Shown: one piece after another, positions 1 through 64,000 of the stretch
Layout: every line of letters starts with the position of its first letter
Position numbering within the stretch: position 1 is the first letter of the stretch
Source: Terriglobia bacterium
GTDB taxonomy: Bacteria; Acidobacteriota; Terriglobia; Acidiferrales; UBA7541
Direction of reading: 5' to 3'
Length of the DNA: 64,000 nucleotides
Assembly: GCA_041497955.1 (NCBI GenBank)
Contig: JBGQHO010000007.1
Span: 15,691 to 79,690 of the forward strand
The notes under the pieces: model-generated
The model's database searches: none
The model's input: only the letters and a program-made list of their open reading frames with translations
Told to the model about the DNA's origin: nothing
Program-made: the position numbers and the translations under genes

Positions 1-57
1 CGTTCCATTGACGCTCGCGGCACAGCCCGTAGCCGCCCTGCTGCTCCCGCCGCTAGA

Positions 58-696
58 ATGGTCTTTATGCGCGCCATGTCCGGTATTCGCCGGGGCGTTC
101 CTCTCGCACTGCTGCTTGCTGTGCTTGCGCTCGCGCTGCCGGGCTGCAAGAGCCTGAAGCCCACCGACACGCGCCCGCTCGATCAGGCGGGCATGTGGTA
201 CCGCAGCATTGAAGAACTCCGCCAGTTGAAAATCACCGACGCCGAGGTGGCCGAGCTCGTGAAAGCGCGCGACGCCGGGACCTCCGACCAGGCATGCATC
301 CAACTGATGCAGACCGCGCGTTCGCGCAACCAGCCGTTTTCTGACGGTGACGCGGTGGCCAATCTGCGCCGCGTGGGAATCGCCGAATCCACGGTGCTGG
401 AGCTGTCGCGCCTCAATCAGCTTGGGCTCTGGTCGGGCGAAGCGTTGTTGATCCACCTGACCGGGTTCTCGGATTCGTTGATTCTGGATGTCGCCCGGCG
501 CCGCGCAGCCGGCCAACCGGTGCCGTCGAGCGCCTCGTTCGGGCAGCTCAAGAACGCGGGCATGAGCGAAGCCGACGTCAAGGCCCTCGTTAATCGCGGC
601 GCTACCGAGGAGGAAGTCCAGCAGATGATTGCCGCCCACCGGCGCTCCACTGAGCACTCCGGCTTCGTGCGCACTCCGCGCCGCCGGCGCCGCTGA
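58..696 (+). CDS. Putative lipoprotein with four internal helical repeats (no family recognised)
   Basis: 212-aa ORF. N-terminal signal peptide ends in lipobox LALPG-C. Four related segments: ITDAEVAELVKARDAG, IAESTVLELSRLNQLG, FSDSLILDVARRRAAG, MSEADVKALVNRGAT. Arg-rich C-terminal tail. Confidence 0.55.
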   Translation: MVFMRAMSGIRRGVPLALLLAVLALALPGCKSLKPTDTRPLDQAGMWYRSIEELRQLKITDAEVAELVKARDAGTSDQACIQLMQTARSRNQPFSDGDAVANLRRVGIAESTVLELSRLNQLGLWSGEALLIHLTGFSDSLILDVARRRAAGQPVPSSASFGQLKNAGMSEADVKALVNRGATEEEVQQMIAAHRRSTEHSGFVRTPRRRRR

Positions 697-741
697 CTCC
701 GTTTTGACCGCCAGCCGTCCCCCCGGTAGAATCTCTTCACC

Positions 742-2205
742 TTGATTTGCCGCTTCGGATTTCGTGCTCTCGCTGCGCCGCTGCCCGTTCTGGTCCTGCT
801 CTCTCTGTGGGGCTGCGCCGTCCCGCTCGGGCCGGGCTACCAGATCGAGCGGCAGCAGACCGAGCTGCGCTACGTCGCTGCGCCGCCGCAGTTGCAACTG
901 CGCGCAACCTACAGGCTCCGCAACATCGGCAATCGCGAGCTCGGCTTTATCGACGCCGAGCTCCCCGGCGAGCGGCTTTACGGCCGGCAGAGCTTGCGCG
1001 TGCGGGTGGACGGCCGCGAGGTTGCGGTGCAGCCCGCAGGGGAGAACTCAGAGTCCGCGGTCCGCATCCCCTTCGATGCGTGGCCGCAAAACAGCCGCCG
1101 CGAACTCCTCATCGAGTACACGCTCGCGCCCCCGCCGCCCGGCCGCGCGAATCTGGCCGTGACCCGAGAGAGCTTTCATGTGCGGGACGCGGCTGCGTTG
1201 CCCCTGCTGCTTCCACCGAAGGCCGGCATCATCAAGCGCGGCAAGCCGGTGCAGGAAGCCGGCCTGGATATCTTCGCGCCCAGCGAGTTCCGCGTCCTGT
1301 CGGGCGGGCATTCGCACGGCTCGCGTAAGGGCACCAACGAAATCGAGACGCGCGTCGCTTTCCGGCCAGGCGACTACCAGTCTTTTGTCGTGGCCGGGCG
1401 CTATCAGGAGCAGGCCGTCCAGGCGGGAAAGGTGACCGTGCTCTTCTGGACCTTCGAGCCGCTCGATCCGCAGCGCGCCCAAGCCGCGGCCGGGCGCATT
1501 GCCGCTGCGTTCCGAACGTACCAAACCACGTTTGGACCCTTGTGGAAGAATCCCCCGCCGATCCGCTTTATCGAGGTCTCCTCTTCACTGACGCGGCGTA
1601 CGGCGGGCGCGGAAGATCCGGCCGCCGTGGCGCTGCCCGCAGGCGCGCTGCTGAATCACGCCGCGTTTGCGCTGGGAGTCTCGAGCGATGCGTTTCTCGA
1701 TCTTGTCGAGCACGAGCTGGCGCACACCTGGTTTGGCGAAACCGTGAGCCCGTGGCCGAGAGCCGAACCGGTGCTGGGCGAAGGGCTGGCCGAGTACGCC
1801 AAGGTGGTGGCCGCCGAGGCGCGCGGCGGTGACGCCGAACGCCGCCACCAAGCCGCGCTCCTGCTGCGCTGGTTCGACGAATCGCGCAAGCAGGCGGCCG
1901 ATCCGCCCCTGCTCCAGATCGGCGCCGACGACCCCTATGAGCAGCGCGTGTTCGGATACACAAAGGGCGCGCTATTCTTCCTCGCGCTCGAGGATCGGTA
2001 CGGCAAGGACAACGTCCGGCGCGCACTGGCCCACATGGTCGGCAGCCTGCGCGGCTCGGAGGTCGGCTACGCAGAGCTGCGCGCCGCGCTCGAGATCGAG
2101 GCCAAACAGAACCTCGCGGACTTCTTTCGCCTCTGGCTGGACGGCAAAGGCATCCCGGAAGATTTCCGCGCGCGCTACGAACAGAAGATTGAGCCGAGGC
2201 CTTAG
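742..2205 (+). CDS. M1-family (aminopeptidase N-like) zinc metallopeptidase, probably secreted or lipid-anchored
   Basis: 487-aa ORF with TTG at 742. Hydrophobic signal sequence ends LSLWGC. Gluzincin signature HELAHTWFGE, with GEGLAEY 18 residues after the second His (HEXXH-X18-E). Confidence 0.75.
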   Translation: MICRFGFRALAAPLPVLVLLSLWGCAVPLGPGYQIERQQTELRYVAAPPQLQLRATYRLRNIGNRELGFIDAELPGERLYGRQSLRVRVDGREVAVQPAGENSESAVRIPFDAWPQNSRRELLIEYTLAPPPPGRANLAVTRESFHVRDAAALPLLLPPKAGIIKRGKPVQEAGLDIFAPSEFRVLSGGHSHGSRKGTNEIETRVAFRPGDYQSFVVAGRYQEQAVQAGKVTVLFWTFEPLDPQRAQAAAGRIAAAFRTYQTTFGPLWKNPPPIRFIEVSSSLTRRTAGAEDPAAVALPAGALLNHAAFALGVSSDAFLDLVEHELAHTWFGETVSPWPRAEPVLGEGLAEYAKVVAAEARGGDAERRHQAALLLRWFDESRKQAADPPLLQIGADDPYEQRVFGYTKGALFFLALEDRYGKDNVRRALAHMVGSLRGSEVGYAELRAALEIEAKQNLADFFRLWLDGKGIPEDFRARYEQKIEPRP

Positions 2206-2271
2206 CTTTCGCGGGCGCAGGGCAACAATCGGATTCCTGGAGTTCACCATTCCTGCAAAGGAGAACCCACT

Positions 2272-2649
2272 GTGAAAGAAGTGATCACAACAAGCCACGG
2301 CCCAAAGGCCATCGGGCCCTATTCGCAGGCCATCCGCGCCAACGGCTTCGTCTTTATCTCGGGACAGATTCCGCTCGACCCCAAGACGCAACAACTCGTC
2401 GAAGGCGATATCGCCCGTCAAACCGAGCGCGTGATGGAGAACCTCAAGGGGATTATGGAGGCGGCAGGGTCCTCACTCGATAGGGCCGTCAAGACGACGG
2501 TGTTTCTCGCCGACATGGGTGAGTTCGCGGCCATGAACGAAATCTATGGCCGCTACTTCCCGAAGAATGCGCCCGCGCGCGCTACGGTGCAGGTCGCGCG
2601 CCTGCCGCGCGACGTCCGCGTCGAAATCGACCTCATCGCCCTGGCCTAG
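2272..2649 (+). CDS. ridA: RidA/YjgF/TdcF family reactive-intermediate (enamine/imine) deaminase
   Basis: 125 aa. GTG start 7 nt after AAGGAGA. Typical RidA sequence GPYSQAI...FVFISGQIPLDP...VKTTVFL.DM.DFA.MNE.Y..YF....PARATVQVARLP....VEID.IA. Confidence 0.9.
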   Translation: MKEVITTSHGPKAIGPYSQAIRANGFVFISGQIPLDPKTQQLVEGDIARQTERVMENLKGIMEAAGSSLDRAVKTTVFLADMGEFAAMNEIYGRYFPKNAPARATVQVARLPRDVRVEIDLIALA

Positions 2650-2674
2650 CTCCGGCTGCCGGCGAGCCGCCGCC

Positions 2675-5600
2675 CTAGAAAGTAATCGTTGCCAGACCCG
2701 CCGCCCGCAATTGCTGGTTGAGCGCAGGCATATCGTGAGACTTGAGCGCATCCCAGCGCGCGAGAAGCGAGGCAAGCGCCTTCTCGAGGTTCGCTGAGGC
2801 GGCGGTCTGAGCAGTGGTTGGGGCCGCATCGGCGCTGTCCACGGCGCGGTAAAGAGTTCCAAGCTCCTGATTCAATCGCGACAGATTTTCTTGCCCGGTC
2901 GTCGGGCCAAAGGCTTCGCCCGGCGCAACCGCGCCTTCAAGCGCTGCCGCTTTCGCATCCAGCGCGGCGATTGTCTCGGCAAGCGGCCCTTGCCCCGCCT
3001 GTCCGGCCAGCTTCTTCAGTTGCTCGCGCAAGCGCTTCACTTCCTGGAGCGCAGCGAAGTCCTTATTCATCTCTGAGGTGATCTTGCTCTCGGCGGCAAA
3101 TTGCTGCGCGAGTGCCGCCTGCGTCACTTGAACCCGCGGGTCCATCTTGATCGTTAGAGGCTGTTGGTAGCTTTTGCCGTCCACAGTCAGCTTCACGGTG
3201 TACGCGCCGGGGAGGGCACGAGGTCCGCGCGGGTCGCGTGGTGTGTCGTGAACGATCGCCGCAATGGGGTATTCGTGGCGCAAGGATTGTGGCGCTGGGT
3301 AATGCAGATCCCAAACGAACCGGTGCATGCCCGCGCCGGCTGAGAGGATCTTCGGGAGGCGCACCCAGTAGGTTGGAACATTCAGTTCTTTCTGCAGTTC
3401 CGCTTCGGCCACCTCGGGTTTGTCGGCACTCGAAAAACGGCGGACAAGCTTTCCGGTGCTGTCGAGAATCTCCATCGTCACGGGACTCGCACTGCCGGAC
3501 TTCAGGAGGTAGTCAAGGACGGCTCCGTCCGGGGGATTCTTTCCTGCGGGCTCCTCCGGCGGGAGCGGCGTATCCGTGTTTGTATTGCGCTGGATGCGGT
3601 AAGTGAGTTGCGGCCGGAAAAGATAGGCATCCGATACGGCCGCTTTTTCGCTGATCTGGCGCAGCGGCGTGATGTCATCAAGAATCCAGAACGATCGCCC
3701 GTGGGTGCCCACGACGATGTCGTCGCCGTGGACGACAAGGTCACGCATCGAGCTGGCGGGAAGGTTCAACTGCAGCGACTCCCAGTGATCCCCGTCGTCG
3801 AAGGAAACCCAAATGGACGTCTCGGTCCCGGCAAACAGCAGGCCCTTGCGCACCGGGTCCTCGCGCACGGTATTGATCGGTGCGTTGTCCGACAATCCCT
3901 GCGTGATTTTCAGCCAGGTCTTGCCGCCGTCGTGGGTGCGGTAAATGTAGGGGCGCAGGTCATCCAGCCGCAAACGGTTCACCGCAGCATAGACCGTGAG
4001 CGCATCGAAATGCGACGCGTCCAGCTGTGCCACTTTGCTCCACGGCGTCAACTCCGGCGGCGTGACGTCCTTCCAATTCTTGCCGCCGTCGCGCGTTACC
4101 CAGATCAAACCGTCGTCGGTGCCAGCCCAGAGCAGGTTCACGTCGCGAAAGGAAGGCCCGATTGAATAGATGACACCGCGGTGCTTCCCGTGCGCCGGGT
4201 CGGATTTCACGAAGTCACCCAGATTTGGCGGCACGCCCGGGTCCTTGCGCGTGAGGTCAGGGCTGATGATCTGCCAGTTCAAGCCTCCGTCTGCCGTCTT
4301 GAACAGGACGTTCGACCCGAGATACAGAATGTGCGGATCCACCGGCGAGAACAACAGCGGCGCCGTGCGGTTGAACCGGTAGGTGCCGTCGCGGAGAACG
4401 AAGGGGGCGACATTCTGCGTTTGGCCGGTCAGCCAGTTGAACCGCGTCACCTTGCCGCCATACACGAGGTTCGGATGGAGCGGGTCGGGCGCGACGTAGC
4501 CGTATTCTTCGACGCCCACGGGATGGAATTCGCGGAAGGTGATCGCGCCGTCGTTGCCGCGGCTGGCGACGCCGGCCGAGCCACTTTCCTGCTGCCCACC
4601 GTACACCCAGTAGGGAAAGCGGTTGTCCGTGGAGACGTGATAGAACTGCGCGGTGGGCTGGTTGTACCACGAGCTCCACGTGCGGCCGCCGTTTACGGTG
4701 AGCGTCGCGCCCTGGTCGCTGCCCAGCAGGATGATGTCGGGGTTTTCGGGGTTGATCCAGATCGTGTGATAGTCGTCGCCGCCCGGGGCGCCTTTGATGG
4801 CCAGAAACGTCCGCCCGCCGTCCATCGAGCGGTACGTCGAGGTGTTCGCCACGTAGACCTCGTCCGGGTTTCGCGGGTCCACCACAACCTCGGCGAAATC
4901 GGCGCCGCGGCCCCAGATGCGGGCCTCGTTGTTGACGCGTTGCCAGCTCTCACCCGCGTCATCAGAGCGATATAAGCCTCCCACTCGCGGCGCATCCGCC
5001 AGCGCATACATCCGCTGCGGATTGCTCGGCGCGATGCCGAACCCGATGCGGCCCAACTTGTCCGCATTGACCGGCAGGCCCTTGGCCGGCAGCGGCAGCC
5101 ATGTACTGCCGCCGTCGGTGGACTTGTACAGCCCGCCTGCGTAGCCTTCGAGCGAACTTCCCGTCGTCCAGGGCGGCCTGCGCGCGGCCCAAAGAACCGC
5201 GTAAATCGTTTGCGGATTGGCCGGATCGAAGGCGAGGGCCACAGCGCCCGTGTTCTCGTCTTTGTAAAGAACCTTCTCCCAGGTCTCGCCGCCATCGAGC
5301 GAGCGGAAGACGCCGCGCTCGGCATTGGCGCCGTACGGGTGGCCGAGAACCGCGACATACACGCGATTGGGGTCGCGGGGATCGACTCGCAGCGCCGAAA
5401 TCTGCTGGCCGTCCCGCAGGCCCAAGTGCTTCCACGTGGCGCCGGCGTCGGTGGACTTGTAGATGCCGTCGCCGATGGAGAGATCGGGCCGCTGAAGGCC
5501 TTCGCCGCTTCCGACGAAGATGATACTGGGGTTGGAGGGCGCGATGGCCATGGCGCCCACCGAGCCAGTCGGCTGTCCATCAAAGATCGGCTGCCAGGTG

Positions 5601-5818
5601 TGGCCGGAGTCCGTGCTCTTCCACACGCCGCCATTGTTTGCAGCGATGTAGAAGACGTTGGGCTGGTTGGGCACGCCGGTGGCGGCCACCGTCCGGCCGC
5701 CGCGGAATGGCCCGATGCAGCGCCACTGCATTTCCTGATAGAGACTGGGAGGAAACTGTTGTGCTTCCAGAGCGGTCGAGAGCAGCGTAATCACGAAGCA
5801 AGCTGCAGTAAGCGGCAT
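2675..5818 (-). CDS. Large secreted BNR/Asp-box repeat protein (sortilin/Vps10-like, usually annotated glycosyl hydrolase BNR repeat protein)
   Basis: At least 11 Asp-box motifs (STDSGHTW, STDAGATW, SLDGGETW, STDGGSTW, SDDAGESW, SMDGGRTF, TADGGLNW, TRDGGKNW, THDGGKTW, SFDDGDHW). Start set at internal ATG 5818 (MPLTAACFVITLLSTALEAQ signal peptide). The upstream 168 codons of the 1215-aa ORF overlap the neighbouring CoA-transferase gene and look non-coding. Confidence 0.85.
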   Translation of the reverse strand: MPLTAACFVITLLSTALEAQQFPPSLYQEMQWRCIGPFRGGRTVAATGVPNQPNVFYIAANNGGVWKSTDSGHTWQPIFDGQPTGSVGAMAIAPSNPSIIFVGSGEGLQRPDLSIGDGIYKSTDAGATWKHLGLRDGQQISALRVDPRDPNRVYVAVLGHPYGANAERGVFRSLDGGETWEKVLYKDENTGAVALAFDPANPQTIYAVLWAARRPPWTTGSSLEGYAGGLYKSTDGGSTWLPLPAKGLPVNADKLGRIGFGIAPSNPQRMYALADAPRVGGLYRSDDAGESWQRVNNEARIWGRGADFAEVVVDPRNPDEVYVANTSTYRSMDGGRTFLAIKGAPGGDDYHTIWINPENPDIILLGSDQGATLTVNGGRTWSSWYNQPTAQFYHVSTDNRFPYWVYGGQQESGSAGVASRGNDGAITFREFHPVGVEEYGYVAPDPLHPNLVYGGKVTRFNWLTGQTQNVAPFVLRDGTYRFNRTAPLLFSPVDPHILYLGSNVLFKTADGGLNWQIISPDLTRKDPGVPPNLGDFVKSDPAHGKHRGVIYSIGPSFRDVNLLWAGTDDGLIWVTRDGGKNWKDVTPPELTPWSKVAQLDASHFDALTVYAAVNRLRLDDLRPYIYRTHDGGKTWLKITQGLSDNAPINTVREDPVRKGLLFAGTETSIWVSFDDGDHWESLQLNLPASSMRDLVVHGDDIVVGTHGRSFWILDDITPLRQISEKAAVSDAYLFRPQLTYRIQRNTNTDTPLPPEEPAGKNPPDGAVLDYLLKSGSASPVTMEILDSTGKLVRRFSSADKPEVAEAELQKELNVPTYWVRLPKILSAGAGMHRFVWDLHYPAPQSLRHEYPIAAIVHDTPRDPRGPRALPGAYTVKLTVDGKSYQQPLTIKMDPRVQVTQAALAQQFAAESKITSEMNKDFAALQEVKRLREQLKKLAGQAGQGPLAETIAALDAKAAALEGAVAPGEAFGPTTGQENLSRLNQELGTLYRAVDSADAAPTTAQTAASANLEKALASLLARWDALKSHDMPALNQQLRAAGLATITF

Positions 5819-5940
5819 CAAGCGACGGATTCTTGGCACGGTGCACCCCCCGAAAAACGCCCGAGCATAATGCAGCCGCGCCAGCAGCAGAAGAGTTTTT
5901 TCGATGTGCCAGCCGCTGAAAGAGACCGATTTGTTGCCTG

Positions 5941-7284
5941 CTACGCCAAAGTGGAAGTGGAGAAGACAGAGTCTTCTCGCGTGGGATCGCTCAGCCACTT
6001 TGTGCGCGCGCAGTATTCGTACAGTTCGTCGCGGAACTTCGGGTGGGCAATTTGAATCAGGGCCTCGGCGCGCTGGCGGATGGAGCGGCCGTGCAGGTAG
6101 GCGACGCCGTATTCGGTGACGACGTAGTGCACCGTGCCGCGCGAGGTCACGACACCCGCTCCAGGGCTGAGCATCGGAACGATGCGCGAGACCGTGCCGT
6201 CCTTCGCCGTGGAAGGCAGCGTGATGATGGGCTTGCCGTCTTTCGAGCGCGCTGCGCCGCGGATGAAATCCACTTGACCGCCGATCCCGCTGTAGAAATA
6301 CGTGCCCAGCGAATCGGCGCACACCTGCCCGGTGATGTCCACTTGCAAGGCCGAATTGACGGCCACCATGCGGTCGTTCTGCGCAATCAGGAAGGGATCG
6401 TTCGTGTAGCTCGTGGGGTGGAACTCGAAGATTGGGTTCTCATCCACGAATTCAAAGAGCTCCCGTGTGCCGAGCACGAATCCCAGAATGACCTTGCGTG
6501 GATGGAGTGTCTTGCGCCGGCCGTTTACTGCGCCGGATTCAATTAGCGCGATAGCGTTATCGGAAAGCATTTCCGTGTGGATGCCGAGGTCGCGGTGGTT
6601 CGTCAGGTTCCGCAGCACCGCGTCGGGGATATTGCCGACGCCGAGCTGCAGCGTGGCGCCGTCTTCGATCAGGCCGGCGACGTGGCGGCCGATCGTATCG
6701 TAGAGCGGAGTGAATTCGGACTTTGGCAGCTCGCAGAGCGGCCGCGACACTTCCACTACCGCGTCAATATCGCTGATGTGGATGAAGCTGTCGCCGAAGG
6801 TCCGCGGCATCTGGTCGTTCACCTGGGCGATGACGCGGCGCGCTGCCTTTGCTGCGCTCAGTGTGGTATCCACGCCCACGCCGAAGCTACAGAACCCGTG
6901 CGCATCCGGTGGCGAAACCTGGATGAGCGCAACGTCCAGCGGCATCTGCCCGCTCTCGAAGAGCGCTTCGATCTCGCTCAGCAGGATGGGCGTGTAGTCA
7001 GCGCGGCCTTCGTTGACGGCCTGGCGCACGTTGTCACCGATGAACATGGCGTTGTGGCGGAAGTGGCCGGCCATTTCGGGCTGGATGTAGTCGGCGCGGC
7101 CCAGGGTGAGCAGGTGGACGATCTCGACGTCGCGCACGTCCGGCGCGCGGCCGATCAGCGCCTCGACCAGCGCCTCGGGTTCCGCGCAGCCGGGATGAAT
7201 GTAGACGCGCATGCCGGACTCGATGCAGCGCAACGCGTCGCGCGCGGAAAGTACCTTGCTGTGGTACTCCTCATGCCAGGACAT
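5941..7284 (-). CDS. Acetyl-CoA hydrolase/transferase family protein (Cat2 / 4-hydroxybutyrate CoA-transferase-like)
   Basis: 447 aa. N-terminus MSWHEEYHSKVLSA.DAL..I.SG.RV....G..EP..L..AL and GIGGQVDF motif are typical of this family. Confidence 0.8.
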   Translation of the reverse strand: MSWHEEYHSKVLSARDALRCIESGMRVYIHPGCAEPEALVEALIGRAPDVRDVEIVHLLTLGRADYIQPEMAGHFRHNAMFIGDNVRQAVNEGRADYTPILLSEIEALFESGQMPLDVALIQVSPPDAHGFCSFGVGVDTTLSAAKAARRVIAQVNDQMPRTFGDSFIHISDIDAVVEVSRPLCELPKSEFTPLYDTIGRHVAGLIEDGATLQLGVGNIPDAVLRNLTNHRDLGIHTEMLSDNAIALIESGAVNGRRKTLHPRKVILGFVLGTRELFEFVDENPIFEFHPTSYTNDPFLIAQNDRMVAVNSALQVDITGQVCADSLGTYFYSGIGGQVDFIRGAARSKDGKPIITLPSTAKDGTVSRIVPMLSPGAGVVTSRGTVHYVVTEYGVAYLHGRSIRQRAEALIQIAHPKFRDELYEYCARTKWLSDPTREDSVFSTSTLA

Positions 7285-7305
7285 GGGTTTCCTCGGTTTC
7301 GCCGC

Positions 7306-8262
7306 TCACTGCAGCCGGAAGCGTACCGTCACAAACAATCGCACCGGCACCGGCTCGTCGTTCAGCCGCGTCGGCTCGTACTTCCACTTGCGAAGCGCTT
7401 CTACGGCTGCCGGGATTAGCAGCGGGTGACCCGACACGACTTGCATTTCCGTGATGTTCCCGGACTCATCGATCACCGCATCGATGACCACATTGCCCTG
7501 GATCTTCGCCTGTCGTGCAAGAACCGGGTAGATGGGATCGGGCACGGAGATCGGACGAGGCTCCCGGATCCTGCCGCCGACGCGAATGGGGGCTTTCGGC
7601 ACTGTTGTCGGAGCTGTGAGAACGAGGGACTTGGGTGCACTGCCGATGATTCCGCCAATCACGCCGCCGGCCTGGCCGCCGGGAACGCCGCCCGGAACGC
7701 CGCCAGTAGTCCCTCCACTGGCGACCTCAGGCGGAAGAGGTTCTTCCTTGATCATGGCAATCTGCTGCGGGATCGCAGTCGGCGCCAAGAGCCTTCCGCC
7801 TGACATGAACACCCGGCGCGTCGGAACCGTTTTGATGATCGCGGGAGCCGCCGGCGGAGGAGGCGGCGGTGGCGGAGGCGCCACGAGAAATGTTTGCGTG
7901 AACTGCTTCAGGTCAATCGCCTCGGTGAAGTACAGCGGCACGAGGATCAGAGTGATGAGGAGCGAGAAATGAACGAGGATCGACAACACGAAGTCAATCG
8001 TGCGGCGGCGGGGACGCGTCGTGCTCATCTCCAGCAACGCTTCCTCAAACAGCTCGTGCCTGAGGTGCGGAGCGGCGCATGCCGAGCAGTGTGCCGATGC
8101 GGACTTCTTCGGGGCGCGCGGGGTGGCCTGCTCGTCGTCCAGATGGAGTAGTGCTTCCTCTTGTTCCGGAGGAGGCGCGACAGAATGTGGCGACATTTTC
8201 CTATCCTCCAAAGGGGATAAGGGCACGCCGTCCTCCAAGCAGGCCGTGGTCGACCCATCCAT
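7306..8262 (-). CDS. TonB family energy-transducer protein
   Basis: N-terminal ELFEEALLE motif, one TM helix (FVLSILVHFSLLITLILVPL), a poly-Pro (P9) and Gly-rich linker, and a C-terminal TonB domain (PIYPVLARQAKIQGNVVIDAVIDESGNITEMQVVSGHPLL..AAVEALRKWKYEP). True start may be Met23 rather than 8262. Confidence 0.8.
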   Translation of the reverse strand: MDGSTTACLEDGVPLSPLEDRKMSPHSVAPPPEQEEALLHLDDEQATPRAPKKSASAHCSACAAPHLRHELFEEALLEMSTTRPRRRTIDFVLSILVHFSLLITLILVPLYFTEAIDLKQFTQTFLVAPPPPPPPPPAAPAIIKTVPTRRVFMSGGRLLAPTAIPQQIAMIKEEPLPPEVASGGTTGGVPGGVPGGQAGGVIGGIIGSAPKSLVLTAPTTVPKAPIRVGGRIREPRPISVPDPIYPVLARQAKIQGNVVIDAVIDESGNITEMQVVSGHPLLIPAAVEALRKWKYEPTRLNDEPVPVRLFVTVRFRLQ

Positions 8263-8524
8263 AAGCCATTATAAATAAGGGAGTTGTCTATCTTTTGCAG
8301 GTTTACGGCCGCGGCCCCTGCGCCGGTTGCCCCATTTTCCGGAGGCCCCTGCGCCACCTTCCCCAGTGTATCCTTTGACTTCGACCGCGTGAATGCGCCA
8401 CCTGGGCCTTCTCTGCCTGCATGATGCGGCTTTTCCCGCCTTCCACGAGCAAAATCACGGGTTCAATTGCTCCTAAGAACACGCGGGTCCTCCTGCGGCG
8501 GACAAGCGGAGCGCGTTACTCTGC

Positions 8525-8992
8525 CTACTGGGTGCACTTGGGCAGACAGTTCTCTCTTGCTGAGATTCTTTCTTCGATCTGTGTGAGAAGTTGATCCTCG
8601 TAGTTGATGTGCTTGCGGAGTAGCTCGATCAGTTCTCCGCCCCGCGCCACGACTTCGCCAGTTCGCAGGACGCTGGCAAAATCCAGCTCAGTGAGAAAAC
8701 TGCTCGTCAACCGAGCCAGCTCGTCGTGCTCTCCGCGGAGACGCCCCAGTGCGGAGCCGTCCAAATACATTTGGAAGGAAGACTCGAACTGCTGCTCCTC
8801 CCGATGGCAGTGCTCTTGTATCCTGCGAATCTGTTCCTTCAACTCGCGCAACTGCATGAGCCCTTTGCGGCGTTCCGCGTCGTCGGCACTTCCTACCCGC
8901 TGAAGAGCGGCCTCCCAGGCGTTAAGGGCCACGTGAATCTCATCATGCTCCCCGTGGAAGTACTCCAACTGCGTATGCAGATTCATGCTCAC
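8525..8992 (-). CDS. Hemerythrin HHE cation-binding domain protein
   Basis: 155 aa. Four His/Glu-bearing helices (HGEHDEIH, HCHREEQQF, GEHDEL, KHINYEDQLL) in hemerythrin-like spacing. Paralogous in pattern to 36861-37319. Confidence 0.55.
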   Translation of the reverse strand: MSMNLHTQLEYFHGEHDEIHVALNAWEAALQRVGSADDAERRKGLMQLRELKEQIRRIQEHCHREEQQFESSFQMYLDGSALGRLRGEHDELARLTSSFLTELDFASVLRTGEVVARGGELIELLRKHINYEDQLLTQIEERISARENCLPKCTQ

Positions 8993-9022
8993 CCATCCTT
9001 TGCGCGCTCCACATTCAGCGAC

Positions 9023-10561
9023 TCAGTCTTTCCGCTGGCGCAAGCGGGCCCGCAACGCGGCGTCAATCGAGCGCGCAGCTTTGCGGGCAGGCACCATGGC
9101 CGTGACGATCAAGTCCGCGCCGCGTACGCAATCGCCCGCCGCCCAGATTTCCTGTTCGCGGCTGGTCTGCCCATCCTCTTCCGTGCCCACCCAGATCGTG
9201 CCCCACTTCGTGGACTTCAAATTCTCGGCGCTTTGCGCGATTTCATCTTCCACGCTGTAGCCGATTGCCACCACGGCCGTATCGCACTCGAGAACGAAGT
9301 TCGACCCCTCGATGGGCACCGGGGTGCGGCGGCCCTTGGCGTCCGGCGCGCCCAGCTTCATGCGGATGCATTCGCACGCCATGACGTTTCCTTCCGCGTC
9401 GCCGATGAATTTCACGGGCAGCGTGAGCCACTCGAACTTGACACCTTCCTCACGCGCGTTGATACGTTCTTCGTAGCGCCCGGGCATCTCGGTTTCGCTG
9501 CGGCGATAGACGCACCAGACTTCGCCCTCGGTACACAGGCGCCGTGCCGTGCGCACGCAATCCATCGCCGTGTCGCCGCCGCCGACTACCACGGTGCGCC
9601 GGCCCACGTGCGGGCGCCCGCGCAGGTTCTCGGGGAGCAGCTCGTCCGGCAAGTTCCCGCGCACTAGATATTCGGTGGCGTTGTAGACGTTCTTTAGATC
9701 CTCGCCGGGGGTTTTCATGCGATTGCCGGCGCTGGCCCCGTGGCCCAGGAATACGGCGTCGAAGCCGTGCTTGCACAAGAGATCATCCGGGGAAAGATCC
9801 TTCCCGATGCGCACGTTGCAGCGGAACTCGACGCCCAGTTTCTCGAGCCAGCGGATTTTTTCCCAAACGATGCGCTTGTCGAGTTTGAATCCAGGAATAC
9901 CGTAGACGAGCAACCCCCCCGGACGCGGCCACGCCTCGAAGATCGTGACGGTGTGCCCGCGCTTGACGAGCTCTTCGGTCACCGCGAGTCCCGCCGGACC
10001 CGACCCCACCACAGCGACGTGCGTGCCGAGCGGCGGCGGCAGCGACGGCACAGGATAGCCGCCGAGATGGTCGCGGGTGTAGTCCACGCAGAACCGCTCC
10101 AGCTTGCCGATAGCTACCGGCAAGCTGTAGGTGCGGACAACGCACGCGCCCTCGCACTGTTTTTCCTGAGGGCAGAGCCGGCCGCAAATATCGGGCAGGT
10201 TCGAGGTCTCCATGAACTTCAGTGCCGCGGCGCGCACATCTCCTTGCTCCAGCATCCACAGCGCTGCCGGGATATCGTTGTGCGCCGGGCAGCCGAACGT
10301 GCAGGGGTGATGCTCGCACTGCAGGCAGCGGCCGGCTTCCAGCATTGCTTCGCGCAGCGAAAGCGCGAAGGAAACCTCATCGAAATTGTTCAGCCGCTTT
10401 TGGGGGTCTTGTTTGCGCGCCTTCACCGGCTCTTTGCGCAAGCGTTGCCGGCGGATCAGCGGTTGCGCCTCGGGAGCATCCGCGGACTCGACCGGCGGCT
10501 GCTCCGCGCCTTCCCAGGAATTAGCACGCATCAAGTCCGCCACTGCATCTTTGTCCTTCAT
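9023..10561 (-). CDS. GltD-family NAD(P)H-dependent FAD/Fe-S oxidoreductase (glutamate synthase small-subunit-like)
   Basis: N-terminal Cys clusters (CLQCEHHPCTFGCPAHNDIP, CGRLCPQEKQCEGAC). Two Rossmann motifs (VAVVGSGPAGL, VVVGGGDTAMDC). C-terminal IWAAGDCVRGADLIV. Start taken at Met37 (MKDKD), whose ATG overlaps the hemN stop (ATGA). Confidence 0.85.
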   Translation of the reverse strand: MKDKDAVADLMRANSWEGAEQPPVESADAPEAQPLIRRQRLRKEPVKARKQDPQKRLNNFDEVSFALSLREAMLEAGRCLQCEHHPCTFGCPAHNDIPAALWMLEQGDVRAAALKFMETSNLPDICGRLCPQEKQCEGACVVRTYSLPVAIGKLERFCVDYTRDHLGGYPVPSLPPPLGTHVAVVGSGPAGLAVTEELVKRGHTVTIFEAWPRPGGLLVYGIPGFKLDKRIVWEKIRWLEKLGVEFRCNVRIGKDLSPDDLLCKHGFDAVFLGHGASAGNRMKTPGEDLKNVYNATEYLVRGNLPDELLPENLRGRPHVGRRTVVVGGGDTAMDCVRTARRLCTEGEVWCVYRRSETEMPGRYEERINAREEGVKFEWLTLPVKFIGDAEGNVMACECIRMKLGAPDAKGRRTPVPIEGSNFVLECDTAVVAIGYSVEDEIAQSAENLKSTKWGTIWVGTEEDGQTSREQEIWAAGDCVRGADLIVTAMVPARKAARSIDAALRARLRQRKD

Positions 10562-12021
10562 AGCGTCTTTGAAAAGAGCGGGCGGCTCGCCAGTTTCTGC
10601 CGCTCGAGATAGGGGTCGAAAACCATCGCCACGTTGCGGATGAAAATCCGCCCCAGCGCCGTGACACAAATCTCCGATGGATTTATTCGCACCAGTCCGT
10701 CGGCGACGTACTCGCGCAAGCGCTCGAGTTCTGCGCCGAAGTATTCGTCAAAAACGATGCCCTGCTCGCGCTCGACCTCGGCCTTGGGAATCACCGTGTG
10801 GCAAAGCAACCGGCTGATCACAGAGCGACGGATGCGGTCGTCACGCGTCAGGCGATATCCGCGCATCGTGGCGATGCCGCGGCGCTCAACCTGCGCCTGA
10901 TAACCAGCCAGGTCTCGGTGGTTCTGCGCGTAGGTGTCGCCGACGCCGCTGATGGCGCTGACGCCCATGGCGTAGAGATCGGCGCCGGCTTTCGTCGTGT
11001 AGCCCTGAAAATTCCGGTGCAGCGTGCGGTTTCCCTGCGCAATAGCCAACTCATCCGTGGGACGCGCGAAGTGGTCCATGCCGATATAGAGGTAACCGGC
11101 CTCAACAAACTTCTCGAGGCCCGTCTGGAAGATTCGGAATTTCTCGATGCCTTCAGGCAGGTGCGTGGCGAACGAGCCCTGTTGCTTCTTGAGCCATGGC
11201 ACGTGCGCGTAGCTGAACATCGCCACGCGATCCGGCGCGAGTGAGAGCACCCGATCGACTGTCGCGGCGAAGCGCTCGGCGGTTTGATACGGCAGCCCGT
11301 AGATGAGGTCGGCGTTGATGCTCTCAAATCCAAGCGCGCGTGCCGCGAGAATCAGATCGCGCGTCTGCTCAAACGCCTGTACGCGGTGGACGGCGCGCTG
11401 CACCTCGGGATGGAAGTCCTGAATGCCCAGGCTCAGGCGGTTGAAGCCCAGGCGGCGCGCCGTCTCGACGTGCTCACGTGTAGTGACGCGCGGGTCCACT
11501 TCAATGCCGATCTCTGCGCCGGGAGCAATCGAAAAATGCTCACGCGCATAACCGAACAGATCCTCCATTTGCGCCGGGCTCAGGTACGTCGGCGTGCCGC
11601 CGCCCCAGTGAAACTGAATCACAGGGCGTTCGCGGGAAACGAACCGGCTGACATGAGCGATCTCCCGCTTCAGCGAGGCGAGGTACGGCAGCGCGATGGA
11701 CTTGTCTTTTTGGATGACAACGTTGCACGCGCAGAACAGGCAGAGGCTCTCGCAGAACGGAAGGTGCATGTAGAGAGAAACGGGCGTCGTTCTCTTGGCT
11801 TCACCGAAGGCTTGCTCAAGGTCGTCCGGCCCGAAGTCTTCTTGCCAAACAGGAGCGGTGGGGTAACTCGTGTAGCGCGGGCCAGGGCGGTTGTACTTAT
11901 TCAGGAACTCTTCGGTGACATTGAAGCGTTGGGGGCCGAATTCCAACGGGACGCCGGTGGCCGTCTTGGCGCCGCCTTCCCAATCTGGAACTGAAGACCC
12001 GGAACGCCCAGCCATCCGCAT
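10558..12021 (-). CDS. hemN: Oxygen-independent coproporphyrinogen III oxidase (radical SAM)
   Basis: GPRYTSYPTAP N-terminal motif, radical-SAM cluster CESLCLFCACN and GGGTPTYL. Full-length HemN size. Start chosen at Met11 (12021), which has a GAGGGG Shine-Dalgarno; Met13 is also possible. Confidence 0.9.
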   Translation of the reverse strand: MRMAGRSGSSVPDWEGGAKTATGVPLEFGPQRFNVTEEFLNKYNRPGPRYTSYPTAPVWQEDFGPDDLEQAFGEAKRTTPVSLYMHLPFCESLCLFCACNVVIQKDKSIALPYLASLKREIAHVSRFVSRERPVIQFHWGGGTPTYLSPAQMEDLFGYAREHFSIAPGAEIGIEVDPRVTTREHVETARRLGFNRLSLGIQDFHPEVQRAVHRVQAFEQTRDLILAARALGFESINADLIYGLPYQTAERFAATVDRVLSLAPDRVAMFSYAHVPWLKKQQGSFATHLPEGIEKFRIFQTGLEKFVEAGYLYIGMDHFARPTDELAIAQGNRTLHRNFQGYTTKAGADLYAMGVSAISGVGDTYAQNHRDLAGYQAQVERRGIATMRGYRLTRDDRIRRSVISRLLCHTVIPKAEVEREQGIVFDEYFGAELERLREYVADGLVRINPSEICVTALGRIFIRNVAMVFDPYLERQKLASRPLFSKTL

Positions 12022-12208
12022 GCCGAAGCCCCTCAAGCGTAAACGGAGCAAGAGCGGTGCCAGCCGAGCTGGCCTCGTTTTGCATGTAATTCCTTTTATT
12101 GCAATGATTTGAAAAGGCTCAGTGGCGCGGGTCTTCTGCCCTTCTGCGCGGCTTGGCTCAGTTGGAGCCGGCGGATGGGCCTGTTGCCCCAGTTTCCTTT
12201 GCCTCAGC

Positions 12209-14509
12209 CTAGGAGCTTTCCGGCGGCTGCTTACCTGGCCCGGAAGGCTTGGGCAGTGAGTCGGGGGCCGCGGGGTTTTTGGGGGCGTCTTGTGGCACGG
12301 GGCTGGCCTCGTCTTCCGAGGCAGGCTCCGCGCCAGCTTCCTCTACGTCCAACCCCGCAGTGCGGGAATCCTTCTGCTCGCGAACAAGCTGCACGTGATA
12401 CGCCGGGCGCGTGTGACGCAGGTGATCAGCCGAAGCCTTGCCGGTCAGCCAGGAAAGATCCATCGGGTAGACGTCGGGATCAAACATCACCACATAGAAG
12501 TGCCAGAGCAGAATGGAGAGCGTCGCCAGGATGGCTTCGTAGTAGTGGACGGCCGTAGCCGCATCCGCCACCCACTTCGGGAAGTGGCGCAGCGTGAAAT
12601 TGATGAACCACAGCAGGAAGCCCGAAAGGCCCATGACCACCGAGCCCCACACGAACGCCAGGTATTCCAACTTTTCGACGTAGTTGAACTTGCCGAAGGC
12701 CGGCGGTTCGGCCAAAAGACCCAGGTTGTAGCGCGCGGTGCCGAAAATGTCGAACACATCCTGAATCCGCGGCACCATCAACTGGAGAATCCTGCCGTCG
12801 CGCTGCGATGCCAGCAGATGAATGAAGTGATAGACCATCGAAGCAATCAGCACCACCGCCGCTGCGCGGTGCAACGTGCCGCGCAGCGCGAAGCGGCTTT
12901 CCCAATGCAGAAGCGGCTGAGCCCACCACGACTCCGGGAACTTCAGCGCAAACCCGGTGACCACGAGCACCGGGAAGCTCAGCATCACCAGCCAGTGCGC
13001 GATGCGGAAGTTCAGATTCATGCGCACGACTTGCTCGCCGGAATGGCTGCGCGGCCCGTTGCGGATGAGCTTTGCGAAAAAGTCCAGCCCATTGTGCAGG
13101 AGCATGAAGCCGAGAGTGAGCGGGATCAGCACCCAGTAGGTCACGCGGATCCACTTCACGACCGGATGCTCGCTCGCCGAGGCCGGGCGCACGTGAATCG
13201 CCCCGATGGCGAAGCTGGCGCCTGCGCCCGGATGACACGCGCCGCAGGTGCGCGCGAGGTTCGCAGCGTTCACCGTGGAACGCGGATCGTTGGACGGCAG
13301 GATGTTATGCACACCGTGGCACGAGGCGCAGTTGGCCACCGTCTGCGAGCCGGAACGCAGCGCCAGCCCGTGATAACTATCCGCGTACGAGGACACGCGG
13401 TCCGCGGGCAGGTTGTAGCGCTGCGCCAAGCGTTCGTCGGAATGGCAGCGGCCGCAGGTGACACTCGAGACGCGCGCGGGGTTCACCAGCGACTGCGCCT
13501 CGCTGGGCGCGAGGATTATGTGCTCGCCATGACAATCGGTGCAGACCGGCGCATCGCGCACGCCCTGCTTCACCGCCCGCCCGTGCACGCTTTCCTGATA
13601 CGCCTTCTTGATGTCGGTGTGGCACGTGCCGCAAGTTTCCGGAATGTTCCAGTGATTGATCTTTGCCCCAGGATCGCGCCCGGGAAGGATGCCGTGACTC
13701 CCGTGGCAATCCGAGCAGGAAGGAGCGGCCGGGTTCCCGGCAGCGACGGCGCGGCCGTGGACGCTACGCTGGTATGCCTCAACGGGATGAGCAAAAGGAA
13801 TATTGTGCCGCGCAAGAAATTCCGGATTCGCATGGCAGCTCCCGCACGTGGCGGGCAGGCGTTTCTTGGTGACGCGCGACGCTGGATCTCCGGCAGGCAG
13901 GATCTTGTGCACGGGCCCGTGGCACGACTGGCAACTCGCGCCTTCGAGGTCGCCACTTCTGCGCGCCGCGGCGTGGACGCTCTTCTCGAATTCGCGGACC
14001 TCGTCCCCGTGGCAGGCGGCGCACTGCACGGGCACGAGCGTCGCGCCGCGCTGTGCTTCGTGCGCAGAACCATGGCAGCTCACGCAAGCCTGCGTTCCTG
14101 TGCCGAGAGCCGCGTGGATGCTCTTGCCCGCGTCCGCGGCGGATTGGTCGTGGCACGTCCCGCAGCTCACCTTGGGCATGTGCTTCGGGTGCGGATACTC
14201 CTTCACGCCGACGTGACACGTGTCGCAGGTTAAAGCGCTGTGCGCACTGGCCGCATGCTTGGCCGGATCGACATAGATGCTGCGGCCCGACTCCGACTTC
14301 ATCCCCGCCTGGCCGTGACACGCCAGGCACTGCCCGTCCTGAGCCGGCCGCGGACGCGCAGCAACGCTGGCGGCGCACACCAACACGAGCAAGAGAGTGG
14401 CAGTAAGATCCGCCAAGGATGTGCTCAGCGACCGGGTTGTTCGACCGCGCGGATGGTGTCCCATCGGGCCGACCTTCTTCCGTTGCATGGCGCGGCGGCT
14501 ATTTGACAC
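12209..14509 (-). CDS. 13-heme c-type cytochrome fused to a C-terminal FdnI/HydC-type membrane cytochrome b domain (CbcL-like)
   Basis: 766 aa. Signal/anchor sequence, then 13 CxxCH motifs (CLACH, CDTCH, CGTCH, CVSCH, CAACH, CQSCH, CGSCH, CSDCH, CGTCH, CTDCH, CGRCH, CASCH, CGACH). The last ~300 aa has about 5 hydrophobic helices carrying conserved His (IAHWL, HRAAAVV, HFIHLL, VHYYE, LWHFY). Confidence 0.85.
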   Translation of the reverse strand: MSNSRRAMQRKKVGPMGHHPRGRTTRSLSTSLADLTATLLLVLVCAASVAARPRPAQDGQCLACHGQAGMKSESGRSIYVDPAKHAASAHSALTCDTCHVGVKEYPHPKHMPKVSCGTCHDQSAADAGKSIHAALGTGTQACVSCHGSAHEAQRGATLVPVQCAACHGDEVREFEKSVHAAARRSGDLEGASCQSCHGPVHKILPAGDPASRVTKKRLPATCGSCHANPEFLARHNIPFAHPVEAYQRSVHGRAVAAGNPAAPSCSDCHGSHGILPGRDPGAKINHWNIPETCGTCHTDIKKAYQESVHGRAVKQGVRDAPVCTDCHGEHIILAPSEAQSLVNPARVSSVTCGRCHSDERLAQRYNLPADRVSSYADSYHGLALRSGSQTVANCASCHGVHNILPSNDPRSTVNAANLARTCGACHPGAGASFAIGAIHVRPASASEHPVVKWIRVTYWVLIPLTLGFMLLHNGLDFFAKLIRNGPRSHSGEQVVRMNLNFRIAHWLVMLSFPVLVVTGFALKFPESWWAQPLLHWESRFALRGTLHRAAAVVLIASMVYHFIHLLASQRDGRILQLMVPRIQDVFDIFGTARYNLGLLAEPPAFGKFNYVEKLEYLAFVWGSVVMGLSGFLLWFINFTLRHFPKWVADAATAVHYYEAILATLSILLWHFYVVMFDPDVYPMDLSWLTGKASADHLRHTRPAYHVQLVREQKDSRTAGLDVEEAGAEPASEDEASPVPQDAPKNPAAPDSLPKPSGPGKQPPESS

Positions 14510-15944
14510 CCAGGTCTTTCAAGACTTTGGGGTCAGCTTCTTCCATCGCCAGGATGGTGTGGCACGCATTGCAATCCTGCGTGATCGAACGACCGTCTGA
14601 GCTGACGTGGCTTCCGTCGTGGCAACGGAAACAGCCGGGATAATCCTGGTGCCCGAGGTTATTCGGGTGAGTGCCCCACGTCAGGCGCATGGAGGGGAAT
14701 ACATTGCGCAGGTAGATGCCGGCTACTTGATCCGCCGCGGTCTGGACAAGCGAGCCGTGCCTGCGGAAGACGTCGGGATAGCTGGTGCGATAGAAGTCAT
14801 TAATCGTTGCAACGATCCGTTGGCGCGCCGTCTCGCGATCCGGATACTCGGTGCGCAAGACGTCCACCGCCTTTTTCTTGATGAAAGGAAGCTGCGGGCT
14901 GATGCGGCCCTCGGCCATTTCCTTGTCCACCGCAGGTTCCGGCAACTGGAAGGCGTGCGTGGGGCGATTGTGGCAGTCCATGCAGTCCATCAAGCGGTGC
15001 TCGCCGCGCGCGAGCTCTTCTGCCGCGGGTTTCACTTCCGTCGAGGCATACTCCACAGATTGGCCTTTATCGTCGGTGTAGGTCACCTTCGGGATGACCT
15101 GGCGGCCCCCGGTCGAGATGTAGTTGACCTGCAGGCCGTTCCCCAAATGCCGTCCATGGATGCCCACCGAGCCCTGCCAGGAGATCCCGCCGATCTTCAC
15201 GACGAGCACGGTGTACAGCGGCGTGTTCTTTTCGTCGTCGGAGAACTTCGTGCGCACAAGGAATTTGTCGCCGGTAAACTTCTGTGGCCAGTGGCATTGC
15301 TCACAGGTCTCCCGGGCCGGGCGCAGGTGCTCCACGGGCGAAGGAATTGGCCGCGAATACGTCTTGAAGGTAACTGCAAAAACCTGGCGGACGCCGGAAA
15401 GTTTGGACCGGACAAACCACGGCGCGCCGGGGCCAATGTGACACTGCACACAGCCGACGCGCTGGTGCGGCGAATTCTGGTACGCCGTGTACTCCGGGGC
15501 CATCACGCTGTGGCACGTCAGGCCGCAGAACTGCACCGAGTCCATGTACTCCACGCCGCGGTACGACGCCGTTCCCAGAATGGCCACATTCAATAAGGTC
15601 ATGCCTCCCACCCACGCGAATCCCCGGCGGACGAGCGGCCGACGCAAATCAATTTGCGGGTAAACCGAAGGCAGTTCACCCGCCCGGCGCAACTTGTGTC
15701 GCTGCCAGATGACCCCCGCCGGCATCAGCAAGAGCCCGAGGACAAACACTCCCGGCAAGACAAGGATAAATACGATGCCTGCATAGGGATGCACGGACCC
15801 GCCGCCGATAATCTCAAACAGCCAGAAGCCGATCAGCGTGATGGCCGAGCTAGTGGTCACCACCGCGCCAGTCAACGTGGCCGGGTTCTGACTCAGGTAA
15901 TATGCGGGCCGCAGCCAATAAGCGAGCCGTTCGGGGAGTCTCAT
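14499..15944 (-). CDS. Membrane-anchored NapC/NirT-type multiheme cytochrome c with 3 N-terminal TM helices (ImcH-like)
   Basis: 481 aa. Three N-terminal hydrophobic helices. NapC/NirT-like stretch FCGLTCHSVMAPEY...SPH..VGCVQCH. Five CxxCH (CVQCH, CEQCH, CMDCH, CFRCH, CNACH) plus one CX3CH (CGLTCH, nt 15510-15527). Overlaps the downstream gene by 11 nt. Confidence 0.8.
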   Translation of the reverse strand: MRLPERLAYWLRPAYYLSQNPATLTGAVVTTSSAITLIGFWLFEIIGGGSVHPYAGIVFILVLPGVFVLGLLLMPAGVIWQRHKLRRAGELPSVYPQIDLRRPLVRRGFAWVGGMTLLNVAILGTASYRGVEYMDSVQFCGLTCHSVMAPEYTAYQNSPHQRVGCVQCHIGPGAPWFVRSKLSGVRQVFAVTFKTYSRPIPSPVEHLRPARETCEQCHWPQKFTGDKFLVRTKFSDDEKNTPLYTVLVVKIGGISWQGSVGIHGRHLGNGLQVNYISTGGRQVIPKVTYTDDKGQSVEYASTEVKPAAEELARGEHRLMDCMDCHNRPTHAFQLPEPAVDKEMAEGRISPQLPFIKKKAVDVLRTEYPDRETARQRIVATINDFYRTSYPDVFRRHGSLVQTAADQVAGIYLRNVFPSMRLTWGTHPNNLGHQDYPGCFRCHDGSHVSSDGRSITQDCNACHTILAMEEADPKVLKDLGVK

Positions 15945-16012
15945 GAGGAGTTCCTGGCTGGTTTAGCGATCGCCGGGTGCTCTGCCCCGGCCACGGGCAA
16001 AAGTATCACACT

Positions 16013-17281
16013 TCAGGGCGTCCGACGGTTGGTCCTCTTTCCCTCCAGGTCACGAATGAGCAACCAGAGTGCAAGGATCACGAAGGCAATCACAACCAGT
16101 GACAGCGCCAGGCCCTTGCGCCGGAAAGCGCGCTCTGCCAGGGCCTGCTGCCCCGCCAGGTTTGCCTGTTCGGCGAGCTTTTTCCCCGCCGCCGTGGTTT
16201 CCTCGATGTTTGGCACGTTCAACGCGTGCACATCCACGCGCGCCTTGATCAATTTCTCTCGCCCGCTGTAGAGCGTCACGCGGCCTTCGCCCACATCCAT
16301 GCCCGCGCGTTCGGCGCGCTCCAGAATCGCTGCGGCCTGCTGAAGCGAAGTGTCCAATCCCGTCAGCGCGGCGTGGGCCTGCTTGGCTGTTTTTCCTCCG
16401 GGGTCATCCTCGGAGTGGCATCGCAAGCAAAGAGATTCGTTGCCCGCGCGCAGCAGGGCATCGCTCGTGCGGCGCACAGCGTGATTACTGTGGCAGGTCA
16501 GGCAGGCGGCGATCTTGGCCTGCTGCCAGGGCTGTTTGTGCGGGCTCTGGTCGAACAGACGTTCCTGAAAGACGTGACAGGTGCCGCAGACGCGCTCGAT
16601 GGAACCGACTCCGGGCGGTGCGGCGCCGTGATTGCCGTGACAGGTCGCGCACGTGGGCGCCGACAAATCTCCCCCCTGAAGCTTTTCATTGTGCACGCTG
16701 GCCTGGTAGTTCTTCAGTTGGTCGGTCGGGATCTTGTACGGCTTCATGTATGCGGCATCGGCGTGACAGCGCCCACAGGTCTTAGGAATGTGCAGTGGAT
16801 GCACACTGGAAAGCGGGCTCGAAGCCGGGCGAATGTTGTGCGCGCTGTGGCAATCCATGCAGACGGCCACGCGCGTATCGCCGCCGCGCAGGCGCTTCCC
16901 GTGCACGCTGGTCCAATATTGCGCCAACTGATCGGTGCGCAGCGACGGGTTGTAGGCCCGCATGTAGGCGCCATCGGAATGGCAGCGGGCGCACAGCGTG
17001 GGGACTTCCGAGCGCTTCGGCGTGCCGCGAAACCCTTTCGCGCGGTTCATGGCCTTCGTGGGATCTTCCTCGTTGGGATTGCCGCCGTGACAATCGGCGC
17101 AATTTAGCCCGCGCGCCGCGTGCACGTCGTCGGCAAACAGCTTGGCGGGATCGCCGAGCTTCCCCTCAAACGCAGCGTGGCATTCGCGGCAGCGGTCTAC
17201 CGGCGGCTTATCCGCAGCCGCAACGGCCACTGCGGTCGCCAGAAGAACCAACGCCATGCCGAGCCATCGCTGCCGCATCAT
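16013..17281 (-). CDS. Nonaheme c-type cytochrome with C-terminal membrane anchor (cytochrome c subunit of the adjacent Rieske/cyt b complex)
   Basis: 422 aa. Signal peptide, then 9 CxxCH (CRECH, CADCH, CARCH, CMDCH, CGRCH, CATCH, CGTCH, CLTCH, CLRCH). Helical C-terminal region ends in a TM helix (LALSLVVIAFVILALWLLI). The start codon directly abuts the cytochrome b stop. Confidence 0.85.
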   Translation of the reverse strand: MMRQRWLGMALVLLATAVAVAAADKPPVDRCRECHAAFEGKLGDPAKLFADDVHAARGLNCADCHGGNPNEEDPTKAMNRAKGFRGTPKRSEVPTLCARCHSDGAYMRAYNPSLRTDQLAQYWTSVHGKRLRGGDTRVAVCMDCHSAHNIRPASSPLSSVHPLHIPKTCGRCHADAAYMKPYKIPTDQLKNYQASVHNEKLQGGDLSAPTCATCHGNHGAAPPGVGSIERVCGTCHVFQERLFDQSPHKQPWQQAKIAACLTCHSNHAVRRTSDALLRAGNESLCLRCHSEDDPGGKTAKQAHAALTGLDTSLQQAAAILERAERAGMDVGEGRVTLYSGREKLIKARVDVHALNVPNIEETTAAGKKLAEQANLAGQQALAERAFRRKGLALSLVVIAFVILALWLLIRDLEGKRTNRRTP

Positions 17282-18367
17282 TTAACCTCGCCAGGCCCAA
17301 ACACTCATCGCCACGATGTACAACACAGCTCCGACGCCGGCCCAGGCAAGCAGCCGCCCGGTGCGTCCATGTGGATTGCGGTCCAGAAACGGCACCATCA
17401 GCCACAACGCACCGGCCAGCCCGAACACAAGCAAGCCGACCTGTTCGCCTTCAATCCCCAACACGCGCCCGGGAATCACCTTCAGCGTCTGGAAGAGAAA
17501 CAGGAAATACCACTCCGGCCTGATGCCGGCCGGAGTCGCGGCAAACGGGTCGGCCTTGACGCCCAGGTCCCAGGGAAAGAGCGCCGCCAGCGCGGCCAGG
17601 ACGCCGAGAGCGAAATACCACCCCATCAGGTCGCGCAGCAGGAAGTTGGGAATGAAACTGTAGGAAGGCACCTTGCCGTCCGGGTGGGCGCGCTCCACCG
17701 AAGGCGGAACGCTCATGCCGAACTTCTGCACAAGAAAGAGGTGGGTCGCGACGACCACTGTGGTCAGGGCCGGGAAAACGGCCACGTGAAAGCCGAAGAA
17801 GCGTGTCAGCGTCGAGCCGGTCACGTCTTCCCCGCCGCGCAGGAATGTCAGCAGCCAAGTGCCGATCACGGGCACCGCGGCCATCATCTGCGTGCCGACC
17901 TTCGTGGCGAAGAACGCCAGCGTGTTCCAGGGCAGCAGGTACCCGCTGAATCCGAAGCCGAAAAACAGCAGTAACAGGATGCAGCCTGTCACCCACGTCA
18001 GTTCGCGCGGCTTGCGGTACGCCTTCAGGAAAAATGCGGAGAACATGTGCAGCATGGCCGTGAAGATGAGCAGATTGGCCGACCAAGCGTGGATGCCGCG
18101 CACCAGCCAGCCAAAACGCACCTTGGTCATGATGAACTGCACGCTCTCGAAGGCTTCTCCGGGCGAGGGCCGGTAGTAGAGCAGCAGCAGAATGCCGGTC
18201 ACCACCTGCACGATGAAGAGGAACAGCGTCATCCCGCCGAGGTAATACCAGAGCGTGTGCCGGTGCCGGGGCACCTGCTTGTGGGTCAGCCAGTCCAACC
18301 CACCCTTGCCGAAGCGTTCCTCGAGCCAGCCGCGGATCCGGGCAGCCGGGCTGTGCTTTGCGTCCAT
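17282..18367 (-). CDS. Cytochrome b of a Rieske/cytochrome b (bc1/b6f-type) complex, b6 and subunit-IV-like parts fused
   Basis: Start at Met46 of the ORF (MDAKHS), 2 nt after the Rieske stop. Typical cytochrome b sequence ([57 protein letters not shown]). Confidence 0.9.
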
Positions 18368-18369
18368 GG

Positions 18370-18834
18370 TCAAGCGCGCGACCCGCGCGAGACGACAATC
18401 TCCTTCCCGCGCACGTGAACTTGAAACTCCTCGAGCGGACGCGGTGGTGGCCCGCTGACGTTTCGCCCCTGCAGGTCGTACACGCCGTTGTGGCAGGCGC
18501 ACCAGATGTCGTGCTCGCCCGTTCGGTATTGCACCGTGCAGTTCAGATGGGTGCAGACCGCACTGAGCGCCCGATAGCTGCCGTCGGCCTGGCGGATCAG
18601 GATCCCCGGGCGGTTGCCAAAACGAAAGATTTTCGCGGAGTTCGGAGCCAGTTCATCGGCGCGCGCCGCCACCGCATCGGCATCGAGCTCTCCGGTGCGC
18701 GGGGGGAGAAGAAATTTGAGGATGGGGTACAGAACGGAAACGAGCGAAGCTGCAACCCCGGATCCGACCAGCAACTCAAGGACACGCCGGCGGGCCGCCT
18801 TGGGCGGCCCGCCGGCGTCCACATCACTGGACAC
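18370..18834 (-). CDS. Rieske [2Fe-2S] iron-sulfur subunit
   Basis: 154 aa. Arg-rich N-terminus with TM helix. Cluster-binding boxes CTHLNC and CACHNG. Confidence 0.9.
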
Positions 18835-18880
18835 AGCCCGTTCTCCTTGCTCGGTGTCGCTTCAGCCTGCGCGGCGCTCG

Positions 18881-19213
18881 CTACTTCTTTGCAAGGCTGC
18901 GAAGAAACGCGATGACGTTGGCGGCTTCCTCGTCGGTCAGCTTCACCGGCTTCATCTTGCCGTTGCCCTCGACGATGACCTTGTGGAGCTGTGCGTCACT
19001 CTTGGCCTGCACTTCTTTGGAGGCCAGGGGGCGCATCTCCACTTTGAACATCTTCGCGATCGCGTCTTTTCCTTCGCCACCCGGCCCATGGCACGTGGCG
19101 CACTTGCTGGCGAAAACCGCCTTGCCCTTCGCAGCGTCGCCGGCCGCCCAAACCAGCGCGGACACGGTAAGCACCACAGCCACGAGCGCCGCTATCTTCC
19201 ACCCTGCCTTCAT
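18881..19213 (-). CDS. Class I monoheme cytochrome c (c553/c6-like)
   Basis: 110 aa. Signal peptide, a single CATCHG motif, and a distal Met region (GNGKMKPV). Confidence 0.85.
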   Translation of the reverse strand: MKAGWKIAALVAVVLTVSALVWAAGDAAKGKAVFASKCATCHGPGGEGKDAIAKMFKVEMRPLASKEVQAKSDAQLHKVIVEGNGKMKPVKLTDEEAANVIAFLRSLAKK

Positions 19214-19282
19214 TCCGCCTCCTCAAAACAGGACTATGTTCCGGAGCCACGAGCAGGAAACTCTTCGCCGCTTGCGCAAGGC

Positions 19283-19735
19283 CTAGGTCCCCAGCGCCGC
19301 AAATACCAGGAAGCGCGGCTCCACTTGTACCGTGGCACGAAGCGAGTTGTTGATGAAACAGTTCTTCTCCGCCTTGGCGAGAACCTTCTGCGCCTTCTCG
19401 AGATCTTCGGCGGCAACCTCGATCTCCGGAACCACGGTAAGTGCAGTGAAACGATACCCCTCCCCGGGGACTTTTTCCAGCCGACCAAGTACCTTGCTGC
19501 GATAAGAAGTTACGGTTAGGCCGGAAATCTCGGCAATGGCAAAGAAGGTTGACATCAGGCAACTTCCCGCAGCCGCCACGAGCAGGTGTTCCGGCGTCCA
19601 CTTACCCACCTCCCCGGCGAATTCCGGCGGCGGAGCGACCTCGAGGACGGGACGCCCCTCTGCGTGAACCTGCCCGCTGCGCCGGTCACTCCACACAACG
19701 TCGACATCGTACAGGTAAGAGTTCTGCAGGCTCAC
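19283..19735 (-). CDS. OsmC/Ohr family peroxiredoxin-like protein
   Basis: 150 aa. OsmC-type pattern PEHLLVAAAGSCLMSTF ... AEKNCFI with the two conserved Cys. Confidence 0.8.
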   Translation of the reverse strand: MSLQNSYLYDVDVVWSDRRSGQVHAEGRPVLEVAPPPEFAGEVGKWTPEHLLVAAAGSCLMSTFFAIAEISGLTVTSYRSKVLGRLEKVPGEGYRFTALTVVPEIEVAAEDLEKAQKVLAKAEKNCFINNSLRATVQVEPRFLVFAALGT

Positions 19736-19935
19736 CTCTTCCTCCCAGTGGACGCGACCGTTCGACGGACCACGCGCCGCTTCTTATCCCGGTGATGGCC
19801 ATGCGGCATCACCTCTGCGCGCGCAGCTTTGACATGCGTCCAGCAATGGTGGCATTGAAAACGAGAGTCGGATTCAGCCAGCACGGCTTCCAGCGAAGAC
19901 AGCGGCTGGCCGCAGACGGTGCAGTGCGTAGTCAT
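19732..19935 (-). CDS. Small zinc-ribbon protein with basic tail (hypothetical)
   Basis: 67 aa. CTVCG...CHHC pair of CxxC knuckles and a Lys/Arg-rich C-terminus. 4-nt overlaps with both neighbours suggest real translation. Confidence 0.45.
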   Translation of the reverse strand: MTTHCTVCGQPLSSLEAVLAESDSRFQCHHCWTHVKAARAEVMPHGHHRDKKRRVVRRTVASTGRKR

Positions 19936-20336
19936 TTTCTAGCTCCCGCGGCGAAATAATCCTGCCGCTTTGATTCGAGTGCGCGGCTCACGATCCGCAT
20001 CAGTTCAGTTTCGTTTAGGGGGAGCGCCACGCAATCAAACGCTCCGCGGCGCAGAGCTTCGAGGTACAGAGGCACGTCGTCGGTGACGACCACGACCGGC
20101 AGGGCCGTCGCGAGTCCCCGAAGGCGAGTGAGTAGCTCCAGCGATGGAAGAAAGCCGCGACACAACCGGGCAACGATCAGGTCGGCTTCGCCGCTGCGGG
20201 CCGCCGCATAAAGTTCACCCGCCGAAAGCCCCTCGCGGACCTGCATTCCCCGCCGCCCCAAGCTATCGGCAAGGACTTCGAGCTCACACCCAGGCTCTCC
20301 CCAGAGAAGCACGCGTTTGCCGATTACTTCAGACAT
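19932..20336 (-). CDS. Receiver-like (pseudo-receiver) domain protein lacking the phospho-acceptor residues
   Basis: CheY-like alpha/beta periodicity. The DD pair is replaced (LLWGEPG), the phospho-acceptor Asp position reads ADLIVARL, and the conserved Lys is replaced (FDCVALP). Start taken at Met13 (ATG 20336). Confidence 0.6.
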   Translation of the reverse strand: MSEVIGKRVLLWGEPGCELEVLADSLGRRGMQVREGLSAGELYAAARSGEADLIVARLCRGFLPSLELLTRLRGLATALPVVVVTDDVPLYLEALRRGAFDCVALPLNETELMRIVSRALESKRQDYFAAGARK

Positions 20337-20613
20337 AAGCACCCCCTTGGCCGCCCCAAGGGCAGAGTCCACTTACCATTCAGCAAGTTCCGCGCCGCGC
20401 GCCGCCTTGGATGAACCCGGAGCCAAGCCATTAATTTTCTATAACTTCGTAGCCCCACGCGCTCGCAACGCCTCGGCCCAATTGGAGGGAAAGCGTTGAA
20501 ATTCGCCTCGTCCTGCGCTCCTGTGCGTGATATGCCTCAAATCAGGCAGCTTTCGAAGGACCAGTCCACCTTACAAACTACTGAAAACATTATCACTGGC
20601 TACGTCTGAGTTT

Positions 20614-22146
20614 ATGGACTTGAAAGTGCCTCCAACGGGCGCGTGGGTCGGGGGTCTGATGGTCTTGCATTTCAAGGGCTGGTCGCAGCGAATCCAAAGG
20701 ACCTTTAGCTCGCTCCGCACTGGGATCGTGCTCCTGATTACGCTGGGAGTTGTGTCCGCCGCAGGCACGTTTGTCCTGCAGCGTCCCCTGACCGACGCGG
20801 AAAGGCTCGAGCGCGCGTACGCGCCGGAAACGCTTCGCTGGCTCGATCGTCTGAGTCTGACCGACGTGTTCCACTCCTGGTGGTTTGCCCTTCTGCTGGC
20901 TGCGCTCGGCCTGAACATCATCCTGGCTTCCCTTAAACGCTTCCCCGTGGCCTGGGCCTATGTGCAGCGCCGCTACGCCCGGCCCGATGCGCACTTCCTG
21001 AAAGGGCTCACGCTGCAGCGCGAGATTCAGATCCCGGGCAAAGAGATTGGCCTCGCCGCCGCCGAAAGGGCCTTCCGGCAACTGCGGTTCAAACCGCAGG
21101 GTGTGGCTAGCCAGGACGGCATGTCTCTTTTCGCCGAGCGGAACCGCTTCGTGCGGCTGGCCGCGTATCTGGTGCACGCCAGCCTGCTGCTGATTTTCGC
21201 CGGAGCCATTGCCGATGCACTGCTGGGCTACCGCGGCTACGTCGCGCTGACTCCGAACCGGCAAACCAACTTAGTCGAACTCAGCAACGGCAAGATGAGA
21301 ACGCTGCCTTTCGTGGTTCGCTGCGATGACGCGGGCCAGGAAAACTATGCTGACGGCTCGCCGCGCCGCTGGTGGTCAAAGCTCGTGGTGCTCGACAGCG
21401 GGCGCGAAGTGCTGCGAAAGGAAATCGCGGTCAATGACCCGCTGGTCTTCCGCGGCGTGCGCTTCTACCAGTCCGGCTACGGTTCGAGCGGCGATCTCGG
21501 CGCCCTCCGGCTGCGCGTCGTGCCCAAAGCGAATCCCGCCGACACAAGAGAAATTGTCCTGCACCCGAACGAGACGCTGGCGCTCGACGCGGAGAATTCG
21601 GTCCGCGTAGCTGCTTTCTTCCCCGATTTTGTGATCCGCGGCAAACAGGTGGAGACTCGCTCGGACCAGCCGAATAACCCGGCGATCCAGCTCACGGTGG
21701 ACTCGAAGAAGTCCGGCGCTACGAAGTTGTGGCTGTTTGCGAACTTCCCGGAAGTGAACCACGCGGATGAATCGCCCTTCAGCTTCCAGCTCCGCGATCT
21801 GCAAATGGGCTGGTTCACAGGCCTGCAGGTGTCACACGAGCCGGGCCAGTGGGCCGTCTGGATTGGCGTCGTGCTGATGATGGTGGGCTTGGCTGCGGCA
21901 TTCTATTTCATCCACACGCGTGTGTGGGCGGTGCCGATCAGCGACGATCGCGGTCGGCTAGTGCTTTGGGTGGGCGCTTCGGCCAGCAAGAACCGCGAAG
22001 AATTTGAAGAGCGCTTCAGCAAGTTGGTGGCGGAAATCTTGGACGGCCTTAAGGCGCCCTACGGATCGCGCGGCACAGTGAGCCGCACATCCGGAAGCCA
22101 TCACTTCCTGGTGAACGCGGCAGCGGCGCTCAAGGGGAGGAGTTGA
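20614..22146 (+). CDS. resB: Cytochrome c biogenesis protein ResB/Ccs1 (System II)
   Basis: N-terminal TM helices ([39 protein letters not shown]), a large periplasmic domain and a C-terminal TM. Immediately followed by ccsA. Start could also be Met at 20659. Confidence 0.85.
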
Positions 22147-22151
22147 GAGCC

Positions 22152-23576
22152 ATGGCGGGAGCACTGGCAACCACCGACCTCAACCGGCGCGCCGCAGCAC
22201 AGCCGGCTACGACCGGCAATCTGTTTCTGCTCCTCGTTGGGCTGGGCACGGCGCTGCTGCTTTTCACCGCCTTTCTCTCCGCGGTCAAGACCGGGCCGCT
22301 CTTCACTGAAGACAACCTGCTCTACGCCGCGCTGATTTTTTACGCTGCCGCGGCTGCGCTCTATATCGGTTACGGCGTGACCACGGCTCTGCGCCTGGCG
22401 CGTTTTGCCACCCTGGCTACGGCGCTGGGCCTGATCGCTAATACGCTGGCCGCCGGGCATCGCTGGTATGCGGCGGGGCACCCACCGTTTTCGAGCATCT
22501 ACGAAATGCTGCTGAGCTTCGTGTGGACGCTGGCAGCGCTGACGCTGTTTGTCGAGCGGCGCTACGGCGTGCGCATCATCGGCAGCGTGACGCTGCCGCT
22601 CGCGACGCTGGGCGTGATCCTGATGCAGTTGCTGCCCTCGCCGGTGCGGCCACTGGTGCCGGCGCTGCAATCCACCTGGCTGCACGTCCACGTGACGCTG
22701 GCGATGCTGGCCTACGCCGCGTGCACGGTGAGCGTGGCGCTGGCTCTGCTCTTCCTGATCCAGGACAAAGTCCGCACGGAGACGTTCCTGGCGGCCACCT
22801 CGGCCGCGCTTGTCGCGATCTATGCCGGCATCTCCACGCGCTTCGACGCTTCCGGAGCGCTGCGCGTCGTGGCCTGGGATCCCGGCGAAGGCCGCGAAAT
22901 CTTCATCGCCGAGAAGACTCCGCTGTTCGTGATGATTCCCGGCCTGGGCTGGCTGATGTTTCTCGTGCTGGCCGCGGCCCTCGTTCCGCTGGCGTTGTGC
23001 GCTTGGGCGCAGTGGAACCGCGAAGAGCGCGGCCTGGTCTGGGCCAATCGAGCATTCTTCCCGGGCCTGCTGCTGCAAGGGCTGGCGCTCGGGGCATTCG
23101 TCATGCGCGCGCGGCAGGGATTCTACGCGTCGCGCCAGGCTGACGGCCTGTTCCCCACGAACCTGGCTGCGAGTCCTTTTCTCCTTTCCGGCCTGGCGGG
23201 AGGCCTGCTGATTTCCCTGCTGTACCTGCTACTGTTCTGGCGCCGCGAACAGCTCGAGGGCCTGCTGCCCGTCGCCGAGCGGCTGGATCGCCTCACCTAT
23301 AAGACGATCGGCATCGCGTTCCCACTGCTCACGTTGATGATTGCAGCCGGAGCCTACTGGGCCAACCGCACCTGGGGCTCCTACTGGAGCTGGGACCCGA
23401 AGGAAACCTGGGCGCTCATCACCTGGATGATCTACGCCGGCTACCTGCACATGCGCATCACGCGGGGCTGGCGGGGCCGTCGCGCGGCCTATTTCGCAAT
23501 TCTCGGCTTTGCGGTGGTGATGTTCACGTTTTTTGGCGTCACATACTTGCTGCCGGGTTTGCACGCGTACGCCTAG
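22152..23576 (+). CDS. ccsA: Cytochrome c biogenesis protein CcsA/ResC (System II heme handling)
   Basis: Polytopic membrane protein with WWD-type motif [18 protein letters not shown] and conserved His residues. Confidence 0.9.
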
Positions 23577-23805
23577 GGTGCTGTCCGCATTTCTCCGCCG
23601 CGCCGGCTTGGAGAAAGGGGTAGGAGATGGCTAGAGGGCGAGGACGAGCACCGGCCCGTAACTCAACCGACTCCTGATCCGAATCACACTTGAAATTGAA
23701 TTCCAAATTCGTACAATGGGCACGCCGGGGAAATAGCCGGGTGCCCACCCTTCCTGCTTGCGGATTTCTGCAAGCCAACTGGCCGCCCCACTTGAGGAGT
23801 GTCCT

Positions 23806-24753
23806 ATGAAGAGATCACGAAAACTGGTGCTGTTCGCGCTCGGGCTTGTCCTCGCCCTGGTGCTCTTCTGCCTGGCGCCCGCGGGCGCCGCCGATCGCGC
23901 GCAGGAAAAGAAACCCGCCGCCCCGGCCAAAGATTCGTCCCAATACATCGGAGCGGATACCTGCAAGCAGTGCCACGAGGATGTGTACAAGAAATTCGAG
24001 ACCACGCCGCATTGGAAGACGACGCTTGGAGCCATCCGCGGCATCGAGGCGCACGGCTGCGAATCGTGTCACGGTCCGGGCGCGGATCACGTCAGTGGCG
24101 GCGACAAGAGCAAAATCTTCACCTTCAAGGGAGCGACCGCGAAGCAGATCAGCGCGCGCTGCCTGGAGTGCCACGAGTACGGGGAGGAACACAGCAACTA
24201 TGCCCGCTCGGTCCACAAGATCAACGACGTGAGCTGCATCGATTGCCACTCGGTTCATAAGGCCAAGGAGTCGCAGTTCCTGCTGGCGAAAGCGCAACCT
24301 CAGCTCTGCTACTCCTGTCACCAGGACATCAGGCCCGAGTTCAATAAGCCCTTCCGCCACCGCGTGAACGAAAGCCTGGTGAAGTGCACCGATTGCCATA
24401 ACCAGCATGGCGGCTACATGACCAAACAGTTGCGAGCCACCGCCGCGCAGGACGTAGTGTGCTTCAAGTGCCACGCAGACAAGGCCGGGCCCTTTGTGTA
24501 TGAACATCATGCGGTCAAAGGTGAGGGGTGCGTGGCCTGCCACATGCCGCACGGCTCGTCGAACCCGCGCCTCCTGAAACGAGCCCAGGTCAACCTGCTC
24601 TGCCTGGAGTGCCACACGCCGACCGGCGGACCATCAGACGCTGTACCGCCGGGAACGCCCTCGTTCCACAACCAGGCGCAGAAGTATCAGGCTTGCACGA
24701 TGTGCCACGTGCAGATCCATGGGTCCAACTTGGACAGAGTCTTCTTCAAGTGA
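23806..24753 (+). CDS. Periplasmic decaheme c-type cytochrome, DmsE/MtrA/PioA/MtoA family
   Basis: 315 aa from the ATG preceded by GAGGAG. Signal peptide, then 10 CxxCH (CKQCH, CESCH, CLECH, CIDCH, CYSCH, CTDCH, CFKCH, CVACH, CLECH, CTMCH). C-terminal CH.QIHGSN ending and about 330-aa size are typical of the family. Confidence 0.85.
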   Translation: MKRSRKLVLFALGLVLALVLFCLAPAGAADRAQEKKPAAPAKDSSQYIGADTCKQCHEDVYKKFETTPHWKTTLGAIRGIEAHGCESCHGPGADHVSGGDKSKIFTFKGATAKQISARCLECHEYGEEHSNYARSVHKINDVSCIDCHSVHKAKESQFLLAKAQPQLCYSCHQDIRPEFNKPFRHRVNESLVKCTDCHNQHGGYMTKQLRATAAQDVVCFKCHADKAGPFVYEHHAVKGEGCVACHMPHGSSNPRLLKRAQVNLLCLECHTPTGGPSDAVPPGTPSFHNQAQKYQACTMCHVQIHGSNLDRVFFK

Positions 24754-24853
24754 GGGGGCGGACATGACGAGAACAGTCCAAGAAGAGATGGGCCTTCAAT
24801 CGACAGGCAGCTCCGTTCATTCGCCGCGCCCTAACGCCTCCCGGGAGTGTTCT

Positions 24854-27361
24854 ATGAAACCGACTCGCTTCGCCCTGAACTTCAGCGCTCTTGCCCTGGT
24901 TCTGCTGCTTTGCATGAGCTTCCCCGCCATGGCCCAGGAATCGGAGAAAGCGCCTGAGGGCATCAACTCTGGAAATTACAACATCAAGCAAACGGTGGAG
25001 CTTGGCGGGCGCATTATTCCAGATTCTGACTTCCGAGACACCCGCGGGACCCGCGAGTTGTTCAACACCTTCGTGAACCTGCGGAGCGGGGCACGGCTGC
25101 TGGACTACACGCTGGAGATGCGCTCGCTGAACCACGAAGGTTGGCTGTTCGACAGCCTCTACTACAGCAATTTCGGTTACGGCGGCGACCCGAACAACGT
25201 CTCGCGGCTGCGGGTGTACAAGAACAAGTGGTATAGCTTCAGCGGCACGTTCCGCCGTGACTACAGCTTCTGGGACTACAACCTGCTAGCCAACCCGTTG
25301 AACCCGAGCACCCCGGTGGCAAACGCTCCGGCGGGTTTTTCGCCGACCATATTGTTTTCGCCCCATGCGCAGGCGCTGGTGCGGCGGATGAGCGATTACA
25401 ATCTCACCTTCCTGCCGCAGTCGCGCGTGCGTCTTCGCCTGGGGTACAGCCGCAACGTCCAGGAAGGACCGTCGCTCAGCACCTTCCACGAAGGGACCGA
25501 CGTGTTGTTCTTCCAGGACTGGAAGACGACCGTCAATTCTTACCAGATTGGTGTGGACTTCAAATGGCTGCCCCGCACCAACATCAGCTACGACCAGTTC
25601 TTCCACTATTTCAAGGGAGACACTTCCTGGGTGGACCGGAGCCAGACCTTCGCGCTTTCCAACGGCGTCCCAGTGGACATCGGACTCCCCATCAACACCG
25701 CCGCGGGCCAGCCGTGTGCCCAGCCTTTCAATCCGTCCACTGCACAACCGACAGCGCCTGCGGGGACCGTCAACGCCACCTGCAACGCCTACCTGGGTTA
25801 TACGCGCCAAGCGCCTACTCGCACGAACTCTCCCACAGAGCAACTGAGTTTCCAATCCAATTACTTCAAGAATCTCGACCTTTCCGGGCGGTTTGTTTAC
25901 AGCTCGTCTGACAATACGGCGTTTGGCAACGAAGCTCTAAACGCCCTGATTACACGCACGAGAACGCTCGTGCGCAACGAAACCGGGCCGGTTTCGGGGC
26001 GTCGCGTCTCGGTTTCGGCAGACTTCGGCATCACCGTGCACGTCACCGACAAGTTGCGCGTCATGGACATGTTCCGCTTCGCCAATTTCCGACTCCCCAT
26101 GCAGTGGCTTTTTACGGAGTGCTCGTTCTTCGCTGCCGGCAATCCTGCTTCTATGCTGCTGCCCCCCACGGTATTCACTGCGACGGCTCCTCTGCCGGCT
26201 ACCTGTGCAGCCCCAGCCAATGGTGCCGCGGGAACACCGACACACAGTACGTCCTCACCCCCTGACGTTGAGTTGCGGGTCTCCAGCCGATTCTTCAAGC
26301 AGGACATCAAGAACAACCTGTTTGAGGTGGAATACGATTTCACCCGGCGCTTCGGCGCTCGGGTGGGCTACCGCTTTCGGCACCGCACGATCGCCGATGC
26401 CATCTCCGAATCAGGAACGTATGTCTTCTTTCCCAGCTTACAAAACGGGCGTACTCCCGAACCGCCCCTCAACGTGACCGAGAGCGGCGCATCGAACACT
26501 TGTCCGGTGGCCAACAACCGGTCCGATAACACGTGCCTGCTCACCGCCGAGTTGAGTGACTCAGGCAGTACGGAGATCAACGAGCACTCGGGTCTGTTCG
26601 GGATCTGGGCGCGGCCCACGGATGCGCTGCGCGTGAGCTTTGACCTCGAGCTGATGTCGGCCGATAACACATTCACGCGCGTTAGTCCGCGGCAGTTGCA
26701 GCACTACAAACTGCGCGCTAGCTACAAACCGACCCCGTGGATGGGCTTCGCAGGGACAGTGAACATCCTCGAAAACCGCAACAACGTTTTCCAGGTCAAC
26801 AACCTGCAACACAACCGCCTGTACGGGTTCAGCGCCGCCTTCGAACCCAACGAGCGAATCAGCTTCGACTTCGGCTACGACTACAACAACGTGTTCTCTA
26901 CTTCGCTCATCTGCTACCCGGTTACGCAGCCGGCGCCGTCCACCCTGCCCGCGTGCGTCGATGCGACCCTCGCGCCCATCCCCGGCTTGGTTGCGAACAC
27001 GTCCTTCTACAAGAACAAGGCGAACTTCTTTTACTTCGACGTGTCGTGGCGGCCGGTGAAGCGGCTCCGCACTTACGGCGGCTACTACCTTACCAGCACT
27101 TCCGGGAGCACCCTCATCATCGCTGGGCCGCAGGGAACGACCGGGGTGATCCCGAATCCGCCGACAGGCCCGCTGGCGTACAACTTCCACAAGCCCTACG
27201 CCGGCGTGACGTTTGACCTGTACAAGGGCCTGAGCTGGAAGGGGGAGTGGAACTATTACGGGTACAACGAGAAGGAGTCGGCCTTGCCGCTGGTGGACCC
27301 AACAGGCCCCCGGGACTTCCGCGGAAACATTGTGACGCTGGCGGTGCGCTACGCCTTCTGA
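24854..27361 (+). CDS. Large outer-membrane beta-barrel protein, MtrB/PioB-like partner of the decaheme cytochrome
   Basis: 835 aa from the ATG preceded by GGGAG. Signal peptide MKPTRFALNFSALALVLLLCMSFPAMA. Alternating hydrophobic, Tyr/Gly/Asn-rich beta-strand pattern throughout, with C-terminal ...LAVRYAF. Lies 100 nt downstream of the decaheme gene. Family assignment is by context and composition only. Confidence 0.65.
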   Translation: MKPTRFALNFSALALVLLLCMSFPAMAQESEKAPEGINSGNYNIKQTVELGGRIIPDSDFRDTRGTRELFNTFVNLRSGARLLDYTLEMRSLNHEGWLFDSLYYSNFGYGGDPNNVSRLRVYKNKWYSFSGTFRRDYSFWDYNLLANPLNPSTPVANAPAGFSPTILFSPHAQALVRRMSDYNLTFLPQSRVRLRLGYSRNVQEGPSLSTFHEGTDVLFFQDWKTTVNSYQIGVDFKWLPRTNISYDQFFHYFKGDTSWVDRSQTFALSNGVPVDIGLPINTAAGQPCAQPFNPSTAQPTAPAGTVNATCNAYLGYTRQAPTRTNSPTEQLSFQSNYFKNLDLSGRFVYSSSDNTAFGNEALNALITRTRTLVRNETGPVSGRRVSVSADFGITVHVTDKLRVMDMFRFANFRLPMQWLFTECSFFAAGNPASMLLPPTVFTATAPLPATCAAPANGAAGTPTHSTSSPPDVELRVSSRFFKQDIKNNLFEVEYDFTRRFGARVGYRFRHRTIADAISESGTYVFFPSLQNGRTPEPPLNVTESGASNTCPVANNRSDNTCLLTAELSDSGSTEINEHSGLFGIWARPTDALRVSFDLELMSADNTFTRVSPRQLQHYKLRASYKPTPWMGFAGTVNILENRNNVFQVNNLQHNRLYGFSAAFEPNERISFDFGYDYNNVFSTSLICYPVTQPAPSTLPACVDATLAPIPGLVANTSFYKNKANFFYFDVSWRPVKRLRTYGGYYLTSTSGSTLIIAGPQGTTGVIPNPPTGPLAYNFHKPYAGVTFDLYKGLSWKGEWNYYGYNEKESALPLVDPTGPRDFRGNIVTLAVRYAF

Positions 27362-27381
27362 CGCCTCACTGCCACCCGACT

Positions 27382-27412
27382 AGGGGCCGACGCGATTACT
27401 CGGTCGGCCCCT
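27382..27412. terminator. Candidate bidirectional terminator hairpin between convergent genes
   Basis: 10-bp stem AGGGGCCGAC / GTCGGCCCCT with an 11-nt loop, 20 nt after the barrel-gene stop. It overlaps the last codons of the receiver gene on the other strand. No U-tract. Confidence 0.3.
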
Positions 27413-27824
27413 GGACTTTCCCGCTAGCGCCCAACAGGTGCTGCACTTTTTCGACGAGCAGGCTGGCGTCAAAGACTGGTTTTTCGAGGTAGTCGTCCGC
27501 ACCAGAGGCTGCCAATAGGCGTTCGCGGTCGCCGGCCATGGCATGCGCAGTGGCGAGCAGAATCGGCAGCCGCCGCGGCGCGTGTTGCTTCAGCAGACGC
27601 GCTAGGTCGATGCCGTCAATCGGGTGGCCCTCCCATTCACTCTGGCCGAGCGAAACGTCCAAGATCGCGAGGTCAATCCGCCCGGCCTTCACCGCGGCCA
27701 GAATCTCGCTGACGTCTTCCGAAAGCATGCACGCAAATCCGCCCGCGCGTTCGAGCGCCAAGCGGTAGAACTTCGCGACCAGCGCATTGTCCTCCACCAC
27801 CAGAATCGTGCGCGAAGCGTTCAT
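27396..27824 (-). CDS. Stand-alone response-regulator receiver (CheY-like)
   Basis: 142 aa from Met29 (the ATG overlaps the kinase stop, ATGA). Canonical residues present: VVEDN, AILDVSL, LLATAH, DDYLEKP. Confidence 0.85.
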   Translation of the reverse strand: MNASRTILVVEDNALVAKFYRLALERAGGFACMLSEDVSEILAAVKAGRIDLAILDVSLGQSEWEGHPIDGIDLARLLKQHAPRRLPILLATAHAMAGDRERLLAASGADDYLEKPVFDASLLVEKVQHLLGASGKVQGPTE

Positions 27825-29110
27825 TGGCCAGCCCGGATTCGCGAGGTACCCTTCGAGGCGCTGGCCTTGCGCGAGGAATCTGAGCCGGCCAGCGGCAACG
27901 TGAACCACACGAGCGTCCCGCGCCCATCCGCTCCGGTCCCCAAGCTGATCTGCCCACCCATCATCTCCACCAGCTTGCGCGAAATCGCCAGGCCCAGCCC
28001 GGTGCCCTCGTAGCGGCGCCCCTTGACGTCTGTGGTGGCCTGGACGAACTTCTCAAAGACAATTACGCGTTGCTCGGCCGGGATGCCCACGCCGGTGTCT
28101 TCCACTTCCAACCGCAGGAAGCCGCTCACATTATCTACGCCGGCGCGCACGGTGACCAAGCCCTGCGCCGTGAACTTGACCGCATTGGAGAGCAGGTTCA
28201 GCAGCACTTCCCGGAAACGCACCTCGTCGGCCTCGACGAGCGGAAGCGCCGTACCGAGCGTGGCATCGCGCAGCTTCAGGTTCTTCGATGCCGCCTGCAC
28301 CGCCGCGAGCGGCAGCGTGGAGTCGAGCACGTGCCGCGGGTCCACCTCTTCAATATGCAGCGCCATTTGCCCGGCTTCGATGCGTGCGATATCCAACAGG
28401 TCGTTGACGATGCTCAGCAGGTGCTGGCCGCTCGAAAACGCGTCGCGCAGCAGCTCGTGCTCCTCGCCGCGATCCTTGCCCAATCCGTCGAGAATAAGTT
28501 TGATGAAGCCGAGGATTGAATTGAGCGGCGTGCGCAGCTCGTGGGAAATGTGCGCGACGAATTCGTCTTTCACGCGGCTGGCGTGCGCCAGCTCCTGGTT
28601 GGCGCGCTCGAGCTGCTCGTTCAACCGGCGAAGGTTCTCGAGCGTCGCGTGCATGTAGGACTCGCACATCAGGTTCAGGTCGAGGTCGAGAGCCCGGCTG
28701 AGCGAGCGCGTGTACCGCAGGCGCTCGTCGCTCGCGGGAAATTCCAGCAACAGGCATTCCGAGAGGTACGCGCGGACAACGCCCATCGCGCTGATCACGT
28801 ATTTTTGCTCGAGGCCGATGCGCACGTGGCGGTACCCGATCTGGTAGCGCTCCTCCGCGTAGGCTTCGTCGTACGCACCATTGAAAAGCCCGCGCGCCCA
28901 GTGCTGCAGCGTCTGCTTGAGCCGTGCGATCTGCGCCTCACCGCCGGTGAATACACGGAAGGCGTTGGGGTGATGCGGGATCTGCGAGTAGAAGCGCTCG
29001 GCCAGCTCAGGTAGATATTTGTCCATGCGCGGGCTGAGCTGACGCAGCAGTTGTTCGTCGGCTTCGTGGAAGCCGAGATAGCGCTTCATCTCCTGGATAA
29101 AGGTTTCCAA
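27821..29110 (-). CDS. Globin-coupled sensor histidine kinase (GcHK type)
   Basis: N-terminal sensor-globin domain (LGF.EAD...L......Y.PELAERFY...P....F; ERYQIGYRHVRIGLEQKYVISAMG) with candidate distal Tyr41 and proximal His95. Followed by HisKA (HISHELRTPLNSILGF) and HATPase_c (N, G1, G2 boxes). Confidence 0.8.
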   Translation of the reverse strand: METFIQEMKRYLGFHEADEQLLRQLSPRMDKYLPELAERFYSQIPHHPNAFRVFTGGEAQIARLKQTLQHWARGLFNGAYDEAYAEERYQIGYRHVRIGLEQKYVISAMGVVRAYLSECLLLEFPASDERLRYTRSLSRALDLDLNLMCESYMHATLENLRRLNEQLERANQELAHASRVKDEFVAHISHELRTPLNSILGFIKLILDGLGKDRGEEHELLRDAFSSGQHLLSIVNDLLDIARIEAGQMALHIEEVDPRHVLDSTLPLAAVQAASKNLKLRDATLGTALPLVEADEVRFREVLLNLLSNAVKFTAQGLVTVRAGVDNVSGFLRLEVEDTGVGIPAEQRVIVFEKFVQATTDVKGRRYEGTGLGLAISRKLVEMMGGQISLGTGADGRGTLVWFTLPLAGSDSSRKASASKGTSRIRAGQ

Positions 29111-29174
29111 ACAGACCTCGCTGCTCGCCGAAGCGATCGCCGTGGGCGCAGCTTGTTGCCCGCCGGAAGAAAGA

Positions 29175-29186
29175 CGATAATTATCG
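29175..29186. promoter_or_regulatory. 12-bp AT-rich perfect palindrome CGATAATTATCG in the divergent kinase-kinase intergenic region
   Basis: The only AT-rich element in the 80-bp spacer. Reads GATAAT (-10-like) on both strands. 5 nt upstream of the ATG at 29191 and about 65 nt upstream of the globin-kinase start. Confidence 0.25.
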
Positions 29187-29190
29187 TAGC

Positions 29191-30312
29191 ATGGGTGTCA
29201 GAATTTCGGCCGCAACCGGGCCCGCGGACGAACGTGCCGCGCACGCTTCTATTGCTCCCGGCTGGCGGGCGAAAGCGCTCTTGCCCGTCGGCGGCGTTCT
29301 TCTCGGGGGCCTGCTCGTCTTCATTTGGGTGACGCTTTCCTTCGAACAATCCCAACGGCATGCCGTCATCCTGGTGGCCGCCGCCGGAGCGGTCGCGATC
29401 GGGGCCGTCCTGCTGCTTGTGCTGGCCGTGCTGATCCAGCGCCCGCTCGTCGAGCTGCAAAAGAAGATTGCTCAGGTGCGCGCCGGTGATTTCTCCGTGA
29501 GCGTTAGCTTTGCCGGCCGCAGAGATGAAATCGGCGAACTGGGCCGCAACTTCAACGCTATGGTGCGCGAGTTGCGCGAGACCCGCGAGGAGCTGCAGCG
29601 CCTCCACCGCACGCAGATGTCCCGCGCCGAGCACCTGGCCACGCTTGGAGAGCTGGCCGCGGGCCTGGCGCACGAAATCCGCAACCCGCTCGCTGGCGTG
29701 GCTGGCGTGATTGACGTCATCGGTCGGGAGCTCCCTGAAGGCAGCCCCAACCGAGAGATCCTGAAAGAAGTGCAGGGCGAGGTACTGCACATCAAGCAGA
29801 TTCTCTCCGAACTGCTGGACTACGCGCGCCCCAAGCCGCCCAACTTCCAGCCGGCCGATCTGAACGCCACCGCCGAACACGCGGTCGCCCTCGCCCGCCA
29901 GCAGACGCTCTCCCGGCCCATCGAAATCAAGTTGGCGAAAGCGGAAAAGCTTCCCCCCGTCGAACACGACCCCATGCAAATCCAGCAACTCCTTTTGAAC
30001 CTCATGCTCAACGCCATTCAGGCCATCGGTGAGGCAGGGCGCATCGACGTCATCGTGGAGTCGCGCAGCGGCTTCGCGGCCATCACCGTGAGCGACACGG
30101 GCCGCGGCATTGCGCCCGAACATCTGCCGAACATCTTCCGCCCCTTCTTCACGACGAAGGGGCAAGGAACCGGGCTGGGGCTCTCGCTTGCCCGGCGAAT
30201 CGCCGAAGACCACGGCGGGCGGATCGAAGTCATCAGCCAGCTCGGCGCGGGCGCCCGGTTCACGCTGTTGTTGCCGATGGAGAAGGCGCTCTCTCCGATC
30301 GAACATCCGTAG
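29191..30312 (+). CDS. HAMP-domain sensor histidine kinase (NtrB/AtoS-like) with a minimal periplasmic loop
   Basis: Two TM helices separated by about 10 residues. HAMP (RPLVELQKKIAQVRAGDFSV...DEIGELGRNFNAMV), H-box LAAGLAHEIRNPL and HATPase_c boxes. Confidence 0.85.
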   Translation: MGVRISAATGPADERAAHASIAPGWRAKALLPVGGVLLGGLLVFIWVTLSFEQSQRHAVILVAAAGAVAIGAVLLLVLAVLIQRPLVELQKKIAQVRAGDFSVSVSFAGRRDEIGELGRNFNAMVRELRETREELQRLHRTQMSRAEHLATLGELAAGLAHEIRNPLAGVAGVIDVIGRELPEGSPNREILKEVQGEVLHIKQILSELLDYARPKPPNFQPADLNATAEHAVALARQQTLSRPIEIKLAKAEKLPPVEHDPMQIQQLLLNLMLNAIQAIGEAGRIDVIVESRSGFAAITVSDTGRGIAPEHLPNIFRPFFTTKGQGTGLGLSLARRIAEDHGGRIEVISQLGAGARFTLLLPMEKALSPIEHP

Positions 30313-30326
30313 TAAAGTGATCTCAA

Positions 30327-31787
30327 ATGGCGCACGCGAAAATCCTTATCGTGGACGACGAAAAGCTGGTGCGGTGGTCCCTGCGCCAGAAGTGCCAGGA
30401 ATGGGGCTACCAGGTTGTGGAGGCCGAAGCCGGCGAGCCGGGCTTGCGCCTGGCGCAGGAGGAATCGCCCGATCTGATCCTGCTGGACGTGCGCCTGCCC
30501 GACCTGAGCGGCCTCGAGGTGCTCGAAAAGCTCAAACAATCTGGCGAAGTGCCTCCCGTGATCATGATCACCGCCGACCCTCAGCTCGACGACGCGAAAG
30601 CTGCCCTGAAGCTCGGCGCCTATGACTTTGTCGGCAAGCCGCTCGACTTCGACGAGCTCCGCGTCACCATCCAGAACGCGCTCGAGGCCACGCGCCTGCG
30701 CACCGAGGTGGAATCGCTGCGCGGTGAGGTGCGGCGCCGCACCGGCTACCACGATGTCGTGGGCGTCTCGCGGAAGATCACCGAGCTGATGAACTTCGTC
30801 CGCAAGGTCGCGGCGAGCGAAGCCAGCACCATCCTGATCCAGGGTGAAAGCGGCACGGGCAAAGACCTCATCGCCAAGGCCATCCACTATCAGAGCTCGC
30901 GGCAGGAGAAGCCCTTCGTCGCCATCAACGCCTCCGCCATTCCCGAAACGCTGATGGAAGCCGAACTCTTCGGCCACGAGAAAGGCGCGTTCACCGACGC
31001 CAAGGCCATGAAGAAAGGCCTATTTGAAGTGGCCGACGGCGGCACGCTCTTCTTGGATGAGATTGGCGAGCTCTCACCTTTTCTGCAGGCCAAGCTGCTG
31101 CGTGTGCTGGAAGACCAGATCATCCGGCGCGTCGGCGGCGTGCGCGACATCCAGGTGAACGTGCGCGTCATCGCGGCGTCGAACCGCGACCTCGAGCGCG
31201 CCGTGCGCGAGAACCAGTTTCGCCAGGATCTCTACTATCGCCTGGCCATCATTTCGATTTTCATTCCGCCCCTGCGCGAGCGCAAAGAAGACATTCTGCC
31301 GCTCGTGGACTTCTTCGTAGATCACTACAACCGTAGGTTCCGCAAGTCCATCCGGGGGGTCAGCGATGAGACGCGCCGCCTGCTGCTCAACTGCGACTGG
31401 CCCGGCAACGTGCGCGAGCTCAAGAACGCCATCGAGCGCGCGATGATTCTGGAAGAAGAAACGCTGCTGCGGCCGAACTATCTGCCCTTTGCCGTCTCGC
31501 AGCCCCACGCGAGCGTCACCGCGTTCGAGCACGCCTCGTCACCCCCCGTCGGAGGCAAGCCCCTGCCCAACGGGCGCTGGCTGCCGCCGCTCGCCATCCC
31601 GGAAGGCGGCACATCGCTCGAAGAGGTTGAGCGCGCGCTCGTGGAGCTTGCGCTGCGCCAGGCCGATGGCAACCAGACGCACGCTGCCCGCCTACTCGAT
31701 ATCAGCCGTGACGCCTTGCGCTATAAAATGAAAAAATTCGGCCTGATGCACGCCGAAGAAGAAACGACCCCTCAGATCGATTCGTAG
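30327..31787 (+). CDS. Sigma-54-dependent Fis-family response regulator (NtrC-type)
   Basis: Receiver (ILIVDDE, LILLDVRLPD), AAA+ sigma-54 interaction domain (GESGTGKDLIAKAIH, GAFTDA, ELFGHEKGAFT) and C-terminal Fis HTH (THAARLLDISRDALRYKMKKFGL). Confidence 0.9.
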   Translation: MAHAKILIVDDEKLVRWSLRQKCQEWGYQVVEAEAGEPGLRLAQEESPDLILLDVRLPDLSGLEVLEKLKQSGEVPPVIMITADPQLDDAKAALKLGAYDFVGKPLDFDELRVTIQNALEATRLRTEVESLRGEVRRRTGYHDVVGVSRKITELMNFVRKVAASEASTILIQGESGTGKDLIAKAIHYQSSRQEKPFVAINASAIPETLMEAELFGHEKGAFTDAKAMKKGLFEVADGGTLFLDEIGELSPFLQAKLLRVLEDQIIRRVGGVRDIQVNVRVIAASNRDLERAVRENQFRQDLYYRLAIISIFIPPLRERKEDILPLVDFFVDHYNRRFRKSIRGVSDETRRLLLNCDWPGNVRELKNAIERAMILEEETLLRPNYLPFAVSQPHASVTAFEHASSPPVGGKPLPNGRWLPPLAIPEGGTSLEEVERALVELALRQADGNQTHAARLLDISRDALRYKMKKFGLMHAEEETTPQIDS

Positions 31788-31851
31788 TCCGAAGCAGGTA
31801 GAGCCGGGCCTCCGGCTCGCGCACCCTTGAGGATGTACTTTCGAGTCGAGA

Positions 31852-32226
31852 TTAGCGCGGAGCTGCCAACTCCGCTTCCAGGCGCACCACGGTCCGCTTC
31901 AGCCACTCGAGCACAGCAGCCTGCAGTTTGTTCGGGTCGCCTTCGCGCTCGAGCGACTCGATCGTGTCACCGCGGTCGTTCAGCGGAATCTTATGGCAGA
32001 GGTCGCCTTCGCTGTTGCGCACCTCGGGCGGCACGAATTCAATCAAGAAGCAGTGCGCACACGGCTCCCGCTTTTCCTCCAGTCCCATGTTCAGACAAGA
32101 AACGGAGTCGCGGAAGGTGCGCGGCTTGGCCTGAGGGTCGCGCGGCGACGGGTAGTAGCCACCACTTTCGATGACTCGGATCTCCAGTCTCAGGGCGTCG
32201 ATCATTTCCTTCTTGTCGAAGTTCAC
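31852..32226 (-). CDS. Hypothetical Cys/His-containing protein
   Basis: 124-aa ORF with non-shadow composition. Contains C44, CAHC (56-59) and CH (77-78). No family recognised. Confidence 0.45.
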   Translation of the reverse strand: MNFDKKEMIDALRLEIRVIESGGYYPSPRDPQAKPRTFRDSVSCLNMGLEEKREPCAHCFLIEFVPPEVRNSEGDLCHKIPLNDRGDTIESLEREGDPNKLQAAVLEWLKRTVVRLEAELAAPR

Positions 32227-32431
32227 GGACGTTCTCCCTCCAAGCAGCGCGGCGTCAGTATTCTCCCGGAAGTTTTGGAGCTGCGCAAGTAAAGAAGAGC
32301 AGTTGACGAACCACTTGTAGACGATTGGAAACAGGCTGTTTACCCCAAGGCGATCCGTCGGCGAAGGCCGGCCTGCGAGATTTGCCGCAGTGTTCGATCG
32401 AGCGCGAGGCCATGGATTTCCGGTTCTGCGG

Positions 32432-33058
32432 CTAGCTCTTCTGTTTCCGCGCCTTCTCGATCAAGTCGAGCACGCGCTGCTTTTCCGGATACTGCGGGTT
32501 CGTCTTCAGCAGCTTTTCCCAGGTGGCGATGGCCGCGCCGTAGTCCTTGAGCCCTTCTGACTGCACGATGGCCAGATTGAAGAGCGTGTTCGGATGCGTG
32601 GGTTCGGTGGCAAGGGATTTCTCGTACTCGGCCACCGCCTTCTGCGGGAAGCCGGAATACCAGAAGGCCGTGCCGAGGTCCGTGCGCACGTTCACCTGGT
32701 TCGGCCGCACTGCGAGAGCGCGCGTGTAATACTCGATCGCTTCGGGATAAATCTGGTGATCGTAGTAGAGGTTGCCGAGCTGCGTCAGCGTTTCGAAATT
32801 CTTGGGGTCGGCTTTGAGCGCGGCGAGCAGCGGGGCCGCCAGCGGCTGCAGCGACTCGGCCGACGGCATCGAGCTTGCGGCGCTCGGCGCAGCTCCGCCG
32901 GAGCCGCTCGAAGCGAGCGAGGCGGACATCGGCGCGATGGGCGCTGAGCCATGCAGGATGTAGCCCGCCACCAGGCCGACCGTCAGGCAGACCAGAGCCA
33001 GCAGATAAGCCTCACGATTGGTCCACGTGCCGGCGGGGCGGCTGCTTTCGTTCGCCAT
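32432..33058 (-). CDS. Membrane-anchored TPR-repeat protein
   Basis: Start at ATG 33058, 1 nt after the hemA stop. One TM helix (AYLLALVCLTVGLVAGYIL), a Ser/Ala-rich linker, then three or more TPR units (LGNLYYDHQIYPEAIEYYTRAL, LGTAFWYSGFPQKAVAEYEKSL, ...). The longer 395-aa ORF is an artefactual extension into hemA. Confidence 0.8.
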   Translation of the reverse strand: MANESSRPAGTWTNREAYLLALVCLTVGLVAGYILHGSAPIAPMSASLASSGSGGAAPSAASSMPSAESLQPLAAPLLAALKADPKNFETLTQLGNLYYDHQIYPEAIEYYTRALAVRPNQVNVRTDLGTAFWYSGFPQKAVAEYEKSLATEPTHPNTLFNLAIVQSEGLKDYGAAIATWEKLLKTNPQYPEKQRVLDLIEKARKQKS

Positions 33059-33059
33059 A

Positions 33060-34478
33060 TCAATCTCCTCCTGCCGTGCAACTTGCGAAAATCCCTTCAG
33101 GGCCTTCACGCTCGCTGTTTTCTTCCGCGGAAGCTCCGGTGTGAACGCCCAGGAGTCGCGCCAGAAGCGCGGCGAGATGATCTCGGTCAGGCCTTGTCTG
33201 TGCTTGCTTGAGCTCGTGCGCGACCTGGCCGGCAATGCGCTCGAGCAGAAGCGCGCTGAACGCCACGAGCGCTTTCTGCTGCGCGTCCCCGAGCGGGCCC
33301 GCTTCGGCCAGGTAACGCTCCAGCTCCTGCGAGCGGATTTCTTCCAGCCGCTCGCGGAATGCGCGGATCGCCGGAACCACGCGCTCGGCTTCAAGCTTCG
33401 GCGCGAAGCCGCGCGCTTCGCGGGCCACGAGTTGCTCTGCTTCTGCGGCAGCCGCAGCGCGCCCGTTCCGGTTCCGTTCTGCCACGCGCCCCAGATCATC
33501 AATGTCATAAAGAAACACGCCGGAAATCTCGCGCACGGCCGGGTCCACGTCACGGGGTACAGCGATGTCAATGAACAGCACAGGTCGGCCGCGGCGCTGC
33601 TCGTGCAGCCGCTGGGCATCGGCCTTGTTCACGATGGTGTGCGGGCAGCCGGTCGAGCTGATCACGATGTCGGCGTTCGAAAGATGCTGCTGCCACTCTG
33701 CAAATGGGACCGGAGTGGCTCCGAGCTTCCTGGCCAGATCCTGCGCGTGTTCCGCGGTGCGGCTGGCCACCCAGATTTGGCTCGCGCCGCTCTTGCGCAG
33801 ATAGCGCGCGGCGGTCTCGCCCATCTTCCCCGCGCCCAGCACAAGCACCGCGCGCCCCTCGAGCGAGCCGAAGACGTGCCTAGCCAGCCCGACGGCCACG
33901 TGCGGCACCGAAACCGGCGACGCGCCGATTTCAGTTTCATTGCGCACGCGCTTCGAGACGTTCAGCGCCTTCTGGAAGACCGTGTCCAGGAAATGTCCGC
34001 ACGCACCGGCCTTTTGCGCCTTGGCCCACGCGGACTTCACCTGACTCGTGATGTCAGACTCGCCGAGCACCATCGAATCGAGGCTCGCCGCCACGCGGAA
34101 CACGTGCAGGAGCGCATCCTGGCCGCGCAGGGAGTAGAAGTGCTCCCAATCCGCGGGAGTCATTGCGTATTCACGGGCCAGGAATTCGCGGACAGCTGCG
34201 AGCGCTCCGATCGGGTCCGACGCCCACAAGATGTATTCCGTGCGGTTGCAGGTGGAGAGAAGGATGACTTCTTCGACGGCGCGGCAGCCGGAGAGCTGGC
34301 GCAGCGCTTCGTACAGGCGACCCTCGCTTACCGAGAATCTCTCGCGCGTTTGGACAGGTGCGGTGCGATGGTTCAGGCCAATGACAACGAGCGCGGTGTC
34401 CAAGGCATAGCCCTCACTAGGTTGCGGAGGTTCAAGGGCACCCGGGATGCCAAAATTCGGAGCCCGTACGGCACACAT
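33060..34478 (-). CDS. hemA: Glutamyl-tRNA reductase
   Basis: LVVIGLNHRTAPV..RE, STCNRTE active-site Cys motif and NAD-binding LVLGAGKMGE. Start placed at Met48 (ATG 34478), preceded by GGAGGGAG; Met44 (34490) is possible. Confidence 0.9.
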   Translation of the reverse strand: MCAVRAPNFGIPGALEPPQPSEGYALDTALVVIGLNHRTAPVQTRERFSVSEGRLYEALRQLSGCRAVEEVILLSTCNRTEYILWASDPIGALAAVREFLAREYAMTPADWEHFYSLRGQDALLHVFRVAASLDSMVLGESDITSQVKSAWAKAQKAGACGHFLDTVFQKALNVSKRVRNETEIGASPVSVPHVAVGLARHVFGSLEGRAVLVLGAGKMGETAARYLRKSGASQIWVASRTAEHAQDLARKLGATPVPFAEWQQHLSNADIVISSTGCPHTIVNKADAQRLHEQRRGRPVLFIDIAVPRDVDPAVREISGVFLYDIDDLGRVAERNRNGRAAAAAEAEQLVAREARGFAPKLEAERVVPAIRAFRERLEEIRSQELERYLAEAGPLGDAQQKALVAFSALLLERIAGQVAHELKQAQTRPDRDHLAALLARLLGVHTGASAEENSEREGPEGIFASCTAGGD

Positions 34479-34871
34479 AACTCCCTCCATTGTTAAGAGT
34501 TCCGGGCGGGGCACGCGCGGAAGACCCCTGTCGGGAAAGCCCGTTTGGGCGATATTCCCCGACCCCGAGGGGCATATAACGCTGCAAAACGCATCACGAT
34601 GCGAAGGTCGCCAAGCCAATTGCTTCGCTGCCGAAAATGGACCGGTTGCTGAGCGAGATCTCCGCCGTCAAGTCTTGAGCGAGGAGCCGCAAGGGCCGCG
34701 AAAAGGCTCACGGCTTGGGGAAAATGGCTCAGCGACGCCGTTCCAGCCCGGCCCAGCGGACAGAGTGGCCGCCTAAGGTGCGGCGGTACAACGGTTTGCG
34801 GCAGGGGCGTGATTTTGAGCTTTGGCAAGGGTCGTGCCCCTAAGGAGGGGTGGTTAGCATTTTGAGAGGGT

Positions 34872-35449
34872 TAGGTCGGGCGACTGTGAAATACCCCACG
34901 CAAGACGCCGATAGGATGGTTATCGGTAGGCCGAACCAGGGTGGTGTCCGGCATGGGGAATCACTGAGCCCTATCCGCAGGGCTGTGCCTCCTGCAGTCG
35001 CCCGACCTACAAGAGTCTGGCAGCGGCGCGGTATCATGGGAATCCGGACGGAACACTCCGCTCTTCTTCGGACCGGCCAGCCCCTGAATGGGATGCCCCG
35101 GTTGGATTCTGCAGCGCGCCGCTGCCACAATCTTTCTGTTACGTTGACGCAAGACCGAGTTCCAACTGCGGGGCCTTTTGCCGCCCGGGAGCTCTCAGGT
35201 AGTCCCTACCCACCTTTACTCGAAGCCCTGAGCGCTTTCTGCAATCAAAGCCACAGCATTTTCCTCCCAAAACTGATCCTGGGCGGCGAACCCCGTAGTC
35301 TTCAAACAAGTTTGCGTTCTGTTCGAACGGTGCCCCCTCGAGAAGACCCGGACTCGTTCGGCAGGACCCATAGGACTCTTCCCGGGGCGAACGGCGTGGA
35401 TACTAAGCACGGGCGCGGCGATCCACGAACCGGTTGCCCCGGAAGAGTC
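34872..35449. ncRNA. Candidate large structured RNA or nested palindromic element (unclassified; strand unknown)
   Basis: Lies in a 1036-bp gene-free gap. Three long-range helices: 15-bp perfect 34872-34886/34995-35009, 13-bp perfect 35018-35030/35115-35127, and about 13 bp with one bulge 35374-35387/35437-35449. Internal hairpins: CCGATA/TATCGG, AGCCCT/AGGGCT, GTGGAT/ATCCAC. GC content is lower than the flanks. Confidence 0.3.
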
Positions 35450-35514
35450 TGACTTTCGAGCGCTTCTTTTTTCGCTTCCAAGCCCCAAGCACGATCCGCG
35501 CAATTCCTAGAGGT

Positions 35515-36351
35515 ATGGACGCAAACCAAAACGCGCTCTCTCTGCGCATGCCCGCCGAACACGGCGCCTGGGGCGTCACGTTTGCGCCGCTGGCCTGCGC
35601 CGCAATCATCGCCAACCGCTGGAACGTGCCCCTCTTGCTGTGCGCCCTCTGCGCACTCAGCCTGTTCTTGCTGCGCGGCTCGCTCGACCGGCAGTGGCAA
35701 CAATCGAAGGAACTCGCCTGGGGAACGCCGGCTCACCTGAGCCTGGCCGCTGTGGGCGTGATCACCGGCGGGCTGCTCATCTTCTTCTACCGGCGCTATG
35801 AGTTGTGCGGGATTGCCCTTGCGTCTCTCGCGCTTTTCTGGGTGCAACAAGAACTGGTTCGTTCCGGGCTGCGGCGTGAAAAGCGGAGCTTGGCTGCAGA
35901 GCTCGTGGGCGTTGTACTGCTGAGCCTAACCGCACCGGCCGCATGGATTGCCGCGCGGGGCTCGTTATTTGCGGGCTCAAGCGGCGTGACGGGTCTTGCG
36001 GTCTGGCTGCTGAACCTGTTCTTCTTCCTTGGCGGGGTTCTCTACGTGAAGTATCGCGTGCGTGGCCTCCTGGCCCATCGCGAGTTCACTACCGTGCGCG
36101 AGCGGATTGCGTTTGCCTGGCCTGTGTTTCTCTATCATCTGGCGCTGCTCGCGTTTCTGACGAGCTGGGCGCTCTTTGGCTTGCATCGCGCGAGCATCAT
36201 TGCGGCCTTCGTGCCCGGCACCTTGCGTGCGATGGGGCTGCTCGTTTCCCTCGGACGCCGGTTCGCCATCCCGCGGCTCGGCTGGAGCGAGATCCTTCAC
36301 TCAGCGCTGTTTCTGGCGCTGCTGGTCTTTACGATGGGTCTGGCGGCTTGA
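35515..36351 (+). CDS. Polytopic membrane protein, YwiC-like
   Basis: About 8 hydrophobic helices. N-terminal PAEHGAWGV motif resembles the YwiC-like family. Start uncertain (35515 or 35548). Confidence 0.55.
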   Translation: MDANQNALSLRMPAEHGAWGVTFAPLACAAIIANRWNVPLLLCALCALSLFLLRGSLDRQWQQSKELAWGTPAHLSLAAVGVITGGLLIFFYRRYELCGIALASLALFWVQQELVRSGLRREKRSLAAELVGVVLLSLTAPAAWIAARGSLFAGSSGVTGLAVWLLNLFFFLGGVLYVKYRVRGLLAHREFTTVRERIAFAWPVFLYHLALLAFLTSWALFGLHRASIIAAFVPGTLRAMGLLVSLGRRFAIPRLGWSEILHSALFLALLVFTMGLAA

Positions 36352-36372
36352 AGTTGCAGGAAGAGAATCCGT

Positions 36373-36864
36373 TCAGGAAGTGAGGACTTTGGCCGGCTCG
36401 GCGGGGTCAGGCACGGACAGATCCAGATGGAAGTCGCGGGGATCTTCACCGCGCACGAAGCCGAGCGAGTGCACCAGACGAAGCATGGGCAGGTTGTCGT
36501 AATCCGTCGTCCCCCATACGCGGCGCAAGCCCAGGCGCCTGCCCTCTTCGATTGCCGCTTGCAGCAACCGGCGCGCGATCCCTTGTCCGCGAAAATCCTG
36601 GTGAATGAAGACGGCGACTTCCGCGGTATCCAGGCATAGGCAGAGGACAACATGGCCCACGACACGCTCGCCGCTGAGCGCAATGAAATTCGGATACGCC
36701 GAAAGACTCTCGAGCCATCTCTGCGGCTGCCGAGGCGGCAGGCCGAGCGCTGCGGCCTTCGGCTCGAACTCAACGTACATGCGCAGCAACGCGTCGAAAT
36801 CCGCCACAGTTGCCCGGCGGACCTCGACGGCCACCTGCACTTCAACTTGCGCTTCGCCAATCAT
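36373..36864 (-). CDS. GNAT family N-acetyltransferase
   Basis: 163 aa. Acetyl-CoA binding motif HQDFRGQGIARRLL (Q/RxxGxG/A). Confidence 0.85.
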   Translation of the reverse strand: MIGEAQVEVQVAVEVRRATVADFDALLRMYVEFEPKAAALGLPPRQPQRWLESLSAYPNFIALSGERVVGHVVLCLCLDTAEVAVFIHQDFRGQGIARRLLQAAIEEGRRLGLRRVWGTTDYDNLPMLRLVHSLGFVRGEDPRDFHLDLSVPDPAEPAKVLTS

Positions 36865-37319
36865 AGAAAGCCGTCCAGCTCCTGCTCTTCGGTCGCTAGG
36901 TGACGCCGCATCTCCCGCGTCAGCTCTGTTCCCTTCTCCTTCAAGTGGTAGACAGCCTCGGACGCGTCGTCCATCCGGTTGAACTCATCTAGCGCCCCGC
37001 AGAAGTCATCCAGGCGCGCCAACAGCCCGACGTGCTCCACTTTCATCTGCCGGCTGAATTCGGCCAACTCCGGGCTCACTTCTGCGACGCGATCGAGCAG
37101 CACCGCCTCTTCACGGCGGCAATGTTCCGGGAAGTGCTCGGCGAGCTCCTTGCCGAAGCGCCGAAGCTCGTCACCGACGCTCAGGTCGGCAAAGACCTCC
37201 CCATAGCAAACCAGGCGTTCGAGGGCTGGCTCCGCTCTATCCAAGGCGCGCTCGAGCGCCCGGTGCTCGTCGTGGATTCGAGCCGCATCGGCGCGGAACG
37301 TTGGCGTAAGAGTAGCCAT
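36861..37319 (-). CDS. Hemerythrin HHE cation-binding domain protein
   Basis: Start at Met23 (ATG 37319). His/Glu helices IHDEHRAL, EHFPEHCRREEAVL, KVEHVGL, RRHLATEEQEL. 4-nt overlap with the GNAT gene. Confidence 0.6.
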   Translation of the reverse strand: MATLTPTFRADAARIHDEHRALERALDRAEPALERLVCYGEVFADLSVGDELRRFGKELAEHFPEHCRREEAVLLDRVAEVSPELAEFSRQMKVEHVGLLARLDDFCGALDEFNRMDDASEAVYHLKEKGTELTREMRRHLATEEQELDGFL

Positions 37320-37559
37320 TGTCTGCCTCCCACCTGAATCAAGCACTTGCCCTGCCAAGAAAGCATGTTCCTTGCGTTGCGCCAACCCGTGTTTTGACGG
37401 GAGCTTACGGACACATGGAGGGCTTCCGCCCGACAGCGATTAATGCTGTGTCTGAGGCGGCTGGCGCAGGTTCGTGCGCGATGTGGCGCAAACAGCCCCG
37501 GCGCGCTTCTCTACATCTCCGCAAGTCCCTCATTTTTTGTGAGTTGCGCCGCTTCCGGC

Positions 37560-37575
37560 TGGCATCGAAGCTGCT
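37560..37575 (+). promoter_or_regulatory. Candidate sigma-54 (-24/-12) promoter upstream of the PFOR gene
   Basis: TGGCAT-N5-CTGCT, with GG and GC separated by exactly 10 nt (consensus TGGCAC-N5-TTGCW). The -12 element is 27 nt upstream of the GTG start at 37602. Confidence 0.3.
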
Positions 37576-37601
37576 CCCCTGTCACTGAAGAGGAGAAGCC
37601 C

Positions 37602-40600
37602 GTGCCTGCCACATTGAACGCTACAGAGCAGTCCAACGAGGTCAAGGGAGGGGTTCGCGCAACTGAGTCTGCGTCGCGCTTCGACGGCATTCCGACGACG
37701 ACCGACGGTTCCGGCGCCGTCGTTTGGGTCGAGTCGCACATCTCGCAGGGCGCCTGCGCGTATCCCATCACGCCCTCGACGCCTATGGGCGACGGCTTCG
37801 CCGCCGAGTTCTCGAACGGAAGGCGTAACCTCTGGGACGAGCCGCTCGAATTCCTCGAGCCCGAATCGGAGCACAGCTCGGCTTCGGCGTGCGAAGGCTT
37901 CGCGCTCGCCGGCGGGCGCGTGACGAACTTCACCTCCGGCCAAGGGCTGATCCTGATGAAAGAGGTGCTCTACGTCATCGCCGGAAAGCGCCTGCCCGTT
38001 GTCTTTCACATTGGCGCGCGCGCGCTGACGTCTCATTCGCTCAACGTCCATTGCGGGCACGACGACGTGATGGGCGTGGCGGACACGGGCTGGGGCATGT
38101 TGTTTGCGCGCAATGCGCAGGAAGCGGCGGACCTGGCGCTCATCGCGCGCCGCGCCGCCGAGGATTCCGAAACACCGTTCTTCAATGTGCAGGACGGCTT
38201 TCTGACCACGCACACGCTCGAGACCGTTCGCCTGCCCGAGCCGGAATTGATGCGCGACTTCATTGGCGCGCCGGCAGATCGCCTGCGGAAGCTCTTCGAC
38301 CCCGCCCAACCCTTGCTCACCGGCTGCGTGCAGAACCAGGACAGCTACATGAAGGGGAAGGTCGCGCAGCGGCATTTCTATGACCGCGTGTCTCCAGCGC
38401 TTGCGCGCGCCATGCGTGAATACGGCAAGCGCACCGGGCGCCGCTACGATTTCGTGCGCGCCTATCGCATGGAAGACGCCGAGTACGCCCTCGTGGGGCT
38501 CGGCTCGATGATGGAAACGGCCGAAGCCACCGTGGACTATCTGCGCGCCCGCGGCATGCGCATCGGCGTCGTCAGCCTGACGAGCTTCCGGCCTTTCCCC
38601 ACGCGCGAGCTGGCCGCCGCGCTCCGCGGCTGCCGCGGCGTCACGGTGATCGAGCGCGCGGATGTGCCGCTGGCGCAGTCGAATCCGCTGACCACGGAGG
38701 TGAAAGCCGCGCTCGCTGACGAACTGCTGCGACTGGGCGCAGCGGCAGAGTCCCTGCCCGCCATCTACTCCGGAGTCGCCGGGCTTGGCGGGCGCGATGT
38801 GCGTCCCGGCTATTTCGTTGCGGCAGCCAAGAACATGCTCCAGCCCGGGGGACGCCGCTTCTTCGTCCTCGGCGTCAAGCATGACGATGCGCTCGAAGCT
38901 GCCACCGATCCTGACGTTCGCCCGGCAGGGGCCTACTCGCTCCGCGGGCACTCGATCGGCGGATTTGGCTCGGTGACGACGAACAAAGTTCTCGCCTCCG
39001 TTGCCGCAGAGCTTTTCGGGCTGCAAGCCCAGGCCTTCCCGAAATACGGCTCGGAAAAGAAAGGCCTGCCGACGAATTATTACCTGACGCTGGCGTCAGA
39101 ACGCATTCGCCTGCACGCCGAGCTCAACGCGGTTGATTTCGTCGCCATTCAGGACGCCAACGCCTTCGCCGGCGGCGATCCGCTCGAGGGTTTGTGTGCG
39201 GGCGGAACCGTGTATTTGCAATCGTCGCAGCCTGCGGGAAAGGTCTGGACCAGCCTGCCCGCTACGGCGCGGAAAGCGATCCGCGAGCGCGGGATCCGCG
39301 TGTTCGCGCTCGACGCTCTGCGGATTGCGCGCGATAGCGCGAGCCGCGCCGATCTACAGATTCGCATGCAGGGCATCGTCCTGCTGGGTGCGTTCCTGCG
39401 GCTGACGCCCTTCCGCGAGCGCGCCGGGCTGCACGAAGACGCTTTGTTTGCCGCGCTCGAGAAGACGCTGCAGAAATACTTCGGCAAGCGCGGCGGGCGC
39501 GTAGTGGCGGACAACCTGGTGGCTGCGCGCCGCGGGTACAACGAGGTCGCGGAGGTCGTCCCGCCCGCGCAGGAAGAGCGGTTCGAAGCTAAGGTGGCGC
39601 ATCACTGGGCGCCGGTTTGCCGCCAGGGCAGCGAGTTGGTCGCGCCGAGTTTCTGCGACCACGTGATCGGGAGTTACGCATGCGGCCGCGAGGCCGATCT
39701 CGAAGCGGATGCGTACGTGGCGCGCAGCCTGATGCCGCCATCGAGCGCGGCGCGTCGCAGTTTCCGCACGCTCGGTGCGGAGATTCCTGAGTTCATCGCG
39801 TCCGCGTGCGTGGGTTGCATGGAATGCGTCAACGAGTGCCCGGACACGGCGATCCTCGCCAAAGTGGTGGAGCTGCCCGCGCTCGAAGAACGGCTGGGAC
39901 ACATTGAGCGGCCTGAGCTGCGGGAAGAACTCCGGAAGAATTTCTCGGTCACCAACAAGTACAGCGCCATGTTCGTGAAGCGCGGCGAAGCCGGCGGCCT
40001 GTTCGGTTTGTTCATTGACCCCGACAAGTGCAAAGGCTGCGGGGAATGCATGACGGTGTGCGGCTCGCACAACGCGCTGCGCATGCGGCCCAAGGCCGAG
40101 CTCACCTTGGCCGCATACGACCTGGGGATGGATTTGTTCCGCCACCTGCCGGAAACGCCCGCGCGCTACCTGAACGAAAAATCACTGGGCGATATGATGC
40201 TCGCCGGGCGCTCGCTGCTCTACGCGGGCGGGGCGGGCTCCTGCATGGGTTGCGGCGAAGCCACCGCGATCCGGCAGATGCTCGCAGCCACCGGATTCAC
40301 CTACGGTGCGGACCAGATTGGCATTGTTGCGGCCACCGGCTGCAACACCGTGTTTGGTTCCACCTATCCCTTCAACCCGTTCGCCGTGCCGTGGACCAAC
40401 TCGCTCTTCGAAAACGCGCCTGCCGACGCCATGGGCATCCGCATACGCTGGAACCAGGAAGGCCACGCTAAGCGGCGGCTCTGGGTAATCGGCGGCGATG
40501 GCGCCCTCTTTGACATCGGCTTCCAATCGCTCTCGCGCATGCTGATGTCCGGCCTGGACATCAAGGTCCTGGTTCTGGACACGCAGGTGTACTCCAATAC

Positions 40601-41168
40601 CGGCGGGCAGAGCTCGACCGCAACGTTCACCGGCCAGGACGCCAAGATGGCCGCGGTAGGCCTTGCGCAGCCCGGCAAGCGTGAGCGGCGCAAAGAGCTG
40701 GCACAGATCGCGCTGATGCATCCGCATGTCTTCGTCGCGCAGACTACCGCCGCGCACACGAACCATTTTTACAAGAGCATCCTCGCGGCCAACGAATTCC
40801 CGGGCCCGGCCGTGGTGGTCTGCTACGCGAGCTGCATGCCGGAGCACGGCGTGGCGGACGATCGCTCGGCCGCGCAGGCCAAGCTGGCTGTTGAATCGCG
40901 GATGTTCCCGCTGCTCGTCTACGACCCGCGCAAGGGCGAACGCCTCCGCGAATGCCTGAGCCTGCAGGGGAACCCGGCGTTGAAAGAAGACTGGTACATG
41001 GACCCCAAGAGCAGTGAACCCGTGGACTTCATCGCGTTCGCGAAGACCGAAGGCCGCTTTGCCCGGCACTTCGATGCCGAAGGCCGCCCGGACGAATCCC
41101 TGCAGGGGGCCCGACAGGAGCGCCTGGAGAACTGGCATCGCCTGCAGGAACTCGCGGGGCTGCGATGA
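37602..41168 (+). CDS. nifJ: Pyruvate:ferredoxin (flavodoxin) oxidoreductase, single-chain PFOR
   Basis: 1188 aa from the GTG preceded by AGGAG. N-terminal ACAYPITPSTPMG. Two ferredoxin-type clusters (CVGCMECVNECP, CKGCGECMTVCG). TPP motif GGDGALFDIGFQSLSRML...NTGGQ. Confidence 0.9.
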   Translation: MPATLNATEQSNEVKGGVRATESASRFDGIPTTTDGSGAVVWVESHISQGACAYPITPSTPMGDGFAAEFSNGRRNLWDEPLEFLEPESEHSSASACEGFALAGGRVTNFTSGQGLILMKEVLYVIAGKRLPVVFHIGARALTSHSLNVHCGHDDVMGVADTGWGMLFARNAQEAADLALIARRAAEDSETPFFNVQDGFLTTHTLETVRLPEPELMRDFIGAPADRLRKLFDPAQPLLTGCVQNQDSYMKGKVAQRHFYDRVSPALARAMREYGKRTGRRYDFVRAYRMEDAEYALVGLGSMMETAEATVDYLRARGMRIGVVSLTSFRPFPTRELAAALRGCRGVTVIERADVPLAQSNPLTTEVKAALADELLRLGAAAESLPAIYSGVAGLGGRDVRPGYFVAAAKNMLQPGGRRFFVLGVKHDDALEAATDPDVRPAGAYSLRGHSIGGFGSVTTNKVLASVAAELFGLQAQAFPKYGSEKKGLPTNYYLTLASERIRLHAELNAVDFVAIQDANAFAGGDPLEGLCAGGTVYLQSSQPAGKVWTSLPATARKAIRERGIRVFALDALRIARDSASRADLQIRMQGIVLLGAFLRLTPFRERAGLHEDALFAALEKTLQKYFGKRGGRVVADNLVAARRGYNEVAEVVPPAQEERFEAKVAHHWAPVCRQGSELVAPSFCDHVIGSYACGREADLEADAYVARSLMPPSSAARRSFRTLGAEIPEFIASACVGCMECVNECPDTAILAKVVELPALEERLGHIERPELREELRKNFSVTNKYSAMFVKRGEAGGLFGLFIDPDKCKGCGECMTVCGSHNALRMRPKAELTLAAYDLGMDLFRHLPETPARYLNEKSLGDMMLAGRSLLYAGGAGSCMGCGEATAIRQMLAATGFTYGADQIGIVAATGCNTVFGSTYPFNPFAVPWTNSLFENAPADAMGIRIRWNQEGHAKRRLWVIGGDGALFDIGFQSLSRMLMSGLDIKVLVLDTQVYSNTGGQSSTATFTGQDAKMAAVGLAQPGKRERRKELAQIALMHPHVFVAQTTAAHTNHFYKSILAANEFPGPAVVVCYASCMPEHGVADDRSAAQAKLAVESRMFPLLVYDPRKGERLRECLSLQGNPALKEDWYMDPKSSEPVDFIAFAKTEGRFARHFDAEGRPDESLQGARQERLENWHRLQELAGLR

Positions 41169-41191
41169 GCGCCGCAGGTGGGGAGGGCATC

Positions 41192-42112
41192 ATGAAACTC
41201 GTTGAACCAAGATCGCGTGTGCGTCTGGCGAACATCCTGTGGACCACGGATTTCTCGTCCATCTCGGAAGCGGCCCTGCAATACGCCGTTTCCATCGCCC
41301 GGCGCTACGACTCGCAGATTTACATCGCCCACGTGATTCGCCCGGACAGCTACCAATTGGTGCCGCCGGAAGTTCTTGGCTCGGCGCTGACGCATACGCG
41401 GTGTTACGCGGAGCAGCAAATCGGTCAGTTGCTGGTGTCCGGCCGCCTGCGCGGCATCCCGCACCAGGTTCTGCTGACGGAAGGCGATCTCTGGACGACG
41501 CTTTCCATGCTGATTCTGGAGCATGAAATTGATCTCGTGGTCGCGGGCACGCACGGGCGCACGGGCATCCGGAAGCTCTTGCTCGGCTCGGCCGCCGAGG
41601 AAGTTTTCCGGCGGGCGCCGGTGCCGGTGCTGACAGTAGGCCCGCTCACGCGCCGCGAAGTTCCGGCCGAAGCCGAGCTCCGCCACATTCTCTACGCCAC
41701 TGACTTCACGCCCACCGCGGAACACGCGGGCGCGTATGCGCTCTCGCTGGCTCAGGAACATCAGGCGCACCTGACGGTGATGCATGTCGTGCGCGAAGAG
41801 GCTCCGTCGAGCCGGCCAAACGTCACACGCGTGCGGGAATACTTCCTGCAGCGCCTCAAGGAAATCGTGCCTGCAGAGGCGGAACTTTGGTGCGCGCCGG
41901 AATTCCATGTCGGCTTCGGCGAGCCTGCATCCTGCATCTTGCAAGCCGCCGAAGAGACGCAGGCCGACCTGATCGTGCTCGGCGTGCGGCGCACCGCCAA
42001 CTTTCCGGGCCACCTGCCTCCGGCGACGGCGTATCAAGTCGTCTGCCAGGCGCGTTGCCCGGTGATCACCGTGCGGGGCAATCTGGAATCGGGCGGGCCG
42101 GAGAGCACGTAA
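41192..42112 (+). CDS. Tandem universal stress protein (two UspA domains)
   Basis: Two repeats ending in the ATP-binding-type motif (VVAGTHGRTGIRKLLLGSAAEEVFRRAPVPVLTV and a degenerate second copy VLGVRR...). Start at the ATG preceded by GGGGAGGG. Confidence 0.85.
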   Translation: MKLVEPRSRVRLANILWTTDFSSISEAALQYAVSIARRYDSQIYIAHVIRPDSYQLVPPEVLGSALTHTRCYAEQQIGQLLVSGRLRGIPHQVLLTEGDLWTTLSMLILEHEIDLVVAGTHGRTGIRKLLLGSAAEEVFRRAPVPVLTVGPLTRREVPAEAELRHILYATDFTPTAEHAGAYALSLAQEHQAHLTVMHVVREEAPSSRPNVTRVREYFLQRLKEIVPAEAELWCAPEFHVGFGEPASCILQAAEETQADLIVLGVRRTANFPGHLPPATAYQVVCQARCPVITVRGNLESGGPEST

Positions 42113-42127
42113 TCGAGAGGTGAAACC

Positions 42128-42403
42128 ATGCCCTCACAGGATCGCGGTCGGGTAACTATCGATCCCGATGAATGCAAGGGATGCGGGCTTTGTCTGGACG
42201 CCTGCCCGCCGAAGTGCCTGGCCTTCGCCAAGGACTTGAGCCCATACGGCGTCCACCCGGTGCTGTACCTGGGCGAAGGCTGCACGGGCTGCGGCATCTG
42301 CTTCTACGCCTGCCCCGAACCGGGCGCGATCACGGTCTATCGCGCGGCTCCCCCGCCCAAGCTCGCCAACCAGCCGGCCGCGCAAGAGACTCCCCGTGCG
42401 TGA
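42128..42403 (+). CDS. 2x[4Fe-4S] ferredoxin, delta subunit of 2-oxoacid:ferredoxin oxidoreductase
   Basis: 91 aa with [12 protein letters not shown] and [12 protein letters not shown]. Confidence 0.85.
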
Positions 42404-43460
42404 ACTCTCAAAGGGCAACGTCGCCGTTGTAAAGGGCGCCATCCTGGCGGGCTGCCGCGCCTTCTACGGCTATCCCATCACGCCGGCCAGCGAAATCACC
42501 GAAGCTGCCGCGCTCTATCTGCCACAGGTGGGCGGGGTGTTTCTCCAGGCGGAAAGCGAAGTCGCAGCGATCAACATGGTGTACGGCGCCGCTTCAGCCG
42601 GCGTGCGCGTGATGACGGCATCGTCGGGGCCGGGTCTCAGCCTGATGCAGGAAGGCATCTCGTATCTGGCCGGCGCCGAGTTGCCGTGCGTGATCGTGGA
42701 CGTCGTGCGCGGCGGGCCGGGCCTGGGCAACATCGCGCCGGAGCAGAGCGACTACTTTGCGCTGGTCAAAGGCGGCGGTCACGGTAACTACCGCAACTTC
42801 GTCCTCGCGCCTGCGTCCGTCCAGGAAATGTCCGACCTGACGCAGCTTGCCTTCGATCTGGCCGACCGCTATCGCAACCCGGCGATCGTCCTGAGCGACG
42901 GCTTCATCGGTCAGATGATGGAGTCCATGGAGTTGAAGGCCCTCCCGTATGAGGCGCTGGACAAACCCTGGGTGGTGTGCGGCACGCCCGAAACGCGCGC
43001 GAATCTGATCACTTCGATTCAGCTCGAACCCGACGCGCTCGAGGCGCACGTGCGCCACCTCGAGGCGAAGTACAAGTTGGCGGAAGAATTGGAAGCGCGC
43101 CACGAGCTCTATCACGCCGAAGACGCGGAGGTGCTGTTCGTCGGCTATGGCATCACGTCGCGCGTGCTGCGCTCGACGGTCGAACAGGCGCGCGAGCGCG
43201 GCGTGCGGGCCGGGCTTTTCCGGCCGGTCACGCTGTGGCCATTCCCCAAGCACGCGCTCGCCCAAGCTGCGCGCCACGTCCAGATGGTGTTCGTCGTGGA
43301 GATGAGCCTCGGCCAGATGGTCGAAGATGTGCGGCTGACGCTCGAAGGCCGCGTGCCGGTGGAGTTCTACAGCCGCGTGGGCGGCAACGTGCCGCAGGCG
43401 GAGGAGATTCTGGAGCAGTTGCTCAATCGGCTTGTGCCCACAACCGAGTGGGGCGTCTAG
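42396..43460 (+). CDS. 2-oxoacid:ferredoxin oxidoreductase alpha subunit
   Basis: [28 protein letters not shown], typical of POR/KOR/VOR alpha. GTG start overlaps the delta gene by 8 nt. Confidence 0.9.
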
Positions 43461-43478
43461 CGCCGGAGGAGAATCGTC

Positions 43479-44912
43479 ATGCAGGACTACGAAGTAGTCC
43501 ACGCGAAGTCGCCGGTTTTCTACGACCGGTACGAGCGCAAGTCGGAGCTCCAGCAGCAGACGCACTACTGCCCCGGCTGCGGGCACGGAGTGGTGCACAA
43601 GCTGGTCGCCGAGGCCGTGGCCGATCTCGACTTGCAGGACCGCACGATTTTCGTCAGTCCGGTGGGCTGCTCGGTTTTCGCGTACTACTACTTCGACGTG
43701 GGCAACGTGCAGGCGGCCCACGGACGCACGCCCGCCGCGGCAACGGGCCTGAAGCGCTCGCGTCCGGAAAGCATCGTCATTGCGTACCAGGGCGATGGCG
43801 ACCTGGCCGCCATTGGACTCGCCGAGATCGTGCACGCCGCAAACCGCGGGGAGAACATCTCCGTCTTCTTCATCAACAACGCGATTTACGGGATGACGGG
43901 CGGGCAAATGGCGCCCACAACTTTGTTGGGCCAAATCAGTACGACCACGCCCTTCGGGCGCCGCGCCCGCAACGAGGGTTTTCCACTGCACATGGCCGAG
44001 CTGCTCGCCACGCTACAGGCGCCCGCATACATCGAGCGCGTCGCACTTTCCGACAACAAGAACGTGATGCGCGCGCGCCGCGCGGTGCGCAAAGCGATCG
44101 AGAACCAGACGAAGGGGCTTGGTTTTTCCTTCGTCGAGATCCTCTCGCCTTGCCCGACGATCTGGAAGATGACGCCCACCGAGGCGCGCGACTGGGTGGC
44201 GGAGAAAATGATTGCTGTGTTCCCGCTGGGCGTGCTGCGCGACCGTACCGAGCTGCTCACCGATAACGGCGCGCCACCCGTGCGCTCCGTCGAAGAAGTC
44301 CTCGGCGTGAAGTCGGTCAAGGCATCCGAAGCCGCTGAATCCGCCGGCCGAGCGCTGCCGACGAAAACCTGGACGGCGAAGATTGCGGGCTTTGGCGGGC
44401 AAGGCATCCTGCTGCTCGGCCAGATGCTGGCCGAAATGGGCATGCGCGAGAAGATGGAAGTAAGCTGGCTGCCGTCCTACGGGCCGGAAATGCGCAGCGG
44501 CAGCGCGCATTGCCACGTCTGCGTTTCCGACGGACGCATCGGCAGCCCGCTCGTCGAGCACCCAAACGTACTGATCGCCATGAATGAGATTTCGCTGCGC
44601 AAGTTCGCGCCGCAGGTGGCGCCGCATGGAGTCGTGTTCTATAACGCCGCCGTGCTACCCGTGGGCTACGATGTGCCGCAGGGGCGCGTGCTCTGCATCC
44701 CCGCATCAGAGATGGCCGACCACCTTGGCAGCGCCAAAGTCGCCAACGCCGTCATGCTCGGCGCGCTCATCGAGCTCACCGACTGGCTGCCCGCTGCAAC
44801 CGCTGAAGCCGTGCTGGAAAAGACGATTCGCAACGCCGCGCTGCTCGAAATCGATCGGAAAGCGCTCGCCGCCGGCCGCGCTTTCGTGCAGGAAGCAGTT
44901 CGCCGCCCTTAG
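43479..44912 (+). CDS. 2-oxoacid:ferredoxin oxidoreductase beta subunit (TPP-binding) fused to the gamma subunit
   Basis: Beta: YCPGCGHG and GDGDLAAIG...NNAIYGMTGGQ. The C-terminal ~190 aa is gamma-like (KIAGFGGQGILLLGQMLA...SYGPEMRSGSAHCHVCVSD). Confidence 0.9.
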   Translation: MQDYEVVHAKSPVFYDRYERKSELQQQTHYCPGCGHGVVHKLVAEAVADLDLQDRTIFVSPVGCSVFAYYYFDVGNVQAAHGRTPAAATGLKRSRPESIVIAYQGDGDLAAIGLAEIVHAANRGENISVFFINNAIYGMTGGQMAPTTLLGQISTTTPFGRRARNEGFPLHMAELLATLQAPAYIERVALSDNKNVMRARRAVRKAIENQTKGLGFSFVEILSPCPTIWKMTPTEARDWVAEKMIAVFPLGVLRDRTELLTDNGAPPVRSVEEVLGVKSVKASEAAESAGRALPTKTWTAKIAGFGGQGILLLGQMLAEMGMREKMEVSWLPSYGPEMRSGSAHCHVCVSDGRIGSPLVEHPNVLIAMNEISLRKFAPQVAPHGVVFYNAAVLPVGYDVPQGRVLCIPASEMADHLGSAKVANAVMLGALIELTDWLPAATAEAVLEKTIRNAALLEIDRKALAAGRAFVQEAVRRP

Positions 44913-44933
44913 GCGGCCCTTCGGCAGCCGCCT
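44911..44933 (+). terminator. Candidate intrinsic terminator after the OFOR operon
   Basis: 7-bp stem AGGCGGC/GCCGCCT with a 9-nt loop overlapping the stop codon, followed by TGCTTGATT (weak U-tract). Confidence 0.35.
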
Positions 44934-45021
44934 TGCTTGATTCCCGGCCTTGTAGGCTAGAACAACATCAACGGACGTTGGTTGGTCCCGCTCGACAAGC
45001 GGCCAAGCGGCGCATAGGGAG

Positions 45022-45098
<77 letters not shown>

Positions 45099-45321
45099 AA
45101 CGAGGCAGGCAACAGCAAAACCAGTTTAGCGGCTGCCTTTGAGAGGGTCAAGCGCCGCGCCCAGCGAGCCTGTATCCATTCGCGCGCGCCAGCCGTCAAG
45201 AAACGGCGCCGTAAGTGCAGCAATCCTCGTGCTACGGCGTCATGGCCGGCGAGCGCTTGAGGCTGCGCGTGGCGGTGTCGTATGATGCGTGCGGAATCGG
45301 AGCCCTGGGGAATCCTCAGCG

Positions 45322-45933
45322 ATGGTCACGGAACTGATCGGCCGGGGCAGCCGCTGGCTGCTCGACAAGATCGTCGGCGCGCTTGCCACCGTTGGTATCA
45401 ACCCCAACATGCTTACCTTTTTGGGGATGCTGGTGAACGGCTGGGCAGCGGTGCTTTTTGCGTGGGGAGAGTTCCGCTACGGCGCCGGCGTGATTTTCCT
45501 TGCGGGCTTCCTCGACATGCTGGACGGCCAGGTGGCGCGCCGGCGACAGCGCGTTACGGCGTTTGGCGCGTTCTTTGATTCGACGCTCGACCGCTACTCG
45601 GACATGGCGCTCTACATGGGCTTGCTCGTTTACTACGCAAGTATCGGCCGCAACTCGTACGTCATCCTCGCGGCGGTGGCCACGGCGGGCTCCGTGATGG
45701 TCAGCTACGCACGGGCGCGCGCCGAATCGCTGATCCCCACCTGCAAAGTCGGCTTCATGGAGCGTCCCGAGCGGCTGGTGCTGTTGATCATCGGCGGCGC
45801 GCTGAACCGCATGGCACCCGTGCTCTGGGTGATCGCCGTAATCTCCACGATCACGGTGATCCACCGTATCGTTTACACCTGGCAGGAGACGCGCGCCGGG
45901 CGCACGCTGCCCGGCATTCACCTGACGCTCTAA
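45322..45933 (+). CDS. CDP-alcohol phosphatidyltransferase family protein
   Basis: Signature DMLDGQVARRRQRVTAFGAFFDSTLDRYSD, matching D-x2-DG-x2-AR-x8-G-x3-D-x3-D. Multiple TM helices. Confidence 0.85.
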   Translation: MVTELIGRGSRWLLDKIVGALATVGINPNMLTFLGMLVNGWAAVLFAWGEFRYGAGVIFLAGFLDMLDGQVARRRQRVTAFGAFFDSTLDRYSDMALYMGLLVYYASIGRNSYVILAAVATAGSVMVSYARARAESLIPTCKVGFMERPERLVLLIIGGALNRMAPVLWVIAVISTITVIHRIVYTWQETRAGRTLPGIHLTL

Positions 45934-45966
45934 CTCCCGATTCGAAACGGAATTCCCGCAACGCGC

Positions 45967-46764
45967 TCAGCCGCACATGGCTTCTTCGATGGGCCGCGCG
46001 ATGATCTCGCGCACGCGTTCCCGGAGCGCGGGAACATCCTGCTTGTGCAGGCCGCGGGTTTCAATGGTGTCGTGAATGTGCACGATGATCTTTGAAGGGC
46101 GCAGCATCCAGGTATCTTTATTGTTGAATTCGAACGCGCCCACCAGACTCACCGGCACGATCGGATAACCGAACTGCTGCGCCATGCGGAAGCCGCCGTC
46201 CTTGAACGCGCCTACGCGGCCATCGCACGTACGCCCGCCTTCCGGGAACACCACGAGGCTCACGCCTCTTTTGAGCGCTTCCCTGGTCATCTTCCACATG
46301 CGCTTCAGGTCCGAGGGCCGCGTCTCATCCGGCACGGGCACGTTGCCGAAGCGCTTCATCATCCAGCCATAGACAGGAATCTTGAAGTGCGATTCGAGCT
46401 CCAGTCCGCGGATGAATTGCGGCACTACGGAATAAAGCACGAAGGGGTCGAAGAGATTCACGTGGTTTACGATGAAAAAGCTGGTGCACTGGGGATCGAA
46501 GCCCGGCGCGCGGCGCACTTCGATCCGGGCACCCGCCAGGCGCACGACCGTCCGGCTGAAGATGCGCTGGGGCCAGTCGTTTTTGCGCGGATCAATAAAA
46601 ACCGCCATCAGGATCAGAAGGCTGCACACGAGGAAGAAATGGATCCCGCTGACGATCCAGAGGACGAGGCAGCGCAGGATTAAGTACGCCCTGCGCAGGC
46701 CCGTTTCACGCGGGGCGCGCGCGGCAGGAACGGCGCTGATTGGGTTGCCGGAAGCTGGATTCAT
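45967..46764 (-). CDS. 1-acyl-sn-glycerol-3-phosphate acyltransferase family (PlsC/AGPAT-like)
   Basis: N-terminal TM, HX4D motif NHVNLFD and a FPEGGRT motif. Confidence 0.85.
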   Translation of the reverse strand: MNPASGNPISAVPAARAPRETGLRRAYLILRCLVLWIVSGIHFFLVCSLLILMAVFIDPRKNDWPQRIFSRTVVRLAGARIEVRRAPGFDPQCTSFFIVNHVNLFDPFVLYSVVPQFIRGLELESHFKIPVYGWMMKRFGNVPVPDETRPSDLKRMWKMTREALKRGVSLVVFPEGGRTCDGRVGAFKDGGFRMAQQFGYPIVPVSLVGAFEFNNKDTWMLRPSKIIVHIHDTIETRGLHKQDVPALRERVREIIARPIEEAMCG

Positions 46765-47659
46765 ACGAACACGTCGAGCGCCCCAGGCAGCACTTCGAGC
46801 GTCTGGCAGTCGAGCGTCAGCACCTCGCCATCCACCATGACGTCTACCGGTCCCGCGAGACTGAATTCGATCCGCCGCGCGGCGCGGCGCGAGGCCAGCG
46901 AGTGCCGGATGTGCGAGCCGTCATACAACGTATGCAGGTTTCCGAGCAGGCCGAGGCGCCCGATCGGCCCCCAGCGCACGCACTCCACGAGGCCGTCGCC
47001 CGTATCTGCCAGCGGAGCGATCATCATTGTACCGCCGGTGAATTTGCTGTTGTTGAAGCTGAGAAACAAACAGCGGCGGCAATCGAACTCCGTGTCGCCG
47101 TCTGCGCGCAGCGGGAACGCGCGGCGGTCCAGCCGCACCAGACAGGTAAACACGCCGAAGAGGTAGCCCAGGTGGCCGAGGCGCTTGAAACGGCGGTTGG
47201 TCAGCACCGCCACGTCTGCGGCGAAGCCCATGCTCAGGAGGTTGATGAAGTAGAGCACGCCTTCACGATGCGTAAGCTTCATCACGTCACAAGGCCGCGT
47301 GCGCCGAGCGAGAAGCGCTTCGATGGCATGATCTGCGCCGCGCTCCGTGAAATCGCGCAGAAAGGAGTTGCCGGTGCCGAGCGGAAGGAACCCGAGCCGC
47401 ACGCGCTCGCCGCGCGCAGCTTCGGGGAAGAGGCCGTTCACGATTTCGTAGGATGTTCCGTCGCCGCCGACAGCGAGGAAATCCCGATAGCCCTGCGCGT
47501 AAGCCTCTCGTGTCGCGCGGATGCCGTCGCCCGATGCATGCGTTTCGCGGATTTCGAGCGCCATCCCAGCAGCGCGCAGCTTTTCGAGCGCCGGCCCGGC
47601 CAACCTGCCGCAGCGGCCGTTGCCCGCCGCCGGGTTGACCACGGCGAGGAACCTGTTGT

Positions 47660-47663
<4 letters not shown>
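46761..47663 (-). CDS. Diacylglycerol-kinase catalytic-domain lipid kinase (YegS/LCB5-like)
   Basis: Start at a GTG overlapping the upstream stop (GTGA). [12 protein letters not shown] and [14 protein letters not shown] motifs. Confidence 0.8.
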
Positions 47664-49368
<1,705 letters not shown>

Positions 49369-49372
<4 letters not shown>

Positions 49373-49611
49373 AGGCGCGATTGGATGCGGGAAGCAAGTG
49401 TGCGGAAGTCGGTCACGCCCTGCATTTCGTAATCGGGCAGCTCGATACCAAAATGGCTCTCGAGGCGCGTCAGCATTTCGAGCGCCTGCAGGCTGTCAAT
49501 GCCGAGCTTCTTGAAGAAGTCGTCATCGGCAGAAAGTTTCTCGCGCGGCACCTTGAAGTGCGTAGCCGCCAGGCTCAGGATTTCTTCGGTCGTTTGTTCC
49601 AGCGTTCGCAT
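49369..49611 (-). CDS. Acyl carrier protein (discrete, non-housekeeping context)
   Basis: 80 aa with phosphopantetheine attachment motif [11 protein letters not shown]. Confidence 0.85.
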
Positions 49612-49647
49612 TTGGTTTCTCCGCTTGATGCTACAGCGTCGCCCAGT

Positions 49648-50451
49648 TCACGGCAGATAGGGTAGAGCGGCCGTGCTCTCGATGAACTTGCGCAGGCCCT
49701 CCATCACCGCCGGCCGCGTGAAGAGCTCGCAGAAAATCTCAATCTCCTGCCGCAGCTCCGCATAGGGAATCGGTTTCATAAATCTCTTTGCAGCAATCGT
49801 CGTGGCGCGGTCGAATTTCTTAATCTGGGCGGCGGTCGCGCGCGCAATCCTCAGCGCTTCGCCTTCAGCGGCCAGTTGGCTGACAAGCCCTGCCGCGGAC
49901 GCCTTCGTCGCGTTGATGCTGCGGCCGGTGAGCAGCAGGTCGCGGACCACGCCGTTGCCCAGGTCCCGTTTGAGCCGCGGGATGCCGCCGAAGCCGGGGA
50001 TCAGCCCCAGGCGCAGCTCAGGGAAACAGAAGCGCGCCATCTTGTCAGCGATCACGAGGTCGCAGGCGAGCGCCAATTCCAGGCCGCCGCCGAAGCAGAC
50101 GCCGTGCACGGCCGCGATCGTCACCACGGGCGCTGCGTCAAGCGCATTCAGCACGAGGTGAATCCTCTCGAGGAACTCGCGCACGCCCGCCACCGCGGCT
50201 GCTTTGTCCATTTCTTGTGTGCGTGCGTAGAGTTCGCGCAGGTCAGCGCCCGCGCAGAAACCAGATTTTAGCGAGCTATAAATGATTACCACACGCACGG
50301 CGGCGCCTGCGCCCTCGAGCGCCGAGGCAAAGCTCTCGAACTCCTCGAGCGTGGCCGAGCCGAGCTCGTTGCAGGGCGGCCGGTGCAGCTCCAGCTCCAC
50401 CACGTCATCCGCCAGCGTCCAGGAGAGCGTCTTGCCCTTGAAGTCCTTCAT
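49648..50451 (-). CDS. Enoyl-CoA hydratase/isomerase (crotonase) family protein
   Basis: FCAGADL oxyanion-hole motif and the [14 protein letters not shown] segment. Confidence 0.85.
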
Positions 50452-52097
50452 GCCTCTTTCCTGCAGTACATCGCTTCGATCTCTCCCGCAAAGCGCGCGA
50501 GGATGGCGTCGCGCTTCAGCTTGCCGTTTGCCGTGAGCAGGCCATTTTCAATGGTAAAGGCCTCTTTTTCCAAGTGAAACGCGCGGACCTGCTTGTAGTG
50601 GGGAAGGCTGGCATTCAAAAGATCTATCTGCTTCTGCACCCCATCGGGAGCGGCCACTCCGGTCACAATCGCCGTCAGATAGCCGCGCCCATTGCCCACC
50701 AGCACCACCTGCTCCGCGCCTGGAAGCCCTCGCAGCAGTTTTTCCTCAATCGGCTCGGGCGCAACATTGTGGCCCGAGTTCAGAATGATCAGGTTTTTCA
50801 GTCGGCCGATGATGTGCCAGTTGCCGGCTTCGTTCACTTCGCCCTGGTCGCCGGTATGAAACCAGCCATCGTTCAGCACGCGCGCGGTTTCCGCGGTTCG
50901 GTTCCAGTAACCCGGGAAAATATTCGGTCCGCGCACCAGGATTTCGTCGTTTTCGCCGGCGCGCATTTCAATCCCCGGGATCGCCGGGCCCACGCGCCCG
51001 GGCTCGACGTGCCGGGGATCGTCCAGCGTGCAGATCGCCGTAGTCTCCGTCAAGCCATACACCTGGAGCACCCGGATGCCCAGCATATGGAAGAAAAGCT
51101 GGGTCTCTTTGGCCAGCGGCGCCGAGCCGCAAATCAGCGCTCGCAGATTGGGCCCCAACCGCTGCCGGACCGTGGAGAAAATCATCCAATTGGCCAGCGC
51201 CAGCCGCACAGAATCAAGCCACTCAGACTTCCCCGATTGCTTTCGCTCCCATGCCGCCCGGCCGCTGCGGAAGAGTGCGAGTGCCATGCCTCCGCGCTTT
51301 GCCAGATTTTCTTCGACGCCGCTGCGGATGCGCTCGAGCAGGGTGGGCACGTTCAGGAAGTAGTGTGGCTCGGCGAAGCGGAGTTCGTCGGCGAGCTTTG
51401 TGAGGTCGGTCGAAAGCGTCAGCACGCTCGCACGTGAGAGAGCCGTCAGCAGCAGGATCCACGAGCCCGCAAAGCAGAAGGGCAGGTAGTGAAACACGGA
51501 ATCGGGCTTTGCCGGCGAACCCATCAGTTGATCGAGCCGCGCCGTCGTGCAGGGCACCATATGGTTCACGTTGCCGACGGTCAGGATCACGCCCTTGGCT
51601 TCACCCGATGTGCCCGAGGTGTAGATGATCGTCACCGGATCGGTCGCGGAAAGCGTCGCTGGCGCGGCCACGCGATCGGCTGCCGTCGCGCCAGCAAAAA
51701 TGTCGCTGAGCAGGACCCGCGGCGGAGCTTCAGGCCAGACCTTTGTAATGGCTTCGCGGAGCGCTTCGTCGCCGCACAGAATCAGTGACGGCTGGCAGTC
51801 CTGCATGATGGCCACGAGCTCCGCGGGCGCCTGCCGAGCGTAGAGCGGCACGACGATGATGCCCTCGGCCATTAGTGCCAGGTCTGCGGCGGCCCAGCGG
51901 ATGCTGTTGTGCCCCAGCAGCGCGCAGCGATCCCCTTTTTTCAAGCCAGCGCGGGCCAGATGGCCGCGCGCTTCAGCAACGAGACCGAGCAACTCCGCGC
52001 CGCTTGCGTTCACCAGACTGCCATCGCGCGCCTCACACAGCACGGGGCGCTCGAGAGCTTGTCTGATCCGTGCGAAAATGTCTTCGAGGAAATTCAA
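50448..52097 (-). CDS. Long-chain fatty-acid-CoA ligase (AMP-dependent synthetase), second copy
   Basis: [19 protein letters not shown] and TGDQG motifs. 4-nt overlap with the crotonase gene. Confidence 0.9.
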
Positions 52098-52148
52098 GGA
52101 TTCGTCGTTCTAGCCAGTGCGCCAACTTTTTTCTCTGGGCAGCGTCCC

Positions 52149-53558
52149 TCAGATGTAAGTTTCGGCCAGCTTGCAGAGATTCGGACTGAGCGGCGGCAAG
52201 TACTCCTCCCAGCCGTGGATGCCGCTGCGAATCGGAAACTCTGGGTAGCGCTGCTGGACGTGTTGCTCCAAATAGACGCCCATGCGCGCCATGAGCTTCA
52301 GGTTCTTCGCCACCGTGCGGCCGATGCCCGCGCGCATGCACTCGCGCTCCTGCCACAGCGTCTCCAGCAGGGCCTCGAGCTTCGTGCCCAGCTCAGGATC
52401 GTCGACTTCGAGCAGCAGGTGTGTGTGGCCGCGCTCGCGCATGAGGTTGCGGATGCGTTCATCCATGGTGACGCCCACCGAAGGCAGCAGCGTCGGCATG
52501 CTCGTTACGATGGCGTGGTACCGCGACGACACCATCAAGTGGCACGCGCGCAGGATGCTCACGAGCTGGTACATGTCGTAGTCTTCAGATGTGAAGACCG
52601 GCGCCCCGCCAAGAGGCTCTGCGACCGCGCGGCACGCACGCGCGTCAAGCCGCTCCATGCCGACCAAAATGATGAAGACGCGGTGCCGCTTGCGGAAGGC
52701 GTCTGCGGCATTCGCGAACGCCGTCAGATAGCGGCTGTACGCTTCGGAGACCTTCGGGCCGGACTTATGAAAATAGACAGTGCGGTAATGGCTGTCTCTG
52801 TAGGCGCCGGTTGTGACGTGCGCGAGATACTTCGCAATGGAAGCCTTCACCGGCCACCAGAAGGGATTGATGGGGCAGAGCACGAGAACGGGCGTGGTAC
52901 CGTCCCACCCCGCGCGCGTGAGCTCCTGGCGGCCGTATTCAGGGCCATGCGGCTCGAAAGTCCAAGCTGTGTCGGTGCCGAGCTCGGAAGGTACGCCGAG
53001 CCGGCCGAGGGCAGTCTGCGATTCCTCGCTGCGCGTGATGATGAGCGACTCCCGGCAATACCGCGCGCACATCTTGGCCAGCAGCGGGTCCATGTCGCCC
53101 GCTTCGGCACCGTAGCCCACCGAAAGCTTATTTTCTGCCGCGGCGATGCCCAGCGAGCCGATCATCATCGTGGTGAGCGCGTTGGCGAACTTGCTTTTGA
53201 ACATGGAGCCTTCGCACGCCACCACGCCGTGGTTCCTGCGCACTTCTTGGTAGAGGAACGGTGGGAAAATGTCGGGCAGCTTCACCTGCTGCGCGCCCTG
53301 GAAATAGCCGCGCGTGCGGTCGAAATTCTGCGTCATCACGCTGATCGCGAGGTCGTCGTCGCCCAGCACGCGACGCACCTGCCGGACAATCTCCTCGACG
53401 CGCAGGTCGGAGCCCGTGTTGCGCGTGCCGTTGTAGGTGGCGAAGAGCAACTTGAGTTTCTGCCCGGGCCGCCAGCGCTCGCCCGCGCCCAGCATCCACC
53501 CGAGCTTGGTGCGCTCGATCAGGCTGCTGACCCACGCTTCGAGCAACAGGTCGGTCAT
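52149..53558 (-). CDS. Polysaccharide pyruvyl-transferase-like (CsaB/PS_pyruv_trans fold) protein
   Basis: 469 aa. N-terminal [21 protein letters not shown] resembles [21 protein letters not shown] and SSRYHAIV (cf. R.H..I) segments. Assignment from remembered motif pattern only. Confidence 0.5.
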
Positions 53559-54706
53559 TCGAATGATCCCCCGGCGGCGACGGTGCCCTCAGCCGCCCCG
53601 GGCCACTCCTGGTAGTTATACGTAAAGCGGTTTTCGCGGCTGAACTTCAGCAGCGGATAGCTATACTGCGAAAACGGTGCGGGCGCGCGGCCTAACTCCG
53701 CAACCACGCGCCCGTTGTCGAACACCGTGTTCCACACCAGATACGGCCAGAAAACTCTTAGCAGCGATGCGCCGCCGCCGATGTTGCCGCTGCGGTTCGA
53801 GAGGAAGTTCACCGTGCCTCCGAAGGCGCTTTCGAGGCTCGGCACGAAAACGGGCTTTGTCTTGCCCTGCGCGCAGGCCAGGGCTTCGGTGAGCTCGCGG
53901 AATGTCTGCGAACCCGTGCCTGAAGAGAGGTGGTAGATCTCGTGCGCTGGCTTTTCTTTCTGGTGGAGCGTCACGATGGCGTCGGCAACGTAGTCCACCG
54001 GCACGATATCCAGGCGGTCATCCGGGCAGAACGGAAGCACGGGCAGGCCTGCAAGAAATACGAAGGCGCGCACCATGTCGAACTGCGTGGTCTCGCCGCG
54101 GCGGCTGTCGCCCAGCACGATGCTCGGGCGGAAGATCGTTCGCGGCACGTCGGGCAGCAGCTCGCGGATCATGTGCTCACAGAATTTCTTTGTGCGCGCG
54201 TAGGGATCGTAGTCGGAGCGGTTCCAGTCAATTGAAGCGTCCTCGGTGACGACTTCGTTGCTCCGCATGCCCGCCACGGCCACGGTGCTAACGTGCGAGA
54301 AGCGGCGCAGACCGTGGGCGTCGCGCGCGCGCATGGCCAGCTCGACCACTTCGAGCGTGCCGCGCAGGTTCACGTTCAGGCAGCTCTTCTCGGACTTGCG
54401 GTTCAGCGAAGCGGCGCAGTGGATCACCGAATCCGTTGTGGCCACCAACTCCTTGTACTCCTGCTCGGGCAAACCGAGGAACTTGCCGGTCAGATCGCCG
54501 CGGAAAATGCGGATGCGCGCGCGGAGAAAGCCAAGGAACGTGGGGAAATCCATGTGCAACTGGAGCGCGCGCCAGAGCCGCACTTCGGCTTCGTGAGGGT
54601 CTTTCGCGCGCACGAGCAGGTTGAGCCGCTCGCCGTGCCGTTCGAGCACGCCGGCTACGAGATGCGCGCCGATGTAGCCTGTGGAGCCGGTTACGAGGAT
54701 GGCCAT
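53555..54706 (-). CDS. SDR-type thioester/fatty-acyl reductase (NAD_binding_4 family)
   Basis: [14 protein letters not shown] Rossmann motif, catalytic YARTK, and the LLVRAK......R motif typical of terminal reductase domains. Confidence 0.8.
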
Positions 54707-57087
54707 GTGGCTTTGACTTGCTCAGGCCGCGTGCCGGAAAAGCCCGATGCGGCTTCGGCGGCGGACTCCGCAGCGGCCAGCGCGCGCCGCGGGCGCGCCT
54801 CCAGCGAACGCCCCTCGATCAGCGGGTAGCACCACCGGCGCAGTGCGGGGACATGGATATTGATCCAGTACTCCCACCAGTCGATCGTGGCGTCGTCGTA
54901 CCCAAATGCCGCGCGCTCCGCTTCCGGCAGCGATTCGGAGAGCAGCCGGACGTTTTCAGCTTCGAACACATGCTCGTTGTGCAGGATGAACGGCTCGTAG
55001 AGCTCGATGAGTTTCTCGACTCGCGCGAGGTCGCGCTCCTGCCGGGCGAGCGGCGCGTGCTTCAAAACCGGCGAGGCAATGCGGTTGATGCGCTGCACCA
55101 CGGCCTTCTGCGCAGGCACAGAGAGTTTCTTGTAGCGGTTCTTGGAAACGGGGATGGATTCGAACTTCACGCGCAACCAGTTCTCGAGCCCCTGCTGCGC
55201 GCGGTAGTGCTTGCGGTGTGCCAGGGCGGTCAGCTCAATGGAGCGGCCCATGTCGCAGGGGTTTGTCGCCGACGTGGCGAGCTGATAGAGGCGCTGGTGG
55301 CGCCGCGTGACCACCGCCGCGGCAATGAGCGTGAGTCCGCGGCTCACCAGATCCACCGGGATGATGTCCAGCAGCTTGCGCTCGTTCGTGGGCAACTGCC
55401 GGAAGTGCGTGCCGAGTAGGTAAGAAAGCGGCGCAGAGGTATTGATGCCCTCGTTCCAGCCGCGAAAGGGCTTCTCCACGGACGTTTCGACAATCGAGGG
55501 CCGCACGACCGCAATTGGGAGATCGGCGCCGCGCGTGGCGATCAGCGATTCGGCCAGGCTCTTGGTGAATGTGTAGGTGTTCGGCCAGCCCAGGTGCTGC
55601 GCGCGGCGCGTGGCGATTTTCGTCAGGCGGTTGCGCAGCCAGCGCGCGCGGTTCTTGCGGATCTGTTCCTCGAGCGCCGCGGGCGAAAGATTTGTTGCCT
55701 TGCCCTTGCGCCCGAGCACCTGTCGGCGCAGCGCAGCGGTCACCTCCGGGCCTGTGGCGCGGTCTTCGACTTTGCGCACCACGTCATCGAGCGATTGCCA
55801 CTCAAGCTCCACATCGAAATCGCCTTCGTGCGCGGGCGTGTAGTTTGCTTGCAGCTCTTCTGCGACACGGCCGTCGCGCCCGCCGACGACGTAGCAGGTG
55901 GAAAGATGGACGAGCCCCGCATGGTCGGAGCTGCGGATGAAATCAATCAGGTGCGCAACCCCGGCGACGTTTGTGGCCAGCGCGTCGCGCAGGTCCGGGT
56001 TAAAGTCCACGAGACCCGAGCTGTTCACCACCAGGTCGAGTGTGCGCGCGAGCCGCGACTTCGTTTCCGGATCGAGCCCCAGGCCGGGCTGGCTGACATC
56101 GCCTTCCACCACCTCGACGCGGCCGGCGAGGAAACTCCGCAGGCCGTCGGCGTAGCGCTCGTGCAGGGCTTCGAATATCGGCGATTCCTCGACGATCTTT
56201 TCGAAACGCTTCTGCGCGGTATGTGATTTCTGCCGGCGAATCAGGAGATAAATCTTGCCGAGTTCCGGCAGGTCTGTGAGCAGGCTCACCAGCCAGACTT
56301 TCCCGATGAAGCCCGTCACGCCGATGAGCAGGACGTACTTGCCGCCGAGCGCTTGGCGCACGGAGAACGGTTCGGCGCGCTTGCGCGAGTCAAACAGCAC
56401 GAGCGGCCGGTGGCTGTTTGGCGCAGGCCGCGCCGCCGGCCGGACCGCCGCCTCGAGCAGGTCCGGGCGCCCGCCGAGGCCCAGGTCGCGCGCCAATTGC
56501 TCGCGGGACAGTCGGCCATCGGGATTGCGTTCGAGCAGAAGCGCCAGCGCGCCGCGAGGCCGGATCACGGGTCCGCGCAGGCGGCCCGTGGCCACGCCGT
56601 CGCGGAACTCAAGCCGGTTGGCGATCAGCCGCTCGACGCCCAGGTGGTTTGCCAGCGGGCGCATCACGTGGTCGAGCCCCTGGCTGACCAACACCACCGG
56701 GCCGTTTTGTTGCACCCAGGCTGCAAGCTTCTCGACGCCTTTGCGCTTGAGCTGGGGCTTCAAGACGTAATTGAAATATTCTTCGCCAAGCAGGTCCAGG
56801 CGGTCGCGGCTGACGCCCCGCAGCAGCGTATGCAGCACGCGCGTGGCAAAGACGCGGTCGGTGAAATAGAGCAGCGGACGCAGCAGGGTCAGCAGGGCAA
56901 AGCCGGCGCGTCGTGCCCAGCGCTCGGCAAAGCTTCGGGCGTGCCATGTGAAGTAGGCCACCGGCCGGCCTGCGCTCAGGTCGAGCAGGCTGCCTTCCAC
57001 GCGCCAGAAGGTCGGCTCGCCCGCCCCGGCCTGCGGGCCGTGCGGCTGGGCTGCCGCTGGTTCGAATTGGACGCTTGGCGTGCTCAA
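54691..57087 (-). CDS. Fusion protein: HAD-IB-like N-terminal domain plus fatty acyl-CoA reductase (FAR) domains
   Basis: 798 aa. Residues ~30-200 resemble HAD-IB hydrolases ([41 protein letters not shown]), but the DxDxT nucleophile motif reads VEGSLLD. Then the FAR core: [27 protein letters not shown], and a C-terminal sterile-like region. Confidence 0.75.
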
Positions 57088-57233
57088 CGCTGGCTACCAG
57101 TTCCCAGGAACGCCGGTTAGAAAGTCGTGCGGCTGCACGGGCTTCGGGCGAGGAATGAAATTAGCACTCCGGGGGGCGGCGGGCAAGGGTGGCCCTATCC
57201 GGAGCCCCGGAGAAGCGGGGTACCTGCCGGAGC

Positions 57234-58349
57234 CTAGACGCCCCAGCCGTAGCGCTCCAGGTGTTCGAGCGAGGCGCGCATTTCCGAGCGAATCTGCGTA
57301 ATGAGGCCGCTGCAACCCACGATCGAGCTGTCCGGCTCGGCAATATCTGGGGTGCGATAACCCGCGGCCAGGACGCGGTCCACGGCCGCCTCCACCCAGT
57401 CGGCTTCGACGTCGAGTTGGAAGGCTTCGCGGAGCATCAGGCTGGTACACAGGATGGCGCCGATGGGGCAGGCAACGTCTTTCCCGGCAAGTTGCGGCGC
57501 CGAGCCGTGGATGGGCTCGAAAAGCGGCGGGCCAAGGCCGGAGCTCATCGAAGGCACCAGCCCGATCGAGCCCACCAGCGCCGCGGCGGCATCGCTCAGG
57601 ATGTCGCCGAACATGTTCGAGGTCAGCATGACGTCGAACTGTCCGGGCGCCAGGATGAGCTGCATGGCTGCGTTGTCCACGTAGAGGTGCTCGAGGCGCA
57701 CGGCAGGGTAGCTGGCGCCGAGGCGCGTCACGGTGCGCCGCCAGAGGGAAGAGCTCACCAGCACGTTGGCCTTGTCTACCGACGACAGCCGCCCTGCGCG
57801 GCCCTCTGCGCGCGCGAACGCGAAGCGCGCGACGCGCTCGATCTCGTCGGTCGAGTACGTCTCCGTGTCGGAGGCGCGCTCGGTGCCGTTTTTTTTCTCC
57901 GTGTGTCGGTGGCCGAAGTAAATCCCGCCGGCCAGCTCGCGCACAATCTCGAAATCAATCGAGCGGGTTCGCGCAGGCTTCAGCGGCGAAATCCCACGCA
58001 GCGGCTCTCGCAGGCGAATCGGGCGCAGGTTGACGTACAGCCCCAGCTCCTGGCGCAATGCGAGCAGCCCGCTTTCGGGGCGCTTCCCGATCGGCAACTC
58101 GTCCCAGCGGGGCCCCCCGACCGCGCCGAGCAATACGGCGTCCGCTGAGCGGCAGGCATGCAGCGTTTCCGCCGGAAGCGGGTTTCTGGTGGCGTCAATG
58201 GCCGCGCCGCCGATGGGGAACTCAACGATCTCGAAGCGGTGGCCGAATTCTGCCGCGCAGTCCTCGAGTACGCGCGCAGCGGCGCCAATCACTTCCGGGC
58301 CGATGCCGTCGCCCGGCAAGAGAACGATCATTTTTGAGACAGTGCTCAT
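57234..58349 (-). CDS. leuB: 3-isopropylmalate dehydrogenase (isocitrate/isopropylmalate dehydrogenase family)
   Basis: LLPGDGIGPEV, NLRP and NMFGDILSD motifs. Confidence 0.88.
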   Translation of the reverse strand: MSTVSKMIVLLPGDGIGPEVIGAAARVLEDCAAEFGHRFEIVEFPIGGAAIDATRNPLPAETLHACRSADAVLLGAVGGPRWDELPIGKRPESGLLALRQELGLYVNLRPIRLREPLRGISPLKPARTRSIDFEIVRELAGGIYFGHRHTEKKNGTERASDTETYSTDEIERVARFAFARAEGRAGRLSSVDKANVLVSSSLWRRTVTRLGASYPAVRLEHLYVDNAAMQLILAPGQFDVMLTSNMFGDILSDAAAALVGSIGLVPSMSSGLGPPLFEPIHGSAPQLAGKDVACPIGAILCTSLMLREAFQLDVEADWVEAAVDRVLAAGYRTPDIAEPDSSIVGCSGLITQIRSEMRASLEHLERYGWGV

Positions 58350-58370
58350 GGCGATTCACCGAAAGAAGAG

Positions 58371-59573
<1,203 letters not shown>

Positions 59574-59650
59574 GGCTCGGCTCCTTGTCTGGATACCATC
59601 CAGCTAAGCGCCTCGGGCGAACGCAGTCAAATTTATATTTCTTGTGTATA

Positions 59651-59669
59651 CCATAAATATTTGTTATGG
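59651..59669. promoter_or_regulatory. Candidate LysR-type regulator box (T-N11-A) in the divergent leuA-like/lysR spacer
   Basis: CCATAA-N7-TTATGG inverted repeat within an AT-rich stretch, 19 nt upstream of the LysR start. Confidence 0.35.
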
Positions 59670-59687
59670 ATGAAACGGATCGAGACC

Positions 59688-60587
59688 ATGGAACTCGCGC
59701 AACTGGAAGTCTTTCTGGCGGTGGCCCGTGAGCGCAGCTTTTCGCGCGCTGCGGAAAAGCTTTATCGCACGCAGCCCGGGGTCAGCATCGTCATCCGCAA
59801 GCTCGAAGAAGCCGTGGGCCAGCCGTTATTTATCCGCGGGGCGCGCGACGTCAAGCTGACGGACGCTGGCGCGCTGCTGTGCGACTACGCCGAGCGCCTG
59901 CTGAACCTGCGCGAAGAAATCGGGCGCGGCATGCGCGATCTGGGCGGCTTGCGCCGCGGGCATCTCTCGCTGGGCGTCAACGAAAGCTCGATCCACGCGC
60001 TGCTGCCCGCGCTGGCGCGTTTCCGGCGGCTGCATCCGCAGGTGCACATCGCCGTGCACCGCACGTTTTCGCGCGACATCCCGCGCGAGGTGGTGAACTA
60101 CCGGCTGGACCTGGGCGTGGTCTCTTTCGCGCCGCAGGACGCGAACCTGGCGGCGGCGGAGATCTTCCGCGATGAGCTGACGTTCGTGGTGCCGCCACGG
60201 CACCGGCTGGCGCGGCGCCGCGTGGTAGATATCGCCGAGGTGGGAGCGGAGACGTTCGTCGCGCACATCGTAGATTCGCCCTACCGCCGGCGCGTGATTC
60301 AGCTCTTCGAGAAGCACCGCGTGCCGCTGGATATGAGCGTCGAACTGCCCACGATCGAGAGCATCAAACGGTTCGTGCTGATGGGGATGGGCGTGGCCAT
60401 CGTGCCGCGGATGTGCGTGCGTTGGGAAGTGGAGCGGCGTGCGCTGGTCGAAGTGAAAATCCGGCAGTTAAAGCTGCCGCGGCACCTCTACCTGATTTCG
60501 CGCCGGGGTGTGCGGCTCTCGCACGCGGCGCTCGCGTTCGTGCGCCTCGTGCGCGGCGGCGCGGCGCTTGCGGACGCGGGCAGCTAA
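59688..60587 (+). CDS. LysR family transcriptional regulator
   Basis: MELAQLEVFLAVARERSFSRAAEKLYRTQPGVSIVIRKLEE wHTH plus a substrate-binding domain. The first 432 codons of the 731-aa ORF are antisense shadow of the leuA-like gene. Confidence 0.9.
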   Translation: MELAQLEVFLAVARERSFSRAAEKLYRTQPGVSIVIRKLEEAVGQPLFIRGARDVKLTDAGALLCDYAERLLNLREEIGRGMRDLGGLRRGHLSLGVNESSIHALLPALARFRRLHPQVHIAVHRTFSRDIPREVVNYRLDLGVVSFAPQDANLAAAEIFRDELTFVVPPRHRLARRRVVDIAEVGAETFVAHIVDSPYRRRVIQLFEKHRVPLDMSVELPTIESIKRFVLMGMGVAIVPRMCVRWEVERRALVEVKIRQLKLPRHLYLISRRGVRLSHAALAFVRLVRGGAALADAGS

Positions 60588-60601
60588 ACCGCGCGCGACG
60601 G

Positions 60602-61327
60602 CTAGGACGTCACTTCGATGCCGCCCATCATGGCGAAGCCGCGGATCACGAGCCGCCCTTCCGACGCCGACACCGGCGGAGCAGAGCCGCCGGGCGCGGC
60701 TGGGCGCCGGCGGTCTTCAATGGCGCCCATCAAAGGCGTGCCTTCGATTGAAACCTGCCAGCCCTCCGGCACGCGCACTTTGATCCCGCCCATGATGGCG
60801 CTCAGATGCAGCCAGTGCTGGCCCGAAGCCAACCCTGCGCGCCGCAGGTCCAAGTCGATCCCGCCCAGTAGCGCCGTGGCGTCGCCGCCGCGGAACCCTG
60901 GCGAGGTCACGGCGCGCTGGATTCCCCCGAAGATCACGAACGCATCCACGAGCTCCGTGGCTTCTTCCGTGGCCGCGGATGATGCCGCCGGCCGCGAACG
61001 CAGCCGGCTGAACAGCAAGCGCAGGCCGACCGCGACCAGCAGAATTGGCCAGAGATCCTGAAAGCGCCACCACACGAACACGTGCAGGCGCTCGCCCTGG
61101 AAGAGCAGCCCGAGACAAATCAGCAGCAGCGGACCGCCCCAGCCGCGTCCTCGTGCGCCGATGAGCTGGATCACGCCGATGAGGATGAGCACCGTCGGCC
61201 ACCACGTTCCCAGGAAGTCCCAGAAGCGCAGGTGGCCGAAGTGGTCGAGCAGAAACAGCACACCCAGGGCAATCAAGACCAGGCCAGACCAGATCCGGCT
61301 GCGCGAACCAACTGCTTGTCCCATCAT
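60602..61327 (-). CDS. LiaF/DUF2154-like membrane protein (cell-envelope stress family)
   Basis: Start at the MMGQ pair preceded by GGAGG. Four TM helices of LiaI/LiaF type (GLVLIALGVLFLLD...). C-terminal beta-rich domain: GGIDLDLR....G...L.LSAIMGGIKVRVPEGW.V...G...MG. Confidence 0.6.
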   Translation of the reverse strand: MMGQAVGSRSRIWSGLVLIALGVLFLLDHFGHLRFWDFLGTWWPTVLILIGVIQLIGARGRGWGGPLLLICLGLLFQGERLHVFVWWRFQDLWPILLVAVGLRLLFSRLRSRPAASSAATEEATELVDAFVIFGGIQRAVTSPGFRGGDATALLGGIDLDLRRAGLASGQHWLHLSAIMGGIKVRVPEGWQVSIEGTPLMGAIEDRRRPAAPGGSAPPVSASEGRLVIRGFAMMGGIEVTS

Positions 61328-61503
61328 TGCCTCCGTGCGGGGCTCGAGGTTTCGATGGAAGCATCCTCGGCGGGGACGCAACCCGCATGTGCGGCTCATT
61401 CTAAGCGCATTCCGCGGCAAAAGAGAAGAACGTGAGCCGCGATGTACACGCTCTGGCTGCCGGAGCAGTACCGCACCGAATGCCACTGCCCGTTTAGGGC
61501 TGC

Positions 61504-63252
61504 TTAGAAAAAGAAGACGACGTCCCCGCCAAATGTGAATTGGTTTTTCTTGGTGCCGTTGTTGTAGGCCGGGCGATCGTAGGCGCGCTCGAACCTGAGT
61601 TCGGGGCGCAGCAGAACAGTCGTGCCAATCCAGTGTCCCCACATCAGGAGGTGCTCCGTGTACCGCGTCCTGGTGCCGGTCCGCTGGCCTTTCCGATCAT
61701 CGAAGTACTCATTGCGAATCGTGAGGTAGTCCTTCTTCGAGAACTCTTTCTCCACGTAGCTGAGCACCGCCCACTCCGGGGCAAAGCAGGTCCGCTCTGT
61801 GGTGCTATTACAGAAGGCCCCGTTCGCATTCGTCTCCAGCAGAGGTGTTGCCGCGGGATTCCTGACGTTGGGCACATCCTTTTCCCACATGTACCACGCT
61901 TCGGTGGAGAGGTGGATGGAAGGGTGGCTGCGAAACTTGTGGTACCAGGTGAGATAAAAGGAATTCAAGTTGTTGTAAGCATACTTCCCGTCGTTCAGTG
62001 CGTTCAGAACGGGGTAGACGGTATCGTTGCCGTCGTTCCACGTGTACTGAAAGCCGAGATTGAGTGTCAGCTTTGCGTCACGCAGGACCCATGGCGCCAC
62101 GTCGCAGCCCGGCGAGAGTCCCGCTTGAACCAACCAATGGTCATTGAGCTTGGTGGTCACTTCAATGCCGGCTTGCGTGTAGCAGTCAAACGAATACAGG
62201 AGCGAGTGGCTATACGTATAGTTATTCGGCGCCAACTGCGCTTCGATGTCTGGAACGGAAATGTAGCGCCCAATTCGGATGTTCATTCCATCCGCGACTT
62301 GGCCCCAGTACAGGTCCACGTACGCCATCACGGGGTCGTAACCGTACTCCAGGTTTTTTCCCAGCAGCTGATTGCTGAAAAATCCCTTGGCCGTGGTGAA
62401 GCGATAGTCGATGCCATACAAGTTGGCGAAGCGGAACCCCCAATCAAAATGGTCGGTCTGCACCGTGTCCGGCTGGCGCTCGATGTACAGCACCTCCTGG
62501 TCCGGCTGCACTGAGTTGGCGACCGTGTCGTAGGCCTCCGGGAAATTTGTGTACTTGCCGGCGGATTTATTGTTGGAGGTGCTGACGTTGAAGCCGAAAT
62601 TCAACCAGCCGTATATCTGGATCCCGCTCTTTTTCCAGGCGTCCCCGTGCGGACCGCTCCATAGGGCCTGCATCAGCGGGTACGAATTGGTCCACGGCGC
62701 GCCGATATCCACCGAACCCCCGTAGGGCCAATCGGAGAAGGGATACGGCGGCGTGGTCAAGGGCGACGGGAACCCCCGCTTGGCAGGTGCCGCTGCACTC
62801 GAAGCCAATCCTTTCCAGTCATCGCCATAGGCCTTGAACAGCCGCTGGAAGAATCCGCCGGGGCCCGCCTTTGGACTCACCGCAGGGTCGCTGGAAGCAC
62901 CTGCGCTGAGGGTAAGGTCGCTCTGAAGGCTCTGCCCGGCCGCCAATTCGGCGGTCACTGGCAGGCTGATGAATCCTGCTTTGCTTGCCGTCAATTGGTA
63001 GCGCCCCGGCTTCAGGTGTTCCACTCGGAAGACTCCATCCTTGCCACTCAGGACGGTGCGATCGGCTTCTTCGTCCATGCTGTGCACAACAACCTGCACC
63101 TCTGGCAATGGCAGCCCATCCGTGTTCCGCGTAACCCCACGAAGACTGCCGAATGTGGATTGTCCGCAAGCGGGAACAGCAAGCGACGCCGCTACAACCA
63201 GGAGCGCGACGCACAGCGGCAGGACGGCGGTGAGCAACAGTCGGCGAGTCAT
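61504..63252 (-). CDS. Outer-membrane protein: CarboxypepD_reg-like N-terminal domain plus porin-like beta-barrel
   Basis: Signal peptide MTRRLLLTAVLPLCVALLVVAA. Ig-like domain (GVTRNTDGLPLPEVQVVVH...SGKDGVFRVEHLKPGRYQLTASKAGF). Aromatic-rich barrel ending GGDVVFFF. Confidence 0.7.
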   Translation of the reverse strand: MTRRLLLTAVLPLCVALLVVAASLAVPACGQSTFGSLRGVTRNTDGLPLPEVQVVVHSMDEEADRTVLSGKDGVFRVEHLKPGRYQLTASKAGFISLPVTAELAAGQSLQSDLTLSAGASSDPAVSPKAGPGGFFQRLFKAYGDDWKGLASSAAAPAKRGFPSPLTTPPYPFSDWPYGGSVDIGAPWTNSYPLMQALWSGPHGDAWKKSGIQIYGWLNFGFNVSTSNNKSAGKYTNFPEAYDTVANSVQPDQEVLYIERQPDTVQTDHFDWGFRFANLYGIDYRFTTAKGFFSNQLLGKNLEYGYDPVMAYVDLYWGQVADGMNIRIGRYISVPDIEAQLAPNNYTYSHSLLYSFDCYTQAGIEVTTKLNDHWLVQAGLSPGCDVAPWVLRDAKLTLNLGFQYTWNDGNDTVYPVLNALNDGKYAYNNLNSFYLTWYHKFRSHPSIHLSTEAWYMWEKDVPNVRNPAATPLLETNANGAFCNSTTERTCFAPEWAVLSYVEKEFSKKDYLTIRNEYFDDRKGQRTGTRTRYTEHLLMWGHWIGTTVLLRPELRFERAYDRPAYNNGTKKNQFTFGGDVVFFF

Positions 63253-63715
63253 CGGTGAGCTCGATGATAGGGTGCAGGCCATAAAGAAGGCAAGGAACAC
63301 GCTCTTGGGGATTGTCCACACGATTGTTCAACGGCTCAGTCCTTTATTTGCTTGGAGATAGCGGGACCGGCGGGGGTACCCCCCACCCCCTTTTTTCGTA
63401 AGTGAGCATTCCAAGAGAGTTAGACCTTGACCCTAACGCAAGTGTTCATTCCACAGGAGATGCGTGCCCCCCCCCAAGAAAGCCTCCAAATCTCGTTCCG
63501 TGCGCGACGTTCTTCCATTCGGCAGAGAGATATCGTATGTTAACACAGATGTAAACACTTGTCAATAGCCGTTTACTGGGTGAGTATTCGAAAAGACTTT
63601 CGAAAGCTCCAGAGGACGACCCCTCAGGTCTTGCTCTTAGGCAACCCTTCGGCTAGCTCGGGGCAAGCAGGGCAAGCCGGACCCTTCGGTGGCCGCCAGT
63701 GCGGCTGCTCAGGGT

Positions 63716-63761
63716 GAGCACAGCCAGGAGTGGCTGTGCTACGGGTTGCCGCTGGCGCTGG
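63716..63761 (-). repeat. REP-type hairpin repeat, copy 1
   Basis: 46 nt, 44/46 identical to 63881-63926. Core hairpin AGCACAGCC-N6-GGCTGTGCT. Confidence 0.8.
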
Positions 63762-63810
63762 TCGGGACGGGGCTGGCGACGATGGTGTTTGCGCGGTGGC
63801 GACAGAAGGT

Positions 63811-63836
63811 GTAGCGCAGCCACTCCTGGCTGCGCA
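63811..63836 (+). repeat. REP-type hairpin repeat, copy 2 (inverted orientation)
   Basis: GTAGCGCAGCCACTCCTGGCTGCGCA is the same hairpin in opposite orientation. It carries a compensatory pair change (A-T to G-C) relative to copies 1 and 3. Confidence 0.75.
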
Positions 63837-63880
63837 GTTTTCTTTTGCGAACGACAGGAAACAAACCGGAGAAAAGACAA

Positions 63881-63926
63881 GAGCACAGCCAAGAGTGGCT
63901 GTGCTACGGGTTGCCACTGGCGCTGG
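63881..63926 (-). repeat. REP-type hairpin repeat, copy 3 (overlaps the stop codon of the RAYT-like gene)
   Basis: See copy 1. The repeat includes the last 7 codons and the TAG of the partial gene at 63904-64000. Confidence 0.8.
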
Positions 63927-64000
63927 ACCAGGGCCATTCTTGGGGCCGGGTGACGAGGCCTGCGGCCACGGGATTCCGCTCGATATACGCGCGAATGCGC
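63904..64000 (-). CDS. Partial (5'-truncated by window edge) REP-associated tyrosine transposase (RAYT / IS200-like Y1 transposase), C-terminus only
   Basis: The minus-strand frame reads ...RIRAYIERNPVAAGLVTRPQEWPWSSASGNP*. YI..NPV.AGLV..P..WPWSS is the characteristic C-terminal motif of this family. Only 31 codons are visible. Confidence 0.6.
   Translation of the reverse strand, partial: RIRAYIERNPVAAGLVTRPQEWPWSSASGNP

Follow-up and report, generated by a model that had tools for sequence, protein, structure and literature searches.

A conserved, modular MtrAB-type gene island with a probable role in extracellular electron transfer in Acidobacteriota

Results

The window (the whole stretch of 64,000 nucleotides that was analysed) comes from a MAG contig of a soil acidobacterium (Acidobacteriota, Terriglobia). 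A motif count on translated ORFs found 38 CxxCH and one CX3CH in five proteins, which agrees with the tally of the original prediction: 13 CxxCH in ORF 12209-14509 (-), 9 in 16013-17281 (-), 1 in 18881-19213 (-), 10 in 23758-24753 (+), and 5 CxxCH with the CX3CH (CGLTCH) in 14499-15944 (-). No other ORF in the window that reaches 90 aa and has coding-like GC3 (> 0.72) contains a CxxCH, and the clustering is therefore far above chance. The neighbours of the heme proteins are a Rieske/cytochrome b pair, hemN, resB/ccsB and an 835-aa barrel. Pfam and NCBIfam family scans confirmed the Rieske/cytochrome b pair, hemN and resB/ccsA that had been predicted. The same genes appear in public gene calls for identical MAG contigs, where four of them have slightly shorter starts. 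The features are as follows.

10558..12021 (-): HemN, oxygen-independent coproporphyrinogen III oxidase (TIGR00538, 568 bits, cutoff 325)
12209..14464 (-): CbcL/MtrH/MtoC-type fusion, 751 aa, 13-heme periplasmic domain and C-terminal HydC/FdnI-type cytochrome b
14499..15944 (-): ImcH-type inner-membrane cytochrome, 481 aa, three N-terminal TM segments, CX3CH at 140, five CxxCH
16013..17281 (-): nonaheme cytochrome c, signal peptide, 9 CxxCH, C-terminal TM anchor
17282..18367 (-): cytochrome b of the fused b6 + subunit IV type, 361 aa, 7 TM, His spacing 13/14, PEWY motif
18370..18834 (-): Rieske [2Fe-2S] subunit, 154 aa, anchored by an N-terminal TM segment, with CTHLNC and CACHNG boxes
18881..19213 (-): class I monoheme cytochrome c, 110 aa, opening the cytochrome operon
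20614-22146 (+): ResB, System II cytochrome c maturation (PF05140, 294 bits)
22152-23576 (+): CcsB/CcsA, System II cytochrome c maturation (TIGR03144, 253 bits, cutoff 188)
23806..24753 (+): MtrA/DmsE-family periplasmic decaheme cytochrome c, 315 aa, signal peptide, 10 CxxCH
24854..27361 (+): predicted outer-membrane beta-barrel, remote enlarged MtrB/PioB-superfamily porin, 835 aa, signal peptide, ends ...VRYAF
27396-27824 (-): response regulator (this and the next three from Pfam and NCBIfam scans)
27821-29110 (-): protoglobin-coupled histidine kinase
29191-30312 (+): HAMP histidine kinase
30327-31787 (+): sigma-54-dependent NtrC-type response regulator

The decaheme cytochrome passes TIGR03508 (264 bits, cutoff 192) and aligns full-length to the solved MtrA in a PDB comparison (6R2Q chain A, E = 5e-41); on its sequence we assign it as a true member of the MtrA/DmsE family. 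The barrel following it bears out the prediction of an 835-aa outer-membrane protein, with a signal peptide, the VRYAF terminus and a large beta-barrel in the AF2 model (pLDDT 78.8). Its family has no Pfam or NCBIfam model: in HMM scans it matched neither TIGR03509, the check set in advance, nor PF11854, and it matched no PDB entry by sequence. When the model was compared to the PDB with Foldseek, the best match was MtrB (6R2Q_B, E = 5e-16, TM 0.53/0.67), with the runners-up at TM about 0.3. An hhalign comparison with an alignment of authentic MtrB/PioB gave 95.9 % (E = 5.5e-9, 487 co-linear columns), against a probability of 0.3-3.2 % for reversed and block-shuffled controls. The predicted barrel is thus a remote MtrB homolog, at the profile-profile and fold level only. 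A sigma-70-like, AT-rich promoter candidate (TTGAAA-16-TACAAT, 23690..23717, +) precedes the decaheme gene by about 90 nt; it is a consensus match only, and the promoter scan overall was not above chance.

The cytochrome operon is tightly packed: between the monoheme c and the CbcL-like gene, neighbouring genes are 0-68 nt apart. The ImcH-type protein contains a NapC/NirT region (PF03264 in the Pfam scan), and its heme-motif spacing (25/49/107/117/20) is the same as in published Geothrix and Geobacter ImcH homologs. In architecture and motif spacing, this 5+1-heme protein agrees with ImcH as published and conforms to the family definition (PMC6295460). Within a 766-aa ORF, the fusion next to it matches PF01292 over residues 498-676 (45.6 bits, cutoff 30.1); multiheme Pfam families precede this region, and four TM segments follow the last heme (1.6 threshold), in keeping with the CbcL/MtrH/MtoC definition of the same source. 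Both inner-membrane cytochromes thus fit families of the extracellular electron transfer (EET) type.

In the remaining part of the operon, the Rieske subunit matches PF00355 (50.6 bits), and the cytochrome b matches PF00033 (177 bits) and PF00032 (42 bits); its top NCBIfam models, cytochrome b6 (221 bits) and the Geobacter ExtP (210 bits, cutoff 290), are both sub-cutoff. The nonaheme gene and the cytochrome b gene abut at a stop codon (gap 0), and the nonaheme protein has a TM segment at 391-409 as well as a stretch of about 100 residues that carries no heme; presumably it replaces the cytochrome c1 of the Rieske/cytochrome b complex. The monoheme c matches PF13442 and PF00034 in the Pfam scan, has PDB relatives of the c6, CcoP and c552 type, and bore no specific resemblance to a chain named MtoD.

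The hemN gene lies downstream of the cytochrome operon in the same orientation, preceded by a perfect-consensus sigma-54 site (12047-12062), and resB/ccsB sit upstream of the decaheme gene. A hemerythrin gene adjoins the locus, and PFOR and a second 2-oxoacid:ferredoxin oxidoreductase are nearby. Together with hemN and the protoglobin sensor kinase, these genes suggest an anaerobic leaning.

Synteny was compared in 80 other acidobacterial genomes, 50 of whose loci were well-flanked. The decaheme gene is directly upstream of the barrel in all 80 related loci, and a monoheme c occurs in 63 of them. One or more quinol modules lie within 10 kb of the pair in 45 of the 50 well-flanked loci, mostly on the same strand and immediately downstream. 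These modules are interchangeable. Such a locus has either a CymA-like tetraheme or ImcH, the latter alone or accompanied by CbcL, and the two kinds never occur together; the Rieske/cytochrome b/nonaheme set is an optional addition to either. In 19/50 loci this set, nonaheme gene included, comes right after the barrel in the same orientation and ahead of the imcH/cbcL or cymA-like gene, in species that share only 43-60 % barrel identity. A single co-directional row of all genes is frequent, for example mtrA-barrel-Rieske-cytb-c9-c-imcH-cbcL in loci L035, L046, L074, L077, L079 and L083, and half of the relatives (25/50) have the layout decaheme-barrel-monoheme c-CymA-like tetraheme. In the window, conduit and cytochrome operon are on opposite strands with regulators and maturation genes between them. 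The identical set of four regulator genes stands beside the barrel in two further loci (L050 and L056). Because the pair is invariant, the quinol modules recur in 45/50 loci and co-directional rows are frequent, gene order identifies the island as a real, conserved and modular EET unit, rearranged in the window, and the idea of one genomic unit held in these genomes. The inclusion of System II was right for the window, where resB/ccsB are present, and did not extend to the relatives, of which 1/80 has these genes tied to the conduit; linkage of hemN was likewise not conserved among the 80 loci.

Discussion

The locus is probably a modular MtrAB-type EET system of Acidobacteriota, with outward electron flow as the likeliest direction. 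The MtrA-family decaheme would be threaded, in a physical complex, into a lineage-specific, enlarged MtrB-like barrel, so that electrons cross the outer membrane. The three inner-membrane modules of the divergently transcribed operon (ImcH-type, CbcL/MtoC-type 13-heme/cytochrome b fusion, and Rieske/cytochrome b with the membrane-anchored nonaheme for c1) would oxidise quinol and connect the conduit with the menaquinone pool, the bc-type complex then being used for EET, and the class I monoheme c is probably the carrier. ResB/CcsB and HemN would supply covalently attached heme without oxygen. A complete membrane-to-outside path, as originally proposed, is unproven, as an MtrC/OmcA-type surface cytochrome is absent from the window and from the 80 related loci.

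The likeness to the Shewanella MtrCAB core (6R2Q) is in the same-family decaheme directly upstream of a large barrel. However, the window barrel has 12 % identity to Shewanella MtrB, exceeds it by about 130-190 residues, comprises roughly 28-30 DSSP strands compared to 26 and is missed by the MtrB models; the window also has no MtrC/OmcA gene, and its inner-membrane partner is not CymA. With Geobacter sulfurreducens, where ImcH and CbcL are potential-specific quinol oxidases, the window shares the ImcH motif spacing and the fusion of multiheme domain and HydC/FdnI cytochrome b. It differs in having six heme motifs in the ImcH-type protein (the Geothrix type) instead of seven and 13 in the CbcL-type protein instead of nine, and in that imcH and cbcL are adjacent and linked to an mtrA-barrel pair; no imcH was reported linked to such a pair by Zhong and Shi (2018, PMC6295460). 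In Rhodoferax ferrireducens, alternative quinol oxidases including a CbcL/MtrH-type are similarly clustered with the conduit (mtrABC, two cymA and mtrH), but this system is proteobacterial, has canonical MtrB and MtrC, uses CymA and not ImcH, and has no Rieske/cytochrome b module. Similar co-clustering is thus already known from Sideroxydans, Rhodoferax and Geobacter, and to call such genes normally scattered was an overstatement, considering cymA/mtrH beside mtrABC in R. ferrireducens (PMC6295460), the Sideroxydans mtoABD-cymA operon and the porin and Rieske/cytochrome b cluster of Geobacter ext. Such chains were also described as poorly characterised in this lineage, although its potential for iron cycling has already been inferred in print.

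The direction of flow is not decided by the sequence. It is possible, though rather unlikely, that the conduit runs inwards in an MtoAB/PioAB-like oxidation of Fe(II), a mineral or a cathode. The decaheme-barrel pair would then take electrons from extracellular Fe(II). A terminal oxidase would receive them by way of the monoheme c, and the Rieske/cytochrome b or CbcL/MtoC-type module would send some to the quinone pool. Like the Gallionellaceae MtoAB-MtoD-CymA/MtoC and Rhodopseudomonas PioAB systems, the window has a conduit of two components that lacks a surface cytochrome, a design nearer to these than to MtrCAB, and as in the Mto cluster the conduit is accompanied by a monoheme c and by a quinone module of the NapC/NirT or CbcL/MtoC type; the CymA-like layout of half of the relatives is the gene order mtoA-mtoB-mtoD-cymA. 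Fe(II)-oxidiser chains typically use class I c-type cytochromes and Rieske/cytochrome b, whose high-potential habit counts against the main reading, as do the failure of the barrel in every curated MtrB model and the unconserved linkage of hemN and resB/ccsB. CbcL/MtoC homologs are also present in Fe(II) oxidisers, whereas ImcH homologs are so far known from Fe(III) reducers only (PMC6295460). The window further differs from Mto/Pio in its barrel family at the HMM level, in its generic class I monoheme c, with no specific likeness to MtoD, and in the addition of ImcH and the Rieske/cytochrome b/nonaheme complex. HemN, PFOR, hemerythrin and the protoglobin sensor point to low-oxygen use, and no oxidase or carbon-fixation gene was found in the scanned part of the window (to about 53.5 kb of 64 kb). 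The host lineage, moreover, is heterotrophic Acidobacteriota, and the literature ties acidobacterial MtrA-like genes and Ca. Acidoferrum to Fe(III)-reducing potential.

Class I monoheme c and Rieske/cytochrome b complexes are usually of high potential and feed oxidases. The Rieske/cytochrome b/nonaheme/monoheme c set could accordingly be a housekeeping aerobic complex III of the kind that normally feeds cbb3 or aa3 oxidases, lying by chance near an unrelated outer-membrane cytochrome pair, as the opposite strands and the intervening genes in the window might suggest. This is improbable: chance proximity is rejected because the co-directional linkage past the barrel recurs across species at such low barrel identity. 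In addition, Geobacter keeps a comparable cluster in extHIJKLMNOPQS, with a conserved porin, multiheme cytochromes and Rieske/cytochrome b (ExtI, ExtO, ExtP), although there the porin (ExtI, 45 kDa) and cytochromes are of other families and the cluster is tied to selenite and tellurite reduction. It is very unlikely that the multihemes are nitrogen- or sulfur-oxide reductase subunits (Nrf, Hao, Otr or MccA type) or a DmsEF-like conduit to an extracellular reductase of soluble substrates, since the matches to NrfH (46 bits, cutoff 134), NrfB, HmcA and octaheme tetrathionate reductase families are all far under their cutoffs, as generic multiheme packing would give, and no NrfA, Hao, Otr, MccA or molybdopterin catalytic subunit was found in the window region or as a conserved neighbour; the HMM check for nitrite, sulfite and hydroxylamine enzyme families, named beforehand as what would refute the EET reading, gave nothing stronger.

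With outward flow rated most likely, the system would serve respiration under anaerobic or micro-oxic conditions with Fe(III), Mn(IV), complexed Fe(III) or humic quinones, and the parallel quinol oxidases may, as in Geobacter, serve acceptors of different potential. The locus looks like a wire for passing electrons of respiration between cell membrane and external iron or humic substances.

Composition of the cytochrome gene cluster

Motif counting on the translated high-GC ORFs gave 13, 5 (with one CX3CH in addition), 9, 1 and 10 CxxCH motifs in five proteins encoded within 12209-24753, reproducing exactly the counts of the original prediction, and CxxCH was absent from every other ORF of the window that was 90 aa or longer and had a coding-like GC content at third positions. 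Pfam and NCBIfam scans also bore out the earlier naming of hemN, Rieske, cytochrome b, ResB/CcsB, the fusion of a multiheme domain with PF01292 and the NapC/NirT-related cytochrome. When the proteins were checked against nitrite, sulfite and hydroxylamine enzyme families, as had been proposed, only sub-threshold, generic multiheme matches were obtained, and a reading as such enzymes was ruled out. Identical DNA with identical gene calls is present in several soil and sediment MAG contigs (e.g. GCA_041492885.1), and the named homologs and related loci belong to Acidobacteriota, class Terriglobia, 'Ca. Acidiferrales/Acidoferrum'. The genes of the cluster are as follows.

10558-12021 (-), hemN
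12209-14464 (-), CbcL-like fusion of a 13-heme domain with cytochrome b, 751 aa
14499-15944 (-), ImcH-like cytochrome, 481 aa
16013-17281 (-), nonaheme cytochrome (c9)
17282-18367 (-), cytochrome b
18370-18834 (-), Rieske protein
18881-19213 (-), monoheme cytochrome c
20614-23576 (+), resB/ccsB
23806-24753 (+), mtrA-like decaheme cytochrome
24854-27361 (+), outer-membrane barrel, 835 aa

The decaheme (315 aa, signal peptide, 10 CxxCH) scored 264.2 bits on TIGR03508 (DmsE/MtrA; cutoff 192.2), covering model positions 1-257 of 258, and in a search of PDB sequences its residues 18-308 aligned end to end with 6R2Q_A (E = 4.9e-41), which we take to be MtrA. The protein is classed here as a bona fide member of the MtrA/DmsE family. 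In the PDB name table used, the molecule name of 6R2Q chain A is 'Cystathionine beta-synthase', an apparent labelling error. On NF041028, the Geobacter 'GSU2203 family decaheme', the decaheme scored 232 bits (cutoff 325), and the barrel had a weak match (22 bits) to the C-terminus of NF041027 ('GSU2204 family CXXCH (seleno)protein'). The uncharacterised Geobacter GSU2203/GSU2204 pair, on which there is almost nothing in the literature, may be closer to the pair in the window than is MtrAB of Shewanella.

ImcH homologs have been defined as having three TM helices at the N terminus, with an atypical CX3CH beside these and 5-9 CX2CH in addition (Zhong and Shi 2018, PMC6295460). The ImcH-like protein has TM segments at residues 28-46 and 56-74, a weaker third around residues 108-127 (Kyte-Doolittle mean of about 1.4 by hand calculation), the CX3CH motif CGLTCH at residue 140 and five CxxCH, a layout that fits the family definition exactly (Levar 2014; Zhong and Shi 2018). 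The spacing of its heme motifs (25/49/107/117/20) is close to that in Geothrix (24/49/109/117/20) and G. bremensis (24/49/106/117/20). By layout and by the motif spacing of recognised homologs, the protein is assigned to the ImcH type; its homologs number more than 8000 and carry no label other than NapC/NirT or hypothetical.

The CbcL/MtrH/MtoC proteins consist of an N-terminal domain with 3-23 CX2CH and a C-terminal HydC/FdnI-type dihaem cytochrome b with about six TM helices (PMC6295460). The 751-aa protein carries 13 CxxCH at residues 46-407, matches PF01292 with 45.6 bits (cutoff 30.1) and has four TM segments (1.6 threshold) after the last heme, at 484-661, preceded by one weaker hydrophobic segment seen by eye; its predicted architecture is that of CbcL/MtrH/MtoC. 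A related locus (L046, about 18195-21100, +) encodes a 969-aa CbcL-like protein with 19 CxxCH and other relatives have 11 or 13, and therefore the periplasmic heme wire would differ in length between lineages.

The Rieske/cytochrome b module has the features of the bc1/b6f type, with 2Fe-2S boxes (CTHLNC and CACHNG, with a PF00355 match), four heme-ligand histidines and the Qo PEWY. The cytochrome b is of the fused b6/subunit IV type (PF00033 and PF00032) with histidine spacings of 13 and 14 and a PEWYF motif. As third subunit, neither a monoheme cytochrome c1 nor a cytochrome f was found, the adjacent third gene encoding the 9-heme cytochrome. The gene of the nonaheme abuts that of cytochrome b without a gap. 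As the nonaheme ends in a membrane anchor and includes some 100 residues that are free of heme motifs, it most likely replaces cytochrome c1. The first gene of the operon encodes a class I monoheme cytochrome c related to the c6, CcoP and c552 types; similarity specific to MtoD was not seen, as no PDB match carried that name among the deposited names. From the monoheme c through the CbcL-like gene, intergenic distances are 0-68 nt.

Maturation of the cytochromes is represented by System II, with ResB scoring 294 bits on PF05140 and CcsB 252.9 bits on TIGR03144 (cutoff 187.6), and HemN scored 568 bits on TIGR00538. Further features of the cluster and its neighbourhood are listed below.

12047-12062 (-), perfect sigma-54 consensus TGGCACCGCTCTTGCT, 26 nt upstream of the hemN ATG
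16059-16074 (-), sigma-54-like site with one mismatch, within the 3'-terminal part of the nonaheme gene, the start of the ImcH-like gene lying about 115 nt further downstream
27396-29110 (-), protoglobin-coupled histidine kinase and response regulator, directly beside the barrel gene
32432-34619 (-), hemA (glutamyl-tRNA reductase) and an ORF that it overlaps, for a TPR protein whose TPR domain is CcmH/CycH-like
37443-44912 (+), 1241-aa pyruvate:ferredoxin oxidoreductase, tandem universal stress protein and two-subunit 2-oxoacid:ferredoxin oxidoreductase

The perfect candidate lies in the 187-nt gap between the CbcL-like gene and hemN, and a sigma-54-dependent NtrC-type regulator and its kinase are encoded at 29191-31787. 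Sigma-54 and sigma-70 scans of the whole region gave counts not above chance, and the same was true of near-matches to the sigma-54 consensus in the whole window; as promoter leads we kept the perfect site before hemN and an AT-rich site before mtrA. The site at 16059-16074 may be an internal promoter for imcH-cbcL. The protoglobin kinase and response regulator are also kept beside the barrel in L050 and L056, the two loci that share the arrangement of the window, and their placement suggests control by gas or redox sensing. Genes for heme supply and anaerobic carbon metabolism are found close to the island. A gene at 2675-6322 (-) encodes a 1215-aa protein that contains Sortilin/Vps10 and BNR/Asp-box repeats; it lies upstream of genes for a CoA-transferase and a TonB-like protein.

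The outer-membrane barrel

The 835-aa protein has a signal peptide and ends in VRYAF, typical for outer-membrane barrels. A check against the curated MtrB models had been called for, and it turned out negative: in Pfam and NCBIfam HMM scans the barrel matched neither PF11854 nor TIGR03509. Only one of 46 family members matched PF11854, marginally (E = 0.012), and none of 10 divergent members matched any Pfam family. Among PDB sequences, nothing was found with the single sequence or with a 46-sequence profile. As these sequence searches were fruitless, the barrel was next examined by structure prediction and by comparison of profiles.

The AlphaFold2 model, computed from the 46-sequence alignment, was a large, empty beta-barrel like MtrB with a pLDDT of 78.8, and its DSSP string showed about 29 strand elements, or roughly 28-30 strands by an approximate count from the string; 26 beta-strands have been stated for MtrB, MtoB and PioB (PMC10654088). 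In Foldseek, the model matched MtrB (6R2Q_B) at rank 1, with E = 5.2e-16, TM 0.53/0.67 and 12 % identity, followed at a clear distance by TonB-dependent receptors with TM of about 0.3. For the profile comparison, an authentic MtrB was taken from an mtrC-mtrA-mtrB locus on a Photobacterium replicon (L087; 510 bits on PF11854), and a diverse MtrB/PioB alignment built out from it was compared with the barrel alignment by hhalign. The match reached a probability of 95.9 % (E = 5.5e-9) over 487 co-linear columns covering most of MtrB, and controls that were reversed or block-shuffled, with composition and strand periodicity kept, gave 0.3-3.2 %. Because of this match and the low controls, the predicted barrel is placed as a genuine, very distant and enlarged member of the MtrB/PioB superfamily, outside every curated model.

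When clustered at 50 % identity, the barrel family comprises 2,059 clusters for E <= 1e-3 and 491 for E <= 1e-30, and it is encoded at 517 or more loci in species-representative genomes. Five cysteines (C288, C310, C451, C687 and C701) are invariant in the 46 members and C550 nearly so. In the model, C288, C310, C451 and C550 lie in long inter-strand segments and C687 and C701 in or beside short strand elements, and the cysteines may form disulfide-stabilised surface loops. The otherwise acidobacterial barrel is also carried by MAG contigs labelled 'Candidatus Dormiibacterota' (L013, L040 and L069), which could be due to mis-binning or horizontal transfer.

Synteny across related loci

When all island proteins were searched by tblastn against the 80 best loci, the decaheme was directly upstream of the barrel in every one of them. 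The monoheme c was present in 63 of the 80 loci, the nonaheme in 37, the Rieske protein in 34, the CbcL-like protein in 33, cytochrome b in 32 and the ImcH-like protein in 23; apart from the monoheme c, these genes mostly follow the barrel directly and share its strand. Six loci (L035, L046, L074, L077, L079 and L083) have them in a single row, mtrA-barrel-Rieske-cytb-c9-c-imcH-cbcL. The two divergent operons of the window, with resB/ccsB between them, are shared with L056 and partly with L050, and this split arrangement is derived.

In many loci the barrel and monoheme c are followed by the gene of a CymA-like tetraheme of the NapC/NirT family (about 208 aa), which is absent from the window:

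L015, 12850-13476, CymA-like tetraheme
L008, 12827-13444, CymA-like tetraheme
L030, 12449-13075, CymA-like tetraheme
and 38 further loci

Of five tetraheme sequences inspected, that of L030 has a canonical CX2CH as fourth heme motif, and the other four have CX4CH (CLSSGCH) there. Inner-membrane modules within 10 kb were scored in those 50 loci whose flanks extend for 9 kb or more on each side. At least one quinol module was present in 45 of the 50, the CymA-like protein in 25 and ImcH and/or CbcL in 19, and the CymA-like protein never occurred together with ImcH or CbcL (0/50). Rieske/cytochrome b/c9, combined with either kind, was found in 19, and the combination of the window (bc, ImcH and CbcL) in 11.

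In the window, TIGR03507 (MtrC/OmcA) gave only weak, sub-threshold matches, and none of the 80 loci had a large unmatched multiheme ORF (more than four CxxCH) as an equivalent of MtrC/OmcA. Across the same loci, identity is 43-60 % for the barrel and 60-86 % for the inner-membrane proteins, the faster divergence of the barrel being expected of a surface-exposed protein. Two separate decaheme-barrel loci occur in one MAG in four cases (L022 and L024, L025 and L028, L044 and L045, L013 and L040); the conduit is duplicated within genomes, unless this is an artefact of assembly or binning.

Discussion

It had been suggested that the locus could encode a complete electron path from the inner membrane to the outside, for metal reduction or Fe(II) oxidation. 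This interpretation holds in part: the family or architecture of each part, the fold and remote homology of the barrel and the conserved co-directional linkage agree with it, and the function and direction of flow set out below are proposals. Its premise that genes for extracellular electron transfer are normally scattered was overstated. All parts of the locus are of known kinds, and co-clusters of conduit and quinol oxidase are known from Rhodoferax, where mtrABC is clustered with cymA and mtrH (PMC6295460), and from Sideroxydans (mtoABD-cymA), while in the Geobacter ext cluster a porin and Rieske/cytochrome b are found together.

The three inner-membrane modules would exchange electrons with menaquinol, the 13-heme and 9-heme periplasmic domains together with the monoheme c would bridge the periplasm, and the decaheme would occupy the barrel in the way that MtrA occupies MtrB, spanning the outer membrane. 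We favour outward flow at low oxygen, in which Fe(III), Mn(IV) or humic quinones would be respired, because ImcH has so far been tied to Fe(III) reducers (PMC6295460) and because a potential for Fe(III) reduction has been linked, in published surveys, to acidobacterial MtrA-like genes and to 'Ca. Acidoferrum'. The O2-independent HemN gene that comes after the operon, and the protoglobin kinase, hemerythrin, pyruvate:ferredoxin oxidoreductase and second 2-oxoacid:ferredoxin oxidoreductase nearby, point in the same direction. By our own thermodynamic reasoning, the potential of the Fe(III) oxide/Fe(II) couple at a soil pH of 4-5 exceeds that at pH 7 by several hundred millivolts, and Rieske/cytochrome b and the class I cytochromes could then join the outward chain. 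Extra energy could thus be conserved through a Q cycle, and acceptors of progressively lower potential would be left to the ImcH- and CbcL-type oxidases, as in Geobacter.

The main rival explanation is inward flow of the Fe(II)-oxidiser type, which we consider rather unlikely. In its favour, the Mto layout of Fe(II) oxidisers recurs in the combination of two-component conduit, monoheme c, CymA-like variant and CbcL/MtoC-type protein. A chance juxtaposition of the conduit with a housekeeping complex III is weaker, being contradicted by the repeated synteny, and so is a function as nitrogen- or sulfur-oxide enzymes, which the HMM results contradict.

MtrA-like decahemes, ImcH and PioAB homologs of Acidobacteria are already in print as general statements, and linkage of imcH to an mtrA-barrel pair has been explicitly reported as absent (Zhong and Shi 2018, PMC6295460). 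In contrast to that survey, ImcH, CbcL and a bc-type complex are here linked to an MtrAB-type conduit. In the searchable literature we found no description of this exact operon in Acidobacteria or of such imcH linkage, nor of the acidobacterial barrel as a separate branch of the MtrB superfamily that HMMs do not see and that is invariably paired with a decaheme, nor of the alternation of CymA-like with ImcH/CbcL modules with optional Rieske/cytochrome b/nonaheme. FeGenie uses TIGR03509 for mtrB. Since the barrel fails TIGR03509 and PF11854, surveys that require an MtrB match and rule-based iron-gene callers may under-count such conduits.

Acidobacteriota are among the most abundant soil bacteria and their anaerobic respiration is poorly known. 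It is possible, if still doubtful, that a large share of soil Acidobacteriota has a lineage-specific MtrAB-type conduit that standard iron-gene HMMs miss owing to the strong divergence of its porin (517 or more barrel loci), that in many of them it is hard-wired to a dedicated Rieske/cytochrome b-nonaheme complex, and that CymA-like, ImcH/CbcL and bc modules are swapped by niche. If so, extracellular respiration would be coupled to a proton-motive Q cycle. Thermodynamically, this would be sensible only with Fe(III) and humic acceptors of high potential, as in acidic soils, or if the chain ran in reverse to oxidise Fe(II).

The alignments and the 80-locus syntenic set can serve for phylogeny, for the design of primers or HMMs, and for experimental work on how iron, phosphorus and carbon are cycled in acidic soils. 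The invariant decaheme and divergent MtrB-like barrel, with exchangeable quinol modules, provide a gene model for electron exchange with iron minerals or humic matter, which is conceptually not unexpected, and it is an ecologically relevant and testable one for a dominant soil phylum.

Follow-up and report, generated by a model that had tools for sequence, protein, structure and literature searches.

The CbcL protein of Geobacter sulfurreducens (GSU0274) brings together in one polypeptide a multihaem c domain, a linker transmembrane (TM) helix and a HydC/FdnI-type dihaem cytochrome b. It is reported to be needed for electron acceptors below about −0.1 V and to be inactivated at high potential (10.1101/2023.05.03.539133, 10.1101/2022.08.31.506072). 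CbcL sensu stricto contains nine haems in about 615–620 residues, and its sequences from the Geobacter/Desulfuromonas clade share ~57% identity or more. Geobacter CbcBA, considered here from its description, is also a quinol oxidase for low-potential acceptors and is built of the same modules, dihaem b and multihaem c (10.1101/2023.05.03.539133), but these reside on two polypeptides, and the seven-haem c subunit has its own C-terminal helix anchor. [quoted passage not shown]

The wider CbcL/MtrH/MtoC family, as catalogued by Zhong & Shi 2018, spans 3–23 CxxCH motifs, lengths of 416–1034 residues and identities of 28.6–100% (PMC6295460). Most members have six TM helices in the C-terminal half, with five exceptions that have five or four, and the haem number is mostly 9, 11, 19–20 or 23 (PMC6295460). 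According to the same source, the MtoC-type relatives are thought to reduce quinone during Fe(II) oxidation, whereas ImcH proteins are recognized by three N-terminal TM helices, an atypical CX3CH motif by the TM domain and 5–9 CX2CH motifs, along with an identity of 31.5–49% or more to Geobacter ImcH and the conserved residues E127, K173 and Y188 (PMC6295460).

The cbcL-like gene and its 13-haem domain

The window, a stretch of 64,000 nucleotides from a Terriglobia bacterium of the Acidobacteriota, contains on the minus strand a cbcL-like gene (12209..14464), for which JGI, NCBI (GCA_041496005.1) and Logan all call the same 751-residue product starting at ATG 14464. The longest open reading frame (12209–14509, minus strand) begins instead at GTG 14509 and would yield 766 residues; residue numbers given below follow this 766-residue numbering. 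A sequence-only reading of the locus had taken the longest frame at face value and noted an 11-nt overlap with the imcH-like gene upstream, with the hint that the two might be co-translated. Both the public calls and the homologues favour ATG 14464, which lies 34 nt past the imcH-like stop, within the 10–100 nt found for the starts of homologues. The overlap is an artefact of start-codon choice, and therefore so is the translational coupling that it suggested; the two genes are co-transcribed or at least co-located. Operon boundaries were not defined by a promoter and terminator scan of the 8–21 kb region of the window, which returned counts at chance level. An antisense frame of 647 codons (12290–14233, plus strand) is treated as a high-GC shadow ORF.

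The same reading held that the c and b halves belong to one genuine polypeptide, and this is borne out: the two are fused in every one of the 120 best-matching homologues, and independent assemblies show the same, so that two genes joined by a frameshift or an assembly error were ruled out. The fused architecture is common to more than 100 close homologues and to ~6,200 cluster representatives, the sequence search having returned more than 7,900 homologues of the protein.

The chain opens with an N-terminal signal peptide or anchor (14353..14464, minus strand; residues 16–52), in which hydropathy analysis shows a positively charged n-region followed by the hydrophobic stretch LADLTATLLLVLVCAASVA; homologues likewise start with short signal peptides just ahead of the first CxxCH. 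The periplasmic multihaem c domain (13232..14329, minus strand; residues 61–426) then accommodates the 13 CxxCH motifs that had been counted initially, at residues 61, 95, 116, 142, 163, 193, 222, 265, 293, 323, 352, 394 and 422. A motif scan of the whole 766 residues found none outside this region, and the random expectation for a protein of such size is estimated to be far below one. The domain matches the Pfam families Cytochrome_C7, Cytochrom_c3_2 and Paired_CXXCH_1, while phmmer matches to 28pb_A and 6i5b_A are weak and Foldseek gave no significant PDB match for it. In the homologue alignment, 15 further His residues of the periplasmic part are invariant or nearly so, a number that would be enough to provide the distal haem ligands.

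Within the domain, two tandem 4-haem modules of ~130 residues each (13247..14035, minus strand; residues 159–292 and 289–421) are 36% identical to each other over 135 residues (pairwise BLASTP, E 1e-32), with a CxxCH spacing of about 30-29-43-28. The haem array is built of repeated 2- and 4-haem modules. When the comparison is extended to GSU0274, by its published motif and TM positions only (PMC6295460 Table S2), the last five motifs, followed in both proteins by a TM helix, are found to be spaced 29-28-43-28 in GSU0274 and 30-29-42-28 here, so that the 13 motifs, as opposed to the nine of GSU0274, are accounted for by the CbcL spacing pattern with one more 4-haem module added.

With 13 haems and 751 residues the protein falls outside CbcL sensu stricto, and no Geobacter-type 9-haem, 619-residue protein was found among the top 150 representatives. 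The 13 motifs are kept in 114 of the 120 best homologues; the subclade to which the protein belongs has 11 or 13 haems, and complete relatives in the wider representative library vary from 3 to 22, most commonly 11. No 13-haem entry was found in the two-thirds of the published family table that were compared (PMC6295460). However, the family as published already extends from 3 to 23 haems, and 13 haems therefore do not represent the special expansion that had initially been proposed.

The membrane domain and family membership

Five hydrophobic helices are recognized at about residues 453–478, 499–521, 549–567, 618–640 and 658–676, both by hydropathy and in an AlphaFold2 (AF2) model of mean pLDDT 75. 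The first is the linker helix TM0 (13061..13165, minus strand; residues 449–483), which is supported by the AF2 helix, hydropathy and conservation and bears the conserved motif M-x-x-H472-N-x-L-D; it leads the chain from the periplasm into the cytoplasm. The other four form an FdnI/HydC-type dihaem cytochrome b domain (12401..13036, minus strand; residues 492–703), identified through PF01292 Ni_hydr_CYTB (45.6 bits against a gathering cut-off of 30.1), TIGR01583 and E. coli FdnI (1KQF chain C), the latter being the sole significant PDB fold match of the AF2 model (Foldseek, E 8.5e-5, TM 0.71). The topology is also supported by the clustering of basic residues in the TM0–TMI loop, the TMII–TMIII loop and the tail.

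The protein shares with FdnI the four-helix dihaem b fold and its four His ligands: in the phmmer alignment with 1kqf_C, H505, H547, H655 and H670 correspond to FdnI H18, H57, H155 and H169, and they are kept in 132, 135, 134 and 131 of 135 diverse representatives, respectively, so that the expectation of conserved b-haem ligands was upheld. By this alignment H505/H670 are the His pair of the cytoplasmic-side haem and H547/H655 that of the periplasmic-side haem. The predicted quinone-site loop G606–K613 aligns with FdnI G107–K114 and corresponds to its cytoplasmic-side quinone site, with E612 conserved in 114 and K613 in 130 of the 135 representatives; the FdnI amphipathic segment following TM-IV aligns as well. 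FdnI differs in that it is a separate subunit, without c-haem domain and linker helix, which receives electrons from FdnGH and reduces menaquinone, and in that its Q113 is replaced by the conserved Glu. It also lacks H472, H561 and E658, membrane residues conserved in the cbcL-like clade. E658 lies near the periplasmic-side haem and H472/H561 lie at cytoplasmic-side depth; together they could mark a different or additional quinone, proton or haem site.

The ~300-residue b domain of the sequence-only reading had to be shortened. Its five TM helices and FdnI/HydC-type His stand, but the last ~65 residues form a C-terminal tail outside the domain (12209..12400 including the stop codon, minus strand; residues 704–766), which is of low complexity, Pro/Glu-rich, modelled with pLDDT <50 and predicted to be cytoplasmic. 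Hydropathy revealed no hydrophobic segment in it that could serve as a sixth TM helix. Hydrophilic tails of 40–110 residues are present in all homologues, and five helices plus such a tail characterize essentially all complete genes among 80 related loci. In contrast, GSU0274 has six TM helices past the haem domain, the sixth being replaced here by the tail, as throughout the subclade.

Many homologues are labelled ‘formate dehydrogenase gamma subunit’ by JGI, and the NCBIfam models TIGR01583 and TIGR02125 do detect the cbcL-like protein, although both below threshold. The annotation as formate dehydrogenase γ subunit (or hydrogenase cytochrome b) was dropped because its partner genes are absent, Pfam annotation of the neighbourhood having revealed no FdnG/FdnH, hydrogenase, molybdopterin or FeS subunit genes, and because the TIGR01583 score, 49.2 bits, is far under the equivalog cut-off of 115.85. 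The additional linker helix, which gives a consistent topology, and the conserved c/b fusion speak against it as well; even taken together with the assembly artefact discussed above, these explanations are extremely improbable.

By its sequence, the gene is instead a member of the already catalogued CbcL/MtrH/MtoC family of respiratory quinol oxidases, and the CbcL-like architecture first proposed for it, in which a TM helix links a multihaem c domain in the periplasm to a dihaem b domain of the FdnI/HydC type, is confirmed. Besides the multiple N-terminal CxxCH motifs and the dihaem b domain documented by PF01292, the FdnI alignment, the Foldseek match and the retained His, homology runs over the full length: collinear alignments at 32–33% identity over the c and b domains (E 5e-90 to 6e-107) were obtained with P0234 and P0261, library representatives with 11 and 19 haems and six TM helices. 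These were equated with published members by the haem spacing in the motif tables (PMC6295460) rather than by accession, the matching types being the Marinifilaceae 932-residue type, with which P0234 agrees in length and last haem positions as well, and the 11-haem types of Deltaproteobacteria and Verrucomicrobia. The protein has in common with the published members the conserved membrane His set, the use of the same haem modules in varying numbers and the frequent clustering of its gene with genes for mtrA/mtoA-type decahaem cytochromes and β-barrels. Its five helices depart from the six that are typical of the family, a trait that is not strictly defining. Only two members from Acidobacteria are reported by Zhong & Shi 2018 (PMC6295460), whereas the present subclade is very abundant in that phylum. 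The gene belongs to a catalogued family that is very common in soil Acidobacteria and should therefore be regarded as solid but fairly ordinary.

The imcH-like partner and neighbouring genes

The gene directly upstream (14499..15944, minus strand; 481 residues) had been called ImcH-like, and the assignment holds. Hydrophobic segments at ~24–46 and 56–74 exceed the hydropathy threshold, a third helix, read directly from the sequence at ~108–127, is matched in alignment by the TM helix of NrfH, and a CX3CH motif (CGLTCH) at residue 140 is followed by five CxxCH at 165, 214, 321, 438 and 458. Homology to the NapC/NirT/NrfH group covers the third helix and the first haems (PF03264 NapC/NirT, 39.4 bits against a cut-off of 24.1; NrfH 2j7a_C, E 1.7e-4, residues 112–219). 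The closest known relative is Geobacter ImcH (GSU3259), which, by its published description, likewise has three N-terminal TM helices, a CX3CH right past the third and NapC/NirT/NrfH homology around haem 1, but seven haem motifs instead of six. The C-terminal seventh is missing in the imcH-like clade of the present gene, the motif positions of which match those listed for Koribacter Acid345_2712 (PMC6295460 Table S3), and is present in the imcH-like clade having the cbcL-to-imcH gene order.

An imcH homologue occurs in the same genome in G. sulfurreducens, too, whereas it is directly adjacent to the cbcL-like gene here. Judged by gene order, the pairing is kept in most related Acidobacteriota genomes: 58 of 80 species-level loci have a co-directional imcH-like gene, and in 39 of the 64 loci with both flanks such a gene lies within 600 nt. 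Proximity of imcH and cbcL has precedent in Desulfuromonadales and relatives, but no earlier description of the acidobacterial pairing was found in the literature searched.

The pairing raises the question of whether the ImcH-like protein and its CbcL-like neighbour, rather than being parallel alternatives, form the two halves of a single obligate machine, for example a redox loop or something resembling a Q cycle, with one quinone site on the periplasmic and the other on the cytoplasmic side. Adjacency in both gene orders, in distant clades and in several phyla would fit this idea, as would the extra conserved polar residues by both membrane faces (E658; H472/H561) and the presence of a Rieske/cytochrome b/multihaem module, a possible further component, with the pair in ~10 of 80 loci. 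However, about a quarter of the complete-flank loci, e.g. in Holophagae, Thermoanaerobaculia and KSB1, have no adjacent imcH-like gene, and Geobacter CbcL and ImcH are reported to be independent, each alone supporting respiration in its own potential window (10.1101/2023.05.03.539133, 10.1101/2022.08.31.506072). A single machine is thus considered quite unlikely. The statement of the sequence-only reading that Geobacter regulates the two oxidases separately was inaccurate, since CbcL is described as constitutively expressed, with gating by redox potential at the level of the protein (10.1101/2022.08.31.506072). The same low probability is assigned to the broader proposal that, across Acidobacteriota and several other phyla, the ImcH-like protein and a 5-TM CbcL-like protein constitute an obligate, co-inherited machine with quinone sites on both faces, often accompanied by an MtrA-like decahaem cytochrome and a novel β-barrel, with H472, H561 and E658 marking an additional cofactor or quinone site. 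If true, it would amount to a Rieske-independent redox loop or a potential-adaptive ‘gearbox’.

Two further groups of electron-transfer genes lie in the window. On the minus strand, a co-directional block begins with a monohaem class I cytochrome c (18881..19213; PF13442, PF00034) and continues with a Rieske 2Fe-2S subunit (18370..18834; PF00355), the cytochrome b of a Rieske/cytochrome b complex, in which b6 is fused to subunit IV (17282..18367; PF00033, 177 bits, and PF00032, along with NCBIfam ExtP-like and b6 matches; start likely at ATG 18367), and a nine-haem cytochrome c that starts with a signal peptide and is anchored by a TM segment at its C-terminus (16013..17281). On the plus strand, 9 kb from the cbcL-like gene, an MtrA/DmsE-family decahaem cytochrome c (23758..24753; TIGR03508, 264 bits against a cut-off of 192) is followed by a putative outer-membrane β-barrel of ~835 residues (24854..27361) with a signal peptide and the C-terminus ...AVRYAF, for which a Pfam search found no family. 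The two genes are co-conserved, and they occur near cbcL-like genes in ~18 of 80 related loci. Zhong & Shi 2018 report no mtrAB beside imcH (PMC6295460), whereas many loci here have them. The frequent position of the imcH-like/cbcL-like pair beside such genes suggests a complete extracellular electron transfer route, in which the MtrA-like decahaem protein would lead from the periplasm to the outer membrane.

Proposed function and significance

The cbcL-like protein, as a member of the CbcL/MtrH/MtoC family, is probably a ‘bc-type’ menaquinol:cytochrome c oxidoreductase of the inner membrane. Along the chain, the Sec signal or anchor, the array of 13 periplasmic c-type haems, the linker helix and the four-helix FdnI-type bundle follow one another in that order. 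In the mechanism proposed on the pattern of FdnI and of the Geobacter CbcL model, menaquinol would be oxidized at the cytoplasmic face with release of protons to the cytoplasm, and the two b haems would carry the electrons across the membrane to the 13-haem wire, which would pass them on to periplasmic carriers. Such an electron step would be aided by the membrane potential, without adding to it, and would therefore be suited to low-potential acceptors. The ImcH-like protein, as a NapC/NirT-type oxidase, would oxidize quinol on the periplasmic side in an electroneutral reaction. With the Rieske/cytochrome b/9-haem module and the MtrA-like/β-barrel pair, it is plausible that the chain of carriers from the quinone pool out to extracellular acceptors is complete; we infer that electrons flow outward, the acceptors being Fe(III), humics or peat organic matter.

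The opposite direction was also considered: electrons from an extracellular donor such as reduced humics or Fe(II) would enter by way of the MtrA-like/β-barrel conduit, pass the 13-haem wire and the b haems, and reach menaquinone at the cytoplasmic face, the protein acting as an MtoC-type quinone reductase. The closest b-domain relative, FdnI, is indeed a quinone reductase, an MtrA/MtoA-family decahaem gene and a barrel gene are nearby, and the family includes MtoC of Fe(II) oxidizers, sequence features not separating the two directions in the published account (PMC6295460). Nevertheless, the paired ImcH-like genes argue for outward flow, ImcH homologues having so far been implicated in quinol oxidation only (PMC6295460); inward electron transfer from donors of modest potential would have to work against the membrane potential, which should be energetically unfavourable; and the Glu at the FdnI Q113 position fits proton abstraction from quinol, without being decisive. 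Reverse operation is therefore regarded as unlikely, and outward menaquinol oxidation is the preferred reading.

Acidobacteriota are dominant in many soils and peats, and their anaerobic respiration is poorly understood. The count of 13 haems is, by itself, unremarkable. In the window, the ImcH-like and CbcL-like quinol oxidases of the inner membrane are one well-supported case of a pair that is conserved over hundreds of acidobacterial genomes and often has an MtrA-like/β-barrel conduit linked to it. One peat-metagenome study of extracellular electron transfer clusters dealt with outer-membrane and periplasmic parts only, and the pair offers a concrete inner-membrane entry point for such clusters of peat metagenomes.

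A 13-haem cytochrome c fused to a membrane cytochrome b

The longest open reading frame of the cbcL-like gene (12209-14509, minus strand, 766 aa, used here for residue numbering) contains 13 CxxCH motifs, all within residues 61-426, preceded by a signal-like N-terminal segment (residues 32-50) and followed by hydrophobic helices at approximately 453-478, 499-521, 549-567, 618-640 and 658-676. Pfam matches the first part of the protein to multihaem c families and residues 498-676 to PF01292 (Ni_hydr_CYTB, prokaryotic cytochrome b561; 45.6 bits versus a gathering score of 30.1), and sub-threshold NCBIfam matches to formate dehydrogenase γ and hydrogenase cytochrome b cover the b-domain stretch. 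The sequence-only reading of the protein as a 13-haem cytochrome c joined to a membrane cytochrome b was correct, and the two domains are genuinely fused in a single polypeptide. When 5.8 billion protein clusters were searched, 7,986 of the 8,000 candidates scored matched at E ≤ 1e-5, and the best 120 of these, all of 660-758 aa, each contain both PF01292 and multihaem c families, with exactly 13 CxxCH in 114; the identical 751-aa product is also called on 13 contigs from JGI, NCBI (GCA_041496005.1) and Logan assemblies.

When the protein is compared with itself, residues 159-292 and 289-421 emerge as 4-haem modules in tandem (36% identity, E 1e-32), and the last five CxxCH are spaced 30-29-42-28, versus 29-28-43-28 as calculated from the positions published for Geobacter CbcL, GSU0274 (619 aa; CxxCH at 34, 57, 82, 105, 129, 158, 186, 229 and 257; transmembrane (TM) helices at 285, 351, 399, 477, 511 and 589; PMC6295460). 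Therefore, the 13 haems correspond to the 9-haem pattern extended by one further module. The architecture had been described as expanded, but the haem number falls inside the variation published for the CbcL/MtrH/MtoC family, which is described as spanning 15 phyla, with 3-23 CX2CH, 416-1034 aa and, in most members, six TM helices (PMC6295460). In an exhaustive search with HMMER, 1.84 billion cluster representatives included 6,218 relatives at E ≤ 1e-3, of which 1,145 reached E ≤ 1e-30; among the complete proteins in the best 150 of the 6,218, haem counts range from 3 to 22, 11 haems being commonest (57 proteins) and 13 being found in 8.

A sixth helix is present at the extreme C-terminus of five of these cluster representatives (P0134, P0221, P0234, P0240 and P0261), two of which match entries of the published table, P0234 by length and haem spacing and P0261 by haem spacing only (PMC6295460). 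Because its c domain, an extra helix (TM0) and its b domain all align in collinear order with P0234 and P0261 (32-33% identity; E 5e-90 and 6e-107, respectively), the window protein is placed in the CbcL/MtrH/MtoC family, the comparison with GSU0274 being made through published motif and TM positions. With each GTDB species represented by a single genome, at least 321 genomes encode a relative. Acidobacteriota make up the majority of the best 80 (Terriglobia, including Ca. Sulfotelmatobacter and Ca. Acidoferrum, Vicinamibacteria, Holophagae/Geothrix and Thermoanaerobaculia), with a few genomes of NC10, KSB1, Bacteroidota, Ignavibacteriota, Omnitrophota and Binatia. The 13-haem form predominates in the Terriglobia loci nearest the window, and 11-haem forms are found both in another Terriglobia clade and in the remaining classes. 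A sixth helix was sought in the complete cbcL-like genes of these 80 loci and found in none, a hydrophilic tail being present in all; the window protein is assigned to a subclade with five helices, in which a predicted cytoplasmic tail replaces the sixth. The cbcL-like gene is, in short, a real and well conserved additional member of an already described family.

The cytochrome b domain and the predicted electron path

With phmmer, residues 492-703 align with FdnI, the γ subunit of E. coli formate dehydrogenase-N (1kqf_C), placing H505, H547, H655 and H670 opposite FdnI H18, H57, H155 and H169. Structurally, H18/H169 coordinate the cytoplasmic-side haem of Fdn-N and H57/H155 the periplasmic-side haem (Jormakka et al. 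2002). FdnI is also the only significant PDB match found by Foldseek (E 8.5e-5, probability 1.00, target TM-score 0.71) for an AlphaFold2 model built from 53 homologues (mean pLDDT 75). In an alignment of 135 diverse relatives, one per 50%-identity cluster, the four histidines, whose loss would have refuted the sequence-only reading, are kept in 132, 135, 134 and 131 sequences, respectively. The loop of the FdnI cytoplasmic menaquinone site, G107-K114 (including N110, Q113 and K114), aligns with G606-K613, of which the putative quinone-loop residues E612 and K613 are found in 114 and 130 of the 135.

TM0 (residues 449-483) is needed because a periplasmic domain must be joined to an FdnI bundle with a cytoplasmic N-terminus, and the concentration of basic residues in the TM0-TMI loop, the TMII-TMIII loop and the tail is consistent with this orientation. 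Three residues without counterparts in FdnI are conserved among the relatives: H472 (109/135), in TM0 at cytoplasmic-side membrane depth within the motif M-x-x-H-N-x-L-D; H561 (124/135), in TM II at cytoplasmic-side depth, 14 residues past the ligand H547; and E658 (130/135), three residues past the periplasmic-side ligand H655. They may point to an extra cofactor, quinone or proton site.

The haem-binding motifs, FdnI-type fold, ligand set and topology of the protein can be regarded as established. By analogy with the model proposed for Geobacter CbcL, quinol would be oxidized at the cytoplasmic face and the electrons driven outward across the membrane by way of the two b haems and onward along the c-haem wire, a route that would add nothing to the proton motive force. 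The model for ImcH is instead an electroneutral oxidation of quinol at the periplasmic face (10.1101/2023.05.03.539133, 10.1101/2022.08.31.506072). The premise that Geobacter regulates ImcH and CbcL separately was inaccurate, CbcL being described as constitutively expressed and shut off at the protein level by high potential (10.1101/2022.08.31.506072). MtoC-type relatives have been tied to Fe(II) oxidation in the family survey (PMC6295460).

Pairing with an ImcH-like gene

The gene upstream of the cbcL-like gene (14499-15944, minus strand, 481 aa) encodes N-terminal TM helices, a CX3CH motif (CGLTCH) at residue 140 and five CxxCH at 165, 214, 321, 438 and 458; it scores above the NapC/NirT threshold (PF03264, Pfam), and over the third helix and the first haems its product aligns with NrfH (2j7a_C, E 1.7e-4). 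ImcH is defined by three TM helices, an adjoining atypical CX3CH and 5-9 CX2CH, and the tabulated motifs of a Koribacter homologue (134, 158, 207, 315, 432, 452 and 491; PMC6295460) are paralleled here, minus the last haem. The earlier identification of the gene product as ImcH-like is therefore supported at the level of family architecture.

The 11-nt overlap between the two genes did not survive, since it needs the GTG start at 14509. The JGI, NCBI and Logan calls all start at ATG 14464 (M16), 34 nt past the imcH-like stop, homologues have a short signal peptide immediately ahead of the first CxxCH, and candidate starts lie 10-100 nt past the imcH-like stop in related loci of the same gene order. 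The overlap is an artefact, and therefore so is the translational coupling inferred from it; the adjacent genes are probably co-transcribed. In eight species with the opposite order (L048, L065, L066, L069, L070, L071, L074 and L080), the longest imcH-like frame overlaps the cbcL-like stop by exactly 11 nt, the figure seen in the window for the imcH-then-cbcL order.

A same-strand imcH-like gene is found in 58 of the best 80 loci. It precedes the cbcL-like gene in 34 loci, those of the window's clade, where the ImcH-like proteins have 6 haems, and follows it in 24 loci of a more distant clade, where they have 7. In the 64 loci whose flanks each extend 2.5 kb or more, the gap between the two genes is ≤ 600 nt in 39 and ≤ 3.5 kb in 49. 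The ImcH-like proteins of the first clade have about 482 aa and six haem motifs, without the C-terminal seventh haem, and those of the second about 507 aa and seven motifs, like Geobacter ImcH. An insert of about 2.9 kb coding another multihaem cytochrome separates the two genes in L002, L021, L023, L025, L026 and L027. Precedents for their proximity are Syntrophus sp. GWC2_56_31, with consecutive locus tags A2X92_08560 and A2X92_08565 (PMC6295460), and D. soudanensis DSOUD_0207 and DSOUD_0214.

The surrounding cytochrome island

Directly upstream of the imcH-like gene and in the same direction, a block at 16013-19213 (minus strand) encodes a monohaem cytochrome c, a Rieske protein, a cytochrome b in which b6 and subunit IV are fused (NCBIfam matches it best to b6 and ExtP) and a 9-haem cytochrome c with a membrane anchor, so that three distinct quinol-reactive modules are lined up in one block. 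The Rieske, cytochrome b and 9-haem genes precede the pair in the window and in about 10 of the 80 related loci. Genes for an OsmC-like protein (19283-19735) and a small receiver-like product (19932-20372), both on the minus strand, stand at the operon head. Further upstream on the opposite strand, ResB and CcsA are followed by a 331-aa MtrA/DmsE-family decahaem cytochrome (TIGR03508, 264 bits versus a cut-off of 192) and a protein of about 835 aa (together 23758-27361, plus strand). A C-terminus such as ...AVRYAF is typical of outer-membrane β-barrels; because the 835-aa protein has this ending, a signal peptide and no match in a search for a Pfam family, it is a putative outer-membrane β-barrel. 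About 18 of the 80 loci have the decahaem/barrel pair no more than 8 kb from the cbcL-like gene, the usual arrangement being decahaem, barrel, monohaem c, imcH-like, cbcL-like, in contrast with the 2018 survey, which records no mtrAB adjoining imcH (PMC6295460).

Haem and cytochrome biogenesis genes cluster around the island at 20527-23576 (plus), 10558-12051 (minus) and 33060-34619 (minus), encoding ResB and CcsA (system II cytochrome c maturation), a HemN-type coproporphyrinogen oxidase, directly 3' of the cbcL-like gene, and glutamyl-tRNA reductase. Past HemN on the same strand (8525-10669) are a GltD-like NAD(P)H oxidoreductase (Fer4_20, Pyr_redox_2) and a hemerythrin-domain protein. The island is flanked by genes for a protoglobin-domain histidine kinase (27821-29110, minus), a response regulator (27396-27908, minus) and a sigma-54-dependent response regulator (30327-31787, plus).

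In the literature, acidobacterial homologues of ImcH date back to 2014 and the variable-haem CbcL family to 2018 (PMC6295460); a preprint of 2026 on peat Acidobacteriota reports conserved porin-cytochrome clusters but leaves inner-membrane quinol oxidases unmentioned. No description of an acidobacterial imcH/cbcL-like pairing was found in the literature searched, and an earlier account is possible. The most useful by-product of the analysis is that imcH-like and cbcL-like genes are conserved as a pair in Acidobacteriota, often with MtrA-like and barrel genes close by.

Follow-up and report, generated by a model that had tools for sequence, protein, structure and literature searches.

In the MtrAB conduit of Shewanella (6R2Q), genes for a decaheme cytochrome and a barrel follow one another in the order cytochrome, barrel. 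The locus analysed here, within a 64,000-nucleotide stretch of Terriglobia DNA (the window), shares this order and encodes a full-length MtrA-homologous decaheme with ten aligned hemes and an HGSN tail, together with a barrel whose best fold match is MtrB. It differs from MtrCAB in having no MtrC/OmcA, in a barrel that fails the TIGR03509 and PF11854 models, is ~138 aa longer and lacks the N-terminal CxxC of Shewanella MtrB, and in its inner-membrane partners, which are ImcH-like, CbcL-like and Rieske/b proteins instead of CymA.

MtoAB–MtoD–CymA of Sideroxydans and PioAB of Rhodopseudomonas likewise combine a decaheme and a barrel with no extracellular cytochrome. As in MtoAB–MtoD, a class I monoheme cytochrome adjoins, and some related loci carry a small tetraheme in the same order. 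The 835-aa barrel length is one that we take to be nearer PioB/MtoB than MtrB. MtoB and PioB are set apart by their reported membership of the MtrB/PioB family, whose models do not match the present barrel. Unlike MtoAB/PioAB, the window has no small tetraheme and, in its annotated parts, no HiPIP (PioC); in their place it has ImcH-like, CbcL-like and Rieske/b modules, whose regulatory surroundings are of an anaerobic kind.

A third counterpart is GSU2203 (OmcK)/GSU2204 of Geobacter sulfurreducens, both up-regulated with iron oxides in Geobacter. On the GSU2203 model NF041028 the decaheme reaches 232 bits, and barrel residues 611–690 weakly match the C-terminal part of the GSU2204-family model NF041027. 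Of the 11 members scanned, 7 reproduce this match, namely the barrel itself and 6 of the 10 distant relatives (E down to 1.9e-8). These scores are far under the cutoffs (232 versus 325 and 23 versus 350). Moreover, GSU2204-family proteins have CXXCH, often with selenocysteine, whereas 189 of 190 barrels of the present family have no CXXCH.

Acidobacteriia 'Group 5' MtrCAB (Baker et al. 2022, PMC8805035) comes from the same phylum and also has an MtrA-type decaheme and a barrel. In Group 5 the MtrC is canonical and the MtrB can be detected; these clusters are known from five genomes only, Bryobacterales or unclassified, and have no inner-membrane quinol oxidoreductase nearby (PMC8805035). By contrast, the present system has no MtrC, a barrel undetectable by models, relatives in 516 species genomes and inner-membrane modules that are usually linked.

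The Geobacter Pcc and Ext clusters (OmaB-OmbB-OmcB and ExtHIJKL-MNOPQS) share the logic of a porin with a periplasmic multiheme cytochrome, but include extracellular cytochromes. The Ext cluster also places its outer-membrane conduit beside a Rieske/b-type complex, and its periplasmic cytochrome is a pentaheme. Resemblance to Ext extends to the cytochrome b of the window, which reaches 210 bits on the ExtP-type model NF040969 (cutoff 290), and to a faint ExtM match of its nonaheme cytochrome, both under the cutoffs. The periplasmic cytochromes of Pcc are reported as octahemes (OmaB), non-homologous to MtrA (PMC6344600).

The gene pair and its decaheme cytochrome

The decaheme gene occupies positions 23806..24753 of the plus strand (315 aa; ORF 23758–24753, ATG 23806). 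It is followed after exactly 100 nt by the gene of the putative outer-membrane β-barrel at 24854..27361, also on the plus strand (835 aa; ORF 24719–27361, ATG 24854). Near-identical GGAG-type sites precede both starts (GAGGAGTGTCCTATG and GGGAGTGTTCTATG). Both products are called independently in three public assemblies, in agreement with the sequence-only reading, which had described a 315-aa decaheme, a 100-nt gap and an 835-aa signal-peptide-bearing barrel ending in YAF. A sigma-70-like promoter candidate, TTGAAA-16-TACAAT, lies at 23690..23717 (+), 89 nt upstream of the decaheme start. It is the sole match across 19200–27700, at 10 of 12 positions; the match count is at chance (1 found versus 1.5 expected), and its position is what makes it suggestive.

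On sequence criteria, the cytochrome is a bona fide member of the DmsE/MtrA family. It contains exactly ten CxxCH motifs, ends in CTMCHVQIHGSNLDRVFFK and passes TIGR03508, the model on which it had been proposed for scoring, with 264.5 bits (cutoff 192.2). Residues 18–308 match MtrA (6r2q_A) end to end (E 4.9e-41, 34% identity), and all ten hemes align with those of MtrA. The ten hemes and the IHGSN tail are kept in 118 of 119 homologues. The signal peptide is cut between AGA and AD with no good lipobox, and the predicted location is most likely periplasmic/intra-barrel.

Fold and family of the barrel

The barrel begins with a signal peptide, MKPTRFALNFSALALVLLLCMSFPAMA, cut before QE, and ends in RYAF; a C-terminal F is found in 176 of 190 relatives. 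Its AlphaFold2 model is all-β, with about 26–28 long strands and medium confidence (pLDDT 75). The top PDB match of this model in Foldseek is MtrB (6r2q_B; E 3.8e-15, TM 0.54/0.68); structurally aligned, the two are about 10% identical. Many TonB-dependent receptors are also among the matches (E<1e-7), but these 22-strand barrels reach TM scores of only 0.3–0.4, and no plug or TonB-box domain match was found in the barrel. Aligning a broadened barrel profile to a narrow, Shewanella-only MtrB profile with hhalign gave a collinear match scoring 55.7 (probability 83% local, 94% global). The nulls scored 15.7 (reversed) and 22–32 (block-shuffled), with probabilities mostly ≤4% and at most 14%.

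From this one moderate hhalign result and the medium-confidence model, we conclude that the barrel is probably a very remote MtrB homologue. The earlier assignment to the MtrB/PioB family does not hold by curated models: TIGR03509 and PF11854 gave nothing even at E≤10, while genuine MtrB, run as a positive control, scored 767/808 bits. The barrel, even searched as a profile, also had no match among PDB sequences. With ~26–28 strands and a TM of 0.68 to MtrB, the modelled lumen would probably not be too narrow for a decaheme. The barrel is about 138 aa longer than MtrB (835 versus 695–697 aa), close to the ~130 aa first estimated, and has long Cys-paired loops; an N-terminal CxxC occurs in only 2 of 190 members. 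Its family is large, without annotation and essentially acidobacterial among the genomes examined. To judge by these comparisons, the barrel has diverged so far that standard models overlook it, whereas its cytochrome is of a recognised type.

Conservation of the pair and the linked respiratory module

Pairs of this kind are found in hundreds of soil Acidobacteriota, and the 80 related loci that we examined are almost all from this phylum. A decaheme lies directly upstream of the barrel in every one of them, and this adjacency persists in distant members at 32% identity. No MtrC-like gene was found in any of the 80 loci or in the window, which bears out the claim of a conduit with no MtrC/OmcA partner. 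The family of the decaheme, the MtrB-like predicted fold and the invariant pairing uphold the proposed MtrAB type, although the curated barrel models fail. Decaheme and barrel thus very probably form a trans-outer-membrane conduit resembling MtrAB, as read from homology and the predicted fold.

The pair forms the outer terminus of a larger, conserved respiratory unit. Full flanks are available for 65 loci, and 58 of these encode one or more inner-membrane quinol modules within 10 kb. In the window the module is inverted and lies 4.6 kb upstream of the pair; in most related loci it lies directly downstream of the barrel. Nearest to the pair is a 110-aa class I monoheme cytochrome c (18881..19213, −) with one CxxCH and an N-terminal hydrophobic segment, a candidate periplasmic or membrane-tethered carrier. 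It matches c6/c-552/CcoP-type domains in the PDB, and homologues occur within 10 kb in 52 of 80 loci, mostly directly after the barrel. A Rieske [2Fe-2S] subunit (18370..18834, −; PF00355 50.6 bits, sub-threshold PetC-type matches) recurs within 10 kb in 35 of 80 loci, as a rule immediately after the barrel gene. It is followed by a cytochrome b (17282..18367, −; b6 + subunit IV-like, about 8 TM; PF00033 177.8 and PF00032 42.6 bits) and by a nonaheme cytochrome c (16013..17281, −) with nine CxxCH, a signal peptide and a C-terminal membrane anchor (TM segment at residues 391–409). We propose that the nonaheme, present within 10 kb in 34 of 80 loci, stands in for cytochrome c1 within the Rieske/b complex.

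Two further multiheme proteins are candidates for quinol oxidation. The first (14499..15944, −; 481 aa) has N-terminal TM helices and 5+1 hemes, namely five CX2CH and an atypical CX3CH at residue 140, and scores 39.4 bits on PF03264 (NapC/NirT). This CX3CH/TM architecture is the ImcH signature described in PMC6295460, and it is from motif architecture that we call the protein ImcH-like. Such a gene lies within 10 kb in 19 of 80 loci, and the distant loci L084 and L085 encode a NapC/NirT-domain protein of about the same size. The second is a CbcL/MtoC/MtrH-type fusion (12209..14509, −) of a 13-heme c domain (thirteen CxxCH) and an FdnI/HydC-type cytochrome b, with 4–5 C-terminal TM segments (PF01292 45.6 bits; TIGR01583 49.2 bits, under its cutoff); it recurs within 10 kb in 17 of 80 loci. 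The sequence-only reading had seen no multiheme lipoprotein gene flanking the pair. This is literally correct, but the nonaheme, ImcH-like and CbcL-like genes lie 6.5–11.6 kb upstream on the minus strand; none of the three products has a lipobox, and all are membrane-anchored. In most related genomes these three genes form one continuous stretch with the pair. That reading had overlooked that the pair is part of a larger conserved unit, which also includes a Rieske/cytochrome b complex and inner-membrane cytochromes for quinol oxidation.

In 43–44 related loci, a small NapC/NirT tetraheme completes the order decaheme, barrel, monoheme c, tetraheme; this gene is absent from the window.

Regulatory and metabolic neighbours

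Convergent with the barrel gene are, on the minus strand, a response regulator (27396–27824; PF00072) and a histidine kinase (27821–29110) with a protoglobin domain (PF11563, 126 bits) and HisKA/HATPase domains. Three assemblies keep both genes next to the barrel, and the closest relatives, L046 and L049, have them no more than 10 kb away. Beyond them, on the plus strand, lie a HAMP histidine kinase (29191–30312) and an NtrC-type sigma-54 activator (30327–31787), which may regulate the conduit; counterparts occur near the cluster in L003, L046 and L049, with 83–87% identity for the NtrC-type protein. The links of promoter and regulators to the conduit are positional. Sixteen loci, as well as the distant L084 and L085, carry CRP/FNR regulator genes upstream.

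The multiheme operon is followed immediately by hemN, for an oxygen-independent coproporphyrinogen III oxidase (10558..12051, −; TIGR00538 568.5 bits, cutoff 325), with a perfect sigma-54 −24/−12 match beside it at 12047–12062 (−). Genes for PFOR and a 2-oxoacid:ferredoxin oxidoreductase are also nearby.

Proposed electron path and direction

We infer insertion of the cytochrome into the barrel, an electron path and an outward direction as follows. Exported to the periplasm, the decaheme would insert into the barrel lumen, its ten hemes forming a chain across the outer membrane; because there is no MtrC-like extracellular cytochrome, direct contact with the substrate would fall to its outermost heme(s). 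Menaquinol would be oxidised at the inner membrane by the ImcH-like and/or CbcL-like protein and/or the Rieske/b–nonaheme complex. Two periplasmic carriers, the nonaheme and the class I monoheme cytochrome, could relay the electrons to the decaheme, from which Fe(III), Mn(IV) or humics outside the cell would accept them when oxygen is scarce.

The main physiological direction is, on balance, probably outward, and we favour with some reserve the full reading of an MtrAB-like two-component conduit exporting respiratory electrons under low oxygen. That direction cannot be told from sequence, as first held, stands as regards proof, but the context leans to export. We draw this lean from the ImcH signature, the CRP/FNR and protoglobin regulators, HemN, PFOR and the 2-oxoacid:ferredoxin oxidoreductase. 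ImcH-family proteins have to date been found in Fe(III) reducers alone (PMC6295460), these lineages are associated with Fe(III)-reduction gene pools (PMC7980381; PMC3669403), and Acidobacterium capsulatum and other cultured relatives are reported as Fe(III) reducers (PMC7980381; PMC6295460).

Part of the same evidence bears on electron uptake of the MtoAB/PioAB type, which we consider possible though unlikely. Fe(II), reduced humics or minerals would be oxidised at the surface, and electrons would run inward via the decaheme and class I cytochrome c to a terminal oxidase, in part uphill to the quinone pool via Rieske/cytochrome b or NapC/CbcL-type proteins. The lack of an MtrC/OmcA-like partner in 80 loci is an architecture linked to Fe(II) oxidation (PMC6344600), and the gene order that includes the tetraheme mirrors mtoA-mtoB-mtoD-cymA (PMC10654088) of Sideroxydans, an Fe(II) oxidiser. 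CbcL/MtoC/MtrH-type proteins are known in both oxidisers and reducers (PMC6295460); they and Rieske/b complexes also serve inward or reverse flow, and Rieske and class I c are high-potential-type parts typical of reverse-flow iron oxidisers. Against uptake stand the restriction, so far, of ImcH-type proteins to reducers and the reported physiology of the cultured relatives. FNR-type and globin-sensor regulators, HemN and PFOR suggest low-oxygen heterotrophy instead, and the annotated parts of the window showed no genes for HiPIP, cupredoxin, Cyc2 or carbon fixation.

It is improbable, in our estimate, that the conduit is bidirectional and potential-sensing, with export or uptake set by whichever inner-membrane module is engaged (ImcH-like, CbcL-like, Rieske/b complex or small NapC-like protein). 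One conduit is linked to up to three or four quinol/quinone modules, and Mtr-type conduits are reported to run both ways (PMC6295460), but this proposal overlaps with both export and uptake. Least probable is an unrelated porin or transporter beside a decaheme that acts only as a periplasmic carrier or reductase, with no wire: it would fit the missing MtrB/PioB-model and PDB-sequence matches and the TonB-dependent receptors in Foldseek, but not the invariant adjacency, the TM to MtrB roughly double that of other barrels, the collinear hhalign signal well above its nulls, the missing plug and TonB-box matches or the full-length homology to MtrA, which is known only in barrel-inserted form.

Cytochrome c maturation genes

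Directly upstream of the pair, and on the same plus strand, are System II cytochrome c maturation genes of the ResB/CcsB type (20527–22146) and CcsA type (22143–23576), identified by PF05140 (294 bits) and TIGR03144 (252.9 bits, cutoff 187.6). Since L049 is the only one of the 80 related loci in which they adjoin the pair, we regard them as supportive context rather than core.

The decaheme cytochrome and its partner barrel

The sequence-only reading had placed an MtrAB/PioAB/MtoAB-type porin–cytochrome conduit in this window, and its gene boundaries were confirmed: a 315-aa product is encoded from the ATG at 23806 to 24753 (+) and an 835-aa product from the ATG at 24854 to 27361 (+), with a gap of exactly 100 nt. 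Near-identical GGAG sites precede both start codons, and gene callers returned the same two products in three independent public assemblies. The first product contains ten CxxCH motifs and ends in CTMCHVQIHGSNLDRVFFK. No heme motif occurs in the second, which starts with a cleavable signal peptide (cleavage between …FPAMA and QE) and ends in RYAF.

The decaheme matched TIGR03508 as the earlier reading had anticipated, with 264.5 bits (E 9.7e-79) over model positions 1–257 of 258, passing the curated cutoff of 192.2. Aligned to MtrA of the Shewanella baltica Mtr structure (6R2Q chain A), residues 18–308 share 34% identity (E 4.9e-41), with all ten heme motifs aligned. The second-best model was that of the GSU2203 (OmcK) family, NF041028, at 232.2 bits and under its cutoff of 325. 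Homologue searches yielded 3,397 proteins; those with a name are annotated as 'DmsE family decaheme c-type cytochrome' and derive from metagenome-assembled genomes of Acidobacteriia, Terriglobales and Acidiferrales. Ten hemes and the IHGSN tail are kept in 118 of the 119 homologues examined. By these matches, the decaheme is an ordinary member of the DmsE/MtrA family.

The barrel is a probable remote relative of MtrB outside current family models

The assignment of the barrel to the MtrB/PioB family did not hold at the level of family models. The window protein gave no match to TIGR03509 or PF11854 (MtrB_PioB) even at E ≤ 10 (curated cutoffs, 240.05 and 23 bits, respectively), and ten distant barrel relatives gave none at E ≤ 0.1. 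In a positive control, S. baltica MtrB, obtained by aligning the S. oneidensis MtrB sequence to chain B of the Mtr structure (6r2q_B; 1,402 bits), scored 767.5 and 807.6 bits against the two models. Searches of PDB sequences returned nothing even at E ≤ 10, either by phmmer with the single sequence or by hmmsearch with a 38-sequence profile. As far as these searches reach, the barrel is outside the MtrB/PioB family as currently modelled.

The sole family signal for the barrel was a weak match to NF041027, the 'GSU2204 family CXXCH-containing (seleno)protein' model, covering residues 611–690 only (E 2.7e-5, 23.2 bits; cutoff 350 bits). Six of the ten distant relatives match at the same model positions, with a best E of 1.9e-8; the link to GSU2204 remains indirect. 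Members of the GSU2204 family carry CXXCH and often selenocysteine, whereas the window barrel and 189 of its 190 relatives are without CxxCH. Shewanella MtrB carries SCKGC near its N-terminus, a feature of Shewanella MtrB and not of the whole MtrB/PioB family, whereas a CxxC occurs in the first 120 aa of only two of the 190 barrels.

An AlphaFold2 model of the barrel built with 38 homologues is all-beta (mean pLDDT 75.4, pTM 0.62). DSSP assigns ~26–28 long strands, although strand number and lumen size are estimates from a medium-confidence model, and the long and short connections alternate as expected of an outer-membrane barrel. In a Foldseek search of the PDB, the top match was MtrB (6r2q_B; E 3.8e-15), with TM scores of 0.54 by query and 0.68 by MtrB; the next class, 22-strand TonB-dependent receptors, reached 0.25–0.36 by query and 0.24–0.43 by target. 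The predicted fold agrees with a very large (26-strand) barrel, probably wide enough for a decaheme.

In hhalign, a narrow barrel alignment (Neff 2.4) against the single MtrB sequence gave 1.8%. We then widened the barrel profile to 72 full-length representatives (Neff 4.6) and compared it with a 29-sequence MtrB profile, for which the homologue search returned Shewanella sequences only, at ≥60% identity. Against this Shewanella-only profile, local alignment gave 82.8% probability (score 55.7, 487 columns), with barrel residues 170–835 collinear with MtrB 174–695, and global alignment gave 94.4% over 633 columns. The reversed MtrB profile scored 15.7 (0.1%), and eight block-shuffled profiles scored 22–32, with probabilities of at most 3.9% in local and 14% in global mode. 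Circular permutation does not serve as a null; it maps most of the signal to the C-terminal ~225 residues of the barrel, the region that also touches the GSU2204 model. Taking the profile and fold comparisons together, we read the barrel as a very remote MtrB homologue with an MtrB-like fold.

A large and unannotated barrel family

Members of the barrel family have a median length of 810 aa and typically contain eight cysteines; a C-terminal Phe is present in 176 of 190. Pairs of these cysteines (288/310, 423/451, 550/561 and 687/701) fall in predicted long loops. An indexed search recovered >2,265 homologues, and every named one is a 'hypothetical protein'; Pfam annotation is nearly absent, with generic OMP_b-brl alone in a few. 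When 50%-identity representatives were searched exhaustively, 1,188 clusters matched at E ≤ 1e-3 and 252 at E ≤ 1e-30. A profile scan with one genome per species located relatives in 516 genomes, the minimum count for the pair; a profile was needed, as a single-sequence scan of genome contigs produced 32 pattern matches and none that was confirmed. The best 80 of these 516 belong to Acidobacteriota (Terriglobia, Ca. Acidiferrales/Acidoferrum, Acidipila and Solibacter), except two bins labelled otherwise.

Conserved gene context of the pair

We analysed the gene context by tblastn of the window proteins against the best 80 of the 516 loci, counting homologues within 10 kb. The decaheme lies immediately 5' of the barrel in all 80, and from this adjacency we infer that it resides inside the outer-membrane barrel. 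Further homologues are a class I monoheme cytochrome c (52 of 80 loci), a Rieske protein (35), a cytochrome b (34), a nonaheme cytochrome (34), a NapC/NirT-type pentaheme (19) and a 13-heme–cytochrome b fusion (17). The usual order, on one strand, is decaheme, barrel, monoheme c, Rieske, cytochrome b and nonaheme, sometimes followed by the pentaheme and the 13-heme fusion. In the window, the same partner genes make up a single minus-strand operon (19213 to 12209) that lies 4.6 kb 5' of the pair, and the conserved supercluster is therefore present there in rearranged form. Its ResB/CcsA arrangement recurs in one of the 80 loci, L049. One or more inner-membrane quinol modules occur within 10 kb in 58 of 65 loci whose downstream flank is 9 kb or longer.

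After the barrel and monoheme c, 43–44 of the 80 loci encode a two-TM tetraheme of ~208 aa of the NapC/NrfH/CymA type (PF03264, 41 bits), as in L009 (12811–13431) and L024 (12449–13075), each with four hemes and two TM segments. This small tetraheme was not found in the window. The same core persists in two very distant members of the family, at loci L084 and L085 (32% identity): a divergently encoded CRP/FNR regulator, decaheme, barrel, a pair of class I cytochromes and, at 490–526 aa, a NapC/NirT-domain protein.

That no multiheme lipoprotein gene flanks the pair, as first claimed, is literally correct, but three more multiheme genes lie 6.5–11.6 kb upstream on the other strand. Clustering of neighbours within 5 kb across the 80 loci revealed no other conserved family and no MtrC/OmcA-like multiheme lipoprotein.

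Inner-membrane and periplasmic partners in the window

The gene at 14499–15944 (−) encodes a candidate quinol oxidase of 481 aa, with TM-like segments within residues 28–74, an atypical CX3CH (CGLTCH) at residue 140 and five CX2CH motifs; it matches PF03264 (NapC/NirT) with 39.4 bits. The published ImcH signature comprises about three N-terminal TM helices, an adjacent atypical CX3CH and 5–9 CX2CH (PMC6295460). The product fits this signature and, being assigned from motif architecture alone, is termed ImcH-like. In the survey by Zhong and Shi, 19 ImcH homologues were listed in Acidobacteria, no mtrAB or mtoAB was found adjacent to imcH, and ImcH was known from Fe(III) reducers only (PMC6295460).

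The 13-heme–cytochrome b fusion at 12209–14509 (−) contains thirteen CxxCH motifs and 4–5 C-terminal TM segments, and its C-terminal FdnI/HydC-type cytochrome b matches PF01292 at 45.6 bits, over the cutoff of 30.1. This is the CbcL/MtoC/MtrH architecture, and we call the protein CbcL-like by its domain layout. The nonaheme cytochrome, at 16013–17281 (−), follows the Rieske protein and a b6-like cytochrome b, and has a signal peptide and a C-terminal anchor. A lipobox is absent from all three of these multiheme genes. The monoheme c was also considered as specifically MtoD-like, an assignment we rejected, as it matches generic class I cytochromes instead.

Mechanism and direction of electron flow

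Functional statements here are drawn from sequence, predicted fold and synteny. The best-supported reading is that the decaheme, within the barrel, would span the outer membrane as an MtrAB-like two-component wire. The menaquinol pool would feed this wire through the ImcH-like, CbcL-like and/or Rieske/b–nonaheme modules, with periplasmic class I and nonaheme cytochromes relaying electrons to the decaheme.

The sequence-only reading held that the direction of flow could not be told from sequence alone, and this remains so after the context analysis. We lean moderately towards electron export on four grounds: an ImcH-like gene among the partners, regulators linked to low oxygen, an anaerobic metabolic setting and the published association of the lineages with pools of Fe(III)-reduction genes (PMC3669403; PMC7980381). 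The chief alternative is that electrons flow inward, as they do in MtoAB/PioAB. It is favoured by the lack of MtrC and by the many relatives in which decaheme, barrel, monoheme c and a NapC-type tetraheme follow one another as in mto clusters; CbcL/MtoC-type proteins and Rieske/b complexes can serve uptake too. The MtoAB–MtoD–CymA system likewise combines decaheme, barrel, monoheme c and a NapC/NirT tetraheme with no MtrC, a layout resembled by the 43–44 tetraheme-bearing loci. The window differs from it, with monoheme c in the inverted operon and the small tetraheme absent. A DmsEF-like system with a non-heme extracellular enzyme was rejected, no DmsAB-like or comparable gene family being conserved near the pair.

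Regulation and physiological setting

Upstream of the decaheme, TTGAAA-16-TACAAT at 23690–23717, 89 nt 5' of the gene, is the sole sigma-70-like match in 8.5 kb; the match count is at chance, and its position alone makes the site suggestive as a promoter. Between this site and the start of the decaheme, at 23756–23775 (+), a small palindrome (GCTTGCGGA/TCTGCAAGC) is a possible operator. Predicted RNA folding of the decaheme 5'-UTR was not significant (z = −0.5). Terminator counts were at chance, and a weak hairpin at 27425–27443 falls inside the convergent response-regulator gene.

Convergent with the barrel, the segment 27396–29110 (−) encodes a response regulator and a histidine kinase with a protoglobin (globin-coupled sensor) domain. 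Both are kept in the closest relatives, L046 and L049, and in three independent assemblies, and they may accordingly sense O2, NO or CO to control the conduit. Beyond the kinase lie a HAMP kinase and then an NtrC-type activator (30327–31787).

A regulator of the CRP/FNR family that bears an N-terminal Cys cluster (CMNCPHREDRLFC) lies ~330 nt 5' of the decaheme in 16 of the 80 loci, as in L048 (7866–8642, +). In the two most distant loci examined, L084 (3626–4504, −) and L085 (3693–4445, −), the gene is divergently encoded. No CRP/FNR gene adjoins the pair in the window.

HemN, the oxygen-independent coproporphyrinogen oxidase, is encoded at 10558–12051 (−) (TIGR00538, 568 bits; cutoff 325). 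A perfect sigma-54 −24/−12 consensus, TGGCACCGCTCTTGCT, lies directly ahead of hemN at 12047–12062 (−). A sigma-54 scan of the window gave 28 matches against 35 expected, showing no enrichment, and the hemN site was the only perfect one. System II cytochrome c maturation genes are also present in the window. At 32432–34619 (−) lie the genes for the glutamyl-tRNA reductase HemA and for a TPR protein whose CcmH/CycH match is sub-threshold; the segment 37443–44912 (+) then encodes pyruvate:ferredoxin oxidoreductase, a tandem universal stress protein and, in two subunits, a 2-oxoacid:ferredoxin oxidoreductase. The genes of these two segments jointly give the cytochrome cluster a context of heme supply and anaerobic metabolism. 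Overall, the setting fits low-oxygen expression and a heavy heme demand, and regulation of the conduit appears tied to low oxygen.

Relation to known systems and significance

Acidobacteriota (Terriglobia) rank with the most abundant bacteria in soil, and arguments for their part in iron and humic redox cycling have drawn mostly on MtrA-type decaheme matches. Porin–cytochrome conduits with an MtrA-type decaheme are, as a kind, well known. Decahemes resembling MtrA have been on record for Acidobacteria since 2013 (PMC3669403), and a list of 'candidate mtrA/mtrB homologues' followed in 2018 (PMC5900883). Ca. Acidoferrum owes its name to homologues of Fe-cycling genes (PMC7980381), and canonical MtrCAB was described in five Acidobacteriia with no quinol oxidases nearby (PMC8805035). 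GSU2203 and GSU2204 are up-regulated with hematite and magnetite (PMC4070692).

In the literature searched, we found no recognition that the partner barrel forms a family of its own, without annotation and missed by TIGR03509 and PF11854, no account of the scale of this family, and no systematic linkage of the barrel to ImcH-like, CbcL-like and Rieske/b modules. The linkage of the pair to an ImcH-like gene is new relative to the survey that reported no mtrAB or mtoAB beside imcH (PMC6295460).

Beside MtrB/PioB and the Geobacter Pcc porins, the barrels could represent a third, unannotated lineage of decaheme-associated barrels, essentially acidobacterial in the genomes examined, which together with the ImcH-like, CbcL-like and Rieske/b–nonaheme modules would give hundreds of Terriglobia species a complete chain for oxygen-regulated extracellular respiration. 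We offer this wider proposal tentatively and consider it, on balance, somewhat doubtful. Such a chain would possibly include a Q-cycle-coupled, energy-conserving route to extracellular acceptors, and the Rieske/b association makes Q-cycle coupling of extracellular electron transfer a testable question. HMM surveys would systematically miss this lineage because they need a recognisable MtrB, MtoB or PioB; if the proposal is true, the share of the dominant soil phylum in iron and humic redox cycling is under-counted. Should the function be confirmed, annotation pipelines for extracellular electron transfer would need a new barrel model, and the estimated potential of soils for Fe(III) and humic reduction would shift.

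Other features of the window

Between the Rieske/b operon and the ResB gene, the segment 19283–20372 (−) encodes a peroxiredoxin resembling OsmC, a small Cys-rich ORF and a protein with a degenerate receiver domain (PF00072, 26.8 bits, sub-cutoff). A second outer-membrane protein, encoded at 61504–63321 (−), joins a CarboxypepD_reg domain to an OmpL-like BBP2 beta-barrel porin (PF07642, 105 bits) and has no relation to the conduit barrel. The stretches 52149–57087 (−) and 47660–52097 (−) contain fatty-acyl-CoA ligase-like (AMP-binding) genes in a row, two 'male sterility'-type fatty acyl reductase genes, one of them HAD-fused, and a gene resembling polysaccharide pyruvyl transferase. This set may constitute a lipid or wax alcohol pathway.
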